Below, piece after piece: positions 1-64,000 of a stretch of 64,000 bases of DNA. The notes below the pieces were generated by a model that had not been told where the DNA came from, made no database searches, and saw only the letters and a program-made list of their open reading frames with translations. A program made the translations under genes and the position numbers. The stretch comes from an uncultured virus (IMG/VR IMGVR_UViG_3300025936_000003) (taxonomy: Duplodnaviria > Heunggongvirae > Uroviricota > Caudoviricetes), in the IMG/VR virus record IMGVR_UViG_3300025936_000003; one strand, written 5' to 3'. How positions within the stretch are numbered: the stretch's first letter is position 1; each line of letters opens with the position of its first letter.

Positions 1-2784
1 ACCCCTTCCATCTCGTATCTCAGAACTGATCTCACCTTTAACGCGACGGAGGATAACCTCAACGATCCTCTCATCTCCTTCGTTTCGTTCCCTCACTTCA
101 GGACGAACGTCCGTGTAGTTATTGATGACGACTCTGGTGTCTCCACCTATTTTGTCATTGGGAACGATGGTGCCGTTAGATGAAGGAGAAAATATCTCAG
201 GACCGCGCTCTCCTACCAGATAGCTCTGTCCACGCGAGACGAGTCCACCCGCTGCTTTGGCACCGGTGATTTCAAGATTGACTGATTGGATGGTAGACAC
301 GATGCTCGCAGCCGCAGCAACGACTGTGGCAATCGCGGCTATGTTCGCCGGCCATGGTAGCGCAATGGCCTCGGCAATGCCTTGCTGAATCTTGATGGCT
401 GACGTGGCAATAGCCATCGCTTTGCTGGCAGCAAACATCGCTTTATAGGCCGCAGTCTGTCGACCCCCAAATGATTCAATTGCCTTGCCTAATTCGTCGA
501 ACATGTTCTGCCCAGCCTGAACGAGAACCTGAGCCTGCGCGAGCTGAAGTTGGTGAAGGCGTCGATTGTAAGCTTCCATAGCGGCGAGCTTCTCCTTGTT
601 CGCCTTCTCTCCCATGTCAATGCCCTTCTTTTCGATCTCCGTCAAAATCCTGAGTTTATTCTCGTTCATCTCGATCTCTCGGGCGATAGCCGATTCCTGC
701 GCCACCAAGCGATCTGAGAACAGATCCTGAGTTACCCCACCTGACTCTGTCCCATGTCCGATAATCCCGTGGGCCCTGAGCATGTCAGCTGTCCTCTCAG
801 AACTCAATTCACCCTGCTGCCCAAGCTTCATCGAATCCATCAGCTCAGGGCCAGTAATGTCCCTCATATGCTGTGCCTCAGCTTTGGAGAAGAGTTCAGA
901 CCTTGGAGGCTGACCGAGGAGTTTCAACAGCTCAGTCATCTGGAGATCGTTCAGCTTCCGTTGGATCTTCTCTCCTCCACCCTTAGCAGCATCACCCACC
1001 CTGAGCACCGCCTTCTCGAGTTCCTTGGTACCTTTAGTCGCATCGTCTAGATTCTTCGTCATGTTCTTCAATCCCGGGTCCAGCGCCGGGAAGACAGCGA
1101 CGGCAAACTTCATAAAGGTGCCCCACTCCCCTATCAAATCTTTCACCGCGTTCTTGCTATCGTCGACGAACTTCTTATCGACCTCAGCTGATTGCTGCCG
1201 GGCTTCCTTCAAAACATCAAGGGATTCGGTCACACCATCGTTGACAGCGCGAAAGGCATTCTTGACAGCATTCACCCTCTCAAATTGCATCTTGACATAG
1301 GCTGCGGCGGCTCCGGCAAAATCCCGGTCCAGCAGAGACGCCATCACCTTTGAGGCTCCTTCTGCAACCCCTCCCAGCGCCATCAATCCATCGATGACGG
1401 CACTGATTGAATTCCACCAAATCTTAAGAAGTTTGATCTGGCCGGTGACGGAGATCTCTAATTGAGCAAGATTCCTATTCACCAGCACATCTAGAATGAT
1501 AGCGAGGGACTTGAGTGCCGTCCAAACCAGGCCCACCCCAAAGGCAAAGTATTTGACGACATCAATCATCGTCACCAGGATAGCAGTCAACCAACCACTC
1601 TCCTTCTGGGTCTCAACGAGCCACCTTATGACATCCCTCAGATTCTGATTCAACTCTAGCAACGCAGGAGCGAGAGTCTCTCCTAAGGTGATCAAGAAAT
1701 TCTTCAACTGGTTGCCGGTAATCTCCCACTGGGCGGCGAAGGACTTCATTTGTTTGTCCGAGACGTCACCTATCACATCCCCAGCCGCCCGCAAGTCTTT
1801 CTCAAACGATCGAACCCTTTCAGAAAATCCAATCAAGGAAAGAAGGGCCGACAATGAACGATCATGAAATCCAAGCAACTGAAAAGCAGTCCTTCTCAAT
1901 TCAACCGAAGCACCAGACATGACATCCTCGAGATCCTTCAAGATGTCTGCGGTGTTCCTCATATTGCCCTGGGCATCGAACACACTGATACCAAGATCAT
2001 CGAAAGCCTTCTTATTGGTGATTGCTGTTCTCTGGAGATCACGAAGGACAATAGCAAGAGCTTCACCTGCTGCCTCACCCCTGAGTCCCTGCTCGGCGAA
2101 AGCAGCTAAGACAGCCACACCCTCTTCAACATCCTTGTTCGCCATCCTCAACGCGGCAGCGGCTTTGTTCGACAAGGCCTCGCTGAACTGCTCAACCGAT
2201 CCCTGCGCCAAGATATCAGCCTTCACCAAAACATTGGCCACCCTGGCCATGTTCTTCATATACTCGGTGGTGTCTTGGGTCTTCAAACCTAAAGCGGCTT
2301 GGGCGCTGGTAAGAAGCTGAGTAGCTTTCTCCATCTCAAAGTTACCTGCGGTGGCGAACTTCATCGCAATAGGCAAAGCCACCATCTGCTGCTCAACATT
2401 CAAACCAGCCGAAGCGAGGTAGTAGAAAGATTTGGCGAGTTCATCGGCAGATTTGAGTCCCTCACCTGAAAGCGACAGTGCCAACTCTTCCATCTTCTTC
2501 CGGGTCTTGTCGCTCATGTCTCCCATGATCGCTGTAGACTGCGTCATGGCTTTGTTGAACCGAGCAAATTCAGCAACTGCCGCAGCCCCTATGACACCGA
2601 AGGCCGCAGTCACCCCAAGCGACAGTTTCGTAGCTGTCCTAAGCATCAAATCTGACGTGGAGATCATTCCACGCTCAGCTTCCATCAACCCGGCTAAGAG
2701 ACTTGCAGGATCGGCCGACAAGCGAACGAAAAGAGTACCTAGAGCAATCCCACCAAATCCTCCTCTGAGTGATGAAGATATCAT
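1..2784 (-). CDS. Tail tape measure protein (runs off window start)
   Basis: Read manually from ATG 2784 (MISSSLRGGFGGIALGTLFVRLSAD...); TP901-type core (KSADELAKSFYYLASAGL) and C-terminal AAGGLVSRGQSYLVGERGPEIF motif; frame still open at base 1; follows tail chaperones. Confidence 0.9.
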   Translation of the reverse strand, partial: MISSSLRGGFGGIALGTLFVRLSADPASLLAGLMEAERGMISTSDLMLRTATKLSLGVTAAFGVIGAAAVAEFARFNKAMTQSTAIMGDMSDKTRKKMEELALSLSGEGLKSADELAKSFYYLASAGLNVEQQMVALPIAMKFATAGNFEMEKATQLLTSAQAALGLKTQDTTEYMKNMARVANVLVKADILAQGSVEQFSEALSNKAAAALRMANKDVEEGVAVLAAFAEQGLRGEAAGEALAIVLRDLQRTAITNKKAFDDLGISVFDAQGNMRNTADILKDLEDVMSGASVELRRTAFQLLGFHDRSLSALLSLIGFSERVRSFEKDLRAAGDVIGDVSDKQMKSFAAQWEITGNQLKNFLITLGETLAPALLELNQNLRDVIRWLVETQKESGWLTAILVTMIDVVKYFAFGVGLVWTALKSLAIILDVLVNRNLAQLEISVTGQIKLLKIWWNSISAVIDGLMALGGVAEGASKVMASLLDRDFAGAAAAYVKMQFERVNAVKNAFRAVNDGVTESLDVLKEARQQSAEVDKKFVDDSKNAVKDLIGEWGTFMKFAVAVFPALDPGLKNMTKNLDDATKGTKELEKAVLRVGDAAKGGGEKIQRKLNDLQMTELLKLLGQPPRSELFSKAEAQHMRDITGPELMDSMKLGQQGELSSERTADMLRAHGIIGHGTESGGVTQDLFSDRLVAQESAIAREIEMNENKLRILTEIEKKGIDMGEKANKEKLAAMEAYNRRLHQLQLAQAQVLVQAGQNMFDELGKAIESFGGRQTAAYKAMFAASKAMAIATSAIKIQQGIAEAIALPWPANIAAIATVVAAAASIVSTIQSVNLEITGAKAAGGLVSRGQSYLVGERGPEIFSPSSNGTIVPNDKIGGDTRVVINNYTDVRPEVRERNEGDERIVEVILRRVKGEISSEIRDGRG

Positions 2785-2787
2785 AGG

Positions 2788-3045
2788 TCAGTTGAGAGTA
2801 ATTCCCAAAGCCGCTGCCCAGGTTTGTTTAGAGTTATGGGACTTCTCTTCTCCTGGTGTCTTCTCACCAAGAAGGAAATGATCCACTTTGACTTTGCTGG
2901 GGTTCTTCACGTAACCCCGTCTGACTTCGGCAGCGATTTGGGCAAAATACATATCGCGCTTTGAATTCCTGCGGTGGACGAGTTTGAGGTATTCGAGCCA
3001 TTCAATGAATTCGGTGAATGTCACCCGAGACATCAACTCCCGCAC
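2788..3045 (-). CDS. Tail assembly chaperone C-terminal extension (gpGT-like, reached by -1 frameshift)
   Basis: -1 frame is open from the slippery A-run at 3102-3108 into this ORF; lies between chaperone and tape measure. Confidence 0.75.
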   Translation of the reverse strand: MRELMSRVTFTEFIEWLEYLKLVHRRNSKRDMYFAQIAAEVRRGYVKNPSKVKVDHFLLGEKTPGEEKSHNSKQTWAAALGITLN

Positions 3046-3095
3046 TGGAATCCTGAGGTGGGAAGCGACTTCAAACCAACCGAGCCTCTCACCTC

Positions 3096-3464
3096 TCAGT
3101 CTTTTTTTGCTTCTTCGGTGGCTTTCTTCGACTCAACTTCGTTCAGGTAGTTGATCTCTTGCGCCCTTTTGTAGAGCTCCGAAACCACCGAGGAGGGCCA
3201 GCCTTGAATCTCTACCGGGAGGACGAGTTTCCCGTCTCGGTAGAGACACCGGCTGAGAAGGTCAGACTGCAAACCTTCGAATTTGTTGAGTCCAACGGGA
3301 CGCCCCTGGACATCCAATCGCGTCCGCGCTGCCAGTTTGTCCAAAAACTGATCTCGCATCAAACTGGTCATTTCACGAAGTTCGTAGTGAACCTCACCCT
3401 CCCCGTTCTTGAGAGTGACAGGGAGGGACTTTATGGTGAGATCTAATGAGACAGGTTCGTTCAT
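3096..3464 (-). CDS. Tail assembly chaperone (gpG-like)
   Basis: Between tail tube and tape measure; ends GCA AAA AAA GAC TGA. Confidence 0.8.
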   Translation of the reverse strand: MNEPVSLDLTIKSLPVTLKNGEGEVHYELREMTSLMRDQFLDKLAARTRLDVQGRPVGLNKFEGLQSDLLSRCLYRDGKLVLPVEIQGWPSSVVSELYKRAQEINYLNEVESKKATEEAKKD

Positions 3465-3483
3465 ACGGCAATTGAATTACGAA

Positions 3484-3930
3484 TTAGGTGTCGACGTTCG
3501 AGTGGTAGACCGGCGCTGTTTCGGCTCCGTCACCGTCAACGTTGCCCGGCTGGATGGTGATAGTAGCGGTAGGCTGCTCACCTTCGGACATCGCGCCGGG
3601 AGTGAATGACTCAATCCAGCCCCAGAAGACGATGAAAGACGCGTCTGGGAACGTGATGGTGCATTCCTGATTGATTCCCACCTGACTCATCAACTCTGGG
3701 ATGGCTTCGGTAGCGTAGGCCACCGTCGCGGTGACGGGGGTGAGAGACTTCAGATTGCGTGGTGACATCGTCCGCCACGTAGTATTCCGCATGGTGGTGG
3801 TGTCAATCGCCCCACCTGCCGTCATCCCAGGAGGAGTGATCTCTTTCTCAAACAGCTTCACACTCGGCAGGTTGGAGAACGAGATGATTGTAGCAAATCC
3901 GTCATCAAGTCTGATTTGGTTTGGATCCAT
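3484..3930 (-). CDS. Major tail tube protein
   Basis: 148 aa, Thr-rich; IDTTTM and TITFPD..IVFWGWIESFTPG..EGEQPTATITI pattern typical of siphovirus tubes; synteny. Confidence 0.8.
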   Translation of the reverse strand: MDPNQIRLDDGFATIISFSNLPSVKLFEKEITPPGMTAGGAIDTTTMRNTTWRTMSPRNLKSLTPVTATVAYATEAIPELMSQVGINQECTITFPDASFIVFWGWIESFTPGAMSEGEQPTATITIQPGNVDGDGAETAPVYHSNVDT

Positions 3931-3953
3931 ATTACCTTTCTTCGGTTAGGGGT

Positions 3954-4424
3954 TCATTGGCCGGACAAGAGAAGAGCGCCCCCTTCACCACCCAGATCTA
4001 TATTGAAGGGTTCACCTCTTTGGAGAGTCAAGATCATATTCATCGTAAAGTGGTGGCGCCTTATCCGCCCGGCATCTTCAACTCCCACCGGGATGATTGC
4101 CCCCGTCCGTGAGACATTGTGGATAATGTAGTCCTCCTCTTCGGTGGTCACAACATTTTTCTGCACCGTGTCGAGTGCTAGGGCGATAAGGTTCGCCTTC
4201 TCCCACGTGTCCTTGTAGACAGGACCTCGCACGCGAATCTGAATTCCAGGGTGCTCAATCCTTTCACCTGTCCGCATCATCCGACCATCCATTATGCCTG
4301 CTGTGTCGTAAACGCAGATGGCATTGTCAGGGTCGTCAGGCAGGAATGCCATGAAGAGACCCCAATCACCAACCAACTCTTCCTCGAGCAAGAGCTGGTG
4401 AATTGCTAGAGAGGGAGCATTCAT
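3954..4424 (-). CDS. Tail terminator / minor capsid 3-like protein
   Basis: PDDPDNAICVYDTAG...HPGIQIRVRG pattern; directly upstream of tube. Confidence 0.65.
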   Translation of the reverse strand: MNAPSLAIHQLLLEEELVGDWGLFMAFLPDDPDNAICVYDTAGIMDGRMMRTGERIEHPGIQIRVRGPVYKDTWEKANLIALALDTVQKNVVTTEEEDYIIHNVSRTGAIIPVGVEDAGRIRRHHFTMNMILTLQRGEPFNIDLGGEGGALLLSGQ

Positions 4425-4861
4425 TTGAAGTCTGGTGGATTCCAGTTGAGAAGAGCACGTTCTTTGATGATCTTCAGCAACTCTGGTGCCAGGCGACGAG
4501 AAGGTTCTTCGAGAAACTTGGCTTGGGCCGGAGGCTGTGGGTCCCAGTATCGGCCGATCCCGCTCGGCCGAGGTTGACCTTTGAGAACCATTCCTACTGC
4601 CTCATGAACGGCCATCGCGTAGGGTGCTGTGAAACCCACACTCATCTTCGTGGCAAATCCCGTCCCTTCAACCCTAGCGTAGACCGAAGCTTTCAAAGCC
4701 CCTGTTTCTACCGGCACGAGTCTTGCGCTCTCTTGCCGGAGACGCCATCCTGCTAGTTTGATACCCTCTTCCACGTCTGCTGCAATCTTGTTACCGCAGA
4801 AGCGCAAAGTCAGCAAACACTCACGCAGGCCACCAATTTGGTTGAGCTTCTCTTGTATCAT
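4421..4861 (-). CDS. HK97 gp10-like tail completion/neck protein
   Basis: LVPVETGALKAS, TAPYAMAVHE, QAKFLEEP motifs. Confidence 0.75.
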   Translation of the reverse strand: MIQEKLNQIGGLRECLLTLRFCGNKIAADVEEGIKLAGWRLRQESARLVPVETGALKASVYARVEGTGFATKMSVGFTAPYAMAVHEAVGMVLKGQPRPSGIGRYWDPQPPAQAKFLEEPSRRLAPELLKIIKERALLNWNPPDFK

Positions 4862-5187
4862 AGGTAAGCTGTCAGCAAGACAGCCTTATTCTTCAGGTCT
4901 GGGAGCTGGTCAAACTTCTGGATCTCGAAAGCATCGGTGATACTAGAATTTGAGTCGAGTTCACCCCGTAAGAGTTTATCGCCCACACTCATCACCCGGT
5001 CCACGTAAACGACCGATCTGGAGGTTCGGGTCTGTCCCCTCGGGTCCAGGAACTCTTGGGAAACATCTTCCCACCTGCACTTGACTTCTACCGGATCAGC
5101 AAAGGCAAATTCACCGTAGGTGTTTGGCTCACCTCGTTGCCACCAGACAGCTTTCTGCTTCCGCATCCTTTTGAGAAATCCAATCAC
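4858..5187 (-). CDS. Head closure / head-tail adaptor protein
   Basis: 109 aa beta-rich (YGEFAFADPVEVKCRWE); neck synteny. Confidence 0.6.
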   Translation of the reverse strand: MIGFLKRMRKQKAVWWQRGEPNTYGEFAFADPVEVKCRWEDVSQEFLDPRGQTRTSRSVVYVDRVMSVGDKLLRGELDSNSSITDAFEIQKFDQLPDLKNKAVLLTAYL

Positions 5188-5831
5188 GAGACCTCCTTAG
5201 CCGGAAGCACAGAATCCAATCCTGTGAAAGTGATCTCCTGAAAGCATTTCAACCTGGAAGTCCCATCCGTCACGTTGAATACCTGCACACCCGCCGGAAG
5301 ATCCCTCTTGACCCTTTCAAAGCCCCTGATGAAACCCTGAAATGAATCTTCCCTGATGACCTTAGTATTGTGCTGGTGCCAGTGGGACACCTTCCCTTGG
5401 TTGCCCAAATCGTATCCCAGCAGAAAGATCCGGCTCGCTCCTAGGCGAATAGCAAGAGCAATCGCGCTGGCACCAGTCGAGAAGTTCCACCCTAGCGTGG
5501 TCCCTCCGTGAAGTCCATCTCTGGCACGATCCATCTTGAGAATGTTCGGCAGGTTATAGTGAAGCAGGAAGGCACAATTGGTTACCACCCTGTTCTGAAA
5601 AGTATTCAGAGCGTGCTTGTTCCTCTCCCACCACATCCTATCTGAAAAGAGACAAATCTGAACGATAGCCGGGCCCAGGTGATAGGCATCATTACAGCCA
5701 ATAGTGTTGAGCCCTTCGAGTTTGGTGAAGTCGAATTCCTTGAGCGAGGGTCCGCCCCCAATCAAAAAGGCGTCCTCCCCCTCCCACTCTGGTCCTGGCA
5801 GCCAGAGCTCTATGGAGTGGTCCCCAGCCAT
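5184..5831 (-). CDS. DUF115/MptE-like (Maf/CstII-fold) putative glycosyltransferase
   Basis: AFLIGGGPSL, TIGCND, STGASAIALAIRLGASRIFLLGYD motifs. Confidence 0.65.
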   Translation of the reverse strand: MAGDHSIELWLPGPEWEGEDAFLIGGGPSLKEFDFTKLEGLNTIGCNDAYHLGPAIVQICLFSDRMWWERNKHALNTFQNRVVTNCAFLLHYNLPNILKMDRARDGLHGGTTLGWNFSTGASAIALAIRLGASRIFLLGYDLGNQGKVSHWHQHNTKVIREDSFQGFIRGFERVKRDLPAGVQVFNVTDGTSRLKCFQEITFTGLDSVLPAKEVS

Positions 5832-6178
5832 GTAACGCTCGGTCTCCTCTTTCCAGCAGACAACGCTCTCAACTGACCACTGGTGTCAAGAGTCATTGCC
5901 ATCTGCCCGTAATGGGAGGTTGCTAGGTTCAGATCTACCGCGCTTTGGTATCTCACCTCAATGGTGGATGCCCTTTCGGAAGTCGGCCGGGGGTCGCGGA
6001 CAGTGTAGAAATGAGCAGCGAGCCAGGTCTCAATAAGCTGAAGTCTCTCTGAATCGTGTCCAGACTTCTCTGCAATGTCATCTACCAAAGCCGATGCCGC
6101 GAGGATGAATGGGTCGAGGGTTATCGACTCATCCACCTCAATAATTCCGGCGACCAGCTCTGATGTAGTGCGTGACAT
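5810..6178 (-). CDS. Head-tail connector protein
   Basis: IETWLAAHF...TSHYGQ pattern; two genes after MCP. Confidence 0.65.
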   Translation of the reverse strand: MSRTTSELVAGIIEVDESITLDPFILAASALVDDIAEKSGHDSERLQLIETWLAAHFYTVRDPRPTSERASTIEVRYQSAVDLNLATSHYGQMAMTLDTSGQLRALSAGKRRPSVTWLGTTP

Positions 6179-6408
6179 TATTCATCGTCGGCCCAGTCCT
6201 CCTCTTTCTTCGCCTTCTTCTTTTTTGGCTTAGCAGGAGTGGCATCGGCCTCAGTGAGTTGGGGGGCGGGAGGAGTCGGCTCGGTGACCCTCTCAAACTT
6301 CTCTTTGAAAAGAGTCGTTAGGTCAAGCGGAGACTCAACGACCTGCCCTTTGGTGTAGGTTCTGCCTCCCTGGATATGGGTGCCCTCTTTAATCTTGAAT
6401 TTTGGCAT
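6178..6408 (-). CDS. Small virion-associated hypothetical protein
   Basis: 76 aa ORF after MCP; preceded by AGATAATA motif. Confidence 0.5.
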   Translation of the reverse strand: MPKFKIKEGTHIQGGRTYTKGQVVESPLDLTTLFKEKFERVTEPTPPAPQLTEADATPAKPKKKKAKKEEDWADDE

Positions 6409-6425
6409 GACCTATTATCTGATTG

Positions 6426-6460
6426 AAAAACAGCCGCCCACCTGCGTGGGGTGGGCGGCT
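6426..6460 (-). terminator. Intrinsic terminator after major capsid gene
   Basis: Minus strand AGCCGCCCAC-loop-GTGGGCGGCT followed by GTTTTT. Confidence 0.85.
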
Positions 6461-6479
6461 TCATGAACAGGACTCATCT

Positions 6480-7538
6480 TTACGCCGCAGCGCCGTGGAC
6501 GAGACCCGTGTTACCATTCATGTCGGCCCTGAGCTGGGGAACCATGATGGCCATCACTTTGAAGTGGATTCTCATTCCGCCCATTGTCTCCCATTGGACG
6601 GTGGTGATGTCCATCCCAATCACCATTCGGACGACGTCCGTCGTCTGCTGGACGAGAATCAGCGAGAAACCCGTTCCCAGGTAATCCGCCGTCTTGGTAG
6701 CTCCAATGCCCTGAATAGCGGCCAACCGCTGCCGCAGGGTGTTGTCGCCTTTGGCCGTCGAGTAGTCGTCATCCAAATACTCATCCCAAGCGGGAGAGTT
6801 GTAGAGGATCCAAGGACCGTAGTGGAAGTGGTTCTCACTCGCCTGTCGCATCGCGAGAACCTCTCTCACCGTCACTGCCGGCGTCCATCCCGTATCTTCG
6901 GGCGAGGTCAAAACCTGCGTGAGACGCTGTGGGAAGTTGGTCAGGCCGTAGATGGTTCCTCCACCATAACTGAACGAAGGGGCCGTTCCAACCACCAATT
7001 TCTCGGCTTCCTCGGCCACGCGTCGCGCAGCCAACTGACCCGTTGTGACGTCAATCGGAGCACCTCGCTCGCGCGACGTCGCAATCTGCCGGGCGTTGAA
7101 GAAGAAGTCCTTGTGGATGACCGGCAACGGAAGGTTCACCAAGTCATACTCAGGTCGATCCCCTTCAGCCTGCCGGGCAGGATCCATGCTGATCGTCGCC
7201 GGCGTGATGTCGCTGACCCGTTCGGTTTCCAAGACCGTCTTCCCCATGCCGTTTGGAATGGTGAACGTTAGTCCCGCACCGCGCAGATCGGCCACAACCC
7301 GCAAGCGATCTTTCGCCGCCGCGACAATCGCGTCGTCGATGATCTTCCACTCATCCTTCCGCAGCGTCGCATTGGCGACTGGCGTGGCGCGGGCAATGAG
7401 TTTGCCGCCCTGATTTTGGGCGATGTAATGACGACCGTCCTTCCCGACCCAGGGCCGAAGTGAGGCAACGTCAAAGCCATTGTTCAAAAGAGTCGTTGCG
7501 ACACTCCCTTGAGCTTGTCCGTTTAGAATGAAGTCCAT
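6480..7538 (-). CDS. Major capsid protein (HK97 fold, encapsulin/Linocin-like family)
   Basis: 352 aa; LPLPVIHKDF, AARRVAEEAEKLV, IYGLTNFP; after decoration protein and protease, followed by terminator. Confidence 0.85.
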   Translation of the reverse strand: MDFILNGQAQGSVATTLLNNGFDVASLRPWVGKDGRHYIAQNQGGKLIARATPVANATLRKDEWKIIDDAIVAAAKDRLRVVADLRGAGLTFTIPNGMGKTVLETERVSDITPATISMDPARQAEGDRPEYDLVNLPLPVIHKDFFFNARQIATSRERGAPIDVTTGQLAARRVAEEAEKLVVGTAPSFSYGGGTIYGLTNFPQRLTQVLTSPEDTGWTPAVTVREVLAMRQASENHFHYGPWILYNSPAWDEYLDDDYSTAKGDNTLRQRLAAIQGIGATKTADYLGTGFSLILVQQTTDVVRMVIGMDITTVQWETMGGMRIHFKVMAIMVPQLRADMNGNTGLVHGAAA

Positions 7539-7573
7539 ATGAGTTTCTTTCAGGTAGTTGATTGTTGGTTGCC

Positions 7574-8005
7574 TTACAGGAGCCTCACGCGGAGCCTTTC
7601 ATCTGCCGATTCGCTGTCAGCCAGGTTCAAGGTGTCCAGCGACACAGCGATGGGTTTGTCAGTGCCCGTCACCTTCTTCAGCGCACCGTCGCCGTTGCTG
7701 GTGAGCAAGTCACCCTTGGCTACGTTTTCGCCCCATGACAACCAGGCGTAGACGACGTCGCCGGGAGCACCGTTGACGATACTCACCAAGTCGTCGGCCG
7801 CATAGTTATCGTCGATCCCGTTACCTTGTAGCGCATCTTCCAAGGCGAAGTTGCGTTCGGCGTAGCCGCCCGCTGTCGCGTGCTTGATTACCTCCCCGTC
7901 CGAGTTGAGCTTGAGAAGATCGCCCGGCCGAATGGCTTCGGCAGCGGTCGCCTCCTCATGCCGGCCACTGCCGAGCAAGTGGATTCTTTTTGGAACTTCA
8001 GGCAT
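7574..8005 (-). CDS. Head decoration/cement protein
   Basis: 143 aa Gly/Ala-rich (GENVAKGDLLTSNGDGAL) between protease and MCP. Confidence 0.7.
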   Translation of the reverse strand: MPEVPKRIHLLGSGRHEEATAAEAIRPGDLLKLNSDGEVIKHATAGGYAERNFALEDALQGNGIDDNYAADDLVSIVNGAPGDVVYAWLSWGENVAKGDLLTSNGDGALKKVTGTDKPIAVSLDTLNLADSESADERLRVRLL

Positions 8006-8042
8006 ATGATTCTTCCTGTTTGATTGTTATGGGTTGAGTGAT

Positions 8043-9647
8043 TCAGTTCTTGGCGAAGTTCAGAACCGGAATCTCCATCGGTTCCTCTGCCGTGTTGTCC
8101 GTCCGAGTCGGCGCCTGACCCGAATAATTGGGAATGCGACTCTGTCCCCCATCGTCGGGTTTCGCCGCCAGCCGAGCGAGATTCTTGATCTCGTTCAGGT
8201 GCTTGGCTTCCAGTTCCTGCTTCGTGAATCCGTTGTTCTCGTTGGCCAAGATGATCTGGATGAGCTTCGCCTTCTCTTCGTTGTAGACAGCGATGCTGTT
8301 ATTCAGCACCTCCTGCATCTGCGGAGGCGCAGACTTGATGAAGTCCTGAACCGACACGACATTGTTCGCCGGAGGGGATCCGGCGGCGGACTGTGGTGCT
8401 GTTCCAGGGTTGCCCGCCGCCGGCGCCGCCGCCGGGGGTGCCGTGCCCGCCGGGGATTTGGAAAGGCTGATGCGCTCAAGCTGCTCTTCGGTGAAGTTGT
8501 TCAGCTGCGGCCGATCTGCCTCCGTCAACCCGACGTTGGCAGCGATGAGGGAATCAATCTTCTCTTTCGCTTTGGCCGTTGGGGTCGGAGGTTCGGGTGG
8601 CTGAACGTTCTTCTGAACCAACTTCAGTTGGTTCTCATTCAAAGCCATCAAAGCATCGCGGTCGGTCTCACTCCAACCGAGATTAGCTGCGATGATAGCA
8701 TCCACTACCTTTTTCTTGTTCATAGGTGCATTGGGGTTGGTGTTGCCGACGAAGGCCCCCGTAGTCGTTCGATACTCGGTGACCCTCATTACCTCGACTG
8801 GATCCTCGTCACTCAACGAGACTCCTGTATCTTTTGCTGTGTAGCCGAGGCGCCACAGTTTGCCATCCCTTTCGTAGATGACAAAATTGGAGAAAACATC
8901 TAGGACCCAGATCCAAGGTCCGTTGGGATCGTTGGCATTGAACTTCTCTCGTAAAGCCGTTGACAATGCCGATGAAATGTTAGAGAAGGACATCTCGTTC
9001 TCTACGAGACCCATTCTCACCAGTGCCTGCCGAAACGCCTTCAGGGAAGGATCCTTCCGGAGCGTCTCTAGCAAGTCCCTTCCTGCTTGGTTGCGAAGCA
9101 AACCGGCACCGTCGGCAATGGAGCACGCTCCCACCTGGTCCGGCAAAAGGGCGAGGTGGTCGGGTCTATAATTGCGGGCGATGCCAGTGTAATCTTCGCC
9201 CTTCCACGTGCCAGTGGTGTCCTCAACATCAATAAAGAGCCCCGTGGAGAGTTCCATCATCTCCTTGGCGTCTACCGCGGTCATGATTCGGTCATCGACG
9301 GTGTTGGCTCGATCTTTCTCAATCCAAGCTTCTGATTTGAGACGACCTTTGTCCCACTTGGTGTTCATCATCACTCCAACCTTGCGGTTGTTGATAACGA
9401 CCGGATCACAAGCAGAAATCCCTTCACCATTGATGGACGGGTGGTAAACAACGATGGGTTTGTGGTTCCACGTGGCCGGAGTCTTAGACAGCTCGTCCTT
9501 TGGATAGTAGAGTGGACCCTGCGATCCTGAATGGACTCCCTCAGTCAGGATTATCATTGGGACCACGACGTGCTCCCGCCCTTCCAGATTATCCACCCGG
9601 CACCCGGTAGGGAGCAGATTGCAAGTCAATCTTGAGAATACTTTCAT
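8043..9647 (-). CDS. Capsid maturation protease (DUF2213-like) with scaffold extension
   Basis: WNHKPIVVYHP, MELSTG, PDHLALLPDQVGACSIADGAG; Pro/Ala-rich linker and helical C-terminus. Confidence 0.8.
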   Translation of the reverse strand: MKVFSRLTCNLLPTGCRVDNLEGREHVVVPMIILTEGVHSGSQGPLYYPKDELSKTPATWNHKPIVVYHPSINGEGISACDPVVINNRKVGVMMNTKWDKGRLKSEAWIEKDRANTVDDRIMTAVDAKEMMELSTGLFIDVEDTTGTWKGEDYTGIARNYRPDHLALLPDQVGACSIADGAGLLRNQAGRDLLETLRKDPSLKAFRQALVRMGLVENEMSFSNISSALSTALREKFNANDPNGPWIWVLDVFSNFVIYERDGKLWRLGYTAKDTGVSLSDEDPVEVMRVTEYRTTTGAFVGNTNPNAPMNKKKVVDAIIAANLGWSETDRDALMALNENQLKLVQKNVQPPEPPTPTAKAKEKIDSLIAANVGLTEADRPQLNNFTEEQLERISLSKSPAGTAPPAAAPAAGNPGTAPQSAAGSPPANNVVSVQDFIKSAPPQMQEVLNNSIAVYNEEKAKLIQIILANENNGFTKQELEAKHLNEIKNLARLAAKPDDGGQSRIPNYSGQAPTRTDNTAEEPMEIPVLNFAKN

Positions 9648-9755
9648 TTCACCTAGATAGAAATGGTGGACTCTATCATTTCATAGGACTTTTACTGCGA
9701 GAAGCATTCTCCGTAAAGAACAATGTTTACGAATCTTTTCTGGGGTTTGAGCGAA

Positions 9756-10187
9756 TCAATTCCCTTGGTGTATCCTCTGAGTAGATTCTTTCAGAGACTC
9801 TTCTGGGTTGACTTGTATGAAAGGTCTCAAGATGATGGATGAAGACATCAATTTCAAGGAGATTTCTTCAGGCTTGCAAGAAGCTATTATGGCATCCACA
9901 TCCGCGATGGTCATGCGGTTGCTTATCGCACTGGAGATGATTTTAAGCGACTCACCAAGGAGTTGGTACTGCTGACAGAGCACCGTGTATTGAGCAACGA
10001 GAGCGACGTAGCCACTATCCATCTCCTTCGCTATGGCTTCCAAATCCTTCCATCGTCTCTCTACCTCATTGACAGAAATTCCCATCTTGGCAGCAATGAG
10101 ATGATTGGGTATTCCTGCCATCTTGTATCTCACCAGCACTTTATCATCATCAATGTTTTTCATGTCTGTGCTCCTGAATGTAGTCAA
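9756..10187 (-). CDS. HTH-containing hypothetical protein
   Basis: GIPNHLIAAKMGISVNEVERRW helix-turn-helix. Confidence 0.5.
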   Translation of the reverse strand: MTTFRSTDMKNIDDDKVLVRYKMAGIPNHLIAAKMGISVNEVERRWKDLEAIAKEMDSGYVALVAQYTVLCQQYQLLGESLKIISSAISNRMTIADVDAIIASCKPEEISLKLMSSSIILRPFIQVNPEESLKESTQRIHQGN

Positions 10188-10959
10188 GAAGGACTTGACG
10201 ATTGTAATTCATATCAGCCCCATGCTCTACCTGATGCCAGCGATGCAGAAGGCAGAGCATATTGTTCTTCCTCCAAAGCTCGTAAGCCTTCGGCCGGCTG
10301 ATCTCATCCCGGCAGCGATTCGTCACATTCTTGAAAGTGATTTCACCTGGTAAAGGATCTTCACCGTTCTGGTATTTCTCCAGCATGTATATCTGTTGAT
10401 AGTCCTCCCAACCATACCCTTTGAATCTATCACTACACCCTCCCAGACCCAGATACTCACGTCGCCGACAAATGAAATTCGTCGCTGCTGGAAGCAAGTA
10501 AGGACTGGCCGAGTAAGTCTCTCTGTTTCTCATCACCCAAACGTAGGCAACCGCGTCTAGCGGCACCTTCAACAAACCTGAATGAGTCTTGCTCAGATAG
10601 AACATCCCTCCGTTATACCACACCTTAGGAACCGTATATTGCAAGATGGCGAGAAGACCTTCAAAGTATTTTGAATTCGGAAAGGCATCCACATCCAACT
10701 TCATGATCCATTCAGAGGTGGCCTCACCTGCCCCCAAGTTGTGGTAGTATCCAATGGAACGTTCATTCTTCTTCCAGGCGATAGACGAGATAGCATCAGC
10801 GTTAAGTGGAGCCTCGTCCTTCCACCATACTGGAGGTGACTCATCCACAAAATAGACGAGGTGGTGAATCAGCGGATGCGTCACAGATCTGAGATTTCTC
10901 AACCACAACCGCAACACCTCCTCCCGATTCCAATAGGGTGTGATGGTTGTGAGCGTCAT
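10150..10959 (-). CDS. GT-A fold glycosyltransferase (GT2/GT7-like)
   Basis: TITPYWNR, HNLGA, KLDVD (DxD), GG..DRFKGYGWED, LHRWH. Confidence 0.8.
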   Translation of the reverse strand: MTLTTITPYWNREEVLRLWLRNLRSVTHPLIHHLVYFVDESPPVWWKDEAPLNADAISSIAWKKNERSIGYYHNLGAGEATSEWIMKLDVDAFPNSKYFEGLLAILQYTVPKVWYNGGMFYLSKTHSGLLKVPLDAVAYVWVMRNRETYSASPYLLPAATNFICRRREYLGLGGCSDRFKGYGWEDYQQIYMLEKYQNGEDPLPGEITFKNVTNRCRDEISRPKAYELWRKNNMLCLLHRWHQVEHGADMNYNRQVLLDYIQEHRHEKH

Positions 10960-11606
10960 TGAAACCGCTTGTAATACTCGCCCTCAACAAATTTTGCCTT
11001 CAGCGTCATCGAAGCAGCTGAATCATCTGGGCGGTATCGGATGGCTGGTAGGATCCTGAAATCCATGCTCACGCGGGTTTTGTCTGTGCTGTTGACGTAG
11101 TTCCCATGAGTCAGTTTGTTTCCTTCGAATTCAATCAGTTGGCCTTTCCTCAGCACCATAGGTTTGAAGTCACCGAGACCCTGCTGAGACTCTACCCAAA
11201 CACTCGCAGACCCATCTGAATCTGTCAGCGGGATAATGTAGTTCATCTCCCCCTCTGGGTGTCCAAACTGTGCGTCGTTGTGAAAGGCTCCCACGGCTAG
11301 ATTACCCCGCAAGTGAACACGGAAAGTTGGGAATTTCTGATAGAGGAATGAGGGCATCCACAAAGGAGCGATGACCTCACGAATGAATCTCTCGTAGAGA
11401 TCTACCATCTCCGGCCAGCCCGCATGGTACTTGTCATAGAACTTACGGTGGAAGGACGTGCAGGAATCGGCGCTGATCTTGAAGAGCTCATGGTGCTCCT
11501 CGTGCAGATCTTCCAAATTGTTCACACCCATCAGATCTTTAATGAGTGAGACGAAATCATATTCTACTACACCATATCGAATTACATGGTATCTCATAAT
11601 GGACAT
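10956..11606 (-). CDS. 2OG-Fe(II) oxygenase-like (StrG-like) protein
   Basis: QKFPTFRVH, FHND (HxD), distal HGN and TRVSMDFR. Confidence 0.7.
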   Translation of the reverse strand: MSIMRYHVIRYGVVEYDFVSLIKDLMGVNNLEDLHEEHHELFKISADSCTSFHRKFYDKYHAGWPEMVDLYERFIREVIAPLWMPSFLYQKFPTFRVHLRGNLAVGAFHNDAQFGHPEGEMNYIIPLTDSDGSASVWVESQQGLGDFKPMVLRKGQLIEFEGNKLTHGNYVNSTDKTRVSMDFRILPAIRYRPDDSAASMTLKAKFVEGEYYKRFQ

Positions 11607-12238
11607 TTCTTCCGTCGCAAATACAGTTTATCACCCCAGCCATGACGAGTCATCTTCGTTTCTGCTCCTGTCAAATCAAACTTGACGAGGAAGTCATCAA
11701 TGTCTCTCACAAACGGACATCCCTTGTAGAGTTCCCTGGTATTCACCTCAACATAGGCTGCATCAAACAACCACAGCAAATCTCCCATCCCTCTCAAGAC
11801 CTTCAGTTCAGCCCCTTGAACATCGACGTTGAGAAACCATCCCGTCCCAATCTCAACTTGGCGCTCGAAGATGAGGGTGTCCACACGAGTCGTCTTCATC
11901 TTTATCTCCTCTGTGAAGATTGTTCCAGGATGCTCTTCAAGATGAGTCCCAAACTCAAGGAAGGAGGAGCTCTGCGATTCATTGTTGGCGCGTCTAAATG
12001 TCACCTCATCCCAATCCCTGTCACTGAGACACGCCAAGAACGCACGATGCCCTGGATATCTCGCAACATTCTTTGAGAGCTGCCTGTAGATGTCCGGAAG
12101 GGCTTCTACCCAGATCACCTGCTTGATCCCTAAAGCATCGTAGGCGGCTGCTTCCTGTCCCGTGTTCGCACCGAGGTGAAGAGCCCCGTTAGGTTTGATA
12201 TTGTGCCGAGCGAAGAGTTGATCGAATGGTATTAACAT
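11594..12238 (-). CDS. FkbM-family SAM methyltransferase
   Basis: LHLGANTGQE, FLNVDVQGAELKVLRG, YVEV, WGDKLY. Confidence 0.85.
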   Translation of the reverse strand: MLIPFDQLFARHNIKPNGALHLGANTGQEAAAYDALGIKQVIWVEALPDIYRQLSKNVARYPGHRAFLACLSDRDWDEVTFRRANNESQSSSFLEFGTHLEEHPGTIFTEEIKMKTTRVDTLIFERQVEIGTGWFLNVDVQGAELKVLRGMGDLLWLFDAAYVEVNTRELYKGCPFVRDIDDFLVKFDLTGAETKMTRHGWGDKLYLRRKKCPL

Positions 12239-12242
12239 GAGA

Positions 12243-12926
12243 TCATTTCAAAACTAGGCCGGCATAGAGTGGGAGGATGTTAGCTCGCTGCTCCCAGGTT
12301 GCCGGGCCAGCCATGTGAATCGTTGGCATACCTGGAATCCACTGAGTCCCGTCTGACCAGATCTCCGGGCAGAAGCAACCTATTTCATCAGCTTTACACC
12401 CGCGGACTCCGGCGTAGGAAGTCTCCCTGATGATCTCATCAAAGTACCACTGCTCCCACGGGTGGTGGGTGATGATGACTCGCTGGTTGGGACGGACAGC
12501 AGGAGAGCCGATCTCGCATCGTTCCCTCCATTCTGTAACGAATTTCCTCGCCGCTTTGGTATTTCTCCAAACAGTCAACCCGGCGCAGAGATACTTCCAA
12601 GCGTGCCAGTTGCCTTGCTGGTAAGCTGCCATGAAGATGTCAGGAAGATTGACAAGATTCCCAATGTCCACCTTATGATTCATGAACAGAACATCGGCAT
12701 CGGCCCAAATGATCTTATCCCACCCTTCGTTCATGAGACGGTCAATCTCATATACCTTCGAGAAACTCGGGTGGAGATCCTTCCAATGCTTCTCACGAAC
12801 CACTTCATAGACGTATCCTTTGGCTGTGGCATAATCCTTCTGATTCTGAAGGAATCCACCACAATAAGGAGTGATCTCCGACGTTGCTATCGTAATGATT
12901 TTCTTCACGGCTTTACGAGCCACCAA
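12243..12926 (-). CDS. GT34-like glycosyltransferase
   Basis: YATAKGY, FSKV, WADADVLFMN (DxD), WEQ, IHMAG. Confidence 0.7.
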   Translation of the reverse strand: MVARKAVKKIITIATSEITPYCGGFLQNQKDYATAKGYVYEVVREKHWKDLHPSFSKVYEIDRLMNEGWDKIIWADADVLFMNHKVDIGNLVNLPDIFMAAYQQGNWHAWKYLCAGLTVWRNTKAARKFVTEWRERCEIGSPAVRPNQRVIITHHPWEQWYFDEIIRETSYAGVRGCKADEIGCFCPEIWSDGTQWIPGMPTIHMAGPATWEQRANILPLYAGLVLK

Positions 12927-13459
12927 GAAGGCCAGTCTTTCTCCTCTGTTACTCTGAGCATCGCCGGATTGTTAGAGACGAATTCATCTACTGCCTGCTT
13001 CACCCCGTAGTAGACTCCGGCAATCTCTCCGGCGAGGTAGTCATGACCGGCGAGGATCCCTCCTGGTTTAATCTTAGGCCACCACAGCAGAATATCCTCC
13101 CTTGTGGACTCCAGTGTGTGATTTGCATCAATATAAACGAAGTCCATCGTGCCGGGCCCAAACAAAGTGGCAGCCTTCAAAGAAGTGTAGCGAAGAACGG
13201 CAGCCCTTCCCTTGTAATCATCAGCTCGCTTCAGAACCCTTTGGTAGCGTGCATTCTGATCGTGGTCACCATGCACGCTATATCCCGGCACGTTCTGAAC
13301 TTTCCAAGGATCAACCAAATAGCACGTTCCCGGCCAGTGATCCAAAAGGAAGAAGCTGAAGTAACCTTCAGCCACCCCAATCTCGGCAGCCTGCCCGGTC
13401 AACCCTAGCTCACAGAGGAGCGGGGCGAAGTCAATTCTACTCAACACTTTGGTTTTCAT
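12905..13459 (-). CDS. Class I SAM methyltransferase (Methyltransf_24-like)
   Basis: AEIGVAEG, DFVYIDANH, KPGGILAGHDY, GVKQAVDEF. Confidence 0.85.
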   Translation of the reverse strand: MKTKVLSRIDFAPLLCELGLTGQAAEIGVAEGYFSFFLLDHWPGTCYLVDPWKVQNVPGYSVHGDHDQNARYQRVLKRADDYKGRAAVLRYTSLKAATLFGPGTMDFVYIDANHTLESTREDILLWWPKIKPGGILAGHDYLAGEIAGVYYGVKQAVDEFVSNNPAMLRVTEEKDWPSWWLVKP

Positions 13460-13460
13460 A

Positions 13461-14219
13461 TCACCATTGACGTTGAATTACCTTAGTTGGGATAGGTCTC
13501 TCCCAAACAGCTTCACCAACATACTCAGGAACCTTGCCAACGTAGGGCACACCGAAGCCAGTGTCAATATAAGATCTTCTGGGATCTCTCGTCTGCTGGG
13601 TTCTATCACTCAACCGTCCGGGAAGGGTTCGGTGGTACCAATAGAAAGGCTGAAACCTCTTCTCGTCTATCCCAACTGAAACCATTCCCAGTTTGTCCTT
13701 CAACCGCCTCTCCATCTCCTGATCATCCCCGGCATACTCTGGCCGGTAGCCACCAGACTTCTCAATGAGAGATCTTTTGTAGGCCCAGCACCCGTGGTAG
13801 GCGAACCTGCGGTTCTTCACGTTGAAGGTCTCACTTTGAACCCACTGCCCTCCAACGAAATCAATCGCGTGTCTGGGCTGGACGAATTCACCGCGCCCGA
13901 GCGCGTCGACGAGCGACTCTAACCACCACGGCATGTAGATATCATCGTCGTCTGCCTTCGCGATGGCTTGACTGTCAAAAGAGGCGAGCGCCATCACCGC
14001 ATTATTCTTCTCTCCCAGCGAGCGAAACCGGCGTGGAACCGAGATCAATTCCCACTTGTCACCTTTCTGGTTGCAATACTGACCTCCGTCATCAAGAATA
14101 ATCAATTCCCTGTTGTCGTAGGTTTGCATCTCGAAGCACTTGATCAATCGGCCCAAGAGCTCTGGTCGGTTGAGGGTAGGGCAGAACGCGGTGATTTTGA
14201 GACTCATATCCTTATCCAT
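13461..14219 (-). CDS. GT2-family glycosyltransferase
   Basis: CPTLNRPELL, QTY..RELIILDD, LGEKNN, ADDDDIY. Confidence 0.85.
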   Translation of the reverse strand: MDKDMSLKITAFCPTLNRPELLGRLIKCFEMQTYDNRELIILDDGGQYCNQKGDKWELISVPRRFRSLGEKNNAVMALASFDSQAIAKADDDDIYMPWWLESLVDALGRGEFVQPRHAIDFVGGQWVQSETFNVKNRRFAYHGCWAYKRSLIEKSGGYRPEYAGDDQEMERRLKDKLGMVSVGIDEKRFQPFYWYHRTLPGRLSDRTQQTRDPRRSYIDTGFGVPYVGKVPEYVGEAVWERPIPTKVIQRQW

Positions 14220-14971
14220 TCAGGTGGAACGACATCCTTGACGTCATGTCCACCCCAACCTGGAATGAACCAAAGCTTCGGCATGATCACCTTCTTGTTG
14301 GGATTCTGACTCAGCCAGGCTCCCCACCAGCTGAATGTTGATGCTGAGCAGATATGGTGCTCGCAGCAGGACATCTCCGTGAGGTCCTCAATCTCATTCT
14401 GTCCTTCCGAGAAAGAGCAGTCTAACCGGTGCCCAAACATCTTCTTGCACCAGTCGATATCATCAGAGAAGAAAATGAATTGGTATCCCGGAAACCTCTC
14501 CATAGCCTTCTCAATCCACGCGGCGGGAACCTTGGGATGCTTCTTCACCCACTTCAGATAGTCTGTGCGTCGGACATGAACCGAGACGATCCCAGGTTTG
14601 AGCTCCCAGTCGAAATCGAACAAGGCGAGGATTTCTGAACGAAATTCTTTGAAGTATCTTTCGCTCTGCCAATAGCCCTCGAGGATGATATTCTTCTCTC
14701 TCCATTCTTCCTCAAAGGGAATCTCATGGTAGTGAAAGACCTTTTCCTTCACCGTAATAGAGGAAAGGGCATCATCAAAATCAGGATCGCGAAGGTGGGT
14801 TAGGTAGACAGGATCTTTGCGAGGTGGCCAAGGACCGAATGGCATCGTGAAGTCTAGGTGATGTCGTCTCGCATAGCCAATCGTCGCCGCGGCCTGGAAT
14901 AAGAAGTTGCCGAGACGACCCACCGTAAAAGGAATCACGTGACCCTTACTCATGCTAGAATCCAAGAACAA
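14204..14971 (-). CDS. GT11 alpha-1,2-fucosyltransferase-like protein
   Basis: GRLGNFLFQ, GYWQSERYF, VHVRRTDY, FSDDIDWC, STFSWWGAWL. Confidence 0.9.
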   Translation of the reverse strand: MFLDSSMSKGHVIPFTVGRLGNFLFQAAATIGYARRHHLDFTMPFGPWPPRKDPVYLTHLRDPDFDDALSSITVKEKVFHYHEIPFEEEWREKNIILEGYWQSERYFKEFRSEILALFDFDWELKPGIVSVHVRRTDYLKWVKKHPKVPAAWIEKAMERFPGYQFIFFSDDIDWCKKMFGHRLDCSFSEGQNEIEDLTEMSCCEHHICSASTFSWWGAWLSQNPNKKVIMPKLWFIPGWGGHDVKDVVPPEWIRI

Positions 14972-15750
14972 CGGCAGTTGGGATGAAGTGGTATCATCCC
15001 TCTCGCCTCTTCAATTGTGAAAGTCTGGCCTTCAAAAGACTGACACTGCTTACATACTCTGTCGTCGCCTGCGGTGACCCATTCGGCCCTAACTGTCAGC
15101 TGCGCGATCCCTAGCCGCTGGAATGCGTCTAGCTGGCCCTCTGCGTGCGAGGCCACAACCTCGGCCCTTGCGATACTGAGAGCCTTGGTCTCTGCGAGAG
15201 AACTGATCCTCGCTACAATGTCGGCAGCGATCTGGTCGGGTGTAGCACCGGAAATGAGACCGTCAGCGAGGATGCGGGAGGCCTCGGCACTCACCTGGGC
15301 AGCGACTCCCTTGAGACTCTCAAGAGCGCGAGCATTGATGAGTTGAAGTTTATTCAAGATCTCTGGATCCCGCAAGATAGTCGTCAAGAGTTCTTCCTGG
15401 CTCAGATCAGTCACGTCGCCCCGCTTCGCTGCGAAGTGGGCGTTGATGACTCCTCTGATATAAGCCGCCCTGATGAAGGTCCAAAGGTCGGCGGAGAGAA
15501 CGAAGATCAAGATCTGCTGCTCTAACCACTCCTTGAAGGCCTCTAGTTTGCCCGGGTCAGTCCGGAACTCAAACTCTCTCGGCTGGACGTGAAAGATCAG
15601 CCGGGTCCGTTCCTTCAGTCCCAGCGCGTCAAGCTCAACGAAGAAGTCAATCACCGCGTCGCTGAGATTTCTAAACCGCCTTCTCAGGTCAGCAATAAAT
15701 CGTTTCGTCAGAGTAGTGGTCCGGGTAGGATCAACACGAAGAAGATTCAT
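14950..15750 (-). CDS. Minor head morphogenesis protein (MuF/SPP1 gp7)
   Basis: IARAE, WVTAGDDRVCKQC, IPLHPNCRC. Confidence 0.9.
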   Translation of the reverse strand: MNLLRVDPTRTTTLTKRFIADLRRRFRNLSDAVIDFFVELDALGLKERTRLIFHVQPREFEFRTDPGKLEAFKEWLEQQILIFVLSADLWTFIRAAYIRGVINAHFAAKRGDVTDLSQEELLTTILRDPEILNKLQLINARALESLKGVAAQVSAEASRILADGLISGATPDQIAADIVARISSLAETKALSIARAEVVASHAEGQLDAFQRLGIAQLTVRAEWVTAGDDRVCKQCQSFEGQTFTIEEARGMIPLHPNCRCSWILA

Positions 15751-17246
15751 CAGTTGGCGGTGCTCGCAGGCTGTTTTCTACCTGGGGTGGTCGGCTGACG
15801 GCCGGTGCCTACCCCTAGTTTATTCCGACCCGCCCCACTCCCCTTTGCCGCTGCCTGCGCTTTGGCATCGGCCGCAGCTTGGGCACCGGAAGCCGTAGAC
15901 TGAATCTTCATCAAGTCGTCACCCATCTCATCAATGATGGAGTGGGCTTCCACGTCGGTATATCCCAGCACCAAGGTGAGGAAATGGAAAGGAGGCACCA
16001 GCGCATCTACCCCACCCATAACGTATTTCATGAGGGCGTTGGTTCGGCGCTCGGCCACCTCGGCTTTGTCCCGGTCGCCGGGGCTGTTCAGGTCCGGCCA
16101 AAGGACGATGGTCTTCTCGGGCTGAGGAAGAACCCCATACGCGATCAGGCGATTGAGGAAAGGCTTGATGATGAATGGAGTGACGTAGCCTTGCCGACGA
16201 CGATTCACTCTCCGGTTCCAAGCTCGCATGTCTTGTTCAGAAGCGAGCTGTGCGGCTTCGCTTCCAACTAACACCCTCCAAGGAATTCCCAGCGACATGG
16301 CGATCAAACGAATCTGCACCTCTAAGTGAGGCCCTGGATCCGCCACCTGCACGTTGAGGGATTGCGCCTTCATCCCCAGCGTGGCGATATACCTCTGGAG
16401 GCCATTCATGTAAGCCTCGATCTGTTCCTTGGTCGCTTCCTCATCAAATTCAACATCTTCTCCGTTTCCAACTGATTCTAGTGAGATACCTGGGAACCCT
16501 CCCTTCCAGAACATCTCACCGCTGCCCCCGCCGATCTTCTTCACATCTAAGAGACGGTCGAAGACCTTCTCCATTCTCGGCCGACCGTAGATTTCTGAAG
16601 TCATCCGGTTGTCAGCGAGATGAACCACCCTCGTCCAGTGGACAATCTGCTTGCCGTTGACGCCCTTGTTCTCGACATCATCAAAAGTGACCTCGTAAGT
16701 CTTAGGCATTCCGTATCGCGGGCTGGCCGGGTTCTGTTCTAGCTCTTTCACCTCCAGCACTGACTCATCTAAGGCCCGCAAGAACAGAAGTTCGTGCTCT
16801 GCTCCGTTATCCTTCTCACCTCTGTCGTTCACACCCGGCACGGCAGTGGCGAGATCGGCCCCATCATCGAGCCCAATCAAGATGATGCCGAAACGACCGA
16901 TACCACTCAAGATATCGGCCCTGAGCAAGATGGAGAGAAGATTGAATTGGTCATCTAACTCTAGCCAAGCCTTCTCAAAGTCAGTTTCAGTCTCATCCTG
17001 ATTCTCAAAGATTTGAGGGCTTTCGCTCCAACTCTCTTCAGGAAACACACTCACCACACGGGTGGCTAGATCACCGCGCAGGAAGGCATGCAGATAGTCT
17101 GTCACTTCAATGCAGGCTGGGTGCCCACACTCGGCGTCGATGTCTCGACGTGGATCTAGCTGGCGACGCAGCCAGAGCTGCCTCTCTAAGAGAAGGTTTT
17201 GGACGATCGAGTTGGTATTGAATCGACCGGTAGATGATCTCTTCAT
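15750..17246 (-). CDS. Portal protein (DUF1073-like)
   Basis: 498 aa; RYGMPKTY, VHWTRVVH, GIPWRVLVG..AQLASEQD; directly before MuF. Confidence 0.85.
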   Translation of the reverse strand: MKRSSTGRFNTNSIVQNLLLERQLWLRRQLDPRRDIDAECGHPACIEVTDYLHAFLRGDLATRVVSVFPEESWSESPQIFENQDETETDFEKAWLELDDQFNLLSILLRADILSGIGRFGIILIGLDDGADLATAVPGVNDRGEKDNGAEHELLFLRALDESVLEVKELEQNPASPRYGMPKTYEVTFDDVENKGVNGKQIVHWTRVVHLADNRMTSEIYGRPRMEKVFDRLLDVKKIGGGSGEMFWKGGFPGISLESVGNGEDVEFDEEATKEQIEAYMNGLQRYIATLGMKAQSLNVQVADPGPHLEVQIRLIAMSLGIPWRVLVGSEAAQLASEQDMRAWNRRVNRRRQGYVTPFIIKPFLNRLIAYGVLPQPEKTIVLWPDLNSPGDRDKAEVAERRTNALMKYVMGGVDALVPPFHFLTLVLGYTDVEAHSIIDEMGDDLMKIQSTASGAQAAADAKAQAAAKGSGAGRNKLGVGTGRQPTTPGRKQPASTAN

Positions 17247-17282
17247 AGAAGGACTCTACTGGACGACGAAGGAGGAAGCAAC

Positions 17283-17687
17283 CTAAATGTCGTGGTGATC
17301 CATCGGATCTTTCACAGGCACCTTCTTCAACTGGGTGGCTGCAAGGGAAGCCACCGGATTGTCGGGAGGTGAACCATGAACAATCTTCTCGGCCTCTAGC
17401 CTTCTTCGCTCGCGGGCGATCTTCAGCAACACCAGATACCCCATCAGGTCGTCGATGGTATCTTCATGGAAATCCTCTCCGTTCCCTCTCGTCAACCGGC
17501 TGAGCTTGTCGTCAATCCTCACCTTGATGGCCTCAATCGGATCGGCTCGCGAGAAGACTCTTAAGGGATGGAGAGCTGAATCACCATAACTGTTATTCTT
17601 GTTGATCAGCATGGCGCATATCCCATCGCACACCTTCCTGATGGCGATGGCCGTCGTGTCACTTAATAGTATTGGGATGTCGTTCAT
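17283..17687 (-). CDS. Nucleotide-modification-associated domain 1 (DUF1599-like) protein
   Basis: KNNSYGDS, VRIDDKLSRL, EDTIDDLMGYLVL. Confidence 0.7.
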   Translation of the reverse strand: MNDIPILLSDTTAIAIRKVCDGICAMLINKNNSYGDSALHPLRVFSRADPIEAIKVRIDDKLSRLTRGNGEDFHEDTIDDLMGYLVLLKIARERRRLEAEKIVHGSPPDNPVASLAATQLKKVPVKDPMDHHDI

Positions 17688-17795
17688 AGATGTAGAAAGG
17701 AAAGAAGACAGGATGATGAGAGTGATTGTCTTGGCAAGTAGGGCACCACCTCACAATGACAACACACCAGCCCCAATGTATTTTCATGCCCTTCA

Positions 17796-18035
17796 TCACA
17801 ACATAATATCTAGCTTCTGCCTTATCTTCCACAACGCCAACCTCTCTAGCTGCTGGACTCTCTGTCGGGTGATTCCCATCACCTTGGCCGTCTCCTCTTG
17901 TGTCCTCAACCTCATTCTCCCCAAGAAACTGCCCTCGGCCGAAATCCTTGGCTCACCAGGTTTCAGTTTGCACCTCGCCATCCGTCGCTTCCTGGCAGCC
18001 GTGGTCGAGTAGTATTTCCATTTACGCTTTGGCAA
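17796..18035 (-). CDS. Stand-alone sigma70 region-4 HTH protein (paralog 2)
   Basis: TQEETAKVMGITRQRVQQLERLALWKIR matches sigma region 4.2. Confidence 0.8.
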   Translation of the reverse strand: MPKRKWKYYSTTAARKRRMARCKLKPGEPRISAEGSFLGRMRLRTQEETAKVMGITRQRVQQLERLALWKIRQKLDIML

Positions 18036-18276
18036 GAGCCTCCTTGAATGGTTTGAGTTTCTGCCTCAACTTCCACAAAGCATGACGTTCTAGCTGGTGA
18101 ACCCTACTCTTGTGAATCCCCATGATCTCAGCCACCTCGGCCATGGTGAGCACAGCGAGACGACCACGTGGACTTTGAAAGTTCTGACCATACGGTTCAC
18201 CAGCAACTCTCTTGTATCTCGCCCTTCGCTTCGCCCTCATAACGAGATCGCTTGGGAATATCTTGCGCTTAGGCAC
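18022..18276 (-). CDS. Stand-alone sigma70 region-4 HTH protein (paralog 1)
   Basis: TMAEVAEIMGIHKSRVHQLERHALWKLR; shares MPKRK start with paralog 2. Confidence 0.8.
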   Translation of the reverse strand: MPKRKIFPSDLVMRAKRRARYKRVAGEPYGQNFQSPRGRLAVLTMAEVAEIMGIHKSRVHQLERHALWKLRQKLKPFKEALAKA

Positions 18277-18282
18277 TGAGTA

Positions 18283-18495
18283 TTATCGCGATCGGTCTAG
18301 TATGAACACGCCTGAACTTAATGGCATCCAACCGATAACCTGAATCGAAATTGATTGATTCAACCCTGAACCGAAATGCCAACCACTAGCATCGCAAAAC
18401 CCAACCCATATTGGAAATTCATCTGAATTCAGTCTCACTAACACTATGACGTCGAGAGCCGGCTTTTCGTTAGTAACCCACATGACGAGATTCAA
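18283..18495 (-). CDS. Small hypothetical (DUF551-like)
   Basis: W..EKP...VLV...VIGWMPL pattern. Confidence 0.4.
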   Translation of the reverse strand: MNLVMWVTNEKPALDVIVLVRLNSDEFPIWVGFCDASGWHFGSGLNQSISIQVIGWMPLSSGVFILDRSR

Positions 18496-18909
18496 ACATA
18501 GCTATTTGATGAAAACAAGATGAAATTCTTGAAAACATGAAAAACCAGAGAAATCGCTGGAATCGTGATGATGAAAAAATCTAGAGAAGTGCGAAAAATC
18601 ATAATGATCATGCGAATGATGATACATAAGACACACTTGGTGCCATACTGTGTTGAGATTCTGTGAGATTGAGAAATTTTTCAGATCTGAGACGTGCTTG
18701 GCACGAGAGACGATCTTCACCTTGAGAGCATAAGTTGAACCAATTGAGAAACGATCTTTTTGAACGATGACCGATCACCTTGGGAGCACTACCTGAACCG
18801 ATTGAGAAAACCAGGAACGAGATTGATGACGATCATGTTGAGGGCACGGCCACCCTGCGCGGCGATGGGGCGAGCTGAGAAGGGGACGCGGGTGGGTGGT
18901 GAGCCGAAT

Positions 18910-18948
18910 TCGGCACGCTTTGTGCTTGCACAGCAGCTAGTGTGCCGA
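18910..18948. promoter_or_regulatory. Face-to-face pair of sigma54-type -24/-12 elements
   Basis: Plus TCGGCACGCTTTGTGCT (18910-18926) and minus TCGGCACACTAGCTGCT (18948-18932), both GG-N10-GC. Confidence 0.5.
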
Positions 18949-19082
18949 GCTGCGCTCACCTTATGCTGTGCAAGCACAGTGCATATACAGTGCAAAAGGG
19001 CTTTTGCATATATGCAAAACAGCGTATGAGCTATTTCACCTTGCTGTGCAGTGTGTTACGTAGTGCGTGCTTGTGAACTTGT

Positions 19083-19099
19083 TCGGCACGCATACTGCT
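19083..19099 (+). promoter_or_regulatory. sigma54-type promoter
   Basis: TCGGCACGCATACTGCT upstream of first plus-strand gene. Confidence 0.6.
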
Positions 19100-19169
19100 A
19101 TACTGTAAGCGTATGTCGGAAACGCAAAAACAAAAACACACTGCAAGCAATATGGAATACACACAAGTA

Positions 19170-19395
19170 AGCACTGCGCGCGCACTGCGTAGCACTACGC
19201 GCGCACTACGCAAACAGGGTTACAAACATACGCGCTACACACAAGCAGACAGGGGACGCTGCGCGCGTAGCTACTACACGCACACAAACACGCATGTTGT
19301 GTGCGTAGTGTGCAACTATTTGGAATTGGAACACTACGTGTAAGGAGCAGGCTACGCTGCGCGCGTAGTGCGCGCAGCGTAGCAAGCACGCTACA
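19170..19395. repeat. CTACGC/GCGCGC/GCGTAG repeat cluster with perfect 14-bp inverted repeat
   Basis: GCTACGCTGCGCGC-GTAGT-GCGCGCAGCGTAGC at 19351-19383 plus partial copies at 19171-19211 and 19257-19280. Confidence 0.75.
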
Positions 19396-19418
19396 CAAAC
19401 ACTAAAAACCAAAATAAA

Positions 19419-19880
19419 ATGAAGAAATCCAACAAAAACCAATCCGTATCCACCCCCGCCCCCGCTGTCCTCGACCAGCCCGCTGTCCAGCCGGAAGCTC
19501 CGGCCCCCGCGCCTGCGCTGTCCTCGGAGGAGCAAGCCGCCGCGCAAGCTGCGCTGTCCGCACAGCAGGAAGCACCCGCGCCGGCTCCGGCTCCTGCGCC
19601 TGCTGCTGCGCCTGTAGCAAACAGCAAGCGCGACGCGTTTGGAGGCAGGATTGGCACGCGCATGTCCCGCATTAACCTCGTCGTAATCGAATCGGGCAAA
19701 ACCGGCGCAACAATCGCGGAAGTCGCCGCTGCTACCGGGGAAACCAAGTCCTTAGTAAGCTCGCAGCTCTCGTGGATGGTAAGCCGGAACAAGGGCGCAA
19801 TCCGCAAAGTCGTCGCCGGCGCCATGCGCTACTACGCTGCAAGCGCCAACCCGGACCAAACCGAGCTCGCCCTTAGCTAA
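19419..19880 (+). CDS. First early protein: Ala/Pro-rich N-terminus plus winged-HTH-like domain
   Basis: GATIAEVAAATGETKSLVSSQL HTH; A-rich leader. Confidence 0.65.
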   Translation: MKKSNKNQSVSTPAPAVLDQPAVQPEAPAPAPALSSEEQAAAQAALSAQQEAPAPAPAPAPAAAPVANSKRDAFGGRIGTRMSRINLVVIESGKTGATIAEVAAATGETKSLVSSQLSWMVSRNKGAIRKVVAGAMRYYAASANPDQTELALS

Positions 19881-20338
19881 GTCGGCAGTTTGCCGCTGCC
19901 TGCCGCTTGCGTCCGACCCGCAAGCGGCAGTAGGCGGAAAACACCGCAAGAAACGACAAAACCGTATGCAATACCAAATCAACCTCACCCCGCCGACGAG
20001 GGTCTACTGCGTCAAGGCCGCCGTGTCCTCGCAGGATACTCTCACACAGGTGGTAGGTCCCGAGGAGACAATATGACACCTGAAGAAATCATCCAACTGG
20101 CGAAGCTGCTGGTGAAATACCACAACTCGATCACCAAAACCAACTCTAGCATCTACGGAGAGAAGATGGACAAGGCGCTGTGCCGGGACACTTTCACTAC
20201 GCTGTTCACCCAAGGGCACGCCCAATTCGACGAATTGAACAACGTGCAAAAAGGCTTCCTTCACCTGCCCATTAACCTCAAGGAACTCGCTAATAAAGGA
20301 GGTGAGTGAAATGATTAGAAGCTAAACACAGCATACCC

Positions 20339-20376
20339 AACACCCACTATCGCAACACGGCGAGGTGGGTGTTTTT
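20339..20376 (+). terminator. Intrinsic terminator
   Basis: AACACCCAC...GTGGGTGTT followed by T-run. Confidence 0.7.
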
Positions 20377-20562
20377 AGTGGTTTGGTGAATGAAAGTATT
20401 CGGCAATATCCCACGTGGTGAAGGGGGTGCAATAGTGGGGTCTGGTGAATCACCAATTGGGGTAGGCGAGCAGCCAATTTCGCGCTTTTCGGCTATATCT
20501 TACCCAAATGGTACCAATTTCTAGTCCTCGCATTGTCCTCATCAAACCTTCACATGGGTATC

Positions 20563-21342
20563 TTATACCACTTCTGCATCTACTATGTTCTCGGCTGTTT
20601 TCTCGGCTTCCGAGCCGTTACCCAATTCCTTTGGATTATCTCTCAACTCCCTCTTTTTCCTCACCGCATTCAATATTTCCCTTCTCGTTTCAAAACTCAA
20701 CTCTAGCTCATCTAAATTCAACGCAGAGTGGTGAATCAGTCCACTATGCTCTACTTGCATCTTTTCAGTATATCCCCTATCAGCATTCTGCGTCCGGTTT
20801 GCGAATACAATCGCCCCAGGATATCCTTCAGCTACTAACCCCATCAAGGCATCTTCAAAGAAATCTTTCTTAGCCTCTTGCAATTCCTTCAATGCCTTCT
20901 TGAACCCAATTTCTTCATTCCACCTCAAAGCCTGCTCCCTTGTCACGCCGGCTAGCCTACAAGATTTACTCATATTCCAATTGCTCAGCATCATCGCGTG
21001 CAGGAATAATTCTTGCCTCACGTGGGTCGCCAATTCCTGCCTCACTGCGCTCGGCACTCTGTTGTCATTCTGGTCAAGGTAGAATTCAACTTGCTTCCAA
21101 ATCTTCCTCGCTGGCTTGCTCAATTTCCCTAGCATGTATTCACCAACATCGTCAAGGCTCTTCTTCCTCTCTGCCGCGAGGCGATGGACAGTCATCACAT
21201 CTTCCCTCGTCTTTCTCCATCTCACCAGAGAGTCTTGAGGTACTTCTAATGTCGCTGCTAGAGCAGACAATCCCATGCCACGAAGAAGACAGTCATACAT
21301 CACGAGAAGGAATTCAAGGTTTATTTTCTTATTCGCTTTCAT
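20563..21342 (-). CDS. terS: Terminase small subunit
   Basis: NMSKSCRLAGVTREQALRW HTH, DFFEDALM, GAIVF...RGYTEKMQVEHSG signature. Confidence 0.75.
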   Translation of the reverse strand: MKANKKINLEFLLVMYDCLLRGMGLSALAATLEVPQDSLVRWRKTREDVMTVHRLAAERKKSLDDVGEYMLGKLSKPARKIWKQVEFYLDQNDNRVPSAVRQELATHVRQELFLHAMMLSNWNMSKSCRLAGVTREQALRWNEEIGFKKALKELQEAKKDFFEDALMGLVAEGYPGAIVFANRTQNADRGYTEKMQVEHSGLIHHSALNLDELELSFETRREILNAVRKKRELRDNPKELGNGSEAEKTAENIVDAEVV

Positions 21343-21472
21343 ATTCGCAGAATCTATGCTGTGCTAGTATTAGCAAGCAAGTAGGGAATTCATTCGCAAT
21401 GCAATGTAATGCAATCACGTTGCACTCTCTTGAAGACGTTCACGGAAGTGTTTGCAAATCTGCTAATTAAAC

Positions 21473-21518
21473 TCGGCATGAATCTTGCTCACTAAAAGCA
21501 GCTTTTGCAGTGTTGCAA
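21473..21518 (+). promoter_or_regulatory. sigma54-type promoter plus TTGCA-N4-TGCAA palindrome
   Basis: TCGGCATGAATCTTGCT; TTGCAGTGTTGCAA at 21505. Confidence 0.75.
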
Positions 21519-22589
21519 AGGCGAAGAAAATAAAAAGAAATGAAGACAAAAACAAAACTATTCGGTCACTTTCAAGACTTAGTCGACGCCTACGTCGGCC
21601 CGTTCGAGAGTGAAGAGGCTGTGCGTGAGCACGCCAAGTGGGCAAAGGAAGTCAGAGGCGACGGCGGTGAACTCATCGAGATTGTAACCTCAGTTCCTGA
21701 AGGTGAATTCAAAATCACGCCGGCCGAAGACAAGGCACCAATCCTCAAGAAAGGTGACAAAGTTCTCGTCACATTCGAATCGGGCAACCGGCTCAAGGGA
21801 CGCGTTGTCGAGGTGCAAGGTGAAACCTACTATGCTGAATTCGGCAGAGGTGAAAACAAATTCACCTCTTGCATCTACTGGAGCGCGTGGGGAGGCAAAA
21901 AGCCGTCATGGAAGGAGCAAGCACACTTATGAAATTCTCCACTAACATGCTCAACTACTCCAAGAAGGACCGAACCTTCTCACAGGAGATAAGCGTGCTT
22001 GAGCACACTATCCACCGGGGCAATGTTTTTCACCAAGTCTATCCTGACGCTTGCGATGAAGGCATCACGCTAGTAAGCACACAGACTGGACAGGAGGTGG
22101 ACTACGTCGTCACCAGCGTCGACCAAAACCAAGAAGGTGAAATTGCCGGCTGGTGGTTGAAGCCAACAGCTCAATCAATTCGGAGAGTCCCAGCGTGCAG
22201 AAACACTCACGTCCTCATCATCAACGACTAATGACAACACAACAGGCAATCGAAGAATTGAAGGACTTGATGAGGAGAGCGTCCTCCCTTAAAGGGGGAC
22301 GCTACTACAAGTCCGCCAAAAACAAATCTACGGTGAAGAAGGAAGCAACCCGCATTATCGAAGAGTGGGTGAAGGAGAATCTATGAACAAGGAATATGAA
22401 GAATCGCTCGACCTGCTCGAGCAAATCACCATAGCCGCGCACAGAGCAGCGGGGCTTACTGACAGCAGGACTCCACCACACTGCTTGGTGAAGCGGAATG
22501 CGAAGCTGACTGAGATTGCGAAATATCTCAATACGCTCGCCTACAATCTCGACCGAGAGGCGGTAGGGGTGAAGCTCAGATGAATGAAA

Positions 22590-22634
22590 TCGGCACAATA
22601 ACTGCTCACACTAACTAGCTTTGCAATAATGCAA
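22590..22634 (+). promoter_or_regulatory. sigma54-type promoter plus palindrome
   Basis: TCGGCACAATAACTGCT; TTGCAATAATGCAA at 22621. Confidence 0.7.
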
Positions 22635-24786
22635 AAGAAATGAAGAATATGACAAAAGAAACGAAGACAAGAAAACCAATCGATGTAACCGAAGACTTGT
22701 CAGGCGAGAAAGTGATGGAAATGCTCCACATTGCCGCCAAGAAAGAGATCCGGGAGGAAGACGACTTCAGGGTCCGTCGCCCTTACTGGGAGAGCAATAA
22801 CCAACTCGTCGTTGAATACGGCGGCCGGACGTTTTACGTCTGCCTAGAGGAGATTGTGCGCTGAGCATTTTCGCCGTTTGTGCTGGAGCTAGATAATAAA
22901 GCGCCAGCGCAAAGGGCGGCAATAACGCCGCAACAAACGAAAGAAAACGACAAATGAAAGAGACCGAGAAAGAGTTTTGGGACGCGATGAGCGAGCGTGA
23001 CAGAGAAATCTTCGCGCAGCAGGCCGAGGTTTATCGCCTGTGCGGCATCCCTGAAGGAACCAAAGTAGAGGATTACGACGGAGAAGGTGAACTGCCGAAA
23101 ACCGGCGTAGTGCTTGACTTAACCCAACACGAAGAATTCTGTGTGCTCTACAAGGATGGAGTCGAAGTCGCTCAATTCATCTCTAGCTGCCGTGGCAGTG
23201 CCTGGCTGTTTGACGCTGTGGTTTGGGCAACAGGGAAATACTACAAGGCGAGTCATCTTGAGAAGCTGGTGAACCTGCACGAGGTGAAGACGGTCGACAC
23301 GAACGACAAAGAGGTTGGGGCGTGGTTTTTCAGCAACTAAGGAGACTATGAAACGCTTCAAAATCATTTGGTCCGAGCAAACCAATTTCGCCGAGGCTTG
23401 TGAGCTAGTTAGTACCACAGTCGAAGCTGAAACGCCGGAGAAAGCCGCTCAGAATCTCGTCTACAAATGGGGATACGGAATAACGCCCGATGTGAGCGAG
23501 ATAGACAAGGGCTGTCACCACTTCTACGTCCTCCAGCCCGAGAGCAGTGAGTCCCGTCGCATGTTCATCGCAGTAGGATTGATTGTCGAGGTGGCAATAT
23601 GAAACTCACACACAACGAGGCGAGGGAATTGGTAAACGAGATGGGTGAGAGGGTCTCCAAATTGATGGAGGCTGACTTGAGCGATGTTCGCCTGCGCGAA
23701 GATGCTGTCCTCAGCACCCTGCTAGACAATGTTGAAGACGCTCTGAGCGAATTAGAATTCGCAATGGACGTCCACGCAGACAAGAAGGAGAACACCAAGT
23801 GAATAAGAAAACCGCAGCACAGCGAGGCTACGAGCACACTGGGCACTTCGCCTGGGGATACGAACGTGAGAAGCTCAAGCCTCATCTCGAAGAATACCGC
23901 CGTCAGGAATACAAGGCGATCATCGCCTCTTGTCCTCCCGACCCTCTTAGCCGAGGGCATCACGGGACTTCCTACATCATCATGGTTGAGCCGCGTTTTT
24001 ACGTGGACCAGCGTGTCAAGGCTGCGAAAGCCACAATCGACAGCTTCTCGGCTAAATCTCAAGCGATCATGGATGCTCACGTAGCCAATGCCCAGCGTGA
24101 GATTGCCGAATTATCCGCCAAACGCGACGAAGCAGCGAAATGGCTCGAAGAACACCACGCTAAGATGAAAGGAGAGGGAAAGATATGAAGACCATTCCTT
24201 ACTACCGCAAGCACGTTTACGGGAAGGTGATAGAATATGTCGCCAATCCAAACGATGCATCACTCTTGACTCAAATCACCGGCAAGCTGACTGTCGACAG
24301 CAGGATGAGGGAACTTGTCCGCGACCTGACGGGAGGACTTGTCACATTCACCGAGGTACCAATGCCATGACAGCAGAACAAATAGCACAAAAGATCCTCG
24401 ACACACTCGAGAGCCAAGGCTTTACCAATTGGCACGAGACGACATTCGAGGATTACATCGGGAGGTATCCAAAAAAGCATCCCAAACACCTCACCAAGGA
24501 GCAGATCCTGGAACAAATCACCATACTCTTCCACCTTGGGGATCTCACAGTCACCCGAGACGACGGGAAGAAGGTTGCAGTGTGTGTTCCAAAGAAATGA
24601 ATCACCACCAAGATTATGAAGCCGAGAAGAAACTCAATAAGCAGGGATTCCGATTCTCGAATTGGATCTCCGCGCAGGACCCCGAAAACCCTGAATTGGG
24701 GTGCATGGTTATGAAACGAAAGCCGACCAAGTCCTCGACCGAATACCGAGAGATTAGTCCGGACGGGAGTGTGAATTGAATCAGGT

Positions 24787-24829
24787 TCGGCACAAAACCT
24801 GCTTTACTAAGTCAGTTGCAATTATGCAA
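24787..24829 (+). promoter_or_regulatory. sigma54-type promoter plus palindrome
   Basis: TCGGCACAAAACCTGCT; TTGCAATTATGCAA at 24816. Confidence 0.7.
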
Positions 24830-27073
24830 AAACCAAAACGACAAAATGACAAAGATAACTGAAACGATTGGATTCATGCAATGCTGCCGACCCGAGGACA
24901 AACCCGCGCTGGAAGCAATTCACGCAGTGGATAGCGGTTGCATCAAGTTGGATGATGAATTCGCCAACCGAGCCGCAGACTTGATCCTCGGCGCTGAGGC
25001 AGATCAATTTGAAGAGCTGGTGAGGGCCTTGGCAGGCTTCTGCGGCACTTATGCCGCTGACGTCGGTGACGATGCCTACGCCCAAGCAGCACAGCATCTC
25101 TTCAAAGCAGCCACAGCACTACGTGGCAGGATGGGGAATTGACATGAAGGTGAAAGTTATCATCACAGCCGAGCTGAAAAGATTAGCCGGACATCCTCGC
25201 ATCCCACGAGTAGGAGATGTAGGGCAGGTCCTCGCCGTGCGCCGTGACAAGCACGTCCTAGTCAAATTCAAGGGGCGTGCTTGGCCGCTCTCACTCAAAC
25301 CAGACGAATTCAAATACATATGACAACACAAGAGATAATTGAGAGGATCCCAACAATGTCAGGAGACGACATCGAGGCGATTCTTGACGCAATAGCCAGC
25401 CACACGTCCGAAACCGCCGGCGAAGCCGTCGACCCTCAGGACGGGCAGGCTTTTGGTGAATGCACACTAGCACTGAGGAAAGCGATTAAGCATTTGAAGA
25501 AACGGACCGAATAACCAACAACAGAAAGAAAACGACAAATGAGAGAAGTCAGAAAATCAAGTCAAGACTGCGCGAAGTTCAACGCGGACAATGCCGCGAT
25601 GATAGAACTCGGCATGATGGAGGGAATCACCCCAAACAAGGAGATTGTCGAAGGAGAGGCCCGAATGAAGAAAGCCGAGGAAGAGAAGAGAAAACAGAAC
25701 GCCGACATGGTGAAGGTGTTGAAGCAAGTCTTCGACGTGCTTCCGGACTATTGCAAGAAACGATACATTGACCCGGCCGAGAAGCACCAAACCTTCTACA
25801 ACGGGGTTGGATTCAGTCAAACACCAAATTACGACTTCTACACTCCAAACTTGGAGATCGAAAGATTTCGCAGCGACACGACAGGTGAACGCTACAACCG
25901 CGCCGTCGTCGGCTATTACGGCGACAAGAAGATGGTGAAGCTCAAGAATAGCATCGTGACAAAAGACGAGGTGACTAGAATCTTGAGGAACATCATCGAC
26001 GCTTGCGACGTTGCCGATACGAAGGCAGCCAAGGAACGCCTCGCCAAGATGGCAGCTGAACGGAAGAAGGACTATGCCGCCAGCCATCCAGACTTCATGA
26101 AGACGATGGGTATCGACATCTACAGCAACTGGGAAATCGAGGATGACGGGAGAATTACCATCCACTACCAGCACTCGGGTCTCGGCAGCACTCACAGTTT
26201 CACCGCCTTGCAATGGCTCGAATACGAGAAGATGAGAGCTGAATATCTCGCACAGCGAAAGGCTTTGGTGGATCGGTTTGAGTCCACCAACAAAGCGGCG
26301 ACCTAATCGTTGCTGCCTGCGGCGTTGGTTGCTTTGTCGTTTCCAACGCCGCAGTGAGCAGGGATTATCCTGTATCAAACCAAGAAAGACATGAAAATAG
26401 AAGAATACATAACCAAGATCGCAGTGGCAACCCCGGTGGGGTTCACCAAGCAGGCCACTGTAGGTTACCACGACGGTTCCTACCATCACACCCACAACGT
26501 CCCGCCTGGAGACACGGCAGTCGTCATCGAGAAAGATGACGTCAGGATCGTCTTCAACATCGGCACCAAGAAGAAAGATGACTACCCCAAAGGGACGACA
26601 ATCGCTGCCAGCGGGCACACCCTATTCAAGACAGCGAAGGGATGGCACAATCTCAGCCGCAGAGGAGTTGACGATGCTTTCTACACCAACGAGCTGGAAG
26701 AGCCGTCGGTGGTGATCGAGCGTGAGATTGCTCGTGCTCAAGCAAGCAAGAAGCGCAGCGAAGAATTGATCGACGTGCCGGGCCTGCCCTTCCGTGTGCA
26801 TCCTGAAAAGCTCCCAGAAATCAAAGCCAAGCTCGCCAAAGGGAAGGTTCACGAACTTCATCCTTACGGGTTCGGCATTGGCTACCGCCTCGCCAAGAGG
26901 TTGAGCAGCTGGGCCAAACCTGCCCCTCCTGAAACGTCAGCCTTCTTCGGCGTCAGATTGGTGATGGAAACGATGGACTGCGACTGATTCAATTCAATTG
27001 CAAGCGCAGTGTTTTGCACTGCGCTTGCAACGTCGCCAATGAATTCATTTACAAGACCTGCAACAAAATGCGT

Positions 27074-27118
27074 CCGGCATGAATCTTGCTCACACTAACT
27101 AGCTTTGCAATAATGCAA
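27074..27118 (+). promoter_or_regulatory. sigma54-type promoter plus palindrome
   Basis: CCGGCATGAATCTTGCT; TTGCAATAATGCAA at 27105. Confidence 0.75.
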
Positions 27119-28554
27119 GGCGGAAACAGAAAGAAAAACGACAATGAAACGCACAAGACTATCACCACAGGAGGCAGCGGCTGAAGCTGTCAATCGCGAG
27201 GCCCGCGCCAAGGCAGCGAAGGAACGCGAAGCCCAGCGCAAAGCCCAACGCCGCGAAGATGCCGACAAGCGAGTGACCGATTTGAGGATGAAGGCCACGC
27301 TACTCTCCAACTGGCCCTTGACCGAAGAGGGCGAAGAGGCCCAGAAAATCCAATACGTCATCCGAGACATCGGCCGGACTTGGCTCAACCTGCATGAAGA
27401 GTTGAGTGATCGTCAAGCCACATTCTTAGCCAGCCCGGCTAATTACTTTGAGTGGGCCTCGTCGGACATGGAGATTGCCTGCAAGCGAGAAATCCTTGAC
27501 AGCATTCTCTACCGGCTCGGCGAAGAGGGCCACGACGTCCAACCTAGCTTGAGATTGGTAGATATCGTTGCCGAGGTTGCCGAGAGACTAACCGAAGACC
27601 TGCTCAACAACCACGACAGGCCAACCTCTACTAGCCCAGCACACAACGCCACAATGATTGCGAAGGCAGAGGCAAGGAGCCATATGCTACGCTGGCACTT
27701 GAAGGGTTGGCTGAAGATCCTCAAACCCGAATTCAAAGTCACATGAAATTCAAAATCATCTTTTGGGACTGGAGAGACCAGGTCAACATTGAGGAGTTGA
27801 ACGAAGCACTGACTGAATTCGTCAAGCCTCGTGTCGCTGACGTCGAGACTCACGACGACAATTATGTCATGGTCGTTTGCGAAGAAGAAAACATCAGCCA
27901 AGCTCAAGCCCTCTACAACGGCTGGCTTGAGGAGAGACGCAAGGAGATCGAGGGAGAAGAAAACATTGGTCAATCCCAGGAGGAAGAATGAAAATGGAAT
28001 ACGAAGATCAGAAGAGACTCATACAGATCGCCCGCGACCGGCGATACGTGAGAGGCTGGGCCGGAGGGGACGACCATCCCTTCCAAGGTCCAGACGGATA
28101 TTCAGGATACACCGTCACGGATGCTCGCAACCACATGACTCGCATCAAGCAGCAGATCGAGGAGAAGTATGGAATCACTCACACTCCCTCACCGGCGACA
28201 ATCAAGAGGCAGCAGGAGGAGTGGATACGAAATCGTGACAAGCGAGCGAACATCGACAAGAAGGTGAAAGAGGCCTTCCCACTGCTCAAGAAAGCCTACC
28301 ACGTCATTGCAGTGAATGAGTGGCGTGGACGCAAGGCGATGAGGCGAATCGTGAGGCGGATGGGTTTCGAGAACATCAGCGCAGCTTGCGCCTACCGGGC
28401 CCAAGCCAACAAACTGAAAGACAGACTCTTGCGAAGGGCAGGGTTGAGACGCTACTGAATTCACTCGCAATGCAACCGCAAGCGGTTGCATTGCAACCTC
28501 AATCGTCTTCAATTATGAATTGTTTGATTTCTTAGCAATCTTGCAAAACTATAC

Positions 28555-28599
28555 TCGGCATGAATCTTGCTCATACAAACTAGCTTTGCATGTTTGCAA
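28555..28599 (+). promoter_or_regulatory. sigma54-type promoter plus palindrome
   Basis: TCGGCATGAATCTTGCT; TTGCATGTTTGCAA at 28586. Confidence 0.75.
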
Positions 28600-29048
28600 T
28601 GAAGCAAGCAGGCAGATAATAGAAAGAAACGAAGATGAAAAGACAATGGATAATCACAATCAAAGTTAACCAAGACGTGACTGGTACCGTTGGTCCGTTC
28701 CCAGATGAGGAAACGGCCGACCGTTACTGCCGCATCTACCTTGAGCCGAATCTCAAGGGCTCCACCTTCCACATGAGCGACTTGGAGAACCCAGAACAGT
28801 TCATCCGAGACCTCCTCAAATCGATCGGCTAACATGAGAACGATTTCAAGAATCTACTGCCACAACGAACTCGCGGCCAAGATTAAGAAAGCCCTCGAAG
28901 AGAAGGGGCTCAAACCAACCGAGAGGTTCACGATGACGAACGGTTTCCACGCGACAGAGATCTCCGTGCCGGTTCACGGCCGGAAGGAAACCAACGCAGC
29001 CTTCGATGTCTTCGAAGGTGAGAACTTCAAGTTCCAGAAAGGTGTGCG

Positions 29049-29810
29049 ATGAAAGTATCTGACGAGATCCTTGAGAAGCTGACGAAGATTCTCAGACTGG
29101 CGAACGACCGGGCCGCGCAACCTGGTGAGATTGAGGCTGCGATGGGCAAAGCGAGAGAACTTGCAATGCGTCACAGCATCGACCTCGCTTCGGTCAACCT
29201 GAATCCGGACACCAAGATCGAAGGTGGAATCGAAGTCGAGAAGAACTCAACACTGAAGACGAGATCGAAATACAAACAGCCCTACCACTATTGGGTTTTC
29301 GGCGTCTTGCAAGAGGTGTTTGAGGTGAAGGTGATCATCTCAGAATACAGCGACTACAACGGAGGGAAGGTCATCAGCGCGATTCACATCATTGGCGAAG
29401 CAGTAGATGTTGCCATCGCCTGCGCGGTTTACCCTTTCCTTGAGAAGGTGTTTCCGGCTACGCTCAGCCGGGCCGTATCGGCTGGAACGCTAACATACTG
29501 CGCCGCTCACACCAACGGCTGCTACCGTGGGATACACTGGGGCATCATCGAGGCTAATAAGCGCGAGGTTGAAAAGCTCAAGAAGGAAGAGCAGCAGACC
29601 CTCGCGATGGTAATCAGGAAGAAAAGCGAGGTTGTCGAGGCCGCGATGTACCAAATGTTCCCAGCTATGAAGGCTCGCCAAGAGATGGAGAAGAGACTGA
29701 ACAAAGGGAAAGAAAAGAAGGCCCGCAGGGTGCAGATGAGTTGGGAAGCTCTGAACTACGGGCACGCCGAAGGGAAAAAGATCAACCTCAAACAAGTCGG
29801 CGACAAATGA
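29049..29810 (+). CDS. DUF2786-domain protein
   Basis: ILEKLTKILRLA...EIEAAMGKARELAMRHSID N-terminus. Confidence 0.75.
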   Translation: MKVSDEILEKLTKILRLANDRAAQPGEIEAAMGKARELAMRHSIDLASVNLNPDTKIEGGIEVEKNSTLKTRSKYKQPYHYWVFGVLQEVFEVKVIISEYSDYNGGKVISAIHIIGEAVDVAIACAVYPFLEKVFPATLSRAVSAGTLTYCAAHTNGCYRGIHWGIIEANKREVEKLKKEEQQTLAMVIRKKSEVVEAAMYQMFPAMKARQEMEKRLNKGKEKKARRVQMSWEALNYGHAEGKKINLKQVGDK

Positions 29811-30554
29811 AACAATTTACCTCTAAGGTGGGCGTGGTACGCGACGACGTGTCGCGTCGAGGGGTCTTCTCCTCTTTGAATCACCATCCTAGAGGTTTCG
29901 AATCATATGAAACAAGAAACTGAAATTGCTCTGTTTGAGAAACTCTCAGAGAACCACAAGCTCGGCTCGTTCAAGGTGAAGAAGAACGAGGAAGAATCAA
30001 ACGACTGTCAAACCTGGTGGGACATCGGCCCGCTGGACAAGGAAGGGACTCTAATCGACACGTTCTACATCGTCCAAGACAAGGGAGAAAAATGGTTCGA
30101 GGTTTACCTCTGGGTCCACTACCCAGGCAACCGCGATGAACCGCCAAGCATGGACGAAAGAATGATTGGAGGTAACTATCTTGCACTGGGCTGGGCCTTG
30201 CGAACCATCCTTCATGAAACCCTCAACCAAATCATCAACGACAGTGGTGAAGAGGCCTACCACACAGAGATTGAAAAGGAGCAGGATGAATACGAAGAAG
30301 CAAACCGTCGCGAGCTTCGCAGAATGGCAGGTGAAGAATGACATCGAAACAATTCTTCGACACGTTAGAGTTTCACGGGTATGAATTCGTCAAGTGGGAC
30401 GGAATGCTAACAGCTATCGTCGCCAAAGACGGGAAAGAATTCTACGCGAGACAGGACACAGACTATCACCTGGAGGGATGCCCACAGTATATTGTCATCC
30501 ACGAATGGCCAATCACTCAGGTCGTCGTTCAGATCATCAAAGAGGAAGATTTCT

Positions 30555-31427
30555 TCAGACAAGGCATGCGGCGCGCCGGATCCTCTTCAACTCCTTCAAT
30601 GAAGCCTCACCAGGGTCCTTAGCGTCGATAACTAGATTAGTCGTTTCTCCAGCGAAGCACGCGAGTTGCTCACACAGCTCGCGTGCCTTGCTTTGCGCTT
30701 CCTTTGACGAATCGAAACAGATGAACCTGCGAGGGATTTGAGCGAGCTTCTTCACTTGAGCTGTGGTGAAGGTAGTCCCTAGCAAAGCACCTGCCCCCGG
30801 CCCTATCTTCCAGACATCAACCGGGCCCTCGACCACCACGATGGTATGGGAACAGTAATCTTGGCCGTAGACACAATTCTTGACACTGACGGAACTCTCA
30901 TCAATGCCAGCTGAAATATATCGTTGGCCGATTTTGTCTCCTATTGAACGAGTCGTCCAGCTGACCTTCTTCCATCTCTGAAAGATTGGGATGTAGATCC
31001 TCCAGGATAGTCGGCTAGATATCCCAATCCCTCCAATCGACCACAGTCTCTGGAGGTCAGCGGGATCGAAGCCGCGATCCCTTAAATACCTCTCGTGTGC
31101 AGGTTGCAACGGTCCTACACCCCGCGGTTCTTTAAGCGCGATCTGCGTTCTCTCGTGTTTGATTGCTGCGCTTGCTACTTTGCCCGCAGTAACAAATTGC
31201 CACGCGAGAGATTTAGACGATCCCAATTCGATAAGGAGCCAGTAGAGGCTGTGTCCACCGCAGCGCCAGCAGGCACTGAATTTGCCGCTGATGTTGATTC
31301 CAAGATGGTAACGATTGGAACCGCAATAGGGACAAACCCTCAGCTGAACCCACCCAGGCCGGCAGTGGTGATGACCAGACTCAAGGAAGTCAATCTTCAA
31401 TTCGTTCAATAATTCCTGGATCGTCAT
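30555..31427 (-). CDS. DNA primase (Zn finger + TOPRIM)
   Basis: CPYC...CWRC; YLRDRG; RIYIPI; VVVEGPVD; ICFDS; KDPGE. Confidence 0.85.
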   Translation of the reverse strand: MTIQELLNELKIDFLESGHHHCRPGWVQLRVCPYCGSNRYHLGINISGKFSACWRCGGHSLYWLLIELGSSKSLAWQFVTAGKVASAAIKHERTQIALKEPRGVGPLQPAHERYLRDRGFDPADLQRLWSIGGIGISSRLSWRIYIPIFQRWKKVSWTTRSIGDKIGQRYISAGIDESSVSVKNCVYGQDYCSHTIVVVEGPVDVWKIGPGAGALLGTTFTTAQVKKLAQIPRRFICFDSSKEAQSKARELCEQLACFAGETTNLVIDAKDPGEASLKELKRIRRAACLV

Positions 31428-31441
31428 CGCAAAGTATTATC

Positions 31442-31757
31442 AACCACCCCACACCATGCCTTCGGCATGGTCTCCTTTGCAATCCACCCGCTCTGTTCGT
31501 ATTCGATGGATTGAGAAACAAGAAGACGGTCTCCGCGAAGAATGCTTTCAGTTGCCCTCGGCGTGTCTGGCGCTCGCCATTAACCTTGCGTGAACTCGCA
31601 GGCAACCCACGGTTATCAACAAAACCGCTGGATGAAATTCACCTCGCTTTTAGTCAGTGCTCGGTATCGAACTGGCCCACCGCTTCTCTGGTTTCCTTCA
31701 ACCGATTGACGCCGAACAACCATCAATCCAGCAGGCAGCAGCAGAGTATATGTCTCC
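31442..31757 (-). ncRNA. Candidate structured RNA upstream of primase
   Basis: No convincing ORF; starts after AGATAATA (31765-31758); several nested stems (see findings). Confidence 0.35.
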
Positions 31758-31876
31758 TATTATCTGATCATGCCTTATGCTTTGCTTTGCAATGCGGTCA
31801 CGTTGCATTATTACATCTGCAAACGATGTGGTGAAAGACACTCATTGACTCTCAACGCTTCTTTTGCTTGATGAAA

Positions 31877-31922
31877 TCGGCATGAGTCTTGCTCATAAGT
31901 AGTCATGTTAGCAAACATGCAA
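31877..31922 (+). promoter_or_regulatory. sigma54-type promoter plus palindrome
   Basis: TCGGCATGAGTCTTGCT; TAGCAAACATGCAA at 31909. Confidence 0.7.
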
Positions 31923-32869
31923 ACTTTCAAATTCAACAAGAACCTAGTGGAGGTTCAGAAGGACTCAGTGGTCCTTACTCTTCGCAAGGACGGGTTCGTC
32001 GCGTCCCGCGAAACTGAAACTCTCCGCACCAACGCCACCCAATCCCAAATCGCACTCAGCTGCGGATGGGGATTTGCAGTCACACCCTTAACCAAATAAT
32101 TCATATGCCACACAATCGAGAAGTCCGAGTCACCTGGAAAGACTGGTGCGTAGGAGCCACCAGCGACGGAACCAAAACTGTCGCCCATCCGTTCAGGGTT
32201 ATCAACCGGAAGCACTACCCAGGCGAACTTTACGGGAAAGAGTTCAAGACGTCCGATGAGGCCTTCGCCGCAATGGATGGACGAGGTTATTCCCAAGTCT
32301 ACTACGCTCGCAGTAGTGTCGTCGAAGGGGCTTTCAAAGGGCTCGCTTGTCAAGAGCGACAAGCGAAGTTCGACGCACTCTACCGGCTGTGGAAGTGGCG
32401 CAAGCGAAACGGTCTTTGCGCCGAATGCACTGCCGGGTTGGAGAAGGAACTCGCCAAGCTCGCCGAGCAAGTCGGTATCTTCCACCCTTGCACAAAACGA
32501 TTCAGGAAGGTGACATTGCCGCTCAAGGGAAGGACGAAGAAGGTGGCATGAAAGCCTTTCCCTTCTTCAATCCAGCCGACTGCCCATTCGAGGTCTTAGG
32601 ATACCGAGAGGATCTCATGGACGCGATGACGGGCAAGCTGCTCGGCACACGAGAGATTCCAGAGCCGGACCGCCCGCTCGGGTCGAATGGAATGAAGGAA
32701 TACACCATCACCGAGGCGATTGTGCTGAAGAGAGGTCATAAAGAATTCATCCTCAAAGCCAGCCCGCAGCGGCCAAAGAGGGTAGTAGGAATGATTCAAA
32801 TACTCTGCGGGAAAGTAAAACGACAACCAAAATAATACTTGCAGAGATGCCGAGAGGCCTTATACTGCC

Positions 32870-33412
32870 ATGCACAATATGAACCATATGAACCATATGC
32901 CCGCCGTCGATCCAGATGAGGAACTTCCAAAGGTAGAGAAGCTAATTTACGACCTTGCCTGGAAGTTCACCAAAACATACCCAATCGACTTTGAAGAGGC
33001 TCGCAGGGAGGCTTACTACGCCTTCGTCCGCGCCTGCTACGACTACAACCCTGAGCGAGGAACGAAGTTTTCGTCTTGGGTCTACACTTGGATATGGTGC
33101 CACTTGAAGACCCTCATTACCAAACGCACCGTCGAACCTCTCGTCTTCATCGAAGTGAAAGACGAGATCTTCGGTGAAGCGGCTCCTGACAGAAGTCCAA
33201 CGCTGGACATGATAGGCGACTTATCCGAGGACGCGAAGGAGATCATCAAGCTCTTGCTTGAAACGCCGGGCGAGCTGCTTGGTGGTGCCTGCACGCCGAA
33301 ACAGCTCTTGCACAAGGTGAAGAACTACTTGGTGGGCAAGGGTAGGCCGAAAGCTGAAGTGGACAAGGCTCACAAAGAGATTGTGACGAAGTTTCGAGAG
33401 GCGTGGGCATGA
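32870..33412 (+). CDS. Phage sigma70-family factor with region 2, no recognisable region-4.2 HTH
   Basis: LIYDLAWKF...FEEARREAYYAFVRACYDYNPERGTKFSSWVYTWI = region 2; LSEDAKEIIKLL resembles the start of region 4.1 only. Confidence 0.75.
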   Translation: MHNMNHMNHMPAVDPDEELPKVEKLIYDLAWKFTKTYPIDFEEARREAYYAFVRACYDYNPERGTKFSSWVYTWIWCHLKTLITKRTVEPLVFIEVKDEIFGEAAPDRSPTLDMIGDLSEDAKEIIKLLLETPGELLGGACTPKQLLHKVKNYLVGKGRPKAEVDKAHKEIVTKFREAWA

Positions 33413-33630
33413 CACCGCTAGAACAACGACAGATGAGACGGATCGAGCAACCCGCTCCAGGAGTGAAGATGCTGGCGAATAGCAACATGACGAAAGCACG
33501 CATGGTAGGGATCTGCCAGGATGAAGGACTCGACACGTCCGGCACAAGGCTGGATCTCGCCAAGCGCATCGTGGAGCACAGGTCCGCAGAGTTTTCACGA
33601 GCGTGGGATGCGATTGCGGGGAAGACTTGA
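33409..33630 (+). CDS. SAP-motif small DNA-binding protein
   Basis: MTKARMVGICQDEGLDTSGTRLDLAKRI resembles SAP consensus. Confidence 0.5.
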   Translation: MTPLEQRQMRRIEQPAPGVKMLANSNMTKARMVGICQDEGLDTSGTRLDLAKRIVEHRSAEFSRAWDAIAGKT

Positions 33631-34985
33631 AAGAGACTAAACTCAGACCTTTTCAAATAGAAGGAGTCCAGCAAATTTACCGCTTCAAAGGTCGCGTCTT
33701 GCTGGCGGATGAGATGGGCCTTGGTAAAACGATTCAGGCCCTCTACTGGATCAAGAAGATTCCAAAGCGACGTCCTGTCGTCATCATCGCCCCAGCTTCT
33801 ATGAAATACGTCTGGCAGAGCGAGGCTGCTCTTCACTTCGGCATGAGAACTGAGGTTCTTGAAGGACATCACAAGGGGCAGAGGCCCCAACTCATATCTG
33901 AAGACATCATCATCATCAACTATGACATCCTTCGCTCCTGGTTGCCGTCGCTGCTGAAGGCCGATCCCCAGTGCGTGATTCTAGATGAGTGTCACTACAT
34001 CAAGAACAAAGATGCCAAGCGAACGAAAGCAGCCTTGCAATTGACCGAGAACGCTTCATCTGTGCTGGGACTTAGCGGCACTCCTCTCACCAATCGGCCG
34101 ATTGAACTTTGGACAATCTTGAAGGCCATCAGACCTGACTTATTCCCCGACCACAACGAATATGCTTGGCGATACTGCAAACCGCGATGGACGCGGTGGG
34201 GATGGGTGTATGACGGTGCTGTGCGGACGCCAGAACTCCATAAGATCTTGCGCCGAGAGTGCATGATTCGGCGCTTGAAAAAGGACGTGCTAACAGAGCT
34301 GCCCGACAAAACGAGACAGATGGTTCCGTTCCGTCTCAAGTCCTATGAAGAATATGACCAAGCCGAGAATGACTTCCTACTTTGGCTTAGGCGAATCAGT
34401 CCGCAGAAAGCCCAGCGAGCAAAGCGAGCCGAAGCACTCGCAAAGATGGGGTACCTGATACGACTCGCTGCCAGGTTGAAGATGGACTGGACCGAACGGT
34501 GGATTGAAGAGTTCTATGAATCCCATCCCGGCGAGAAGCTCGTTGCAATGACGTGCTGGACCTTCGTCATAGATCATTTGAAGCAGAAGTTCGGCGACCG
34601 AGCCGTCGTCATTGACGGCCGGGTGACAGGGCGGCAGCGAGAAGAAACCAGACGATGCTTTCAATCCAACAAGCGGGTAGATCTGCTGCTAGGCAACTGG
34701 CGAGCCGCTGGCATCGGCATCACCCTCACAGCCGCGTCCAACCTAGCTTCACTGGACCTTCCATGGACACCAGGAGACCTGCTGCAAGGAGAAGATCGTA
34801 TTCACCGGATTGGGCAGAAGATGAAAGTGGTTATTCATTACCTGATGGCCTTGGACACGATAGAGGAGAAGCAGGTTAACATCCTCAGGAAGAAGACGAA
34901 GATTCTCGATGCCATATTGGACGGTAAGAGGCCGGCCAAAGACTTGAATATCTTCGACGCACTGATCGAAAGGATGACAAAATGA
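33627..34985 (+). CDS. SNF2-family helicase
   Basis: LLADEMGLGKT, ILDECH, LSGTPLTN, GIGITLTAA, QGEDRIHRIGQ; TTG start assumed. Confidence 0.92.
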   Translation: MKETKLRPFQIEGVQQIYRFKGRVLLADEMGLGKTIQALYWIKKIPKRRPVVIIAPASMKYVWQSEAALHFGMRTEVLEGHHKGQRPQLISEDIIIINYDILRSWLPSLLKADPQCVILDECHYIKNKDAKRTKAALQLTENASSVLGLSGTPLTNRPIELWTILKAIRPDLFPDHNEYAWRYCKPRWTRWGWVYDGAVRTPELHKILRRECMIRRLKKDVLTELPDKTRQMVPFRLKSYEEYDQAENDFLLWLRRISPQKAQRAKRAEALAKMGYLIRLAARLKMDWTERWIEEFYESHPGEKLVAMTCWTFVIDHLKQKFGDRAVVIDGRVTGRQREETRRCFQSNKRVDLLLGNWRAAGIGITLTAASNLASLDLPWTPGDLLQGEDRIHRIGQKMKVVIHYLMALDTIEEKQVNILRKKTKILDAILDGKRPAKDLNIFDALIERMTK

Positions 34986-35119
34986 AGGACGAAACACTGC
35001 TCATCCAGGGGATTCCAATCAAGGTGAAAGCTTCTTTCAAGGCCGCCTGCGCGAAGCAAGGCAAAACGATGAAGCAAATCGTCATACTGTTCATGCAGGA
35101 ATTTGTGAAGCGCAGATAA
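34982..35119 (+). CDS. Ribbon-helix-helix (ParG-like) protein, 45 aa
   Basis: Manual translation MKDETLLIQGIPIKVKASFKAACAKQGKTMKQIVILFMQEFVKRR. Confidence 0.65.
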   Translation: MKDETLLIQGIPIKVKASFKAACAKQGKTMKQIVILFMQEFVKRR

Positions 35120-35125
35120 TAGTTT

Positions 35126-36163
35126 GTGAGAATGGTCTCCATCAAATTGGTGAATTTCCAGGCGCACGACGAGCTGGTAATAGACATCGACCCCCAAATC
35201 ACCACCATAAAGGGCCCGACGGATGTTGGTAAGTCGTCCATCCTTCGGGCCCTGAGGTGGATTTGCTTGAATGACATCGCCGGTGAGGCCTTCATCAAAG
35301 AGGGTGAGAAGAAGACAATCGTCAAGCTGACCGTCGAAGAGGAAGGGAACCCAGGTAAGTGGACTGTCAAACGAGTTAGGGGAACAGGCGGAAGCGTCAA
35401 CACCTACGAGCTGGACAGCAATGAATTCAAAGCCTTTGGCAACGGTGTGCCCAAGCAGATAGGTGACATTCTCCATCTAAACGAAATCAATTTCCAAGGG
35501 CAGCATGACAGCCCTTTCTGGTTCAACGAGACTGCCGGCGAGGTGTCTCGTCGTCTCAATTCGGTCATCGATCTCAGCGTCATCGACGACGTGCTCGGCA
35601 ACATTGCGTCAGAAGTGAGAAGGTCCCAGGAGAGAATCAGTCTCACTAACGAGCGTCTCACCGAAGCGAAAAGTGAGTATGAGAAGCTTAAGCCAATGGA
35701 GGACCGGATCACCGACTTTGAGTTCCTCAAGCTCGACAACGAGAGCCTACTCACCATCGAAGCGAGATTCACCAAGCTCGGCAGTCTCATCACCAGAGTG
35801 AGAGAAGCGAAGATTCGCATCACCGAGTTTGAAGAGAAATTCACAGAAGGCAAGGATATCGTCGCGCTGGGAGCTGAAGCCATCTCACTCAATGACTCGG
35901 CTGATGAGCTGAGAGACCTTATCAAGCAGGTTGAAGCCTTGCAGAAGGTGAAAGCCCCACCTCCTCTCGATTCTGTCACGACTGCTTACGATGCATGGCA
36001 GGATGCGGTTGGAAAGGCTGGCAATTTAAGGCTTAAATACATTCGCCTCGTTGAAGCCTCTAATGCCGAATCTACCTGGAAGGAAAAGCTTCGGCTCGCC
36101 GAGAACAAGTTTCACCAGCAAACCAAAGGGAAGAACTGTCCGGTGTGCGAAAAGCCAATATGA
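35126..36163 (+). CDS. SbcC/Rad50-like ATPase, N-terminal half only
   Basis: LVNFQAH, Walker A GPTDVGKSS, Q-loop FQGQHD, coiled coil, ends at zinc hook CPVC. Confidence 0.85.
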   Translation: MRMVSIKLVNFQAHDELVIDIDPQITTIKGPTDVGKSSILRALRWICLNDIAGEAFIKEGEKKTIVKLTVEEEGNPGKWTVKRVRGTGGSVNTYELDSNEFKAFGNGVPKQIGDILHLNEINFQGQHDSPFWFNETAGEVSRRLNSVIDLSVIDDVLGNIASEVRRSQERISLTNERLTEAKSEYEKLKPMEDRITDFEFLKLDNESLLTIEARFTKLGSLITRVREAKIRITEFEEKFTEGKDIVALGAEAISLNDSADELRDLIKQVEALQKVKAPPPLDSVTTAYDAWQDAVGKAGNLRLKYIRLVEASNAESTWKEKLRLAENKFHQQTKGKNCPVCEKPI

Positions 36164-37080
36164 GCGAACCTATTGCCATAGCGATTGCAGACTTGCACCT
36201 GTCCCTCTTGCAGCCTGCTTGCCGGGCCGATAAGGACTGGCTAGAAGTGCAGGCGGGATATCTCAAGCAAGTGAAGGATATCACCGAAGGATTTGATGAC
36301 CCGAGTCGTCGTCTCCCAATCCTCTGTGCCGGCGACATCTTCGATAGGTGGAACGCACCACCCGAACTCATCAACTTCGCATTGCAGCATCTCCCGGACG
36401 GAATGATCTGTGTGCCGGGTCAGCACGACCTTCCTAATCATCGCACAGACCAAGTCCATCGCAGTGGTTACGGCGTGCTCAAGCAAGTAGGCAAGATCGT
36501 GGACATCAGCGGCAAGCGAACGAATAAAGATATTGGACTTCTAGTCTATGGTTTTGAATGGGGGTCAGAGATACTCCCTCCTGATCATGAAAAGCCTGAT
36601 CTTCTTCAAGTCGCACTCATCCATCAGTATTGCTGGACCGACTTCCACTCCTATCCCGGCGCACCTGAAGATTCCAATCTCAGCAAGTTTGCGAAGTCTC
36701 TCAAAGGATACGACGTCGCTATCTTCGGCGACAACCACAAGGGCTTCCTGAGCGAGCTCAAGACAGGAACCACTGTGCTCAATGTCGGCGGATTCATCCG
36801 TCGCAAGTCTGACGAGATTGGCTACAATCCCAGCGTGGGCATCATCTACAGCGACGGGACGGTGAAGCGTTGCAAGCTAGACACGTCGGCCGATAAGTTT
36901 CACGAAGAGATTGCCGAGCGTGAAGAAGTCCCGTTGAACATGAAAGAGTTCATCGACGGGCTAGAGGGACTCGGCGAACACGGGCTGAACTTTAGGGAGG
37001 CCGTCGAGAATCACCTGAGAGACGAAGAACTGACACCTGCTGTCAAACAGATCATAAAGCAATGTCTGGAACCAAAATGA
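36160..37080 (+). CDS. sbcD: SbcD/Mre11-like metallophosphoesterase nuclease
   Basis: ADLH, AGDIFD, PGQHD, GDNH. Confidence 0.88.
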   Translation: MSEPIAIAIADLHLSLLQPACRADKDWLEVQAGYLKQVKDITEGFDDPSRRLPILCAGDIFDRWNAPPELINFALQHLPDGMICVPGQHDLPNHRTDQVHRSGYGVLKQVGKIVDISGKRTNKDIGLLVYGFEWGSEILPPDHEKPDLLQVALIHQYCWTDFHSYPGAPEDSNLSKFAKSLKGYDVAIFGDNHKGFLSELKTGTTVLNVGGFIRRKSDEIGYNPSVGIIYSDGTVKRCKLDTSADKFHEEIAEREEVPLNMKEFIDGLEGLGEHGLNFREAVENHLRDEELTPAVKQIIKQCLEPK

Positions 37081-37748
37081 CGATACCGGTAGGATACGTG
37101 AGGGTTTTCAACAACGGTGAAACCTACATCCAACCCAGCGAATTCACAAGCAAGGGCAAGCGCATCTTCTATCTGGAGTGTCAAGACCTCACCGTTCAAA
37201 CCAACAGTGGGCTAGACGAGACTCTGCGGCTGTGGGTTGCTATTGGGCAGCCTAAAGTCTTCTCGGCCGGGACCGTCGGATGAAGAACTGGTGTCAACAT
37301 ATCCAGTGGGGGTCACCACAAGATCAACCACGCGGTGGTTGGATTATCTACTTGGACCAAGTCCATGCCCAGGTGGTCGTCATTCCACGGACATGGAAGG
37401 TCTGCCCGATCTGTCAAACACCTCGCCCTGGCAAGGTTGAAGCAAGAAACGAAAGTGACGAGCGAGTTGCGAAGATGAAGAAGATGCCCGCATGAAAGCC
37501 ACTCACTGCGCCACCATCGGAAACAAGCAAGACGTGACTGCTTGGCAATTCAGTCGCACAGCTCCCATCCCTGTCTGGGTGGCTAGGAAATTTCACCAAA
37601 TCCCAGAAGCAGAGGGGTGGACCGCAGTAGACACGAATGGGAAGTTGGTCGAAGCGAAAGAAGGTGACTGGGTTGTCGCTCCTGATGTAGGGACCTGCTT
37701 CGTCCTCACCAACGAAGAATTTAATGAATGTTTCAAACCACTGATACC

Positions 37749-37997
37749 ATGAGCGAAGTCATTTCAGAAGAAACCTACCGGCGTCTCAAGCGAGATGTGG
37801 AGAACGCGAAGACCGAAGCCGACCGGGCCAAAGGTGCTCTCACGCAGATTACGACCCAGCTAGAAGACGAATTCGGAGTCAACAATCTGAAGGAGGCGAA
37901 GGAAGCTCTCACCGAGCTGGAAGCCAAGCGCGACAAGGCTAAGGATAAGTTCGACACCGCGCTGAAAGAATATCAGAAAAAATGGATTGCTGACTAG
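37749..37997 (+). CDS. Small coiled-coil protein (possible SbcCD-associated subunit)
   Basis: Heptad-rich 82 aa ORF near sbcD. Confidence 0.45.
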   Translation: MSEVISEETYRRLKRDVENAKTEADRAKGALTQITTQLEDEFGVNNLKEAKEALTELEAKRDKAKDKFDTALKEYQKKWIAD

Positions 37998-38095
37998 CCG
38001 TCAGCGGTCGCATTGCAGATCATTAGCTTTTGCAAGTATAAGAATCAATTCGTTCACCTACACTTTAAGACTCAACACTTTAGCTCTAAGTGAAA

Positions 38096-38141
38096 TCGGC
38101 ATGAGTCTTGCTCATACTAATTAGCTTTTGCAATAACGCAA
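38096..38141 (+). promoter_or_regulatory. sigma54-type promoter plus palindrome
   Basis: TCGGCATGAGTCTTGCT; TTGCAATAACGCAA at 38128. Confidence 0.75.
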
Positions 38142-38193
38142 AAGGCGCAAAAGAAAGTAAAGAGAAGTTGATACGAAGAAGATAATAGAGCAA

Positions 38194-39087
38194 ATGAACA
38201 CAACAATCATTCAAACACAAGGGGTCGAGGCCACAACGGCGCTCGACGAAACCATCAAGAACGCACAACTCAACTGGGAGCCGTTGGCGGACCAGGTCGC
38301 CGGCATGGACAGCGGAGTCGTCATGCCTCGCAAGAAGCTCCTCTACCGCAGCGACACTAAAGAGGCGCTCGGCGTCGTCGGCAGCGACTACGAACCGACG
38401 AACCCGAGGGACTTCGTCAATCGGCAGTATGCGCTCGCCGAATCGATGGGCGGGAAGGTCGTTCGGGTCGGGTTCCTCAGCGAGCGCAGCAGAGCGTTCG
38501 CGTTCGTTCAGGTCGGCGACAAGATCGAAATCCCTCGCGGCAAGCGCAAGGTCGGCGATCCGGTGCAGGCCTACATCTACTCCACCGACGGGTGGGACGG
38601 CGGAACGCCTCAGCGCAGCCGCTTGTATATCGAGCGCCTGAAGTGCGCGAACGGGATGACCAGTCGCGAGATTCACGCGAACCTTTGGGTGTCTCACGTG
38701 TCCGGCATGGAAAAGAGAGCCGAGCCCCGTCGTAACACCTTCCAGGGCGAGGTCCTGAAGATGACGGAAACGATCCGCAAGGAATTCACCAAGCTGGCGC
38801 AGACTCGCATGACGGTCGAGCAGGCGAAAGAGTTCGTCGAGAAGTTGATTCCGGGCGAAGCCACTATGTCGGTGAACCGCCGCAACACCGTCCTCAGCTT
38901 GTTCGAGACTGGCGACGGCAATGAGGCCGCGACACGCTGGGACGCCTACAACGCGGTGACCCAGTTCATCACACATCACCGGACCTACCGGACGACAGAC
39001 GCCACCAGTATCGAAACCAACCGGTTCTTGGGTGTGCTGGAAACCGACACCCTCGGCCGACAGGCGCTGAATCTGCTGCTGAATTAA
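38194..39087 (+). CDS. DUF932-family protein
   Basis: AQLNWE, YRSDT..LGVVGSDY, RLKCANG, TRWDAYNAVTQFITH. Confidence 0.8.
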   Translation: MNTTIIQTQGVEATTALDETIKNAQLNWEPLADQVAGMDSGVVMPRKKLLYRSDTKEALGVVGSDYEPTNPRDFVNRQYALAESMGGKVVRVGFLSERSRAFAFVQVGDKIEIPRGKRKVGDPVQAYIYSTDGWDGGTPQRSRLYIERLKCANGMTSREIHANLWVSHVSGMEKRAEPRRNTFQGEVLKMTETIRKEFTKLAQTRMTVEQAKEFVEKLIPGEATMSVNRRNTVLSLFETGDGNEAATRWDAYNAVTQFITHHRTYRTTDATSIETNRFLGVLETDTLGRQALNLLLN

Positions 39088-39098
39088 ACAGATCATAA

Positions 39099-39129
39099 CG
39101 CGGGCCGGTTCAACTCCGGCCCGCATTCT
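39099..39129 (+). terminator. Probable terminator hairpin
   Basis: GCGGGCCGG-TTCAACT-CCGGCCCGC after DUF932 stop; weak U-tract. Confidence 0.5.
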
Positions 39130-39144
39130 AACTGAATATGAAAT

Positions 39145-39351
39145 ATGACTCCTGAAGCCGCCGGATTACTGTTCGTGATTTTCTTCGTAACGGGCGCGTT
39201 GATGTACCTTCTCCCAACTATCATTGCGCGAGTCCGCAACCACCGTCAAACCGGCCCGATCTGCGTCATCAATATGCTGCTCGGCTGGACGTTCCTAGCT
39301 TGGGTGGTGTGCCTAGCTTGGTCGCTCACAAGCGATGTGGAGGCCCGATGA
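39145..39351 (+). CDS. Superinfection immunity protein (T4 Imm-like)
   Basis: YLLPTIIARVRNH...INMLLGWTFLAWVVCLAWS. Confidence 0.85.
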   Translation: MTPEAAGLLFVIFFVTGALMYLLPTIIARVRNHRQTGPICVINMLLGWTFLAWVVCLAWSLTSDVEAR

Positions 39352-39617
39352 GAAAACCACCGAAAGGATACTATCTCGTCACCACCCAAGACGAATTGAA
39401 AAAATCTTGGCCTCGTGAAGTTGTCATGGAAGGTGACTTGATGTTAGAAGACACAGGCACCTGGGGGCCCGCAGCACCAGGAGAGATCGGCTCACCCGTC
39501 AGAGCATTCAAAGGGGTTGCCAGGATCGACCCTACCAAGCATTTGATCAGGGAGAAGACATGCAGAGAAACGGAGGAACTATGAATGTGAAGAGGAATTT
39601 TGGGCGTTCAAGAAACT

Positions 39618-40487
39618 ATGAAAGTCTTTCCAGTTCACGAGTTCTTTAGCAGACAATACTCCCTTCCCTACTGGTTGCCTGAGCGCAAGAACCGTCGGTT
39701 CAGCATCACGATTGAATTCAAGAAGAAGGGCACTACACTGCCCATCGTCTCGATGAGAAATTCTCTCTTCATGGGGATTCCAAGAACCAGTGTCAAATTA
39801 GATCACCCGCTCGGCATTCACACCCTCCGCGAAGAAGGTGTGGCCAACTGGATGACATCCATGCCACAAGAGATCGAACAGCACTCACGTCAGCTCACAG
39901 GAATGAGCGGGCGGGTGCTTATCGGCGGTCTGGGACTCGGGCTCGCAGTCGCTTACTTGGAAGGCAACGATGACGTGACCGAAATTGTCTGCGTCGAAAA
40001 GAGTCAAAGCATCATCCATATGGTGCTACCGTTCCTGCCGAAGAAGAAGACGAGAGTCATCCAAATGGACCTCTTCAAATATCTTGAGCTTGAGAACGAA
40101 TTCGACTTCGCCTTCTACGACATCTGGTGTCCAACAGGAGAGACTGTTCACAAGAATTATGTCATTCCGTTGCGAAAGCTCTCACAAGGACTCATCCCTC
40201 AAGAGAACATCCAGTGTTGGAACGAGGATGAGATGATCGGGCAGATCAGGATGGCTTGTCAGACTTCGATCTTGTATCTCGATATGCCTGTAGGGGACCA
40301 GTTTCGGATCATACTTGACGAGCCCGAAGATCGCTTTGAGCGTTACAAGAAGCCTCAAGGGCTAGTTTGGTACTGGTACCGCTTTCTCCGCAGAGAGAAG
40401 CTAACGATCGCGCAAGCTCACGCACAGATGGTCCGCTACCTAGCCGATCTTAAAGACCCAGAACGATTTGAAAGGAATTGGATGTGA
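39618..40487 (+). CDS. Spermidine-synthase-like class I SAM-dependent transferase
   Basis: WMTSMPQE, GRVLIGGLGLG, VCVEKS, FDFAFYDIW. Confidence 0.7.
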   Translation: MKVFPVHEFFSRQYSLPYWLPERKNRRFSITIEFKKKGTTLPIVSMRNSLFMGIPRTSVKLDHPLGIHTLREEGVANWMTSMPQEIEQHSRQLTGMSGRVLIGGLGLGLAVAYLEGNDDVTEIVCVEKSQSIIHMVLPFLPKKKTRVIQMDLFKYLELENEFDFAFYDIWCPTGETVHKNYVIPLRKLSQGLIPQENIQCWNEDEMIGQIRMACQTSILYLDMPVGDQFRIILDEPEDRFERYKKPQGLVWYWYRFLRREKLTIAQAHAQMVRYLADLKDPERFERNWM

Positions 40488-40721
40488 AGAAACTCTCAGA
40501 ATTGGGCGAGGTGGTGGTATTGAGAATCCTTAGCAAGGACAAGGCTGTCGTCCTGGACCACTCAGGAGACTTTTGGATGGTGATACTTGAATCCTTCTGG
40601 AAGGGGATGAAAGTAGGATGGACGATTGATTTAGGTGAAGACCTGTATAAAGGTAAGGAGGCTATTATTGTGAAAGGACAGGACCCTAAATGAAACTGCA
40701 AGAAGATTCAGATAATAAGTT

Positions 40722-41306
40722 ATGATAACAGTCAGCAAAATCAAACTCAGAAAGACCTTCGGACCCTATGTATTCAGGGTGCTGGGGAATAAGATTCAGT
40801 TTGTCAAGAAGGGTTGGTATGAAGCCGACTCGCTACCGACAATCGAAGAATACAAGGAACTCGAGAAGAAATCGTTCTCTACTCCCGTTGCCGATGCCGT
40901 CGAGAACGCAAAGTCAGAGCTGGAGTCGCTGCGCGATGAGCTTCAGGAATGGTATGACAACCTGCCCGAGGGCTTCCAGAGTGGTGACAAAGGTGATCAG
41001 CTTCAAGAGGCTGTCAGCCAATTAGAGACCGCAATCGACAACATTCAGGACGTGCCGGATTGCCTGGATGAGGTGAAAGTCATCATCAAGCCGCTCGAAG
41101 ATCCTCGCAGTGCCAGCCGGGCCGATCGAGGCGGTCAAGCTGCGTATGAGCTGCGTCAGGTTGCCGAGCATCTCGACGGTGAGGGCTTTATGCCTGAGGG
41201 GAAAACACTCGACGAAGAGCAGAAAGACGAAGTGAGGGAGTTCCAAGAGACCTTGGCCTCAGCCGCTGATGACGCAGACGCAGTGGACTACCCAGGAATG
41301 TATTAA
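40722..41306 (+). CDS. Acidic helical hypothetical protein
   Basis: 194 aa ORF, ATG 4 nt after AGATAATA. Confidence 0.55.
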   Translation: MITVSKIKLRKTFGPYVFRVLGNKIQFVKKGWYEADSLPTIEEYKELEKKSFSTPVADAVENAKSELESLRDELQEWYDNLPEGFQSGDKGDQLQEAVSQLETAIDNIQDVPDCLDEVKVIIKPLEDPRSASRADRGGQAAYELRQVAEHLDGEGFMPEGKTLDEEQKDEVREFQETLASAADDADAVDYPGMY

Positions 41307-42102
41307 AATGAACGAACATCCACCGAGAGACGGAGACCTTCCTCGAAAAGAACTGGTAGATTTAGCTGAAGAAACGATAGCTCGCTACGGTGGCAAGGAG
41401 AAGGCGAGGGTGTTCTTCAAATACACCTGCCCTCATTGTGGCCAGCGATGCACGCTGGTTGACGCGAACACTCTTCACGCAAAAGGCACCTGTGCAAAGT
41501 GCGGGAAAGAAGGAGAAATCACTCACGGCGGGTTCAGACTAGAGTTGATCATAAGGGGTTAGCCTGCTTGCAATTGGACTGGGAGCGTGCAAAGATAATA
41601 CCAGTGCGCCTATTCTAGGGTGCATCCAGGCATAAGAAACCTGTCGAAGATCGGATTGCTTTTGAATTTGGTCGTCGTTTCTCGGTGACGCGGTGACGCG
41701 GGGGCGGACCTCGAGCCTTTTCTTACACCTTAGACGACGACCAATTTAATGAAAGATTATCCTTATGGAAGTGGATCTATTCAGTCCGGAATCAATCAAG
41801 AAGACAATCGAGTATGGAAGGAGGAAGGCAGAGGAGGAAGGAGGAAGATGCAGACACGTTCAAGAAGGTGAAACACCCCATTCAATCTCATGCCGCACAG
41901 AAACAGGAGACTGGGATGTATTGTGCGAGGAGTGTGCGGAAAAGAGAGCCCGGCCCTACTACACTATTCCTCTTGAAAGATTCTTCGTGTCCAACTTTGA
42001 AACAGTTGATTGGATAGCTCACCTCAGCGAAAAATCTTGGTTCGTTCCTAAGAAGTTTATCGGAGTATTCAGAAATCTTCGAGGACTGAAAGGAGCCGGA
42101 CT

Positions 42103-42921
42103 ATGAATGGAACCAGTGTTCGGAGAGACTCAAAAGGAATATGGATACCAATTGAAATATGGGAGGACAGGAACATCTCAGTCTTCGAAACTTGTCTCCT
42201 CTCCGAAATTGATTCATGGGACTGCGGGGAAGGGTGTTGGTGGAGTGACGAAGAGCTCGCCCATCGAATGCGGTGCTCTGTAAGCCATATGAGCAATAGC
42301 ATCCACTCCTTGAAAAAGCGTGGGTATCTGAAAACAATCAAACAAGACAGGAGAAACCACAGGCGGTTTCTGAGGACTGATTTTTCGCGTCATAACAAGC
42401 AACCACCACCTACTGAGAAAAGTAGGAGCCACCTACTGAGAAAAGTAGGTCACGATCTATCTACGATAGATCTAAATGAAACAATAACGAGCAAGGCTAA
42501 CGCCTGCTCGGGAGTGAATGGATTTATCCATAATGGTGAATTGAATGGCCACTCCAAAGCTGATAAGCTGGTGAATCGATTCGTTGATTTCACAATAAGC
42601 AAGTCCCTCCACGTAGGTCGGAAGGGTTCAACTCGTCACGGTTGGCAAAAGCACATCCTGGACAGTTGGAAGCGAGCCGTGGAGGATCTCCTCTCCCAAA
42701 CCAACTCGGCCGAGGTCAAGGAGGTCCTCCGCTGGTATTTCGATCACTTCAGAGATCAATATGTTCCCAAGTGCTACACACTGAAAAGTTTCTGCGAGCG
42801 GTTTGTCGATGTCAAAGAAGCCATGCAGAGACCAGGAGAGAATACGAACCACAGGAATGGGGAACGCCGCGCCGTGGTGAATGGCAGACCCGCAACAGAC
42901 GAAGAGATGGGATGGGCATGA
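42103..42921 (+). CDS. Replication initiator-like protein (N-terminal wHTH)
   Basis: GIWIPIEIW..CWWSDEELAHRMRCSVSHMSNSIHSLKKRGYL; internal tandem repeats; precedes helicase. Confidence 0.7.
   Translation: MNGTSVRRDSKGIWIPIEIWEDRNISVFETCLLSEIDSWDCGEGCWWSDEELAHRMRCSVSHMSNSIHSLKKRGYLKTIKQDRRNHRRFLRTDFSRHNKQPPPTEKSRSHLLRKVGHDLSTIDLNETITSKANACSGVNGFIHNGELNGHSKADKLVNRFVDFTISKSLHVGRKGSTRHGWQKHILDSWKRAVEDLLSQTNSAEVKEVLRWYFDHFRDQYVPKCYTLKSFCERFVDVKEAMQRPGENTNHRNGERRAVVNGRPATDEEMGWA
42406..42472. repeat. Putative replication origin iterons
   Basis: CCACCTACTGAGAAAAGTAGG x2 (42406-42426, 42429-42449), then GATCTATC-TAC-GATAGATC. Confidence 0.65.
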
Positions 42922-44321
42922 AGGTTGAGAGCTTCAACAAAGATGAGGAAAAGAGAATCCTCACCGCGCTGATTGTCAACGATGAGGTTTTAGGTAGCGT
43001 CTACACCCACCTGGGTAAAGACCGTCACCCATTCAACAATCGCTGGGCCGATCTCGTGGCTGGATGGTGTTTGGACCACTTTGCACGCTACGGCAAAGCA
43101 CCTGGCGCAGCAATAGAGGATCTCTTCAGAATCTTCGCCAACAAGTCAAAAGACGAAGACACCGTTGGGATGGTAGACCAGTTCCTCTCGTCGCTGAGCA
43201 ACGGATACAAGAAGAATGGAATCAACGAGAAGTTCGTCGTCGACCGTGCCTCCAGTTTGTTCGGACGAGTCAGGATGACTAAGATGCTGGAGGAAGTTGA
43301 GCAGGCTCTGGAACAAGGTGACTTAGAAGAAGCCGAGAGGATTCAGTCGAGCTTCCGGAAGGTTGACTTTTCATCTACCGCATCGTCGTTCCCCTGTAGA
43401 CCTGAAGAGATTAAGGAAACCTTTGCCTCTTTAGAGAAGAGCGAAGAGATGGTGAAGTTTCCAGGTGCCTTGGGAGACTTTCTCTCAGATCAATTCAAGC
43501 GTGATAATTTCATCGCTTTTGAAGGACCAGACAAAAGAGGGAAATCCTGCTGGCTCTTGGAAGTGGTGTGGCAAGCGTTGAAGCAGCGGCGCCGCGTCCT
43601 CTACTACGCCCTAGGTGATATGTCCAAAGATCTCGTCAGGAGGAGGTTCTATCAAAGGGTCCTACGAAGGCCAGGGAAGAAGAGATACATGGAGGTGATG
43701 GTTCCTATTGAATTCAGGTCTATCGCAAAAGACGAAGTAGACTTGAAACGCAAGCAAGAGACGAGGGAGTTGGTGAATGAAACTGATGCGGTTAAGGCCC
43801 TCGAGAAACTTGCGAAGCGAATCAGTGTAGAAGAGATCCCTTTTGAGCTTGTCGTCGATGGGGGTAAGGTGCTATCCGCCATCGACATAGAACGAAAGGT
43901 GAAAGAATTGAGTGATAGAGGACAACCACCCGACGTCGTCGTCATTGACTACGCAGATGAACTCGCCCCAGAACCCGGCACGGCGCAGATGCAACGTCGC
44001 GACCAGTATGAAATGAACTGGAGTGTGATGAAGCGCATCGCCCTTCGATTCCACTGTTTGGTGGTGACAGCCACCCAAACCGCTGCCTCTGCCTATTCCA
44101 ACCAATGGGTAATCAAGAAAGAGGATTTCTCAGAGGACAAACGGAAGAACGCAAAAGTTGACGGGATGATTGGCATCAACCAGAGGAACTGGGAACATAG
44201 AATTGGAGTATCCCGCCTCAATTGGGTCAGTCTAAGGGACGGACATTGGTCAGAGAATCAAGTCGTCTGGTGCGCTGGAAATCTTTCCATCGCTTGCCCT
44301 TGCATAATTTCCAGCCTGTGA
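42918..44321 (+). CDS. Replicative DnaB-like (SF4) helicase
   Basis: Walker A GPDKRGKS, VVVIDYAD, VVTATQ, FSEDKRK. Confidence 0.85.
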   Translation: MKVESFNKDEEKRILTALIVNDEVLGSVYTHLGKDRHPFNNRWADLVAGWCLDHFARYGKAPGAAIEDLFRIFANKSKDEDTVGMVDQFLSSLSNGYKKNGINEKFVVDRASSLFGRVRMTKMLEEVEQALEQGDLEEAERIQSSFRKVDFSSTASSFPCRPEEIKETFASLEKSEEMVKFPGALGDFLSDQFKRDNFIAFEGPDKRGKSCWLLEVVWQALKQRRRVLYYALGDMSKDLVRRRFYQRVLRRPGKKRYMEVMVPIEFRSIAKDEVDLKRKQETRELVNETDAVKALEKLAKRISVEEIPFELVVDGGKVLSAIDIERKVKELSDRGQPPDVVVIDYADELAPEPGTAQMQRRDQYEMNWSVMKRIALRFHCLVVTATQTAASAYSNQWVIKKEDFSEDKRKNAKVDGMIGINQRNWEHRIGVSRLNWVSLRDGHWSENQVVWCAGNLSIACPCIISSL

Positions 44322-44393
44322 TGAATCCATTTTGTGAACGGCCAGATAATAGCTCAGTGCCACAGTTGAAGTGACTGAGGCGAAACAAACGAA

Positions 44394-45011
44394 ATGAAAG
44401 GTAAAGTCAACATGAAAGTGAAATTAGCAGATGCTGTGGCTTTGCTGGTCGCCTTAGGCTTCAGCAAAGCAGCGAATTGGGAACTGAGCAAAGTCCAGAA
44501 ACATATTGCCCAGGTCCACGTGAAGATCGAGAAGGACCACAAGGGTCTCGTCGGTCATGAAGAACTCTACGGCCAGCTCGTCGAAGCTGACGGGCAGGTC
44601 GAAGTGGTTGGCGAACCGGCCGATGCCGCTCCCGCCGAGAAGGCCTCAAAGGTCGAGAAGAAGAAGTCGAAGCCCGAGAAAGCCGAGAAGTCGGCGAAGG
44701 CGGAGAAATCCGAGAAGTCCGAGAAGAAGAAGTCGAAGCCGGAATCCAACGGCGACGACAAAGTCGAGCGCGACGCTTACGGCTGCAAGGTAGGTTCCAT
44801 CAGCGCGAAGGTGAATAAGGTAATGGGGAACGATTGGGTCACCGAGCAGGAAGTTGCCGAGCAGGCGGGGGTTACCCTCGACCAAGCCCGCGGGCGGCTC
44901 TACTTCGGCGCAGAGGAGAAGGTCGGCCTGTTCGAACGTCGCCGGCTGATCCAGTATCGGGTGCTCAAAGCCCCCTCGAAAAAGACTGAGACTGCAAAAA
45001 GCAAGGGCTGA
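44394..45011 (+). CDS. Lys/Glu-rich DNA-binding protein with C-terminal HTH (resembles 19419 ORF)
   Basis: KKKSKPE repeats; ERDAYG...VTEQEVAEQAGVTLDQARGRL. Confidence 0.6.
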   Translation: MKGKVNMKVKLADAVALLVALGFSKAANWELSKVQKHIAQVHVKIEKDHKGLVGHEELYGQLVEADGQVEVVGEPADAAPAEKASKVEKKKSKPEKAEKSAKAEKSEKSEKKKSKPESNGDDKVERDAYGCKVGSISAKVNKVMGNDWVTEQEVAEQAGVTLDQARGRLYFGAEEKVGLFERRRLIQYRVLKAPSKKTETAKSKG

Positions 45012-45117
45012 TCTCACGTCGAGGATTAGGTCTCTCGCTTTAGGAGCTTAGACCTGTAGCAAGGCCGCCGAACCAACAATTCGGCGGTCTCAACGCGAAA
45101 GACAAAGATAACAAACC

Positions 45118-45585
45118 GTGCAAACTGTCACAAAAACCTATCAGGATCTTCCCGCAGCACACCGCCAGCCCAACCACGATGGGCATTGCAAACTAATCCA
45201 TGGGCATAATTGGCGATTTGACATCACCTTCATCTGCATGACACTCGATGAGAACGGATTCGTCATCGACGTGGGCAAGCTAGATGAGGTGAAGAGATTT
45301 ATGGTTGATCACTTCGACCACACCCTGCTGCTCAACATTGACGATCCAGAGTTGAAATTCTGCACGGATCAACTGGGAGGAAGTGGTGGATGGGCTCCAC
45401 ACCGATCGGCGATGGCAAGAATCGTCCGAGTCCCCAACTGTGGGATGGAGGGGCTGGCAAAGTTCGTCTACGAGGGAGTCGGGGCAATCGTCAAAGCGAT
45501 GCTGAACGCAAAGTCGAGGGAGCTGAGGGTTGTTGAGGTGACTTGCTGGGAGGACTCAAAGAACCGAGCAGTCTTCCGGCTATGA
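45118..45585 (+). CDS. queD: 6-carboxy-tetrahydropterin synthase
   Basis: AAHRQ, GHCKLIHGHNW, FDHTLLLN, EGLA, WEDSKN. Confidence 0.92.
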   Translation: MQTVTKTYQDLPAAHRQPNHDGHCKLIHGHNWRFDITFICMTLDENGFVIDVGKLDEVKRFMVDHFDHTLLLNIDDPELKFCTDQLGGSGGWAPHRSAMARIVRVPNCGMEGLAKFVYEGVGAIVKAMLNAKSRELRVVEVTCWEDSKNRAVFRL

Positions 45586-46283
45586 CCTCAATTCTACCGA
45601 TCCACGAAATCTTTCACACATTCCAGGGAGAGGGCCAATGGATGGGTGCTTCGGCCTTCTTTGTGAGGACATTTGGGTGCCCGGTCCAGTGTCCTTGGTG
45701 TGACAGCGCCGGCACGTGGCATCCTACTTGGATTCCGAAAGAGATCCAGCGAATGTCTGTAGAGGAGATTGTCAAAGCAGTGACGCTCTCTTTCGCCCCC
45801 ATCGTCGTTGTCACCGGTGGAGAGCCAGCTGTTCACGATTTAGAGTTCCTAGTGAACTCTCTTCATGCTCTAGCCTCGGTTCGTGTCCACTTAGAAACCA
45901 GCGGTGGGTTTCGGATCAAAGGAGATTTCGATTGGATCACGCTCAGCCCAAAGAAGTGGGGACCACCTCTGCGAGAGAACGTCATTGCAGCGAGTGAATT
46001 CAAGATCATCGTTGAAGAGAAAGACGACATCAAATTCTACCTCAACATGCTCACCACAAGAGGGATGATGCCGGTGACAAGCACACAACCCATTTGGCTT
46101 CACCCAGAGTGGGGTCACCGAGAGGATCCCGTCGTGTTGGGAGCAATTTCAGATGCTGTCAAGCAAGGCCGAGGAATTCTAAGGGCCGGTTGGCAGCTTC
46201 ACAAACTCTACCAAGTTGACCGGCGCGATGTCCGGACCATGCCTATGGTTCCGCTTGGTGGTGACTTGAGGAAAGGATATTGA
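45582..46283 (+). CDS. queE: 7-carboxy-7-deazaguanine synthase (radical SAM)
   Basis: [42 protein letters not shown]. Confidence 0.92.
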
Positions 46284-46879
46284 TGACAGATCCGAACCTA
46301 AGAGCTGATGCCCACGCCGCAGTCAGGACTTTGCTTGAATACATAGGTGAAGATTGGGAAAGGGAAGGTCTTCAAGGAACCCCAGAACGGGTAGTCAAAG
46401 CGTGGGATGAGATGACCAAAGGCTATAAGGAAGAACCTGAAAAGATCCTCGTAAGAGACTTTGATGCTGGAGGTTACGACCAGATCATAGGTTGCAATTG
46501 GATTGAATTTTACTCAACCTGTGAACATCATCTCCTACCTTTCTCCGGCTCGGCCCACATCGCCTACTTGCCCAGTAAAATAGAACCTCGCGTGGTGGGG
46601 TTATCAAAACTCGCACGGCTGGTGGACTGCTATGCACGCCGACTCCAGATCCAAGAGCAGATGACCATGCAGATCGCGATGGCTATGGAAAAGCACCTGG
46701 ACCCACAAGGAGTAGCGGTTGTCGTCCAAGCTCGGCACCTCTGCATGGCTTGTCGTGGCGTGCAGAAACATCAAGCTGTCATGGTTACCAGCGCCATGCG
46801 AGGTGTGTTCAGAGAAGAGGGACCGGCACGAGCAGAATTCTTTCGACTGGTAGAACTCTCACGACCCAATGGAAGATAA
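46280..46879 (+). CDS. folE: GTP cyclohydrolase I
   Basis: [43 protein letters not shown]. Confidence 0.95.
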
Positions 46880-47873
46880 AAAGATCTACTCAAAGTCAAT
46901 CTTCGTCGACAGCGGGGCTCATACCTTATACAACGAACTCGTTCTGAAACATCGGCATGAGGATCGCAAGTCTAAGAATCCTCACATGATGAAGAGACTC
47001 GGCAAGGACCACCTTGACAAGCCACCAGTCCGCTGGAGCCAAGGTGACTTCTCTGAATTCGATCTACGACGAGGAACTCCTTTCCGTCAATACTGCGACC
47101 GTTATGCTTCGTTCATGAAGCGGTTTAGCGGCAGAGGGATCATCTTCGCCAACGTCGATGCGATTTCAAATCCTGACTTAACCTGGGAGATTCAGAAGTT
47201 CTTCGAGGAAGAGCATGGCATTAGACCCACCCCTATCATTCACTGTGGCACGCCGATGGGATACGTCGAAAGGTATCTCTCAAAGAAATACAAGCTGCTA
47301 GGAGTTGGAGGGCTAGGCCAAGGAATTACCAGACATGAGTATTTCTCATGGGCTGATGAGTTCTTCATGTTCATCTGTCCTGAGTCGAACAACAGGATGC
47401 CGCTCATCAGGACTCACGGCTTTGCGATGACATCCTGGGAATTGATTTGCCGGTACCCCTGGTGGTCAGTCGATTCAGCTACCTGGGTGAAGCTTTCGGC
47501 TTATGGATGGCTCTACGTTCCTCGCTGGAGCGATGAGAAGGGTTGGAGATTTGACCGTCCTCCACTCATGTTGAATTTCTCCTTCAGGTCTCCAAGGAAG
47601 AAGGAGAAGGAGCGTCACTATGACAACGCCACCGAGAACGTGAGAAAGACTTGCGACCGTTGGCTCAAGCATATTGGACTAGAAATGGGTTCAGTAGATG
47701 AGGAAGGAGAGACGAAGGTTTTCGGAGTGACTTCACATCACCGGGCCCGCAGCACAGCTAATCTCCGTTACTTGATAGATTTGCAAGACAGTCGTCCGAA
47801 GTGGCCCCACCCACTCAACGAACAGATCATAGAAGAGCGGGCAGTCAGCTACAAGCGCGGTTTTGGATTATGA
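46869..47873 (+). CDS. TGT-fold DNA deazaguanine transglycosylase (DpdA-like)
   Basis: [39 protein letters not shown]; adjacent to folE/queDE. Confidence 0.75.
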
Positions 47874-48389
47874 ATGCTTATCAAGAACCCAAGTATAAAG
47901 TCAACGAAGAAGGCGCGTTGGTGAACCGTCAAAGTGGTGAAGTCATCCCTGGTGACGAGCCTGTGTTCATTTTCAGGGCCAGGGATGTCCACGCTGCGGA
48001 CGTGCTCATGTATTACTCTCGTCTAGCCAAAGACGAGAAGCACAAGGAGGCCATCAGGACGCGAGCAGCTCAATTCTCCAACTGGGCTCTCATGCACAAG
48101 GACAGGATGAAGGAACCTGATAGCCAGATGGACCAAGGGTGGACCTCAGCTGGCAATCCATGAGCTCTAAGTCCGATACACCTCACCCGACTTGTGTCAC
48201 CTGCATCTCCTGGAAGCCGGTTGCCTTTGGTCCGGCGGGGGTATGCCAGAAGATCACCGAGGCCGGAGCCTCCTCCGACAACCTAGCCGTCGTTCAAGGG
48301 GGTGGAGAAACGATTGGGAAGGACCCCAGGTTCGTGACTATGCCAGAGTTTGGTTGCTGTCTTCATAAATTTAGGGAGGAGGGCGGTGG

Positions 48390-48578
48390 ATGAGAATCTA
48401 TTTTTCTGGTGGCGGGGGACTTGTCGACACCCCTGAAGTCCTCCTCCCTGATCGCAAACCTCACATCATGCTGACGTTCCACCAGATCTCGCAAAAGCAG
48501 ACAGCAACGACGGACAGATTAAAAGCCTACCTAAAGCGCAAGAAGAATGAAAATAAACAGAGAAAACTTCCTTCGTGA
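48390..48578 (+). CDS. Small protein resembling the N-terminal segment of phage TGT-like proteins
   Basis: MRIYFSGG...HIMLTFH; similarity recalled, not computed. Confidence 0.4.
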   Translation: MRIYFSGGGGLVDTPEVLLPDRKPHIMLTFHQISQKQTATTDRLKAYLKRKKNENKQRKLPS

Positions 48579-49602
48579 CTTGTCGATGGTCAAAGCCGGC
48601 CTGTCGCCAAGAGAATTCATTGAGCAGAGCTCGTGCTTGGTGTTCCAAAACGGTCAGGTGATGACCTTCAACGACGAGGTCGCTTGTCGGAAGGAGGTAG
48701 AAGGACTCAACATCACCGGCGCCATCCAAGCGACCTCTCTCTTCGAGATCCTCGAAAAGATGGACGATCCAGAACTCGAAGTAAGGGAGAACGAGAGAGG
48801 TGAACTCGAGTTCAAAGGCAAGCGAAAGCGATTCGGCATCACCAAAGACGCTGAAATCTTCCTGCCTATTGACAAGGTTGAGATACCTAGCAAGTGGCAC
48901 GATCTCCCGGAAGAATTCATCGAGGCTATCAAAGTCGTCCAACACTGTGTCAGCCTAGACGAAAGCCGGTTCCTCCTCACTTGCATCCACCTTCACCCGG
49001 ACCACGTTGAAGCGTGCGACAATCTCCAAATCATGCGAGTCAACTTCAAGACGGGATTGTCCAAGCCCATGTTGGCGCGTGGGACATCCATCGCCCACAT
49101 CGCCGACTTGGAGATGAACCAGATTGCAATGACGAAGGCTTGGATTCACTTCCGCAACAAGAAGGGGTTGATTTACTCATGCCGGCGCCACAATGATGAG
49201 TATCCCATCCTCGACAAACTGATCGAGTTTGAAGGGCATCCCATCAAGCTCACCAAAAGCCTCGCCGCTGCGAGCGACAGGGCTGCCGTCTTCGCAATGG
49301 ACAAGTCAGGCGATCCTTACGTGACGGTGACAATCACTCCCGGCCTTGTCAGAGTGCTCGGTGAGGGTTTGACGGGCTGGTATAAGGAAGTGAAGAAAGT
49401 CGCTTACGAGGGGCCTGACATCGAGTTTGTCATCGCTCCTGACTTGCTGAAATACATTTCTGAGAAATACACTGACGCGCAGATCATCCAAGGGAAACAA
49501 AGCAAGCTCAAAGTCACCGGTGGAGGTAAGAAGTGGAGCTATGTCACCGTCTTGGGCAAACCAGCAGAGGACAAAAAAGATGACAACGACAAAGGCAAAT
49601 GA
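48547..49602 (+). CDS. DNA sliding clamp (beta-clamp/DnaN-like)
   Basis: 351 aa; MKINRENFL, CVSLDESRFLLTCIH, VEACD, YP.LDKLI. Confidence 0.7.
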   Translation: MKINRENFLRDLSMVKAGLSPREFIEQSSCLVFQNGQVMTFNDEVACRKEVEGLNITGAIQATSLFEILEKMDDPELEVRENERGELEFKGKRKRFGITKDAEIFLPIDKVEIPSKWHDLPEEFIEAIKVVQHCVSLDESRFLLTCIHLHPDHVEACDNLQIMRVNFKTGLSKPMLARGTSIAHIADLEMNQIAMTKAWIHFRNKKGLIYSCRRHNDEYPILDKLIEFEGHPIKLTKSLAAASDRAAVFAMDKSGDPYVTVTITPGLVRVLGEGLTGWYKEVKKVAYEGPDIEFVIAPDLLKYISEKYTDAQIIQGKQSKLKVTGGGKKWSYVTVLGKPAEDKKDDNDKGK

Positions 49603-50020
49603 ATTAGTTCTGCAACAGTGGGTAGGTTATGTTGGATTGAAGATGCAATCCATCCTCCTGTCAGGTCTGCGGGCACCTGACCAAAAGACTGAAGGAGTCA
49701 AGAAGTGCATCCGGTGGATGAGATCCAAATGCCAAGTCGATGCTGACCCCTCGAAGCAGTCCTACATGGAGACGATAGAAATGAATGAGGCTCTCATCCA
49801 GCTTGCGATCGACGAGCTTGAATACACCACGTGTCACTTTGCTCACCATTTTGCCGATGCCATGGCAGTGCTCGCCTACCATCACCCAGAAGGTGATGTC
49901 TGCAGATATGCTCACCGAATTCATTGTCTCATTGCCGAGGAGATCTTCCACTTCGTCCCCGAGAAGAGGGTTGACTTCGTGGAGCGCCATAAAGACAAGA
50001 GGTGAAGGAAAGGATGAACT

Positions 50021-50716
50021 ATGCCCAATTCAATGGACAGTGTGGAGAAGACTCTCACGAGGCATTTCGCAACTCTCACCAAAGAAGAGTTCACCTATGA
50101 CGGTAAGACTTACTCCCCAAAGATTCTAATCGTCTCTCCTCTGCTGCTCAGGGGAGTCAACTGTCCGCCCGGTTGTGGCGGGTGTTGTAGACGATTCACC
50201 TTAGATTGGTTGCCTTCCGAGAGGGAGAAGCTGGTCCAATATGGCTACCCAATGAGACGATTGCAGGAGAGGATGATTGAATTCAACGGTAAGAAGGTTC
50301 CAATCCTTTCTGATCTGCAAGAGGACCACCAAAGCTATTGGTGCCGGAACCTCAATCCGAAGGACGGGCGCTGTGGCGTGCATGAGTTCTCTCCTTTTTC
50401 ATGCGACTTCGAATTGATCAGAACCATCCAAACCAGAGAAGACCTCCCCAACCGGCTCACGCAGAAGCTCTTCGGCCGGGGCTGGGCGATGAAACGGATT
50501 ACGGATGGGAAGAGAGGCTCCATGTGCTCCATGCTTCCGGTGACGGCAGAGTCTACCCAAAGCGTAGTCAGAAGATTAGGTAGATTCATGGACTGGGCAA
50601 ATCACTTCGGCATCAAAACCTGGGCTCCTGAGATTATCAGAATCGTTCAATCGAAGAGGCTCATCAGCCAAATCGAATTGAACCCCCGCCCAAATCGAAT
50701 CGGATTTGGGCTATGA
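50021..50716 (+). CDS. YkgJ-like cysteine-cluster protein
   Basis: CPPGCGGCC...CRNL...GRCGVHEFSPFSC. Confidence 0.65.
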   Translation: MPNSMDSVEKTLTRHFATLTKEEFTYDGKTYSPKILIVSPLLLRGVNCPPGCGGCCRRFTLDWLPSEREKLVQYGYPMRRLQERMIEFNGKKVPILSDLQEDHQSYWCRNLNPKDGRCGVHEFSPFSCDFELIRTIQTREDLPNRLTQKLFGRGWAMKRITDGKRGSMCSMLPVTAESTQSVVRRLGRFMDWANHFGIKTWAPEIIRIVQSKRLISQIELNPRPNRIGFGL

Positions 50717-50882
50717 CCGCAAGAGAACGTGTATTGTCTGGAAACCGATTGAACTGGCGCGTCGGTAATCTCGTCGCCTTCGCGCATGGACCAAGACGTA
50801 GGAATATCATTAGGCTTCGAGTGGAAGAACTTCGTGATGGACGGCCCTACAAATCGAGAATCGTCGAGAGGAGGAAGAGTAA

Positions 50883-52355
50883 GTGAGTCTTCAATTCAAC
50901 GAAGAGAACGTCATCGCTTCAGTCTGCAAGGAATCCTTCTATGAATTCCTGAAAGAGTTTTGGGAGATCATCGTAGAGGAGGATCCTGTCTTCAACTGGC
51001 ACGTTGAGTTCCTCTGCAACGAACTTCAGACGGTCGCTGAACGAGTCTTCAAAGGCAAGTCTAAGGAATACGACCTCGTCATCAACGTGCCGCCCGGCAG
51101 CACCAAGTCTACCATTTGCAGTCAAGCCTTCCCTGCCTGGTGCTGGACGAGAATGCCCTCAGCTAAGTTCATCTGTGGATCCTACGCCCATCCAGTTGCG
51201 CTGAAGGATTCGCTGAAGACACGAGATATTGTCCAGTGTGAAAAGTATCGTAAATGCTTCCCACAGATCGAACTGCGCGAGGACGAGAATACCAAAGGTC
51301 TCTTCACCAACACTAATACTGGGTTCAGGTTGTCCGTCGGAGTTGGTGGGCTGGTGACTGGGTTTCACGGTCACTTCCTGCTCGTCGATGACCCAATCAA
51401 TCCAGAAGAGTCGTTCAGCGACGCTGAGTTGAAATCAGTCAACCGATGGATGCGGACTACTTTGCTGTCAAGGAAAGTCGATAAGAAAGTGACTCCCTTG
51501 ATTCTTATTCAGCAGAGACTTCACCAAGCCGATCCTTCCGGAGAGGTGTTAGAGCGGGCGAAGACTAAGGGCAACTTGAAGAGTGTGCGGCATATCTGCT
51601 TACCTGGTGAAATCACAAAGAATGTATCACCTCCAGAAGTCGTTCAGCACTACAAGGAAGGACTGCTCGACCCGGTGCGATTGCCAAGACCTGTCCTCGA
51701 AGAACTGATGGAGGACCTGGGTGCTTACGGCTACGCCAGCCAAATCCTTCAGGAGCCCGTCCCGCTCGGTGGTGGGATGTTTGAAATTAGTAAGATTCAC
51801 ATCGTAGATGAAGCACCTCCTCCAAAGCACTTCGTGAAGATTGTCAGATCCTGGGACAAAGCAGGCACGCAAGACGCAGGGATGTTCTCGGTGGGGGTGA
51901 AGATGGGCGTGGACAAGGACAGGCGATATTGGGTTCTTGACGTCCGGCGAGGGCAGTGGGGTAGTCACAAGCGCGAGGAGATGATCAAATCCACAGCGCA
52001 GGACGACGGATACGATGTTGAAATCCTTGTTGAAATAGAAGGTGGTAGTGGTGGGAAAGAGTCAGGTGAAAACACAGTCATCAATCTCGCCGGGTCTCGT
52101 GTCCTTGCCTACCACCCTACTGGTGACAAGGAAGCTCGTGCCTACCCACTCTCGTCTCAGGTCGGCGCAGGAAATATCTACTGCCTCAATCGGCGCTGGA
52201 CTGAAGTCTTCCTCGAAGAACTCAAACACTTCCCAGCTTCGAGATACAAAGATCAAGTCGATGCAGCCTCAGCAGCTTTCAACCGGATCGCCAGGAAGAG
52301 GCGCAGGGTTGGAGGAGCGTGGGGTGTGAACACAAGAGGGAACAAAGCAGCATGA
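50883..52355 (+). CDS. terL: Terminase large subunit
   Basis: VINVPPGSTKS, LLVDDP, IQQRLH, RSWDKAG, GDKEARA, DQVDA. Confidence 0.92.
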   Translation: MSLQFNEENVIASVCKESFYEFLKEFWEIIVEEDPVFNWHVEFLCNELQTVAERVFKGKSKEYDLVINVPPGSTKSTICSQAFPAWCWTRMPSAKFICGSYAHPVALKDSLKTRDIVQCEKYRKCFPQIELREDENTKGLFTNTNTGFRLSVGVGGLVTGFHGHFLLVDDPINPEESFSDAELKSVNRWMRTTLLSRKVDKKVTPLILIQQRLHQADPSGEVLERAKTKGNLKSVRHICLPGEITKNVSPPEVVQHYKEGLLDPVRLPRPVLEELMEDLGAYGYASQILQEPVPLGGGMFEISKIHIVDEAPPPKHFVKIVRSWDKAGTQDAGMFSVGVKMGVDKDRRYWVLDVRRGQWGSHKREEMIKSTAQDDGYDVEILVEIEGGSGGKESGENTVINLAGSRVLAYHPTGDKEARAYPLSSQVGAGNIYCLNRRWTEVFLEELKHFPASRYKDQVDAASAAFNRIARKRRRVGGAWGVNTRGNKAA

Positions 52356-52530
52356 AAACAATTCAAGTCAGTGACGGGAGTTTCAAGATGCTAGAAGAGA
52401 TGTGCAAGAACTACTACTCAATCCCAGGAGAAAAGCCTGCGGATCCTAACAAGATCGTAGAGAGGATGATCAGTGACGAGTGGAGTAACTACTCACCTCC
52501 GGAATATAGAACACCAGGGTTTGATCGCCA

Positions 52531-53736
52531 ATGAGGGGATTCTTCTCATCCTCTTCTGTTCAACGTGACAGCCCTGGAACTCTGATACCCAGATGTGGGG
52601 CTTGTGGACTTTTTCGGACGTGCAAATCTCCAAAGATGAAACCCTATGGAAAAGGGAAGATGGGAATTCTCGTCGTAGGCGAAGCCCCGGGAGAGAAGGA
52701 AGACGAGAAAGGACGACCCTTCATCGGCAAGGCCGGACAGCATCTACGGCAAGTCTTGGGTGAGATCGGCATAGACCTGGATCGAGATGCGTGGACAACC
52801 AATGCCCTTATATGTCGCCCACCGAAGAACAAAACACCAGACTCAAACCAAATCTCGCATTGTCGGCCTAATCTCCTCAACACCATCCGAGAATACCAAC
52901 CGCAGGTTGTCATCACGCTCGGCCGGTCGGCGCTGGACAGTATCCTTCCTCAGTATTGGAAAGGGGACATCGGCGCGATGGAGAGATGGGCAGGTTGGCG
53001 AATCCCACTCCCAGACTTCTGGCTCTGCCCAACTTTCCATCCATCCTACCTGCTGCGGATGAAGAACTCGCTCATGGACCGTCTCTTTGAGACTCACCTC
53101 ACTATGGCGTTTGGAATCTCTATCGCTCCACCCGAGCAACCCAAGTGGAATGAGAGAGTTCAGATCCTTTACGACGAGAAAGAGATCTGCCGAGAGATCC
53201 AAGGTGCAGATGATTCCGCCAGAGCAGAAGGATCTAACGGATGGCTCGCGGTCGACTACGAAACGAACTGTCTCAAGCCCGAGTGGCCAGAAGCGAAGAT
53301 CTTCTCTTGCGCGATTTCTAATGCCCACCGAACCATCAGCTACCCTTGGGTTGGTGAGGCTATCGTTGCGACAGGGAGGCTCCTCAAGTCAAATCGGACG
53401 AAGAAGATCGCCTCAAATCTCAAGATGGAAGAGCGTTGGACGCTGAAGACTTTCGGTCACGGTGTAGCCAATTGGGGTTGGGATACGATGCTCGCTTCTC
53501 ATTGCCTCGACAATCGACCTCACATCTGCGGACTCAAGTTTCAGCTGTTCGTAAAAATGGGTATCTGCTCCTACAATGAATCAGTTGAACCTTACTTAGC
53601 AAGTCAGGATGGACCCTACAATCGAATAGGTGAGATTTCTTGGAAGGACCTGCTGCTTTACGGTGGCTTAGATGCCCTTGGAGAGTATAGACTGGCAATG
53701 AAGCAGCGAAAGGAAATGGGATATGAACACGATTGA
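52531..53736 (+). CDS. Family-4 uracil-DNA glycosylase domain fused to PolA 3'-5' exonuclease
   Basis: CGACGL, VGEAPG, PFIGKAG, CRPPKN, FHPSYLLR; then AVDYET, DTML, YGGLDA. Confidence 0.85.
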   Translation: MRGFFSSSSVQRDSPGTLIPRCGACGLFRTCKSPKMKPYGKGKMGILVVGEAPGEKEDEKGRPFIGKAGQHLRQVLGEIGIDLDRDAWTTNALICRPPKNKTPDSNQISHCRPNLLNTIREYQPQVVITLGRSALDSILPQYWKGDIGAMERWAGWRIPLPDFWLCPTFHPSYLLRMKNSLMDRLFETHLTMAFGISIAPPEQPKWNERVQILYDEKEICREIQGADDSARAEGSNGWLAVDYETNCLKPEWPEAKIFSCAISNAHRTISYPWVGEAIVATGRLLKSNRTKKIASNLKMEERWTLKTFGHGVANWGWDTMLASHCLDNRPHICGLKFQLFVKMGICSYNESVEPYLASQDGPYNRIGEISWKDLLLYGGLDALGEYRLAMKQRKEMGYEHD

Positions 53737-54031
53737 ACATCTACTCACCTGCTTAGGTGAAGAAGGAGCTGAAATTGCTCACATCACCAGCAAAGCCATC
53801 CGATTTGGTCTTCACGAACGATGGGCGAAGAATCCAGACGAGAGCAAACCCTCCAACGCTGAGCGTCTCATAGACGAACTCAATGATCTTCTTGGTGTGG
53901 CTGACATGCTGGTCGAACGAGGAGAGATCCCAGCCAACTGGATGAACATCCCAAAGCAGGAAGCGAAGAAGGAGAAGGTGAGGAAATACATGAGATATGC
54001 TAAGGTGGACTGCGGGACTCTTAACGACTGA
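53723..54031 (+). CDS. MazG-like NTP pyrophosphohydrolase
   Basis: LGEEGAEI..SKAIRFG...DELNDLLGV. Confidence 0.65.
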   Translation: MNTIEHLLTCLGEEGAEIAHITSKAIRFGLHERWAKNPDESKPSNAERLIDELNDLLGVADMLVERGEIPANWMNIPKQEAKKEKVRKYMRYAKVDCGTLND

Positions 54032-55503
54032 TGAAAGTTGATGCTCTTCGCCAAGAAGGATACCAACTCCTTCACGATGGATTGATCGAGCTCTCTAAGG
54101 TGGAGGCGAATGGCATCCGCGTTGACGTTCCGCGCCTAGCTAAGACGAAAGAGACCCTCAAAGTGATGATGAGGCAGCTCAAAATTGAGATTGAAGCCGA
54201 TGATGTCTGGAAGGTATGGCGCAAGCGATACGGTGAGAAAGCCAACCTCACTTCTAGAGACCAGCTCGGCACCGTGCTCCACAAAGAACTAGGATATGAA
54301 ATTACTAACCAAACAGAAACCGGGCGACCTGCTACTGATGAAGAAGCCCTCCAGAAGATCGATCACCCGTTTGTCGGAAAGCTCATACGGTTTCTTAAAT
54401 ACGACAAGACTCTTGGTACGTTCCTTAAAGGGATCGAGAAAGAGGTCATTGCTGAGCGTCTTCATCCTGTATTCAATCTTCATGTTGCTAGGACATATCG
54501 CTCTTCAAGTGACTCACCTAACTTCCAGAATTTCCCAGTTCGTGACAAAGAGATTTCGGAGATAATCCGAAGCGTCTTCATTGCCTCCAAAGGTCATGTC
54601 CTTGTAGAGAACGATTTCAAAGGAGCCGAGGTTGTGGTGTCAGCGTGCTACCATAAAGACCCCAACTTCATTTCCTACATCACCACCGCCGGGAAAGACA
54701 TGCACAAGGACATGGCTGCCCAAATCTACATGCTCAAGCCTGAGCAGGTTGACAAAGAGACCAGGTATGGTGCTAAGAACAGGTTCGTCTTTCCACAATT
54801 TTACGGTGATTTTTACGTGGCTTGCGCTCGCAATCTATGGGAGTGGATCCAGAAGGGCAAGCTAAAAGGGCCAGACGGGAAATCCCTCTATAAGCATCTG
54901 CAGAAGCACGGAATTGACGAGCTGGGTGATTGCAATCCTGAAGAGGATCCTCGCGACGGGACCTTTGAGAAGCATCTGAAAGAGGTTGAGGATGACTTCT
55001 GGAACCGGCGATTCATGGCTTACGGTAAGTGGCGAAAGGATTGGTACCGGCGGTATCTCGACAAAGGATACTTCGACCTGCTGACAGGATTCAGAGTCCA
55101 TGGATCTTTCAACCGAAACTCGGCTGTGAACTATCCTGTTCAAGGAAGCGCCTTTCATTGTCTTCTTTGGGCCCTGATACGTGTGAATAAGTTGTTGGTA
55201 AAGCACCAGATGAAGTCAATGGTCGTGGGTCAAATCCACGACAGTTTGATAGGTGACGTCGCTGTCGACGAGCTCAAAGACTACCTGGAGATCGTCGAGA
55301 AGGTAGTCACCGTCGACTTGCCGAAAGCCTACAAGTGGCTCATTGTGCCGCTGGAGATCGAATATGAAATCGCTCCAGTCAACGGCAATTGGTTCCAGAA
55401 GAAAGAGACCAAATTCAAGAAGGGAAAGTTTTTCCATCCAGACAACCCAAAACGGTTCACGACTGATCCAGTCGTGTTCCTCAAAACACTGAAAAGCAAA
55501 TGA
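54031..55503 (+). CDS. polA: Family A DNA polymerase, polymerase domain only
   Basis: RSSSDSPNFQNFP, motif A DFKGAE, motif B RYGAKNRFVFPQFYG, NYPVQGSA, motif C QIHDS. Confidence 0.9.
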   Translation: MKVDALRQEGYQLLHDGLIELSKVEANGIRVDVPRLAKTKETLKVMMRQLKIEIEADDVWKVWRKRYGEKANLTSRDQLGTVLHKELGYEITNQTETGRPATDEEALQKIDHPFVGKLIRFLKYDKTLGTFLKGIEKEVIAERLHPVFNLHVARTYRSSSDSPNFQNFPVRDKEISEIIRSVFIASKGHVLVENDFKGAEVVVSACYHKDPNFISYITTAGKDMHKDMAAQIYMLKPEQVDKETRYGAKNRFVFPQFYGDFYVACARNLWEWIQKGKLKGPDGKSLYKHLQKHGIDELGDCNPEEDPRDGTFEKHLKEVEDDFWNRRFMAYGKWRKDWYRRYLDKGYFDLLTGFRVHGSFNRNSAVNYPVQGSAFHCLLWALIRVNKLLVKHQMKSMVVGQIHDSLIGDVAVDELKDYLEIVEKVVTVDLPKAYKWLIVPLEIEYEIAPVNGNWFQKKETKFKKGKFFHPDNPKRFTTDPVVFLKTLKSK

Positions 55504-55901
55504 GCCAAATAACCCACCCAGAACTCGTTAAGGCCCTGGTGAAGCCAGGGGAGACTATCGCAAGAGAATTGACTGGAAGCGATGCTAATCTGTGGCATAT
55601 GGCTTCCTGCATCCCAGGTGAAGCGGGCGAGCTATTCGACGCGGTCAAGAAGCGAGTCATCTACCGCAAGATACTAGACCGAGACAACGTCATCGAAGAG
55701 CTTGGTGACTTGGAGTTCTACCTTGAGGGACTCCGGCAGGAGCTCGGCATCACCCGAGAAGAGTGCCTGCAAGCAAACATTCACAAGCTCTCCAAACGAT
55801 ACATGGACCTGAAATACTCTAACCAAGCTGCGCAGGCCCGGGCCGACAAAGATGATGGCTGCGGGGCAATCGACGGTGGCGGGATTGGGGTGGGAGCATG
55901 A
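55500..55901 (+). CDS. MazG-like NTP pyrophosphohydrolase
   Basis: GEAGELFDAVKK, IEELGDLEFY, NIHKLSKRY. Confidence 0.85.
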   Translation: MSQITHPELVKALVKPGETIARELTGSDANLWHMASCIPGEAGELFDAVKKRVIYRKILDRDNVIEELGDLEFYLEGLRQELGITREECLQANIHKLSKRYMDLKYSNQAAQARADKDDGCGAIDGGGIGVGA

Positions 55902-56830
55902 GCATCTATCGTAAGTATCGGCCGAAGACTCTCAAAGGTGTCGTAGGGCAGGACAGTGCAATCCGGTCCATCCAGAAGCTGATGGACCGGAACGAACTCC
56001 CTCATGCTATTCTGCTGACTGGACCTTCCGGCACGGGCAAGACAACCATCGCGAGAATCATCCGAGATCATCTGCAATGCGAGAAAGCCGATTACCAAGA
56101 GATTGACTGCGCCGTCGCCGAGAGTCCGATCGAAGTGGTTAGGCGATTGTCTAAAGCTGCTCACCTCTCTCCCATGGTCAGTCCGTGCCGGGTGTTCTTT
56201 CTAGAAGAAGTTCAATCACTTAGCCGAGCTGGATTCTCTCAGCAAGCCTTCTTGAAGCTGCTTGAGGAAATTCCGGATCACGCCTATTACATTCTAGCCA
56301 CTACCGATTCTGGAAAGCTTCACAAAGCAGTCGTTACCCGATGCACTGAAGTCAGACTGGGTCCGCTTGACACACCCTCCTTAGGGAGAGTCATTCGGAG
56401 AGTCATCGACAAAGAGGCGATGAAGGTGTCCGACAAGGTTATCGATGAGATAGTAGATGCCAGCGACGGATCGGCCCGCAAAGCGTTGGTAATACTAGAG
56501 CAGGTGGGCTGGTTGGAATCTGAAGAGGAGCAGTTGAAAGGTGTCAGTTCCTCCTCGATAGACAAGGACCAAGCTATCCTGCTCGCGCGGGCTCTCTTCA
56601 AGCCGGGTGTCAAGTGGCCAGAGGTTGCTGCAATCTTGAGAGACCTCAAGGATGATCCAGAAGGAATTCGATATCTCATCTTAGGTTATTCTCGAACCAT
56701 TCTGCTTTCAGGTAGCAAGCTCTCACCTTGGGCATTCAGAGTCATTGACATCTTTTCAGACAATTTCTACGACTCAAAGCACGCTGGTTTAGCTGCGGCG
56801 TGCTGGGAATTGATTCAATGTTCTGAATAG
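55898..56830 (+). CDS. Clamp loader AAA+ subunit (DnaX-like)
   Basis: YRKYRPKTL..VVGQ, GPSGTGKTT, AFLKLLEE, VTRC, GSARKAL. Confidence 0.9.
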   Translation: MSIYRKYRPKTLKGVVGQDSAIRSIQKLMDRNELPHAILLTGPSGTGKTTIARIIRDHLQCEKADYQEIDCAVAESPIEVVRRLSKAAHLSPMVSPCRVFFLEEVQSLSRAGFSQQAFLKLLEEIPDHAYYILATTDSGKLHKAVVTRCTEVRLGPLDTPSLGRVIRRVIDKEAMKVSDKVIDEIVDASDGSARKALVILEQVGWLESEEEQLKGVSSSSIDKDQAILLARALFKPGVKWPEVAAILRDLKDDPEGIRYLILGYSRTILLSGSKLSPWAFRVIDIFSDNFYDSKHAGLAAACWELIQCSE

Positions 56831-56845
56831 CAGATAATAAAGTGC

Positions 56846-57322
56846 ATGAGTGATGAGCAACAGGTCAGCGTTGAGATTGATAAGAACAATCTCGACAAGG
56901 AATGTATTCACCTGCCGAACGATTATGTTGTGGCAGCGCGCCAAGCTGCTGATGTAAGGCTGGACATGGACGAGAAGAAAGCTCACTTGGACGTGGTCCA
57001 AGCTCAACTGGCGAAAGAGATCCGAGCCGATCCTGAATCATTCGAAATCGAAAAGCTCACCGAAGCGGCACTCGCTTCAACCATTTTGCTCCAGCCACGC
57101 TACCAGAAGGCGCTCAGTATCTTCCAGAAAGCGAAGCACGATTACGATTTGATTCAAGCCCTTGTTTGGGCATTGGAGCATAAGAAACGCTCGCTGACTC
57201 TTTTGGTCGAACTTCACGGCTTGGGATACTTTTCAGATGTGAAGGTCTCCGAGAAAGGCCGGGAAGCGGTGAACGAGATGCTTCGCAAGAAGGTCCACAA
57301 AAAGTTCAGAGACGATGACTAA
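56846..57322 (+). CDS. UvsY-like recombination mediator (helical)
   Basis: Coiled-coil, KLTEAAL..., ALEHKKRSL; next to SSB and RecA. Confidence 0.5.
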   Translation: MSDEQQVSVEIDKNNLDKECIHLPNDYVVAARQAADVRLDMDEKKAHLDVVQAQLAKEIRADPESFEIEKLTEAALASTILLQPRYQKALSIFQKAKHDYDLIQALVWALEHKKRSLTLLVELHGLGYFSDVKVSEKGREAVNEMLRKKVHKKFRDDD

Positions 57323-57492
57323 TGAATACCTTCGACATCTTACTCCTTTTGTTCGCGGGACTGATAATACTGCCCATCATGACTTACATGGTGGTGAAAT
57401 TTGGTGCGGCCGGCTATTTTAGGGCGCGCCGCAGAGAACAGAACAGACAAAACACCGAGAAAGGAAACCTAAATGAGTCGTGCCAAAAGTGA
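57322..57492 (+). CDS. Small single-pass membrane protein (56 aa)
   Basis: Manual translation MNTFDILLLLFAGLIILPIMTYMVVKFGAAGYFRARRR... Confidence 0.45.
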   Translation: MNTFDILLLLFAGLIILPIMTYMVVKFGAAGYFRARRREQNRQNTEKGNLNESCQK

Positions 57493-58786
57493 AAAACGGC
57501 GTTACACGAACGCCCGGGAGCAGGCGAACAAGCAATCGCTGGGCTTTGTTCCTGCATACCTAAAGCTGCCGAAGGGTGCCAGCCTCTTCAAACCCAAAGC
57601 AGGGGTCATGCTCTTGGATATACTGCCCTTCGAAGCAGGCAAGGGCAATCCAAATGCAGACGAAGGGATGCTACACTGGGAGAGGACTTTCAGTGCCCAC
57701 CGCGGCATCGGAGCCAACAGTGACAGTTTCCTCTGCCCGCGACTGCTAAACAAGAAGCCGTGTCCCATCTGCGAACACCGCCTTCACCTGGTGAAGGCCG
57801 GGGACGAGGACGACGAGGATCTCATCAAGGATCTCTCGCCGAAGACCCGTCAGCTGTTCAACGTCATCAACCTCAAGGATCCGGACAAGGGAGTTCAGAT
57901 TTGGGACATGTCCTACTTCCTGTTCGGCGAGACGCTTTACAAGCGGCTGCGGGATGCCGACGAGGGCGACGAGTGGGAGAACTTCTTCTTCCTAGAGGGC
58001 GGGCTAACACTAAAGATCGGCTTCAGTGAGCGGTCCTTTGGTGGTGCATCCTTCCACGAGGTGGACACCATCGACTTCAAGCCTCGCAAGCGGGATTACG
58101 ATGACGACATCCTGGAGCAGGTTCACGTCCTGGACGACTTACTTGTCGTTCCTGAGTATGACGAGCTCAAAGAGACCTTCCTTGAGACTACCGAGGACGA
58201 ACCCAAGAAGGGCAAGCGCAGCAAGGACGATGATGATGACGATGATGATGAACCAAAGTCAAAACGCCGTCATGCAGACGATGATGACGATGATGATGAT
58301 GACGATGATGACGAGCCCAAGGGCAAAAAGCGTCATGCAGACGATGACGATGACGATGATGACGATGATGAACCCAAGGGCAAGAAAGCAGCTCGCAACG
58401 GGGACGATGACGATGACGATGAGGTTGACGAGCCGAAGAAAAAGTCCTCCAAGGCTGACGACGACGATGACGACGATGACGATGATGAACCCAAGGGCAA
58501 GAAAAAGACTCCCAGTGACGATGACGACGACTGGGATGACGTAGATGACGATGATGACGATGAGCCCAAGGGCAAAAAGAAGCCGGCCGATGACGACGAT
58601 GATGATTCGGACGACGATGACGATGAGCCCAAGGACAAGAAAAAGAAGAACCAGTTCGCCAAGCAGAAGGGCGACAAGGGCTGGGACAAGGACGATGACG
58701 ATGATGACGATGACGAGCCTAAAAAGAAGAAAAAGGTCGCCGCGTCCGCCGATGACGACGATGATTCGGACGACGATGACGACTGA
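57473..58786 (+). CDS. Single-stranded DNA-binding protein (gp32-like) with long Asp/Lys repeat tail
   Basis: H..CP....CPICE zinc site, RQLFNVI, GVQIWD; acidic tail; precedes RecA. Confidence 0.75.
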   Translation: MSRAKSEKRRYTNAREQANKQSLGFVPAYLKLPKGASLFKPKAGVMLLDILPFEAGKGNPNADEGMLHWERTFSAHRGIGANSDSFLCPRLLNKKPCPICEHRLHLVKAGDEDDEDLIKDLSPKTRQLFNVINLKDPDKGVQIWDMSYFLFGETLYKRLRDADEGDEWENFFFLEGGLTLKIGFSERSFGGASFHEVDTIDFKPRKRDYDDDILEQVHVLDDLLVVPEYDELKETFLETTEDEPKKGKRSKDDDDDDDDEPKSKRRHADDDDDDDDDDDDEPKGKKRHADDDDDDDDDDEPKGKKAARNGDDDDDDEVDEPKKKSSKADDDDDDDDDDEPKGKKKTPSDDDDDWDDVDDDDDDEPKGKKKPADDDDDDSDDDDDEPKDKKKKNQFAKQKGDKGWDKDDDDDDDDEPKKKKKVAASADDDDDSDDDDD

Positions 58787-59892
58787 TGAGTCCGAAGGCC
58801 ATACTCACCAAGCGGCGCGACAAGGTGCTGCTTAACGGGGAGAGTGCTCTCAGCACTGGGAGCACTCTCCTCAATCTCGCTTGCACAGGCCACCCCGATC
58901 TTGGTTTTCTCAAAGGCGGCTACTACTACCTAGTGGGTGACAGCACCAGCGGTAAAACGTGGCTCTCTCTTACCTGCTTCGCAGAGGCCTGCTGCAATAA
59001 AGCCTTCCGCAATTACCGGCTCATCTTCGACGACGTGGAGAACGGTGCGCTGATGGATATTGAGCATTATTTCGGCAAGGCCGTAGCGCAGAGGATGGAA
59101 CCTCCCGCTACTAAGAAAGGGCTGCCTGCCTACAGCGACACGGTTGAATCATTCTACTACAACATCACCGATCGGCTGAAGGAGGGTGAGCCTCTCATCT
59201 ACGTGCTCGACTCTCAAGACGCGCTCACGTCAACCGCAGCCACTAAGAAATTTCAACAGCAGAAGAAAGCGTCTGAAGAGTCCGAGGATTCCAAAGGGTC
59301 CTACGGTGACGGAAAGGCGAAGTATCACAGTGAGAATCTCCGTGTTGTCCTAGCCGGATTGAGAAAGACCAGAAGCATTCTCATTATCATCGGGCAGACT
59401 CGCGACAATCTCGGCTTTGGGTTCGATCCCAAGACGCGCTCGGGTGGGCGTGCTCTTCGCTTCTACGCCAACCTCGAGATTTGGACTTCGGTCAAAGAGA
59501 AGATCCGCAAGCTAGTCCGTGGACGAGAGCGCACGATCGGCGTCCGCTGTTTAGCCGAGATACGCAAGAACCGTGTGACCGGCAAGATTGGTAAGGACCG
59601 CATGGTTGAGCTGCCGATCTACTACGATCTCGGCATTGACGACCTAGGCTCGTGCGTAGACTTCCTCATTGCCGAGAAGCACTGGCCTAAGGTGAAGCAG
59701 GAAGGTGAAGAGGCCAAGTCCAAGAAGAAGATTTACGATGCTACCGACTTGATGTTCACTGGCACGCGAGAAAAGATCGTGAGATACACCGAAGTTGAAG
59801 ATCTTGAGCCGAAGGTGAGGGAGATCACAACTCAGGTTTGGAAAGGAATCGAAGATGAGTGTCGACCCAACAGGAAGCGCCGTTACGTATGA
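58786..59892 (+). CDS. RecA/UvsX-like recombinase
   Basis: LSTGSTLLN, GDSTSGKT, YVLDS, IIGQTR, SGGRALRFYA, KNRV. Confidence 0.9.
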   Translation: MSPKAILTKRRDKVLLNGESALSTGSTLLNLACTGHPDLGFLKGGYYYLVGDSTSGKTWLSLTCFAEACCNKAFRNYRLIFDDVENGALMDIEHYFGKAVAQRMEPPATKKGLPAYSDTVESFYYNITDRLKEGEPLIYVLDSQDALTSTAATKKFQQQKKASEESEDSKGSYGDGKAKYHSENLRVVLAGLRKTRSILIIIGQTRDNLGFGFDPKTRSGGRALRFYANLEIWTSVKEKIRKLVRGRERTIGVRCLAEIRKNRVTGKIGKDRMVELPIYYDLGIDDLGSCVDFLIAEKHWPKVKQEGEEAKSKKKIYDATDLMFTGTREKIVRYTEVEDLEPKVREITTQVWKGIEDECRPNRKRRYV

Positions 59893-60536
59893 AACGAAAA
59901 GTAATTCAGATCACATCAAACATTGACTCGGTTGGAAAGTATCTCATCCTCGCAGTTTGCAACGACGGAACGATTTGGAAACTCGACGGACTTTATGAGG
60001 GAGATCCTATTTGGCAGCCCTTCATAACCCCTCCCCAACCAACTCCTCCTGAAGAAGACGATACCGCATGAGCCCAGCTGAATTTCCTGAAGCCAATCAA
60101 GTGTTCGGACCACCACAAGGGATGGATGTGAATCAGGTGATGCCTATAAAGGCTTTTGTAGGTCAAATCCTAGGTGGCTCGTGCGACGGGATGCAGATGG
60201 TCGTCGTAGCCTGGAGACCTGAACCAGAAGACCTCGTCGCTCTGAACGATGGGGCGTTGGTGTATCTTGCAGTCATAGGTGGCTTGCCTCCTCATGCCGT
60301 AACCACGACATTCCCAACAAGGATAGGATGAAAAAAGTCAGAGCACTCGCCAAAGTCCAAATCACAGTAGAAGTCGAAGCCAGTGGTGCGTGGGGACCTG
60401 ATTGTTCCATCGGCCAACTCTACAACCAAGCAGAAGAGTCAGCAAAGGGATCACTCGCCAACCTCTTCTCCGCCCAAGGGAAGTCCTTCAGGATTGTAGG
60501 ATCACCCAAAGTCCTCGGCATCATGACAGAGGACTT

Positions 60537-61229
60537 ATGAAGAAAAAGCACCACGCCGATCAGTTTGAATTGGGTCTCCTTCCTGCCGATGAGATCAAGA
60601 ACGAGGGGGCTGGTGAAGTTTGGAAGAAGAGTGAACGAGACAAGGCGTTGGACCGTTACTTTGCCGGTGCCCACCCGAAGCAGATTGGGATAGACTTCAA
60701 GGGAGCCCCCAAGGCTTTCATGAATTCAATTCTGAACAAGCTCAAATACAACTATAAGAAGAAGGGGAAAGAGGATCAGCCCGGCCGAGCCGAACGATAC
60801 GAACCCTTTCGTCGTGCCAGCAGAAAGGGACAGAGACTCACCCCAAACGAAATTGACTTCATCAGGGCTCATCAGGAGATAGGACTCGACCAGAAGATCA
60901 CTGCGAAGATCATCTGCCGCGATGTCCTTGAAATTTTCCCAGACCACGAGAGTGACAACCGAGTCAACAGTCTGAAAGAGATTGTCCCCTCTCTCGAAGT
61001 GGTGCTGGCCTTCCGCTACGTCTTCCACGTTTACAACAAACAAATCATTTCTGATAAGAAATACGACGACCTGAAATTTGCTGAGATAGAATATGGCACG
61101 GGGTATGCCGAGCTGAAGAAAAGCCCGAAGGATTGCCCGCACTACATCAAACATCTCGCCATGTATCTGGTCGAGAAGTATGAAGCTCACGAGAGAGACA
61201 AGATGAAAACAAGGAAGGACGAGTCGTGA
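60537..61229 (+). CDS. Hypothetical protein with ligase domain-Ia-like C-terminal motif
   Basis: YVFHVYNKQIISDKKYDDL resembles the LigA N-terminal Y..Y....ISD..YD motif. Confidence 0.35.
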   Translation: MKKKHHADQFELGLLPADEIKNEGAGEVWKKSERDKALDRYFAGAHPKQIGIDFKGAPKAFMNSILNKLKYNYKKKGKEDQPGRAERYEPFRRASRKGQRLTPNEIDFIRAHQEIGLDQKITAKIICRDVLEIFPDHESDNRVNSLKEIVPSLEVVLAFRYVFHVYNKQIISDKKYDDLKFAEIEYGTGYAELKKSPKDCPHYIKHLAMYLVEKYEAHERDKMKTRKDES

Positions 61230-62056
61230 GCGAACTTCTTGTCCTCGACGTGCATCTGCTTTGTCACCGGGCGTTCCATACCATGAAGAATCTCTCATGG
61301 GAAGGAAAGGCAACCGGAGTCATATTCGGATTCCTCAAGACTCTCAACTTCCTCAGGGACGAGCTCCAAACCGACCAATTCGCATTCTGCTTTGAGCACC
61401 CTCACCTCTACCGCAAGGACATCTACCCAGCCTACAAGCAGAAGCGAGCTGAGCAACGAACACCTGAAGAGAAGAGAGCTCGCAAAGAGCTGTCTCGTCA
61501 GATTGGTCTGCTCCGGGAGAGGTACCTCCCAATGATTGGATTCAGAAATATCCACTACGTTTACGGGTATGAAAGTGATGACCTGATGGCCGAAATAGCC
61601 GAGCTCCATCTCAGGGGAGAAGTTATCCTCGTGACATCTGACTCAGATCTCTTCCAATGCCTCAAGCCAGACGTCTCAATCTACTCACCATCTGCTGGGA
61701 GGGTCCTAACCAAAGCGTGGTTCGAGAAGAAGTATGGGATCCATCCTCTCCAGTGGGCAAGAGTGAAAGCCATTGCGGGTTGTGCCACTGATGAGGTCAA
61801 AGGGATTCCCAGGATCGGAGAGCTAACGGCTCTCAAGTTCCTGCGCGGCGAGCTCAAAGAGTCTAGCGCAGCGTATAAAGCTATCGATTCCGCACGAGGC
61901 CAGGCTATCGCGCATCGAAACAGGCGTCTAGTAAGATTGCCCTTCGAGGACTGCCCAACGCCGATCATGCAAAGAGACAGGCTGAGCAAGAAGGGATGGG
62001 AAGAGGTTTGCGACGAACTTGGAATGAAATCATTAGCAGGAGGCTTTCGTGCCTAA
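61226..62056 (+). CDS. 5'-3' exonuclease / flap endonuclease (PolI N-terminal-like)
   Basis: LVLD, RKDIYPAYK, YESDDL, TSDSDLFQ, VKGIPRIGELTA. Confidence 0.9.
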   Translation: MSELLVLDVHLLCHRAFHTMKNLSWEGKATGVIFGFLKTLNFLRDELQTDQFAFCFEHPHLYRKDIYPAYKQKRAEQRTPEEKRARKELSRQIGLLRERYLPMIGFRNIHYVYGYESDDLMAEIAELHLRGEVILVTSDSDLFQCLKPDVSIYSPSAGRVLTKAWFEKKYGIHPLQWARVKAIAGCATDEVKGIPRIGELTALKFLRGELKESSAAYKAIDSARGQAIAHRNRRLVRLPFEDCPTPIMQRDRLSKKGWEEVCDELGMKSLAGGFRA

Positions 62057-62648
62057 GGCCGCGAAGGGATCAGACTTCGAGCGCGAGTTGTGCAAGCGTC
62101 TCTCCTTGTGGTGGACAGATGGTGAGAGAAACGATATATTTTGGCGCACCTCCCAATCAGGTGGGCGTGCTACCCAGAGGTCAAAGAAGGGAGAGACCAC
62201 GTTTGGAAGCTACGGGGATCTGACAGCGATTGACCCCATTGGCTCTCCACTCATTAAGATGTTCACGATCGAGTTGAAGCGTGGATCCTCATACGGCACG
62301 CCGGGTGACCTGCTCGACTTCAAACCAATCAATTCAAAGCACCCTTGGGTGGTGTGTCTCAAGCAAGCGATTCGTAGTCATGAACAAGCAGGTAGTCTCG
62401 CTTGGATGATGATTTGCAGACGAGACCATCGCCTGCCGATCGTGTATCTAGAAGCGAGGATCCTTAGGATGTTGAGAGGCGACAGCGGTCCAATATCAAG
62501 TGACTCCAATTTCGTGAAATTCTATTTGACCATTAAGCAGGAGTCCCTGGGATTCGACCGTATCTGCTTCACAGGGCTCCCACTAGAATCCTTCCTTGAA
62601 TCCATTAGTCCCAAACAGATAATAAGAACGGTCAAAGGCTACAAATGA
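62049..62648 (+). CDS. Holliday junction resolvase (PD-(D/E)XK)
   Basis: KGSDFERE, RTSQSGG, GDL, IELK. Confidence 0.8.
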   Translation: MPKAAKGSDFERELCKRLSLWWTDGERNDIFWRTSQSGGRATQRSKKGETTFGSYGDLTAIDPIGSPLIKMFTIELKRGSSYGTPGDLLDFKPINSKHPWVVCLKQAIRSHEQAGSLAWMMICRRDHRLPIVYLEARILRMLRGDSGPISSDSNFVKFYLTIKQESLGFDRICFTGLPLESFLESISPKQIIRTVKGYK

Positions 62649-63016
62649 GCAAACCCAAACTCAAAGCACTAGGGAAAAAAGTCACCAAGTTTGAGGGTCT
62701 GGAAGTATTCCCAGCCCCAAGCGGGATCCAGAGAGTCATCTGCACCTCCGATGAGGTGACTGCTCTGTGCCCGGTGACTGGACAGCCAGATTGGTACATC
62801 GTCAAGATCGACTACATCCCTCAAAAGCTCTGCGTTGAATCGAAAACACTCAAGCTCTACCTGCAATCCTTCCGGCAGCAAGGTCACTTTTGTGAAAGGT
62901 TCTCCAGCATCATTGCTCACCAGATCCTGAAGACCCTCGAACCCTTGAAAGTGTCAGTCACAGTCACCCAGAAACCACGCGGCGGTATCGCCATCGAAGC
63001 CACCACCTGCTTATGA
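62645..63016 (+). CDS. queF: NADPH-dependent preQ0 reductase
   Basis: LCPVTGQPD, QueF motif ESKTLKLYL, PRGGI. Confidence 0.88.
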   Translation: MSKPKLKALGKKVTKFEGLEVFPAPSGIQRVICTSDEVTALCPVTGQPDWYIVKIDYIPQKLCVESKTLKLYLQSFRQQGHFCERFSSIIAHQILKTLEPLKVSVTVTQKPRGGIAIEATTCL

Positions 63017-63699
63017 AAAAAGTCTTAGTCCTCACTTCGGGCGGAGTAGACAGCACCACACTCCTTTACCATCACGTTAAGGGAGGTGACGAAGTCCAAG
63101 CCATCGCTTTCAACTATGGCCAGCGGCACAGCAAAGAACTTGAATATGCTCATCTCAATGCGAACCTGTTGCAAGTCCCTTTCACACTGGTAGACGCATT
63201 ATTCCTGGGGCGGATCTTGACCGGCAGCTCGCAGACCGATGCATCGGTTCCCGTGCCGCAGGGTCACTACTCTGAAAACTCGATGAAGGCGACTGTCGTT
63301 CCCAACAGGAACATGATCCTCTTGTCCATCGCTATCGGCGCCGCTATCGCAAAGAAGCTGGATTATGTCGCCTACGCTGCCCACGCGGGCGACCATGCCA
63401 TCTACCCAGACTGCCGACCAGAGTTCGCCAGGGACATGGGCAGGGTGGCAAGCAAGTGCGATTGGAGGCCCATAAAGCTCTTGAGGCCATTCGTCAAGAT
63501 GAGCAAAGCCTGGATCATTGGTCACGGGAAAGAGTTGGGTGTGGACTATTCCAAAACCTGGAGTTGCTACGAGGGAGGCGCTTTGCACTGTGGCCGCTGT
63601 GGAACTTGTGTCGAACGGATTCTCTCCTTCAAAGAAGCGAAGGTTGACGACCCTACCACCTACCAAGATCCAGAGTTCGCAAAGCAATACGAGAAATGA
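63013..63699 (+). CDS. queC: 7-cyano-7-deazaguanine synthase
   Basis: SGGVDS, YGQRH, VPNRN, YPDCR, TWSCY, CGRCGTC. Confidence 0.95.
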   Translation: MKKVLVLTSGGVDSTTLLYHHVKGGDEVQAIAFNYGQRHSKELEYAHLNANLLQVPFTLVDALFLGRILTGSSQTDASVPVPQGHYSENSMKATVVPNRNMILLSIAIGAAIAKKLDYVAYAAHAGDHAIYPDCRPEFARDMGRVASKCDWRPIKLLRPFVKMSKAWIIGHGKELGVDYSKTWSCYEGGALHCGRCGTCVERILSFKEAKVDDPTTYQDPEFAKQYEK

Positions 63700-64000
63700 T
63701 TGATCTTGAACAAGAGCAGCAAGAGATTGAGCATCTTCAATCTCGCCTCACACTGTCGAAGCAGACTGTCGAGAAAGAAGAGAAAGAGCTGAAGGGAGCC
63801 GAGCAGAAGTTGAAGGATACTCAGACTGCCCAGGAGATCCTTCAACTTCTCGCCCAGGCTGTTCAGCAGAAGGCCCATCAACGCATCAGCGAGGTTGTCA
63901 GTTCTTGCCTTTCGACAGTGTTTGAAGATGAGGCGTATAGATTCAAAATTGAATTCGAACGGAAACGTGGAAGGACCGAAGCCAGATTGAGATTTACCCG
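63696..64000 (+). CDS. Probable SbcC/Rad50 C-terminal half (truncated by window)
   Basis: Manual translation MIDLEQEQQEIEHL...QQKAHQRISEVVSSCLSTVFEDEAYRFKIEFERKRGRTEARLRF: coiled coil leading into an ABC head-like lobe; signature and Walker B not in window. Confidence 0.6.
   Translation, partial: MIDLEQEQQEIEHLQSRLTLSKQTVEKEEKELKGAEQKLKDTQTAQEILQLLAQAVQQKAHQRISEVVSSCLSTVFEDEAYRFKIEFERKRGRTEARLRFT

Follow-up and report, generated by a model that had tools for sequence, protein, structure and literature searches.

The early and replication genes of an uncultured siphovirus (genome about 70 kb, of which a 64-kb stretch, here called the window, was analysed) are headed by a repeated element, YCGGCAY-N6-TGCT, which we tentatively interpret, at slightly less than an even chance, as a set of early promoters bound by the sigma-54 holoenzyme of the host. 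This interpretation had been put forward in a preliminary description of the same DNA, and we favour it because sigma-54 is the only host sigma factor whose known site resembles the elements. The sites have the properties of promoters for the early and replication module, being co-oriented with the genes, intergenic and, in three cases, positionally conserved. The sigma-54 assignment itself was supported in part by the geometry of the sites and by a host matrix that picks seven of them among its top nine positions, but not by the C at -26 or by a T-yATA tail that has no host counterpart.

Results

When the window was scanned with the pattern YCGGCAYNNNNNNTGCT (YCGGCAY-N6-TGCT), 10 matches were found against a mean of 0.11 expected from 100 dinucleotide shuffles, the largest count in any shuffle being 1. 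Nine lie on the plus strand at the positions claimed in the preliminary description (18910, 19083, 21473, 22590, 24787, 27074, 28555, 31877 and 38096), and a tenth, absent from it, occupies 18932-18948 on the minus strand. The invariant GG-N10-GC spacing and the sigma-54-type geometry that it described were seen in 10/10 sites, with GG and GC exactly 10 bp apart, and the form CGGCATGA(A/G)TCTTGCT was present at the five sites expected (21473, 27074, 28555, 31877 and 38096). The GGCAY and (y)TGCT parts of the sigma-54 consensus are present in the window sites and the C of TGC is invariant across sites; the T at -26 is absent, this base being C in 10/10 window sites, and other phage lineages have T or G there. 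A longer conserved element had been missed, in which TGCT is followed by yAyA and then, in 7/9 plus-strand sites, by a TTGCA-N4-TGCAA-type palindrome 29-32 nt past the motif start; the longer form GG-N10-GCTYAYA gave 8 matches against 1.42 expected.

That each copy is intergenic and heads a gene unit was borne out by the ORF map for eight of the ten sites (19083 to 38096). These promoter-like sites, all on the plus strand and scored in bits with the host groES matrix described below, begin at 19083-19105 with TCGGCAC-N6-TGCT-ATAC (12.5 bits; homologous site in the relative G003), where the ATG of a 76-aa ORF stands 15 nt past the C of GC. They continue at 21473-21495 with TCGGCATGAATCTTGCT-CACT, heading the unit from 21540 (10.9 bits), at 22590-22612, heading the unit from 22640 (15.1 bits, the top-scoring position of the window), at 24787-24809, heading the unit 24816-26987 (13.1 bits; G003 homologue at 23137), and at 27074-27096, a CCGGCAT variant heading the unit from 27144 (6.9 bits; G003 homologue at 21493). 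The last three are at 28555-28577, heading the unit 28635-30622 with a DUF2786 gene (10.4 bits), at 31877-31899, heading the unit with a sigma-like gene, an SNF2 helicase and SbcCD (12.3 bits; ATG 13 nt past the C of GC), and at 38096-38118, heading the DUF932 unit (11.2 bits; G003 site at 10734). The remaining two copies are not at a unit head; they face each other (18910-18926 plus, 18932-18948 minus) inside a 63-bp imperfect palindrome at 18898-18960 (DNA fold -18.4 kcal/mol, z -2.56) and have low host-matrix scores (3.4 and 7.9 bits). The palindrome is an insertion relative to G003, an 85%-identical relative without it, and on this comparison the pair is a lineage-specific palindromic insertion.

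Relatives with 50-85% protein identity retain the core, GG-N10-GC and then T-yATA, at corresponding positions, whilst spacer and flanks drift. In G003, 6/6 exact sites lie on one strand, and in G002, a relative of about 55-60% protein identity, three sites of the form CGGCATGrGCTGTGCT, at 4102, 4279 and 50692, head the homologues of the 28555, 31877 and 38096 units respectively, so that three window sites are positionally conserved. More distant relatives carry TTGGTCT..CTTGCTTATA, CGGGCAC..TCGCTTATA and similar variants. In distant relatives the -24 box is reduced to GGTC or GGCC with only GG surviving, and GCT-TATA is the best-kept part. The GG-N10-GC spacing, on whose constancy in homologous phages the earlier proposal depended, was kept throughout (6/6 in G003, 3/3 in G002, and also at the G004-G006, L019 and L061 sites). 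An ATG or GTG opening an ORF was found 12-15 nt past the C in eight sites (19083 and 31877 in the window, 29167 in G003, 4279 and 50692 in G002 and three in G005/G006; distances outside the window were read by eye), which fits a transcription start at C+12.

The motif runs in the direction of the genes at 8/8 unit heads in the window, at 6/6 sites in G003 and in the divergent pair of G002. This strict co-orientation argues against the motif being the target of some phage DNA-binding protein (for example a repressor, replication or partition factor) instead of a promoter, as do its asymmetric flanks (TCGG versus TGCTyATA), the fixed distance to the ORF start in those eight sites and the lack of any other promoter candidate for the units in sigma-70 and sigma-A scans. 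Such a binding site, which we consider very improbable, would be in keeping with the short inverted repeat GCA-N7-TGC within the motif and with the abundance of palindromes in the intergenic spacers. One of these is the TTGCA-N4-TGCAA palindrome downstream of the core at 22621-22634, a candidate operator, with further copies at 19004, 21505, 24816, 27105 and 28586 and variants at 31908-31922 and 38128-38141. Its arms are kept as sequence, without compensating changes, and the palindrome is also enriched in many Bacteroidota genomes. Palindromes lying roughly between -90 and -50 and between +28 and +40 may be regulator sites, for activation or shut-off, and the TTGCA repeats in the upstream interval are possible activator sites.

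The host is probably a member of the Bacteroidota, because no Shine-Dalgarno sequence precedes the 40 confident genes of the window and the terminase matches lie in that phylum; the best are to Croceibacter and Riemerella phages, and the only two in the genome collection are to Dyadobacter and Pontibacter, both of which have rpoN. Known sigma-54 promoters are flanked by TGGCAC and TTGCW. In the upstream regions of Cytophagales groES, TGGCAY-N6-TG[C/A]W was present in 20/32, 54-212 nt before the gene. A matrix built from 19 of these 20 sites (one near-duplicate was dropped), which serves as a model of the presumed host, placed phage sites at ranks 1, 2, 4, 5, 7, 8 and 9 of about 128,000 window positions; the likeness can be seen by setting the Dyadobacter groES site TGGCATAGATTGTGCTTAC beside the phage site TCGGCATGAATCTTGCTCAT. 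The consensus is quoted as TGGCAC..TTGCT in PMC12316311, and in the account given in PMC9723704 a -24/-12 motif drives groES/EL and proteases in Flavobacterium psychrophilum. With these Bacteroidota promoters (SM4 of F. psychrophilum, as described in that account, and Cytophagales groES) the phage sites share the GG-N10-GC spacing, GGCAY at -24, TGCW at -12, T at -14, a free spacer and a position upstream of a gene (13-135 nt). They differ in having C (or G) at -26, where T was found in 19/19 host-type groES sites, in adding the conserved T-yATA at -11 to -7, and in being viral elements without a known activator or the TGTCA/TGACA repeats found upstream of the host groES sites. Across 41 Cytophagales genomes TGGCAYN6TGCW occurred at 2.0 times the reversed control and CGGCAYN6TGCW at just 1.3 times; no enrichment of the T-yATA tail was detected in 301 Bacteroidota genomes, none of which stood out (counts were per genome, not summed).

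Other host promoter types were sought at the same unit heads. Sigma-70-type -35/-10 pairs (TTGACA-like and TATAAT-like hexamers 16-18 bp apart) numbered 13 in 18500-38400 against 12.1 expected, with none at unit heads. In Bacteroidota sigma-A promoters the -33 TTTG stands about 19-21 bp from the -7 box, and no full site, TTTG-N17-23-TAnnTTTG, was found in the sense direction at unit heads. A lone -7 box, TAGCTTTG, follows 3/9 plus-strand sites, 10 nt downstream, with variants at other sites. This raises the unlikely alternative that sigma-54 holoenzyme docks on the element without driving the genes and that an overlapping or adjacent promoter, such as the TAGCTTTG box, fires, gated or poised by the bound but inactive holoenzyme. 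The three perfect boxes, the failure to find an activator in the window or G001-G005, and the facing pair 18910/18932, which cannot fire both ways at once, are all compatible with docking. Yet the TAnnTTTG box is missing at 19083 and 31877 in the window and at all G002 and G004-G006 sites, an ORF start or A-rich leader directly follows the core at sites without it, a -33 TTTG at the required spacing is lacking, and the facing pair is the lineage-specific insertion described above.

The window annotation contains no RNA polymerase gene, and the portion of G002 without a counterpart in the window holds siphovirus tail genes. The phage does encode a 180-aa member of the sigma-70 family containing region 2 (32870-33412, plus strand; Pfam Sigma70_r2, E 1.6e-7; phrog_351), which has weak RpoS and SigA matches and a G002 homologue at 5644-6198, and a small, 83-aa helix-turn-helix protein similar to sigma-70 region 4 (18022-18276, minus strand; Pfam Sigma70_r4, E 7e-8), a candidate regulator. 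The sigma-like gene lies downstream of site 31877, and in G002 the sole element upstream of it is motif site 4279, in a divergent region. Among SNF2 loci a sigma homologue was present in 28/80; the 23 sigma-carrying loci of more distant phages lack the motif, their three single regex matches looking like chance. As a target for the phage sigma, another motif, AGATAATAR, is the better candidate. The phage also encodes a 7-deazaguanine pathway, and modified G in the injected DNA, if present, could affect major-groove reading of GG and GC.

These proteins bring in the other alternative of some weight, possible but in our judgement well below even, that the elements form a promoter class peculiar to the phage, recognised by way of a sigma-70-family factor, and that their likeness to sigma-54 sites is coincidental. 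TGC-T-yATA would then be an extended -10-like element, with the (T)CGG box contacted by a phage co-factor or by the phage sigma-like protein, an arrangement similar to that of T4 middle promoters. The conservation of GCT-TATA above all other parts across lineages, the exact TGC-TATAnn at 19083, at 29167 in G003 and at one site in G005/G006, and the TCGGCA standing 11 nt before CATACT point this way, as do a -24 flank that changes from lineage to lineage, as expected of a co-evolving box, the region-2 and region-4-like proteins themselves and the lack of an encoded enhancer-binding protein in the window and G001-G005. However, the boxes are 7 nt apart where -35/-10 pairs of the sigma-70 family are separated by 16-18 nt, and the supposed -10 hexamer does not keep its final T. 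Furthermore, in both the window and G002 the motif precedes the sigma-like gene itself, with nothing else upstream in the latter, the distant sigma-carrying SNF2 loci are without the motif, and AGATAATAR would suit the phage sigma better. The invariant C of TGC and the fixed GG-N10-GC spacing would also be left unexplained; that C is not required by the sigma-70 'TGn' extended -10 and is counted for sigma-54. The Bacteroidota sigma-A -7 box, moreover, is given in PMC9723704 as TAnnTTTG, not TATAAT.

Sigma-54-dependent promoters require an AAA+ enhancer-binding protein with binding sites upstream, and no gene for such a protein was found in the window or G001-G005. The preliminary description had seen no activator, and a Pfam search of the 86 window ORFs agreed, with PF00158 matching nothing beyond part of the P-loop (positions 6-61 of 168) of a protein at 55898-56830, the clamp loader, which is assigned best to DNA_pol3_delta2. 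Beyond the window, none was found in the 90%-complete relative G002; PF00158 matches in the window and G001-G005 were to the clamp-loader P-loop only, and Sigma54_DBD had no match in the Pfam search of window and relatives.

Discussion

On the sigma-54 interpretation, host RpoN holoenzyme would bind the core with GG at -24 and GC at -12 and start about 12 nt past the C. We infer that unmodified host holoenzyme reads the sites first, because the phage has no polymerase and its own sigma-like gene lies behind one site. The ATPase activator would be supplied by the host or by an unrecognised phage protein, and the T-yATA after the GC may ease DNA opening, lowering the activation barrier, or may constitute a further signal that overlaps the first. 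One expects the early promoters of a phage to be strong and unconditional and to be made for the main sigma factor of the host, and sigma-54 is, to our knowledge, the one bacterial sigma factor unable to start without an ATP-driven activator. For a lytic phage to place all its early units on such a factor is unexpected a priori. Bacteroidota sigma-54 drives a stress regulon of chaperones and proteases. The full proposal is doubtful: a lytic-type siphovirus infecting Bacteroidota would transcribe practically all of its early and replication genes, the sigma-like gene among them, from sigma-54 promoters whilst encoding no activator, so that a host enhancer-binding protein would gate the start of infection and couple it to the stress state of the host.

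Known systems resemble the elements in part. In middle promoters of T4 a MotA box precedes a sigma-70 -10 by about 12 bp; like the present sites, they are two-box promoters of short spacing, used after the first minutes of infection. They need MotA and AsiA made from earlier host-type promoters, whereas neither an earlier host-type promoter class nor a MotA/AsiA homologue was seen in the window (annotation, Pfam and promoter scans). In Enterobacteriaceae, the overlapping sigma-54/sigma-70 promoters of glmY/glmZ, which belong to a chromosomal small-RNA system known to be activated by GlrR, share with the phage sites a -12 GC overlapping a -10-like AT-rich hexamer, whereas here there is no sigma-70-type -35. 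The view that sigma-54 is used by no characterised phage must be qualified, since phage YuA carries a sigma-54-like promoter (PMC10914365). YuA is likewise a siphovirus without its own RNA polymerase (2008 work cited in PMC10914365); as it is presented there, one sigma-54-like region stands beside sigma-70-like and phage-specific promoters, whereas at least eight units share the element here, no ordinary host promoter was seen and the host phylum differs.

Should early transcription in this phage family indeed rely on sigma-54, infection would depend on a signal from the host, and a virulent phage would be sensing the state of its host in a way that is new. The Bacteroidota, for which few genetic tools exist, would also gain a ready-made series of short promoters that are tightly off. 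The question posed is what reads a promoter whose boxes stand 10 bp apart, and even if a rival reading is right, the element marks out the transcription units in a phage clade that is uncharacterised.

A conserved element at the head of early gene units

The element YCGGCAY-N6-TGCT was found 10 times in the window, against a dinucleotide-shuffle mean of 0.11 (maximum 1). All nine plus-strand sites of the preliminary description, which had read them as a sigma-54 (RpoN, -24/-12) promoter array, were recovered at their coordinates (18910, 19083, 21473, 22590, 24787, 27074, 28555, 31877 and 38096), with five of them indeed having the common form CGGCATGA(A/G)TCTTGCT, and a tenth site, 18932-18948, is on the minus strand. 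The conserved stretch exceeds the motif as first described, with tGAAtGAAA often found upstream and yAyA 3' of TGCT, and a palindrome of the TTGCA-N4-TGCAA type starts 29-32 nt past the motif start in 7 of the 9 plus-strand sites. The claim that all sites are intergenic and head gene units held for the eight from 19083 to 38096, which are co-oriented and lie in ORF gaps, but not for 18910(+), which forms a facing pair with 18932(-) within a 63-bp imperfect palindrome (18898-18960). This segment is missing from the 85%-identical relative G003, and the pair was left out of the count of unit promoters.

G003 carries 6 exact sites on a single strand, and the related phage G002 (67 kb, CheckV completeness 90%, protein identity to the window 50-77%) carries 3 of the form CGGCATGrGCTGTGCT, whose downstream units are homologous to those at 28555, 31877 and 38096. 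The GG-N10-GC spacing, variation of which in homologous phages had been set beforehand as grounds for rejecting the sigma-54 reading, was constant while the six spacer bases varied (GAATCT versus GGGCTG in different phages, with GG, GC and their distance unchanged). Relatives of 53-65% identity have TTGGTCTGGAACTTGCTTATAGT, CGGGCACAACACTCGCTTATATAA, GGCCGGTCCGCTGCTTATAG and similar sequences; across lineages GG, (T)GCT and TATA are invariant, position -26 may be C, T or G, and in some GGCA is replaced by GGTC or GGCC. Phages with an SNF2 helicase of 50% identity or less (75 loci) showed no element in the fetched DNA beyond scattered single matches, the repeats in four distant SNF2-helicase loci were of other kinds, and a loose regular expression found nothing recognisable in the prophage-like loci L142 and L143. 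Judged from sequence, the element is real and conserved and forms the promoter core of the early units; we consider it very unlikely to be a non-promoter site.

Further sequence is shared around some sites. A block, (A)ATGAATTCAT(T/C)T, was seen ~30-50 nt 5' of several motif sites in the window (27035-27050, 28510-28525 and 38040-38060), G003 and G002 (4225-4240; all coordinates approximate and read by eye), and might serve as an UP-like element or bind a bending protein. The G002 sites 4279(+) and 50692(-) have ~100 bp of identical upstream sequence together with the first ~90 nt of a small ORF (locus L051, 4180-4400; locus L053, ~10600-10800), with the upstream 80 bp also common to 4102(-); this shared block is a promoter cassette that has been copied within a single genome.

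Genome organisation and likely host

Megablast of 18-30 kb of the window gave no match among isolated phages, indicating a phage without a near isolated relative, and tblastn with its sigma-like protein also gave no match. Head genes (portal, head-morphogenesis protein, scaffold or protease, major capsid protein) occupy the minus strand at 3.1-18.7 kb together with several glycosyl- and methyltransferases. Nearly every gene beyond 19.1 kb is on the plus strand, in the order ~13 kb of small, functionally unassigned ORFs, a sigma-70-family protein (32870-33412), SNF2 helicase, SbcCD, a DUF932 protein and a DnaB-like helicase, followed 3' by 7-deazaguanine genes, large terminase, a split family-A DNA polymerase, clamp and clamp loader, and a UvsX-like recombinase; G002 supplements these with siphovirus tail genes. 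No RNA polymerase-like gene was found in the window annotation or in the additional part of G002, and the phage therefore needs the host polymerase. The window has no tRNA and no Rfam families (0), and 0 of 40 confident genes have a Shine-Dalgarno sequence, their leaders being A-rich. The top terminase matches among isolated phages were a Croceibacter phage (38%) and a Riemerella phage (36%), and the terminase alignment (A1) against 185,579 species genomes gave only 2 places, Dyadobacter bucti and a Pontibacter, both Cytophagales. On these grounds the host is likely to be a member of the Bacteroidota.

Between the head-morphogenesis and scaffold genes, 5184-5831 and 10150-14971 hold a sialyltransferase-like gene, 3-4 glycosyltransferases and 2 methyltransferases, and the presence of such genes amid head genes suggests glycosylated virion proteins. 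The head genes and the large terminase (50883-52355), which has replication genes for neighbours, are on opposite strands, and the family-A DNA polymerase (52531-55503) is split into two genes of 401 and 490 aa with a small NTP-pyrophosphohydrolase gene between them. QueD-, QueE-, FolE- and DpdA/TGT-like genes for 7-deazaguanine DNA modification lie at 45118-47873, and a second GTP-cyclohydrolase-like gene with QueC (62645-63699) completes the full set; the injected DNA may thus contain modified G, and this could affect how the GG and GC boxes are recognised.

Sigma-54-type groES sites of the likely host group

The groES upstream regions compiled here came from Dyadobacter, from Pontibacter and from 30 additional loci of an order-level set of 41 genomes. 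TGGCAY-N6-TG[C/A]W lay 54-212 nt 5' of the gene in 20 of the 32 regions, with no such site in the other 12 by the expressions used. These sites agree with the published Flavobacterium psychrophilum map, which in the part consulted describes a -24/-12 motif driving groES/EL and proteases, TAnnTTTG at -12 to -5 read by the main sigma, and an absence of Shine-Dalgarno sites (PMC9723704). One near-duplicate was dropped, and in all 19 sites kept the base before GG was T, though the first, looser expression had left it free; the Dyadobacter sequence, TGGCATAGATTGTGCTTAC, closely resembles the phage TCGGCATGAATCTTGCTCAT.

When both window strands were scanned with a matrix of 24 columns derived from the 19 host sites only, phage sites took ranks 1, 2, 4, 5, 7, 8 and 9 (10.4-15.1 bits), with two unrelated window positions scoring within the same range, while the score was 6.9 bits for 27074 and 3.4 and 7.9 bits for the palindrome pair. 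Background at 10 and 12 bits was taken from the 2 non-motif matches in the top nine; the shuffle control at 3.4 bits, the lowest site score and too lax to discriminate, gave 89 versus 84.2. The N6-TGC form was adopted because canonical TGGCACN5TTGCW (up to 2 mismatches) was barely enriched in the window (40 versus 29.9) and not enriched in Dyadobacter (7 versus 13) or Pontibacter (8 versus 6) relative to the reversed control. Supplements 2-4 of PMC12316311 offered neither a promoter matrix nor promoters from Bacteroidota.

Several observations run against sigma-54. As the preliminary description had noted, no activator is visible: no enhancer-binding protein was found in the window or in the relatives G001-G005. 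The PF00158 matches in the window, G001, G002 and G004 covered no more than model positions 2-61 of 168, in a clamp loader, and this model also matches in 14 of 14 control genomes. A domain for DNA binding of the sigma-54 type was likewise not found in the phage. The phage element has C at -26 against T in 19 of 19 host sites, and across 41 Cytophagales genomes the T form numbered 1392 versus 701 in the control (2.0x) and the C form 974 versus 738 (1.3x). The extended motif gave 1 match in Dyadobacter and 2 in Pontibacter, and the T-yATA tail was not enriched in 301 Bacteroidota genomes (counts not summed). That sigma-54 docks at the element without driving genes is, in our assessment, improbable.

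The groES sites (20/32; loci L147, L148, L151-L180) are preceded by repeated TGTCA/TGACA half-sites (TGTCA-N4-TGACA in Pontibacter), which look like the activator site of a Bacteroidota sigma-54 chaperone regulon. In the phage, in contrast, the half-sites are TTGCA and lie between -90 and -50 and between +28 and +40, or, in G002, there is a TGTATAA..TTATACA palindrome near -80. The full 14-bp TTGCA-N4-TGCAA lies at 19004, 21505, 22621, 24816, 27105 and 28586 in the window, and genomes G213, G087, G123, G137 and G142 hold 70, 44, 37, 37 and 32 copies against 0-4 in the reversed control (pairwise, 70 versus 1, 44 versus 1 and 37 versus 2 in Bacteroidota genomes). Since it is so strongly enriched in some Bacteroidota, it is probably a host-type regulator's site, and we propose it as a candidate operator of a widespread regulator; 15 of its genomic contexts showed no tie to sigma-54 sites. 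In the 2.0-Mb genome G123 the palindrome is mostly TTGCATATATGCAA and lies in intergenic DNA.

Other promoter types and the phage sigma-like protein

Sigma-70-type -35/-10 pairs occurred at chance level at 18.5-38.4 kb (13 versus 12.1), with 0 at unit heads, and no full Bacteroidota main-sigma site was found there in the sense direction. A lone TAGCTTTG box lies 3' of three window sites and is missing at the other sites and in G002 and the relatives G004-G006.

The main rival, that the element is a phage-specific promoter read via a sigma-70-family factor, we regard as possible but doubtful. The sigma-like gene lies downstream of site 31877, and in G002 its homologue follows site 4279, the region being divergent and holding nothing else upstream; a phage sigma whose own gene is behind the motif is therefore unlikely to read the sites first. 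A sigma homologue is also present in 28 of 80 SNF2 loci, 23 of them from distant phages without the motif. An ORF-opening ATG or GTG lies 12-15 nt past the C of GC in eight sites (window 19083 and 31877; G003 29167; G002 4279 and 50692; three in G005/G006; the six outside the window read by eye), so that any transcription start must fall within ~12-15 nt of this C. This limit fits the sigma-54 rule and a -10-like TATAnn read by a sigma-70-family factor alike, and does not separate them.

A second motif, AGATAATAR, occurred 10 times in the window versus 0.32 expected (6412, 22891, 28614, 31757, 35114, 38180, 40710, 44344, 56832 and 62617), always co-oriented with local genes, mostly 1-20 nt 5' of start codons, and in both modules; G002 has 13 GATAATAR sites, and a motif of this type is also present in G003. 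It is a better candidate than the element for a phage-sigma promoter, or else for a translation signal: it may be a -10-only promoter of leaderless messages read by the sigma-like protein or, given the TAA and TAG within it, a signal for translation or for stop-restart.

Sigma-54 and phage early expression

Full-text search of the literature on sigma-54 with phage promoters found no phage with an early programme built on sigma-54, in agreement with the earlier statement that no characterised phage is known to work in this way. That statement does not extend to every use of the factor, as phage YuA is described, in the part of the source consulted, as needing sigma-70 as well as sigma-54 (PMC10914365). 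A sigma-54-like protein is predicted in Pectobacterium phage Q19, again from part of the source (PMC7693777), and known precedent for phage use of sigma-54 is thin. Taken together, the result of the independent matrix, the constant GG-N10-GC, the C of TGC that never varies, the absence of other promoters of host type and the place of the gene for the sigma-like protein point to the host sigma-54 holoenzyme as the reader of the element; this is the single best explanation, and one we put forward tentatively, at somewhat short of an even chance, by which the early units of this phage would be read by a holoenzyme of its host.
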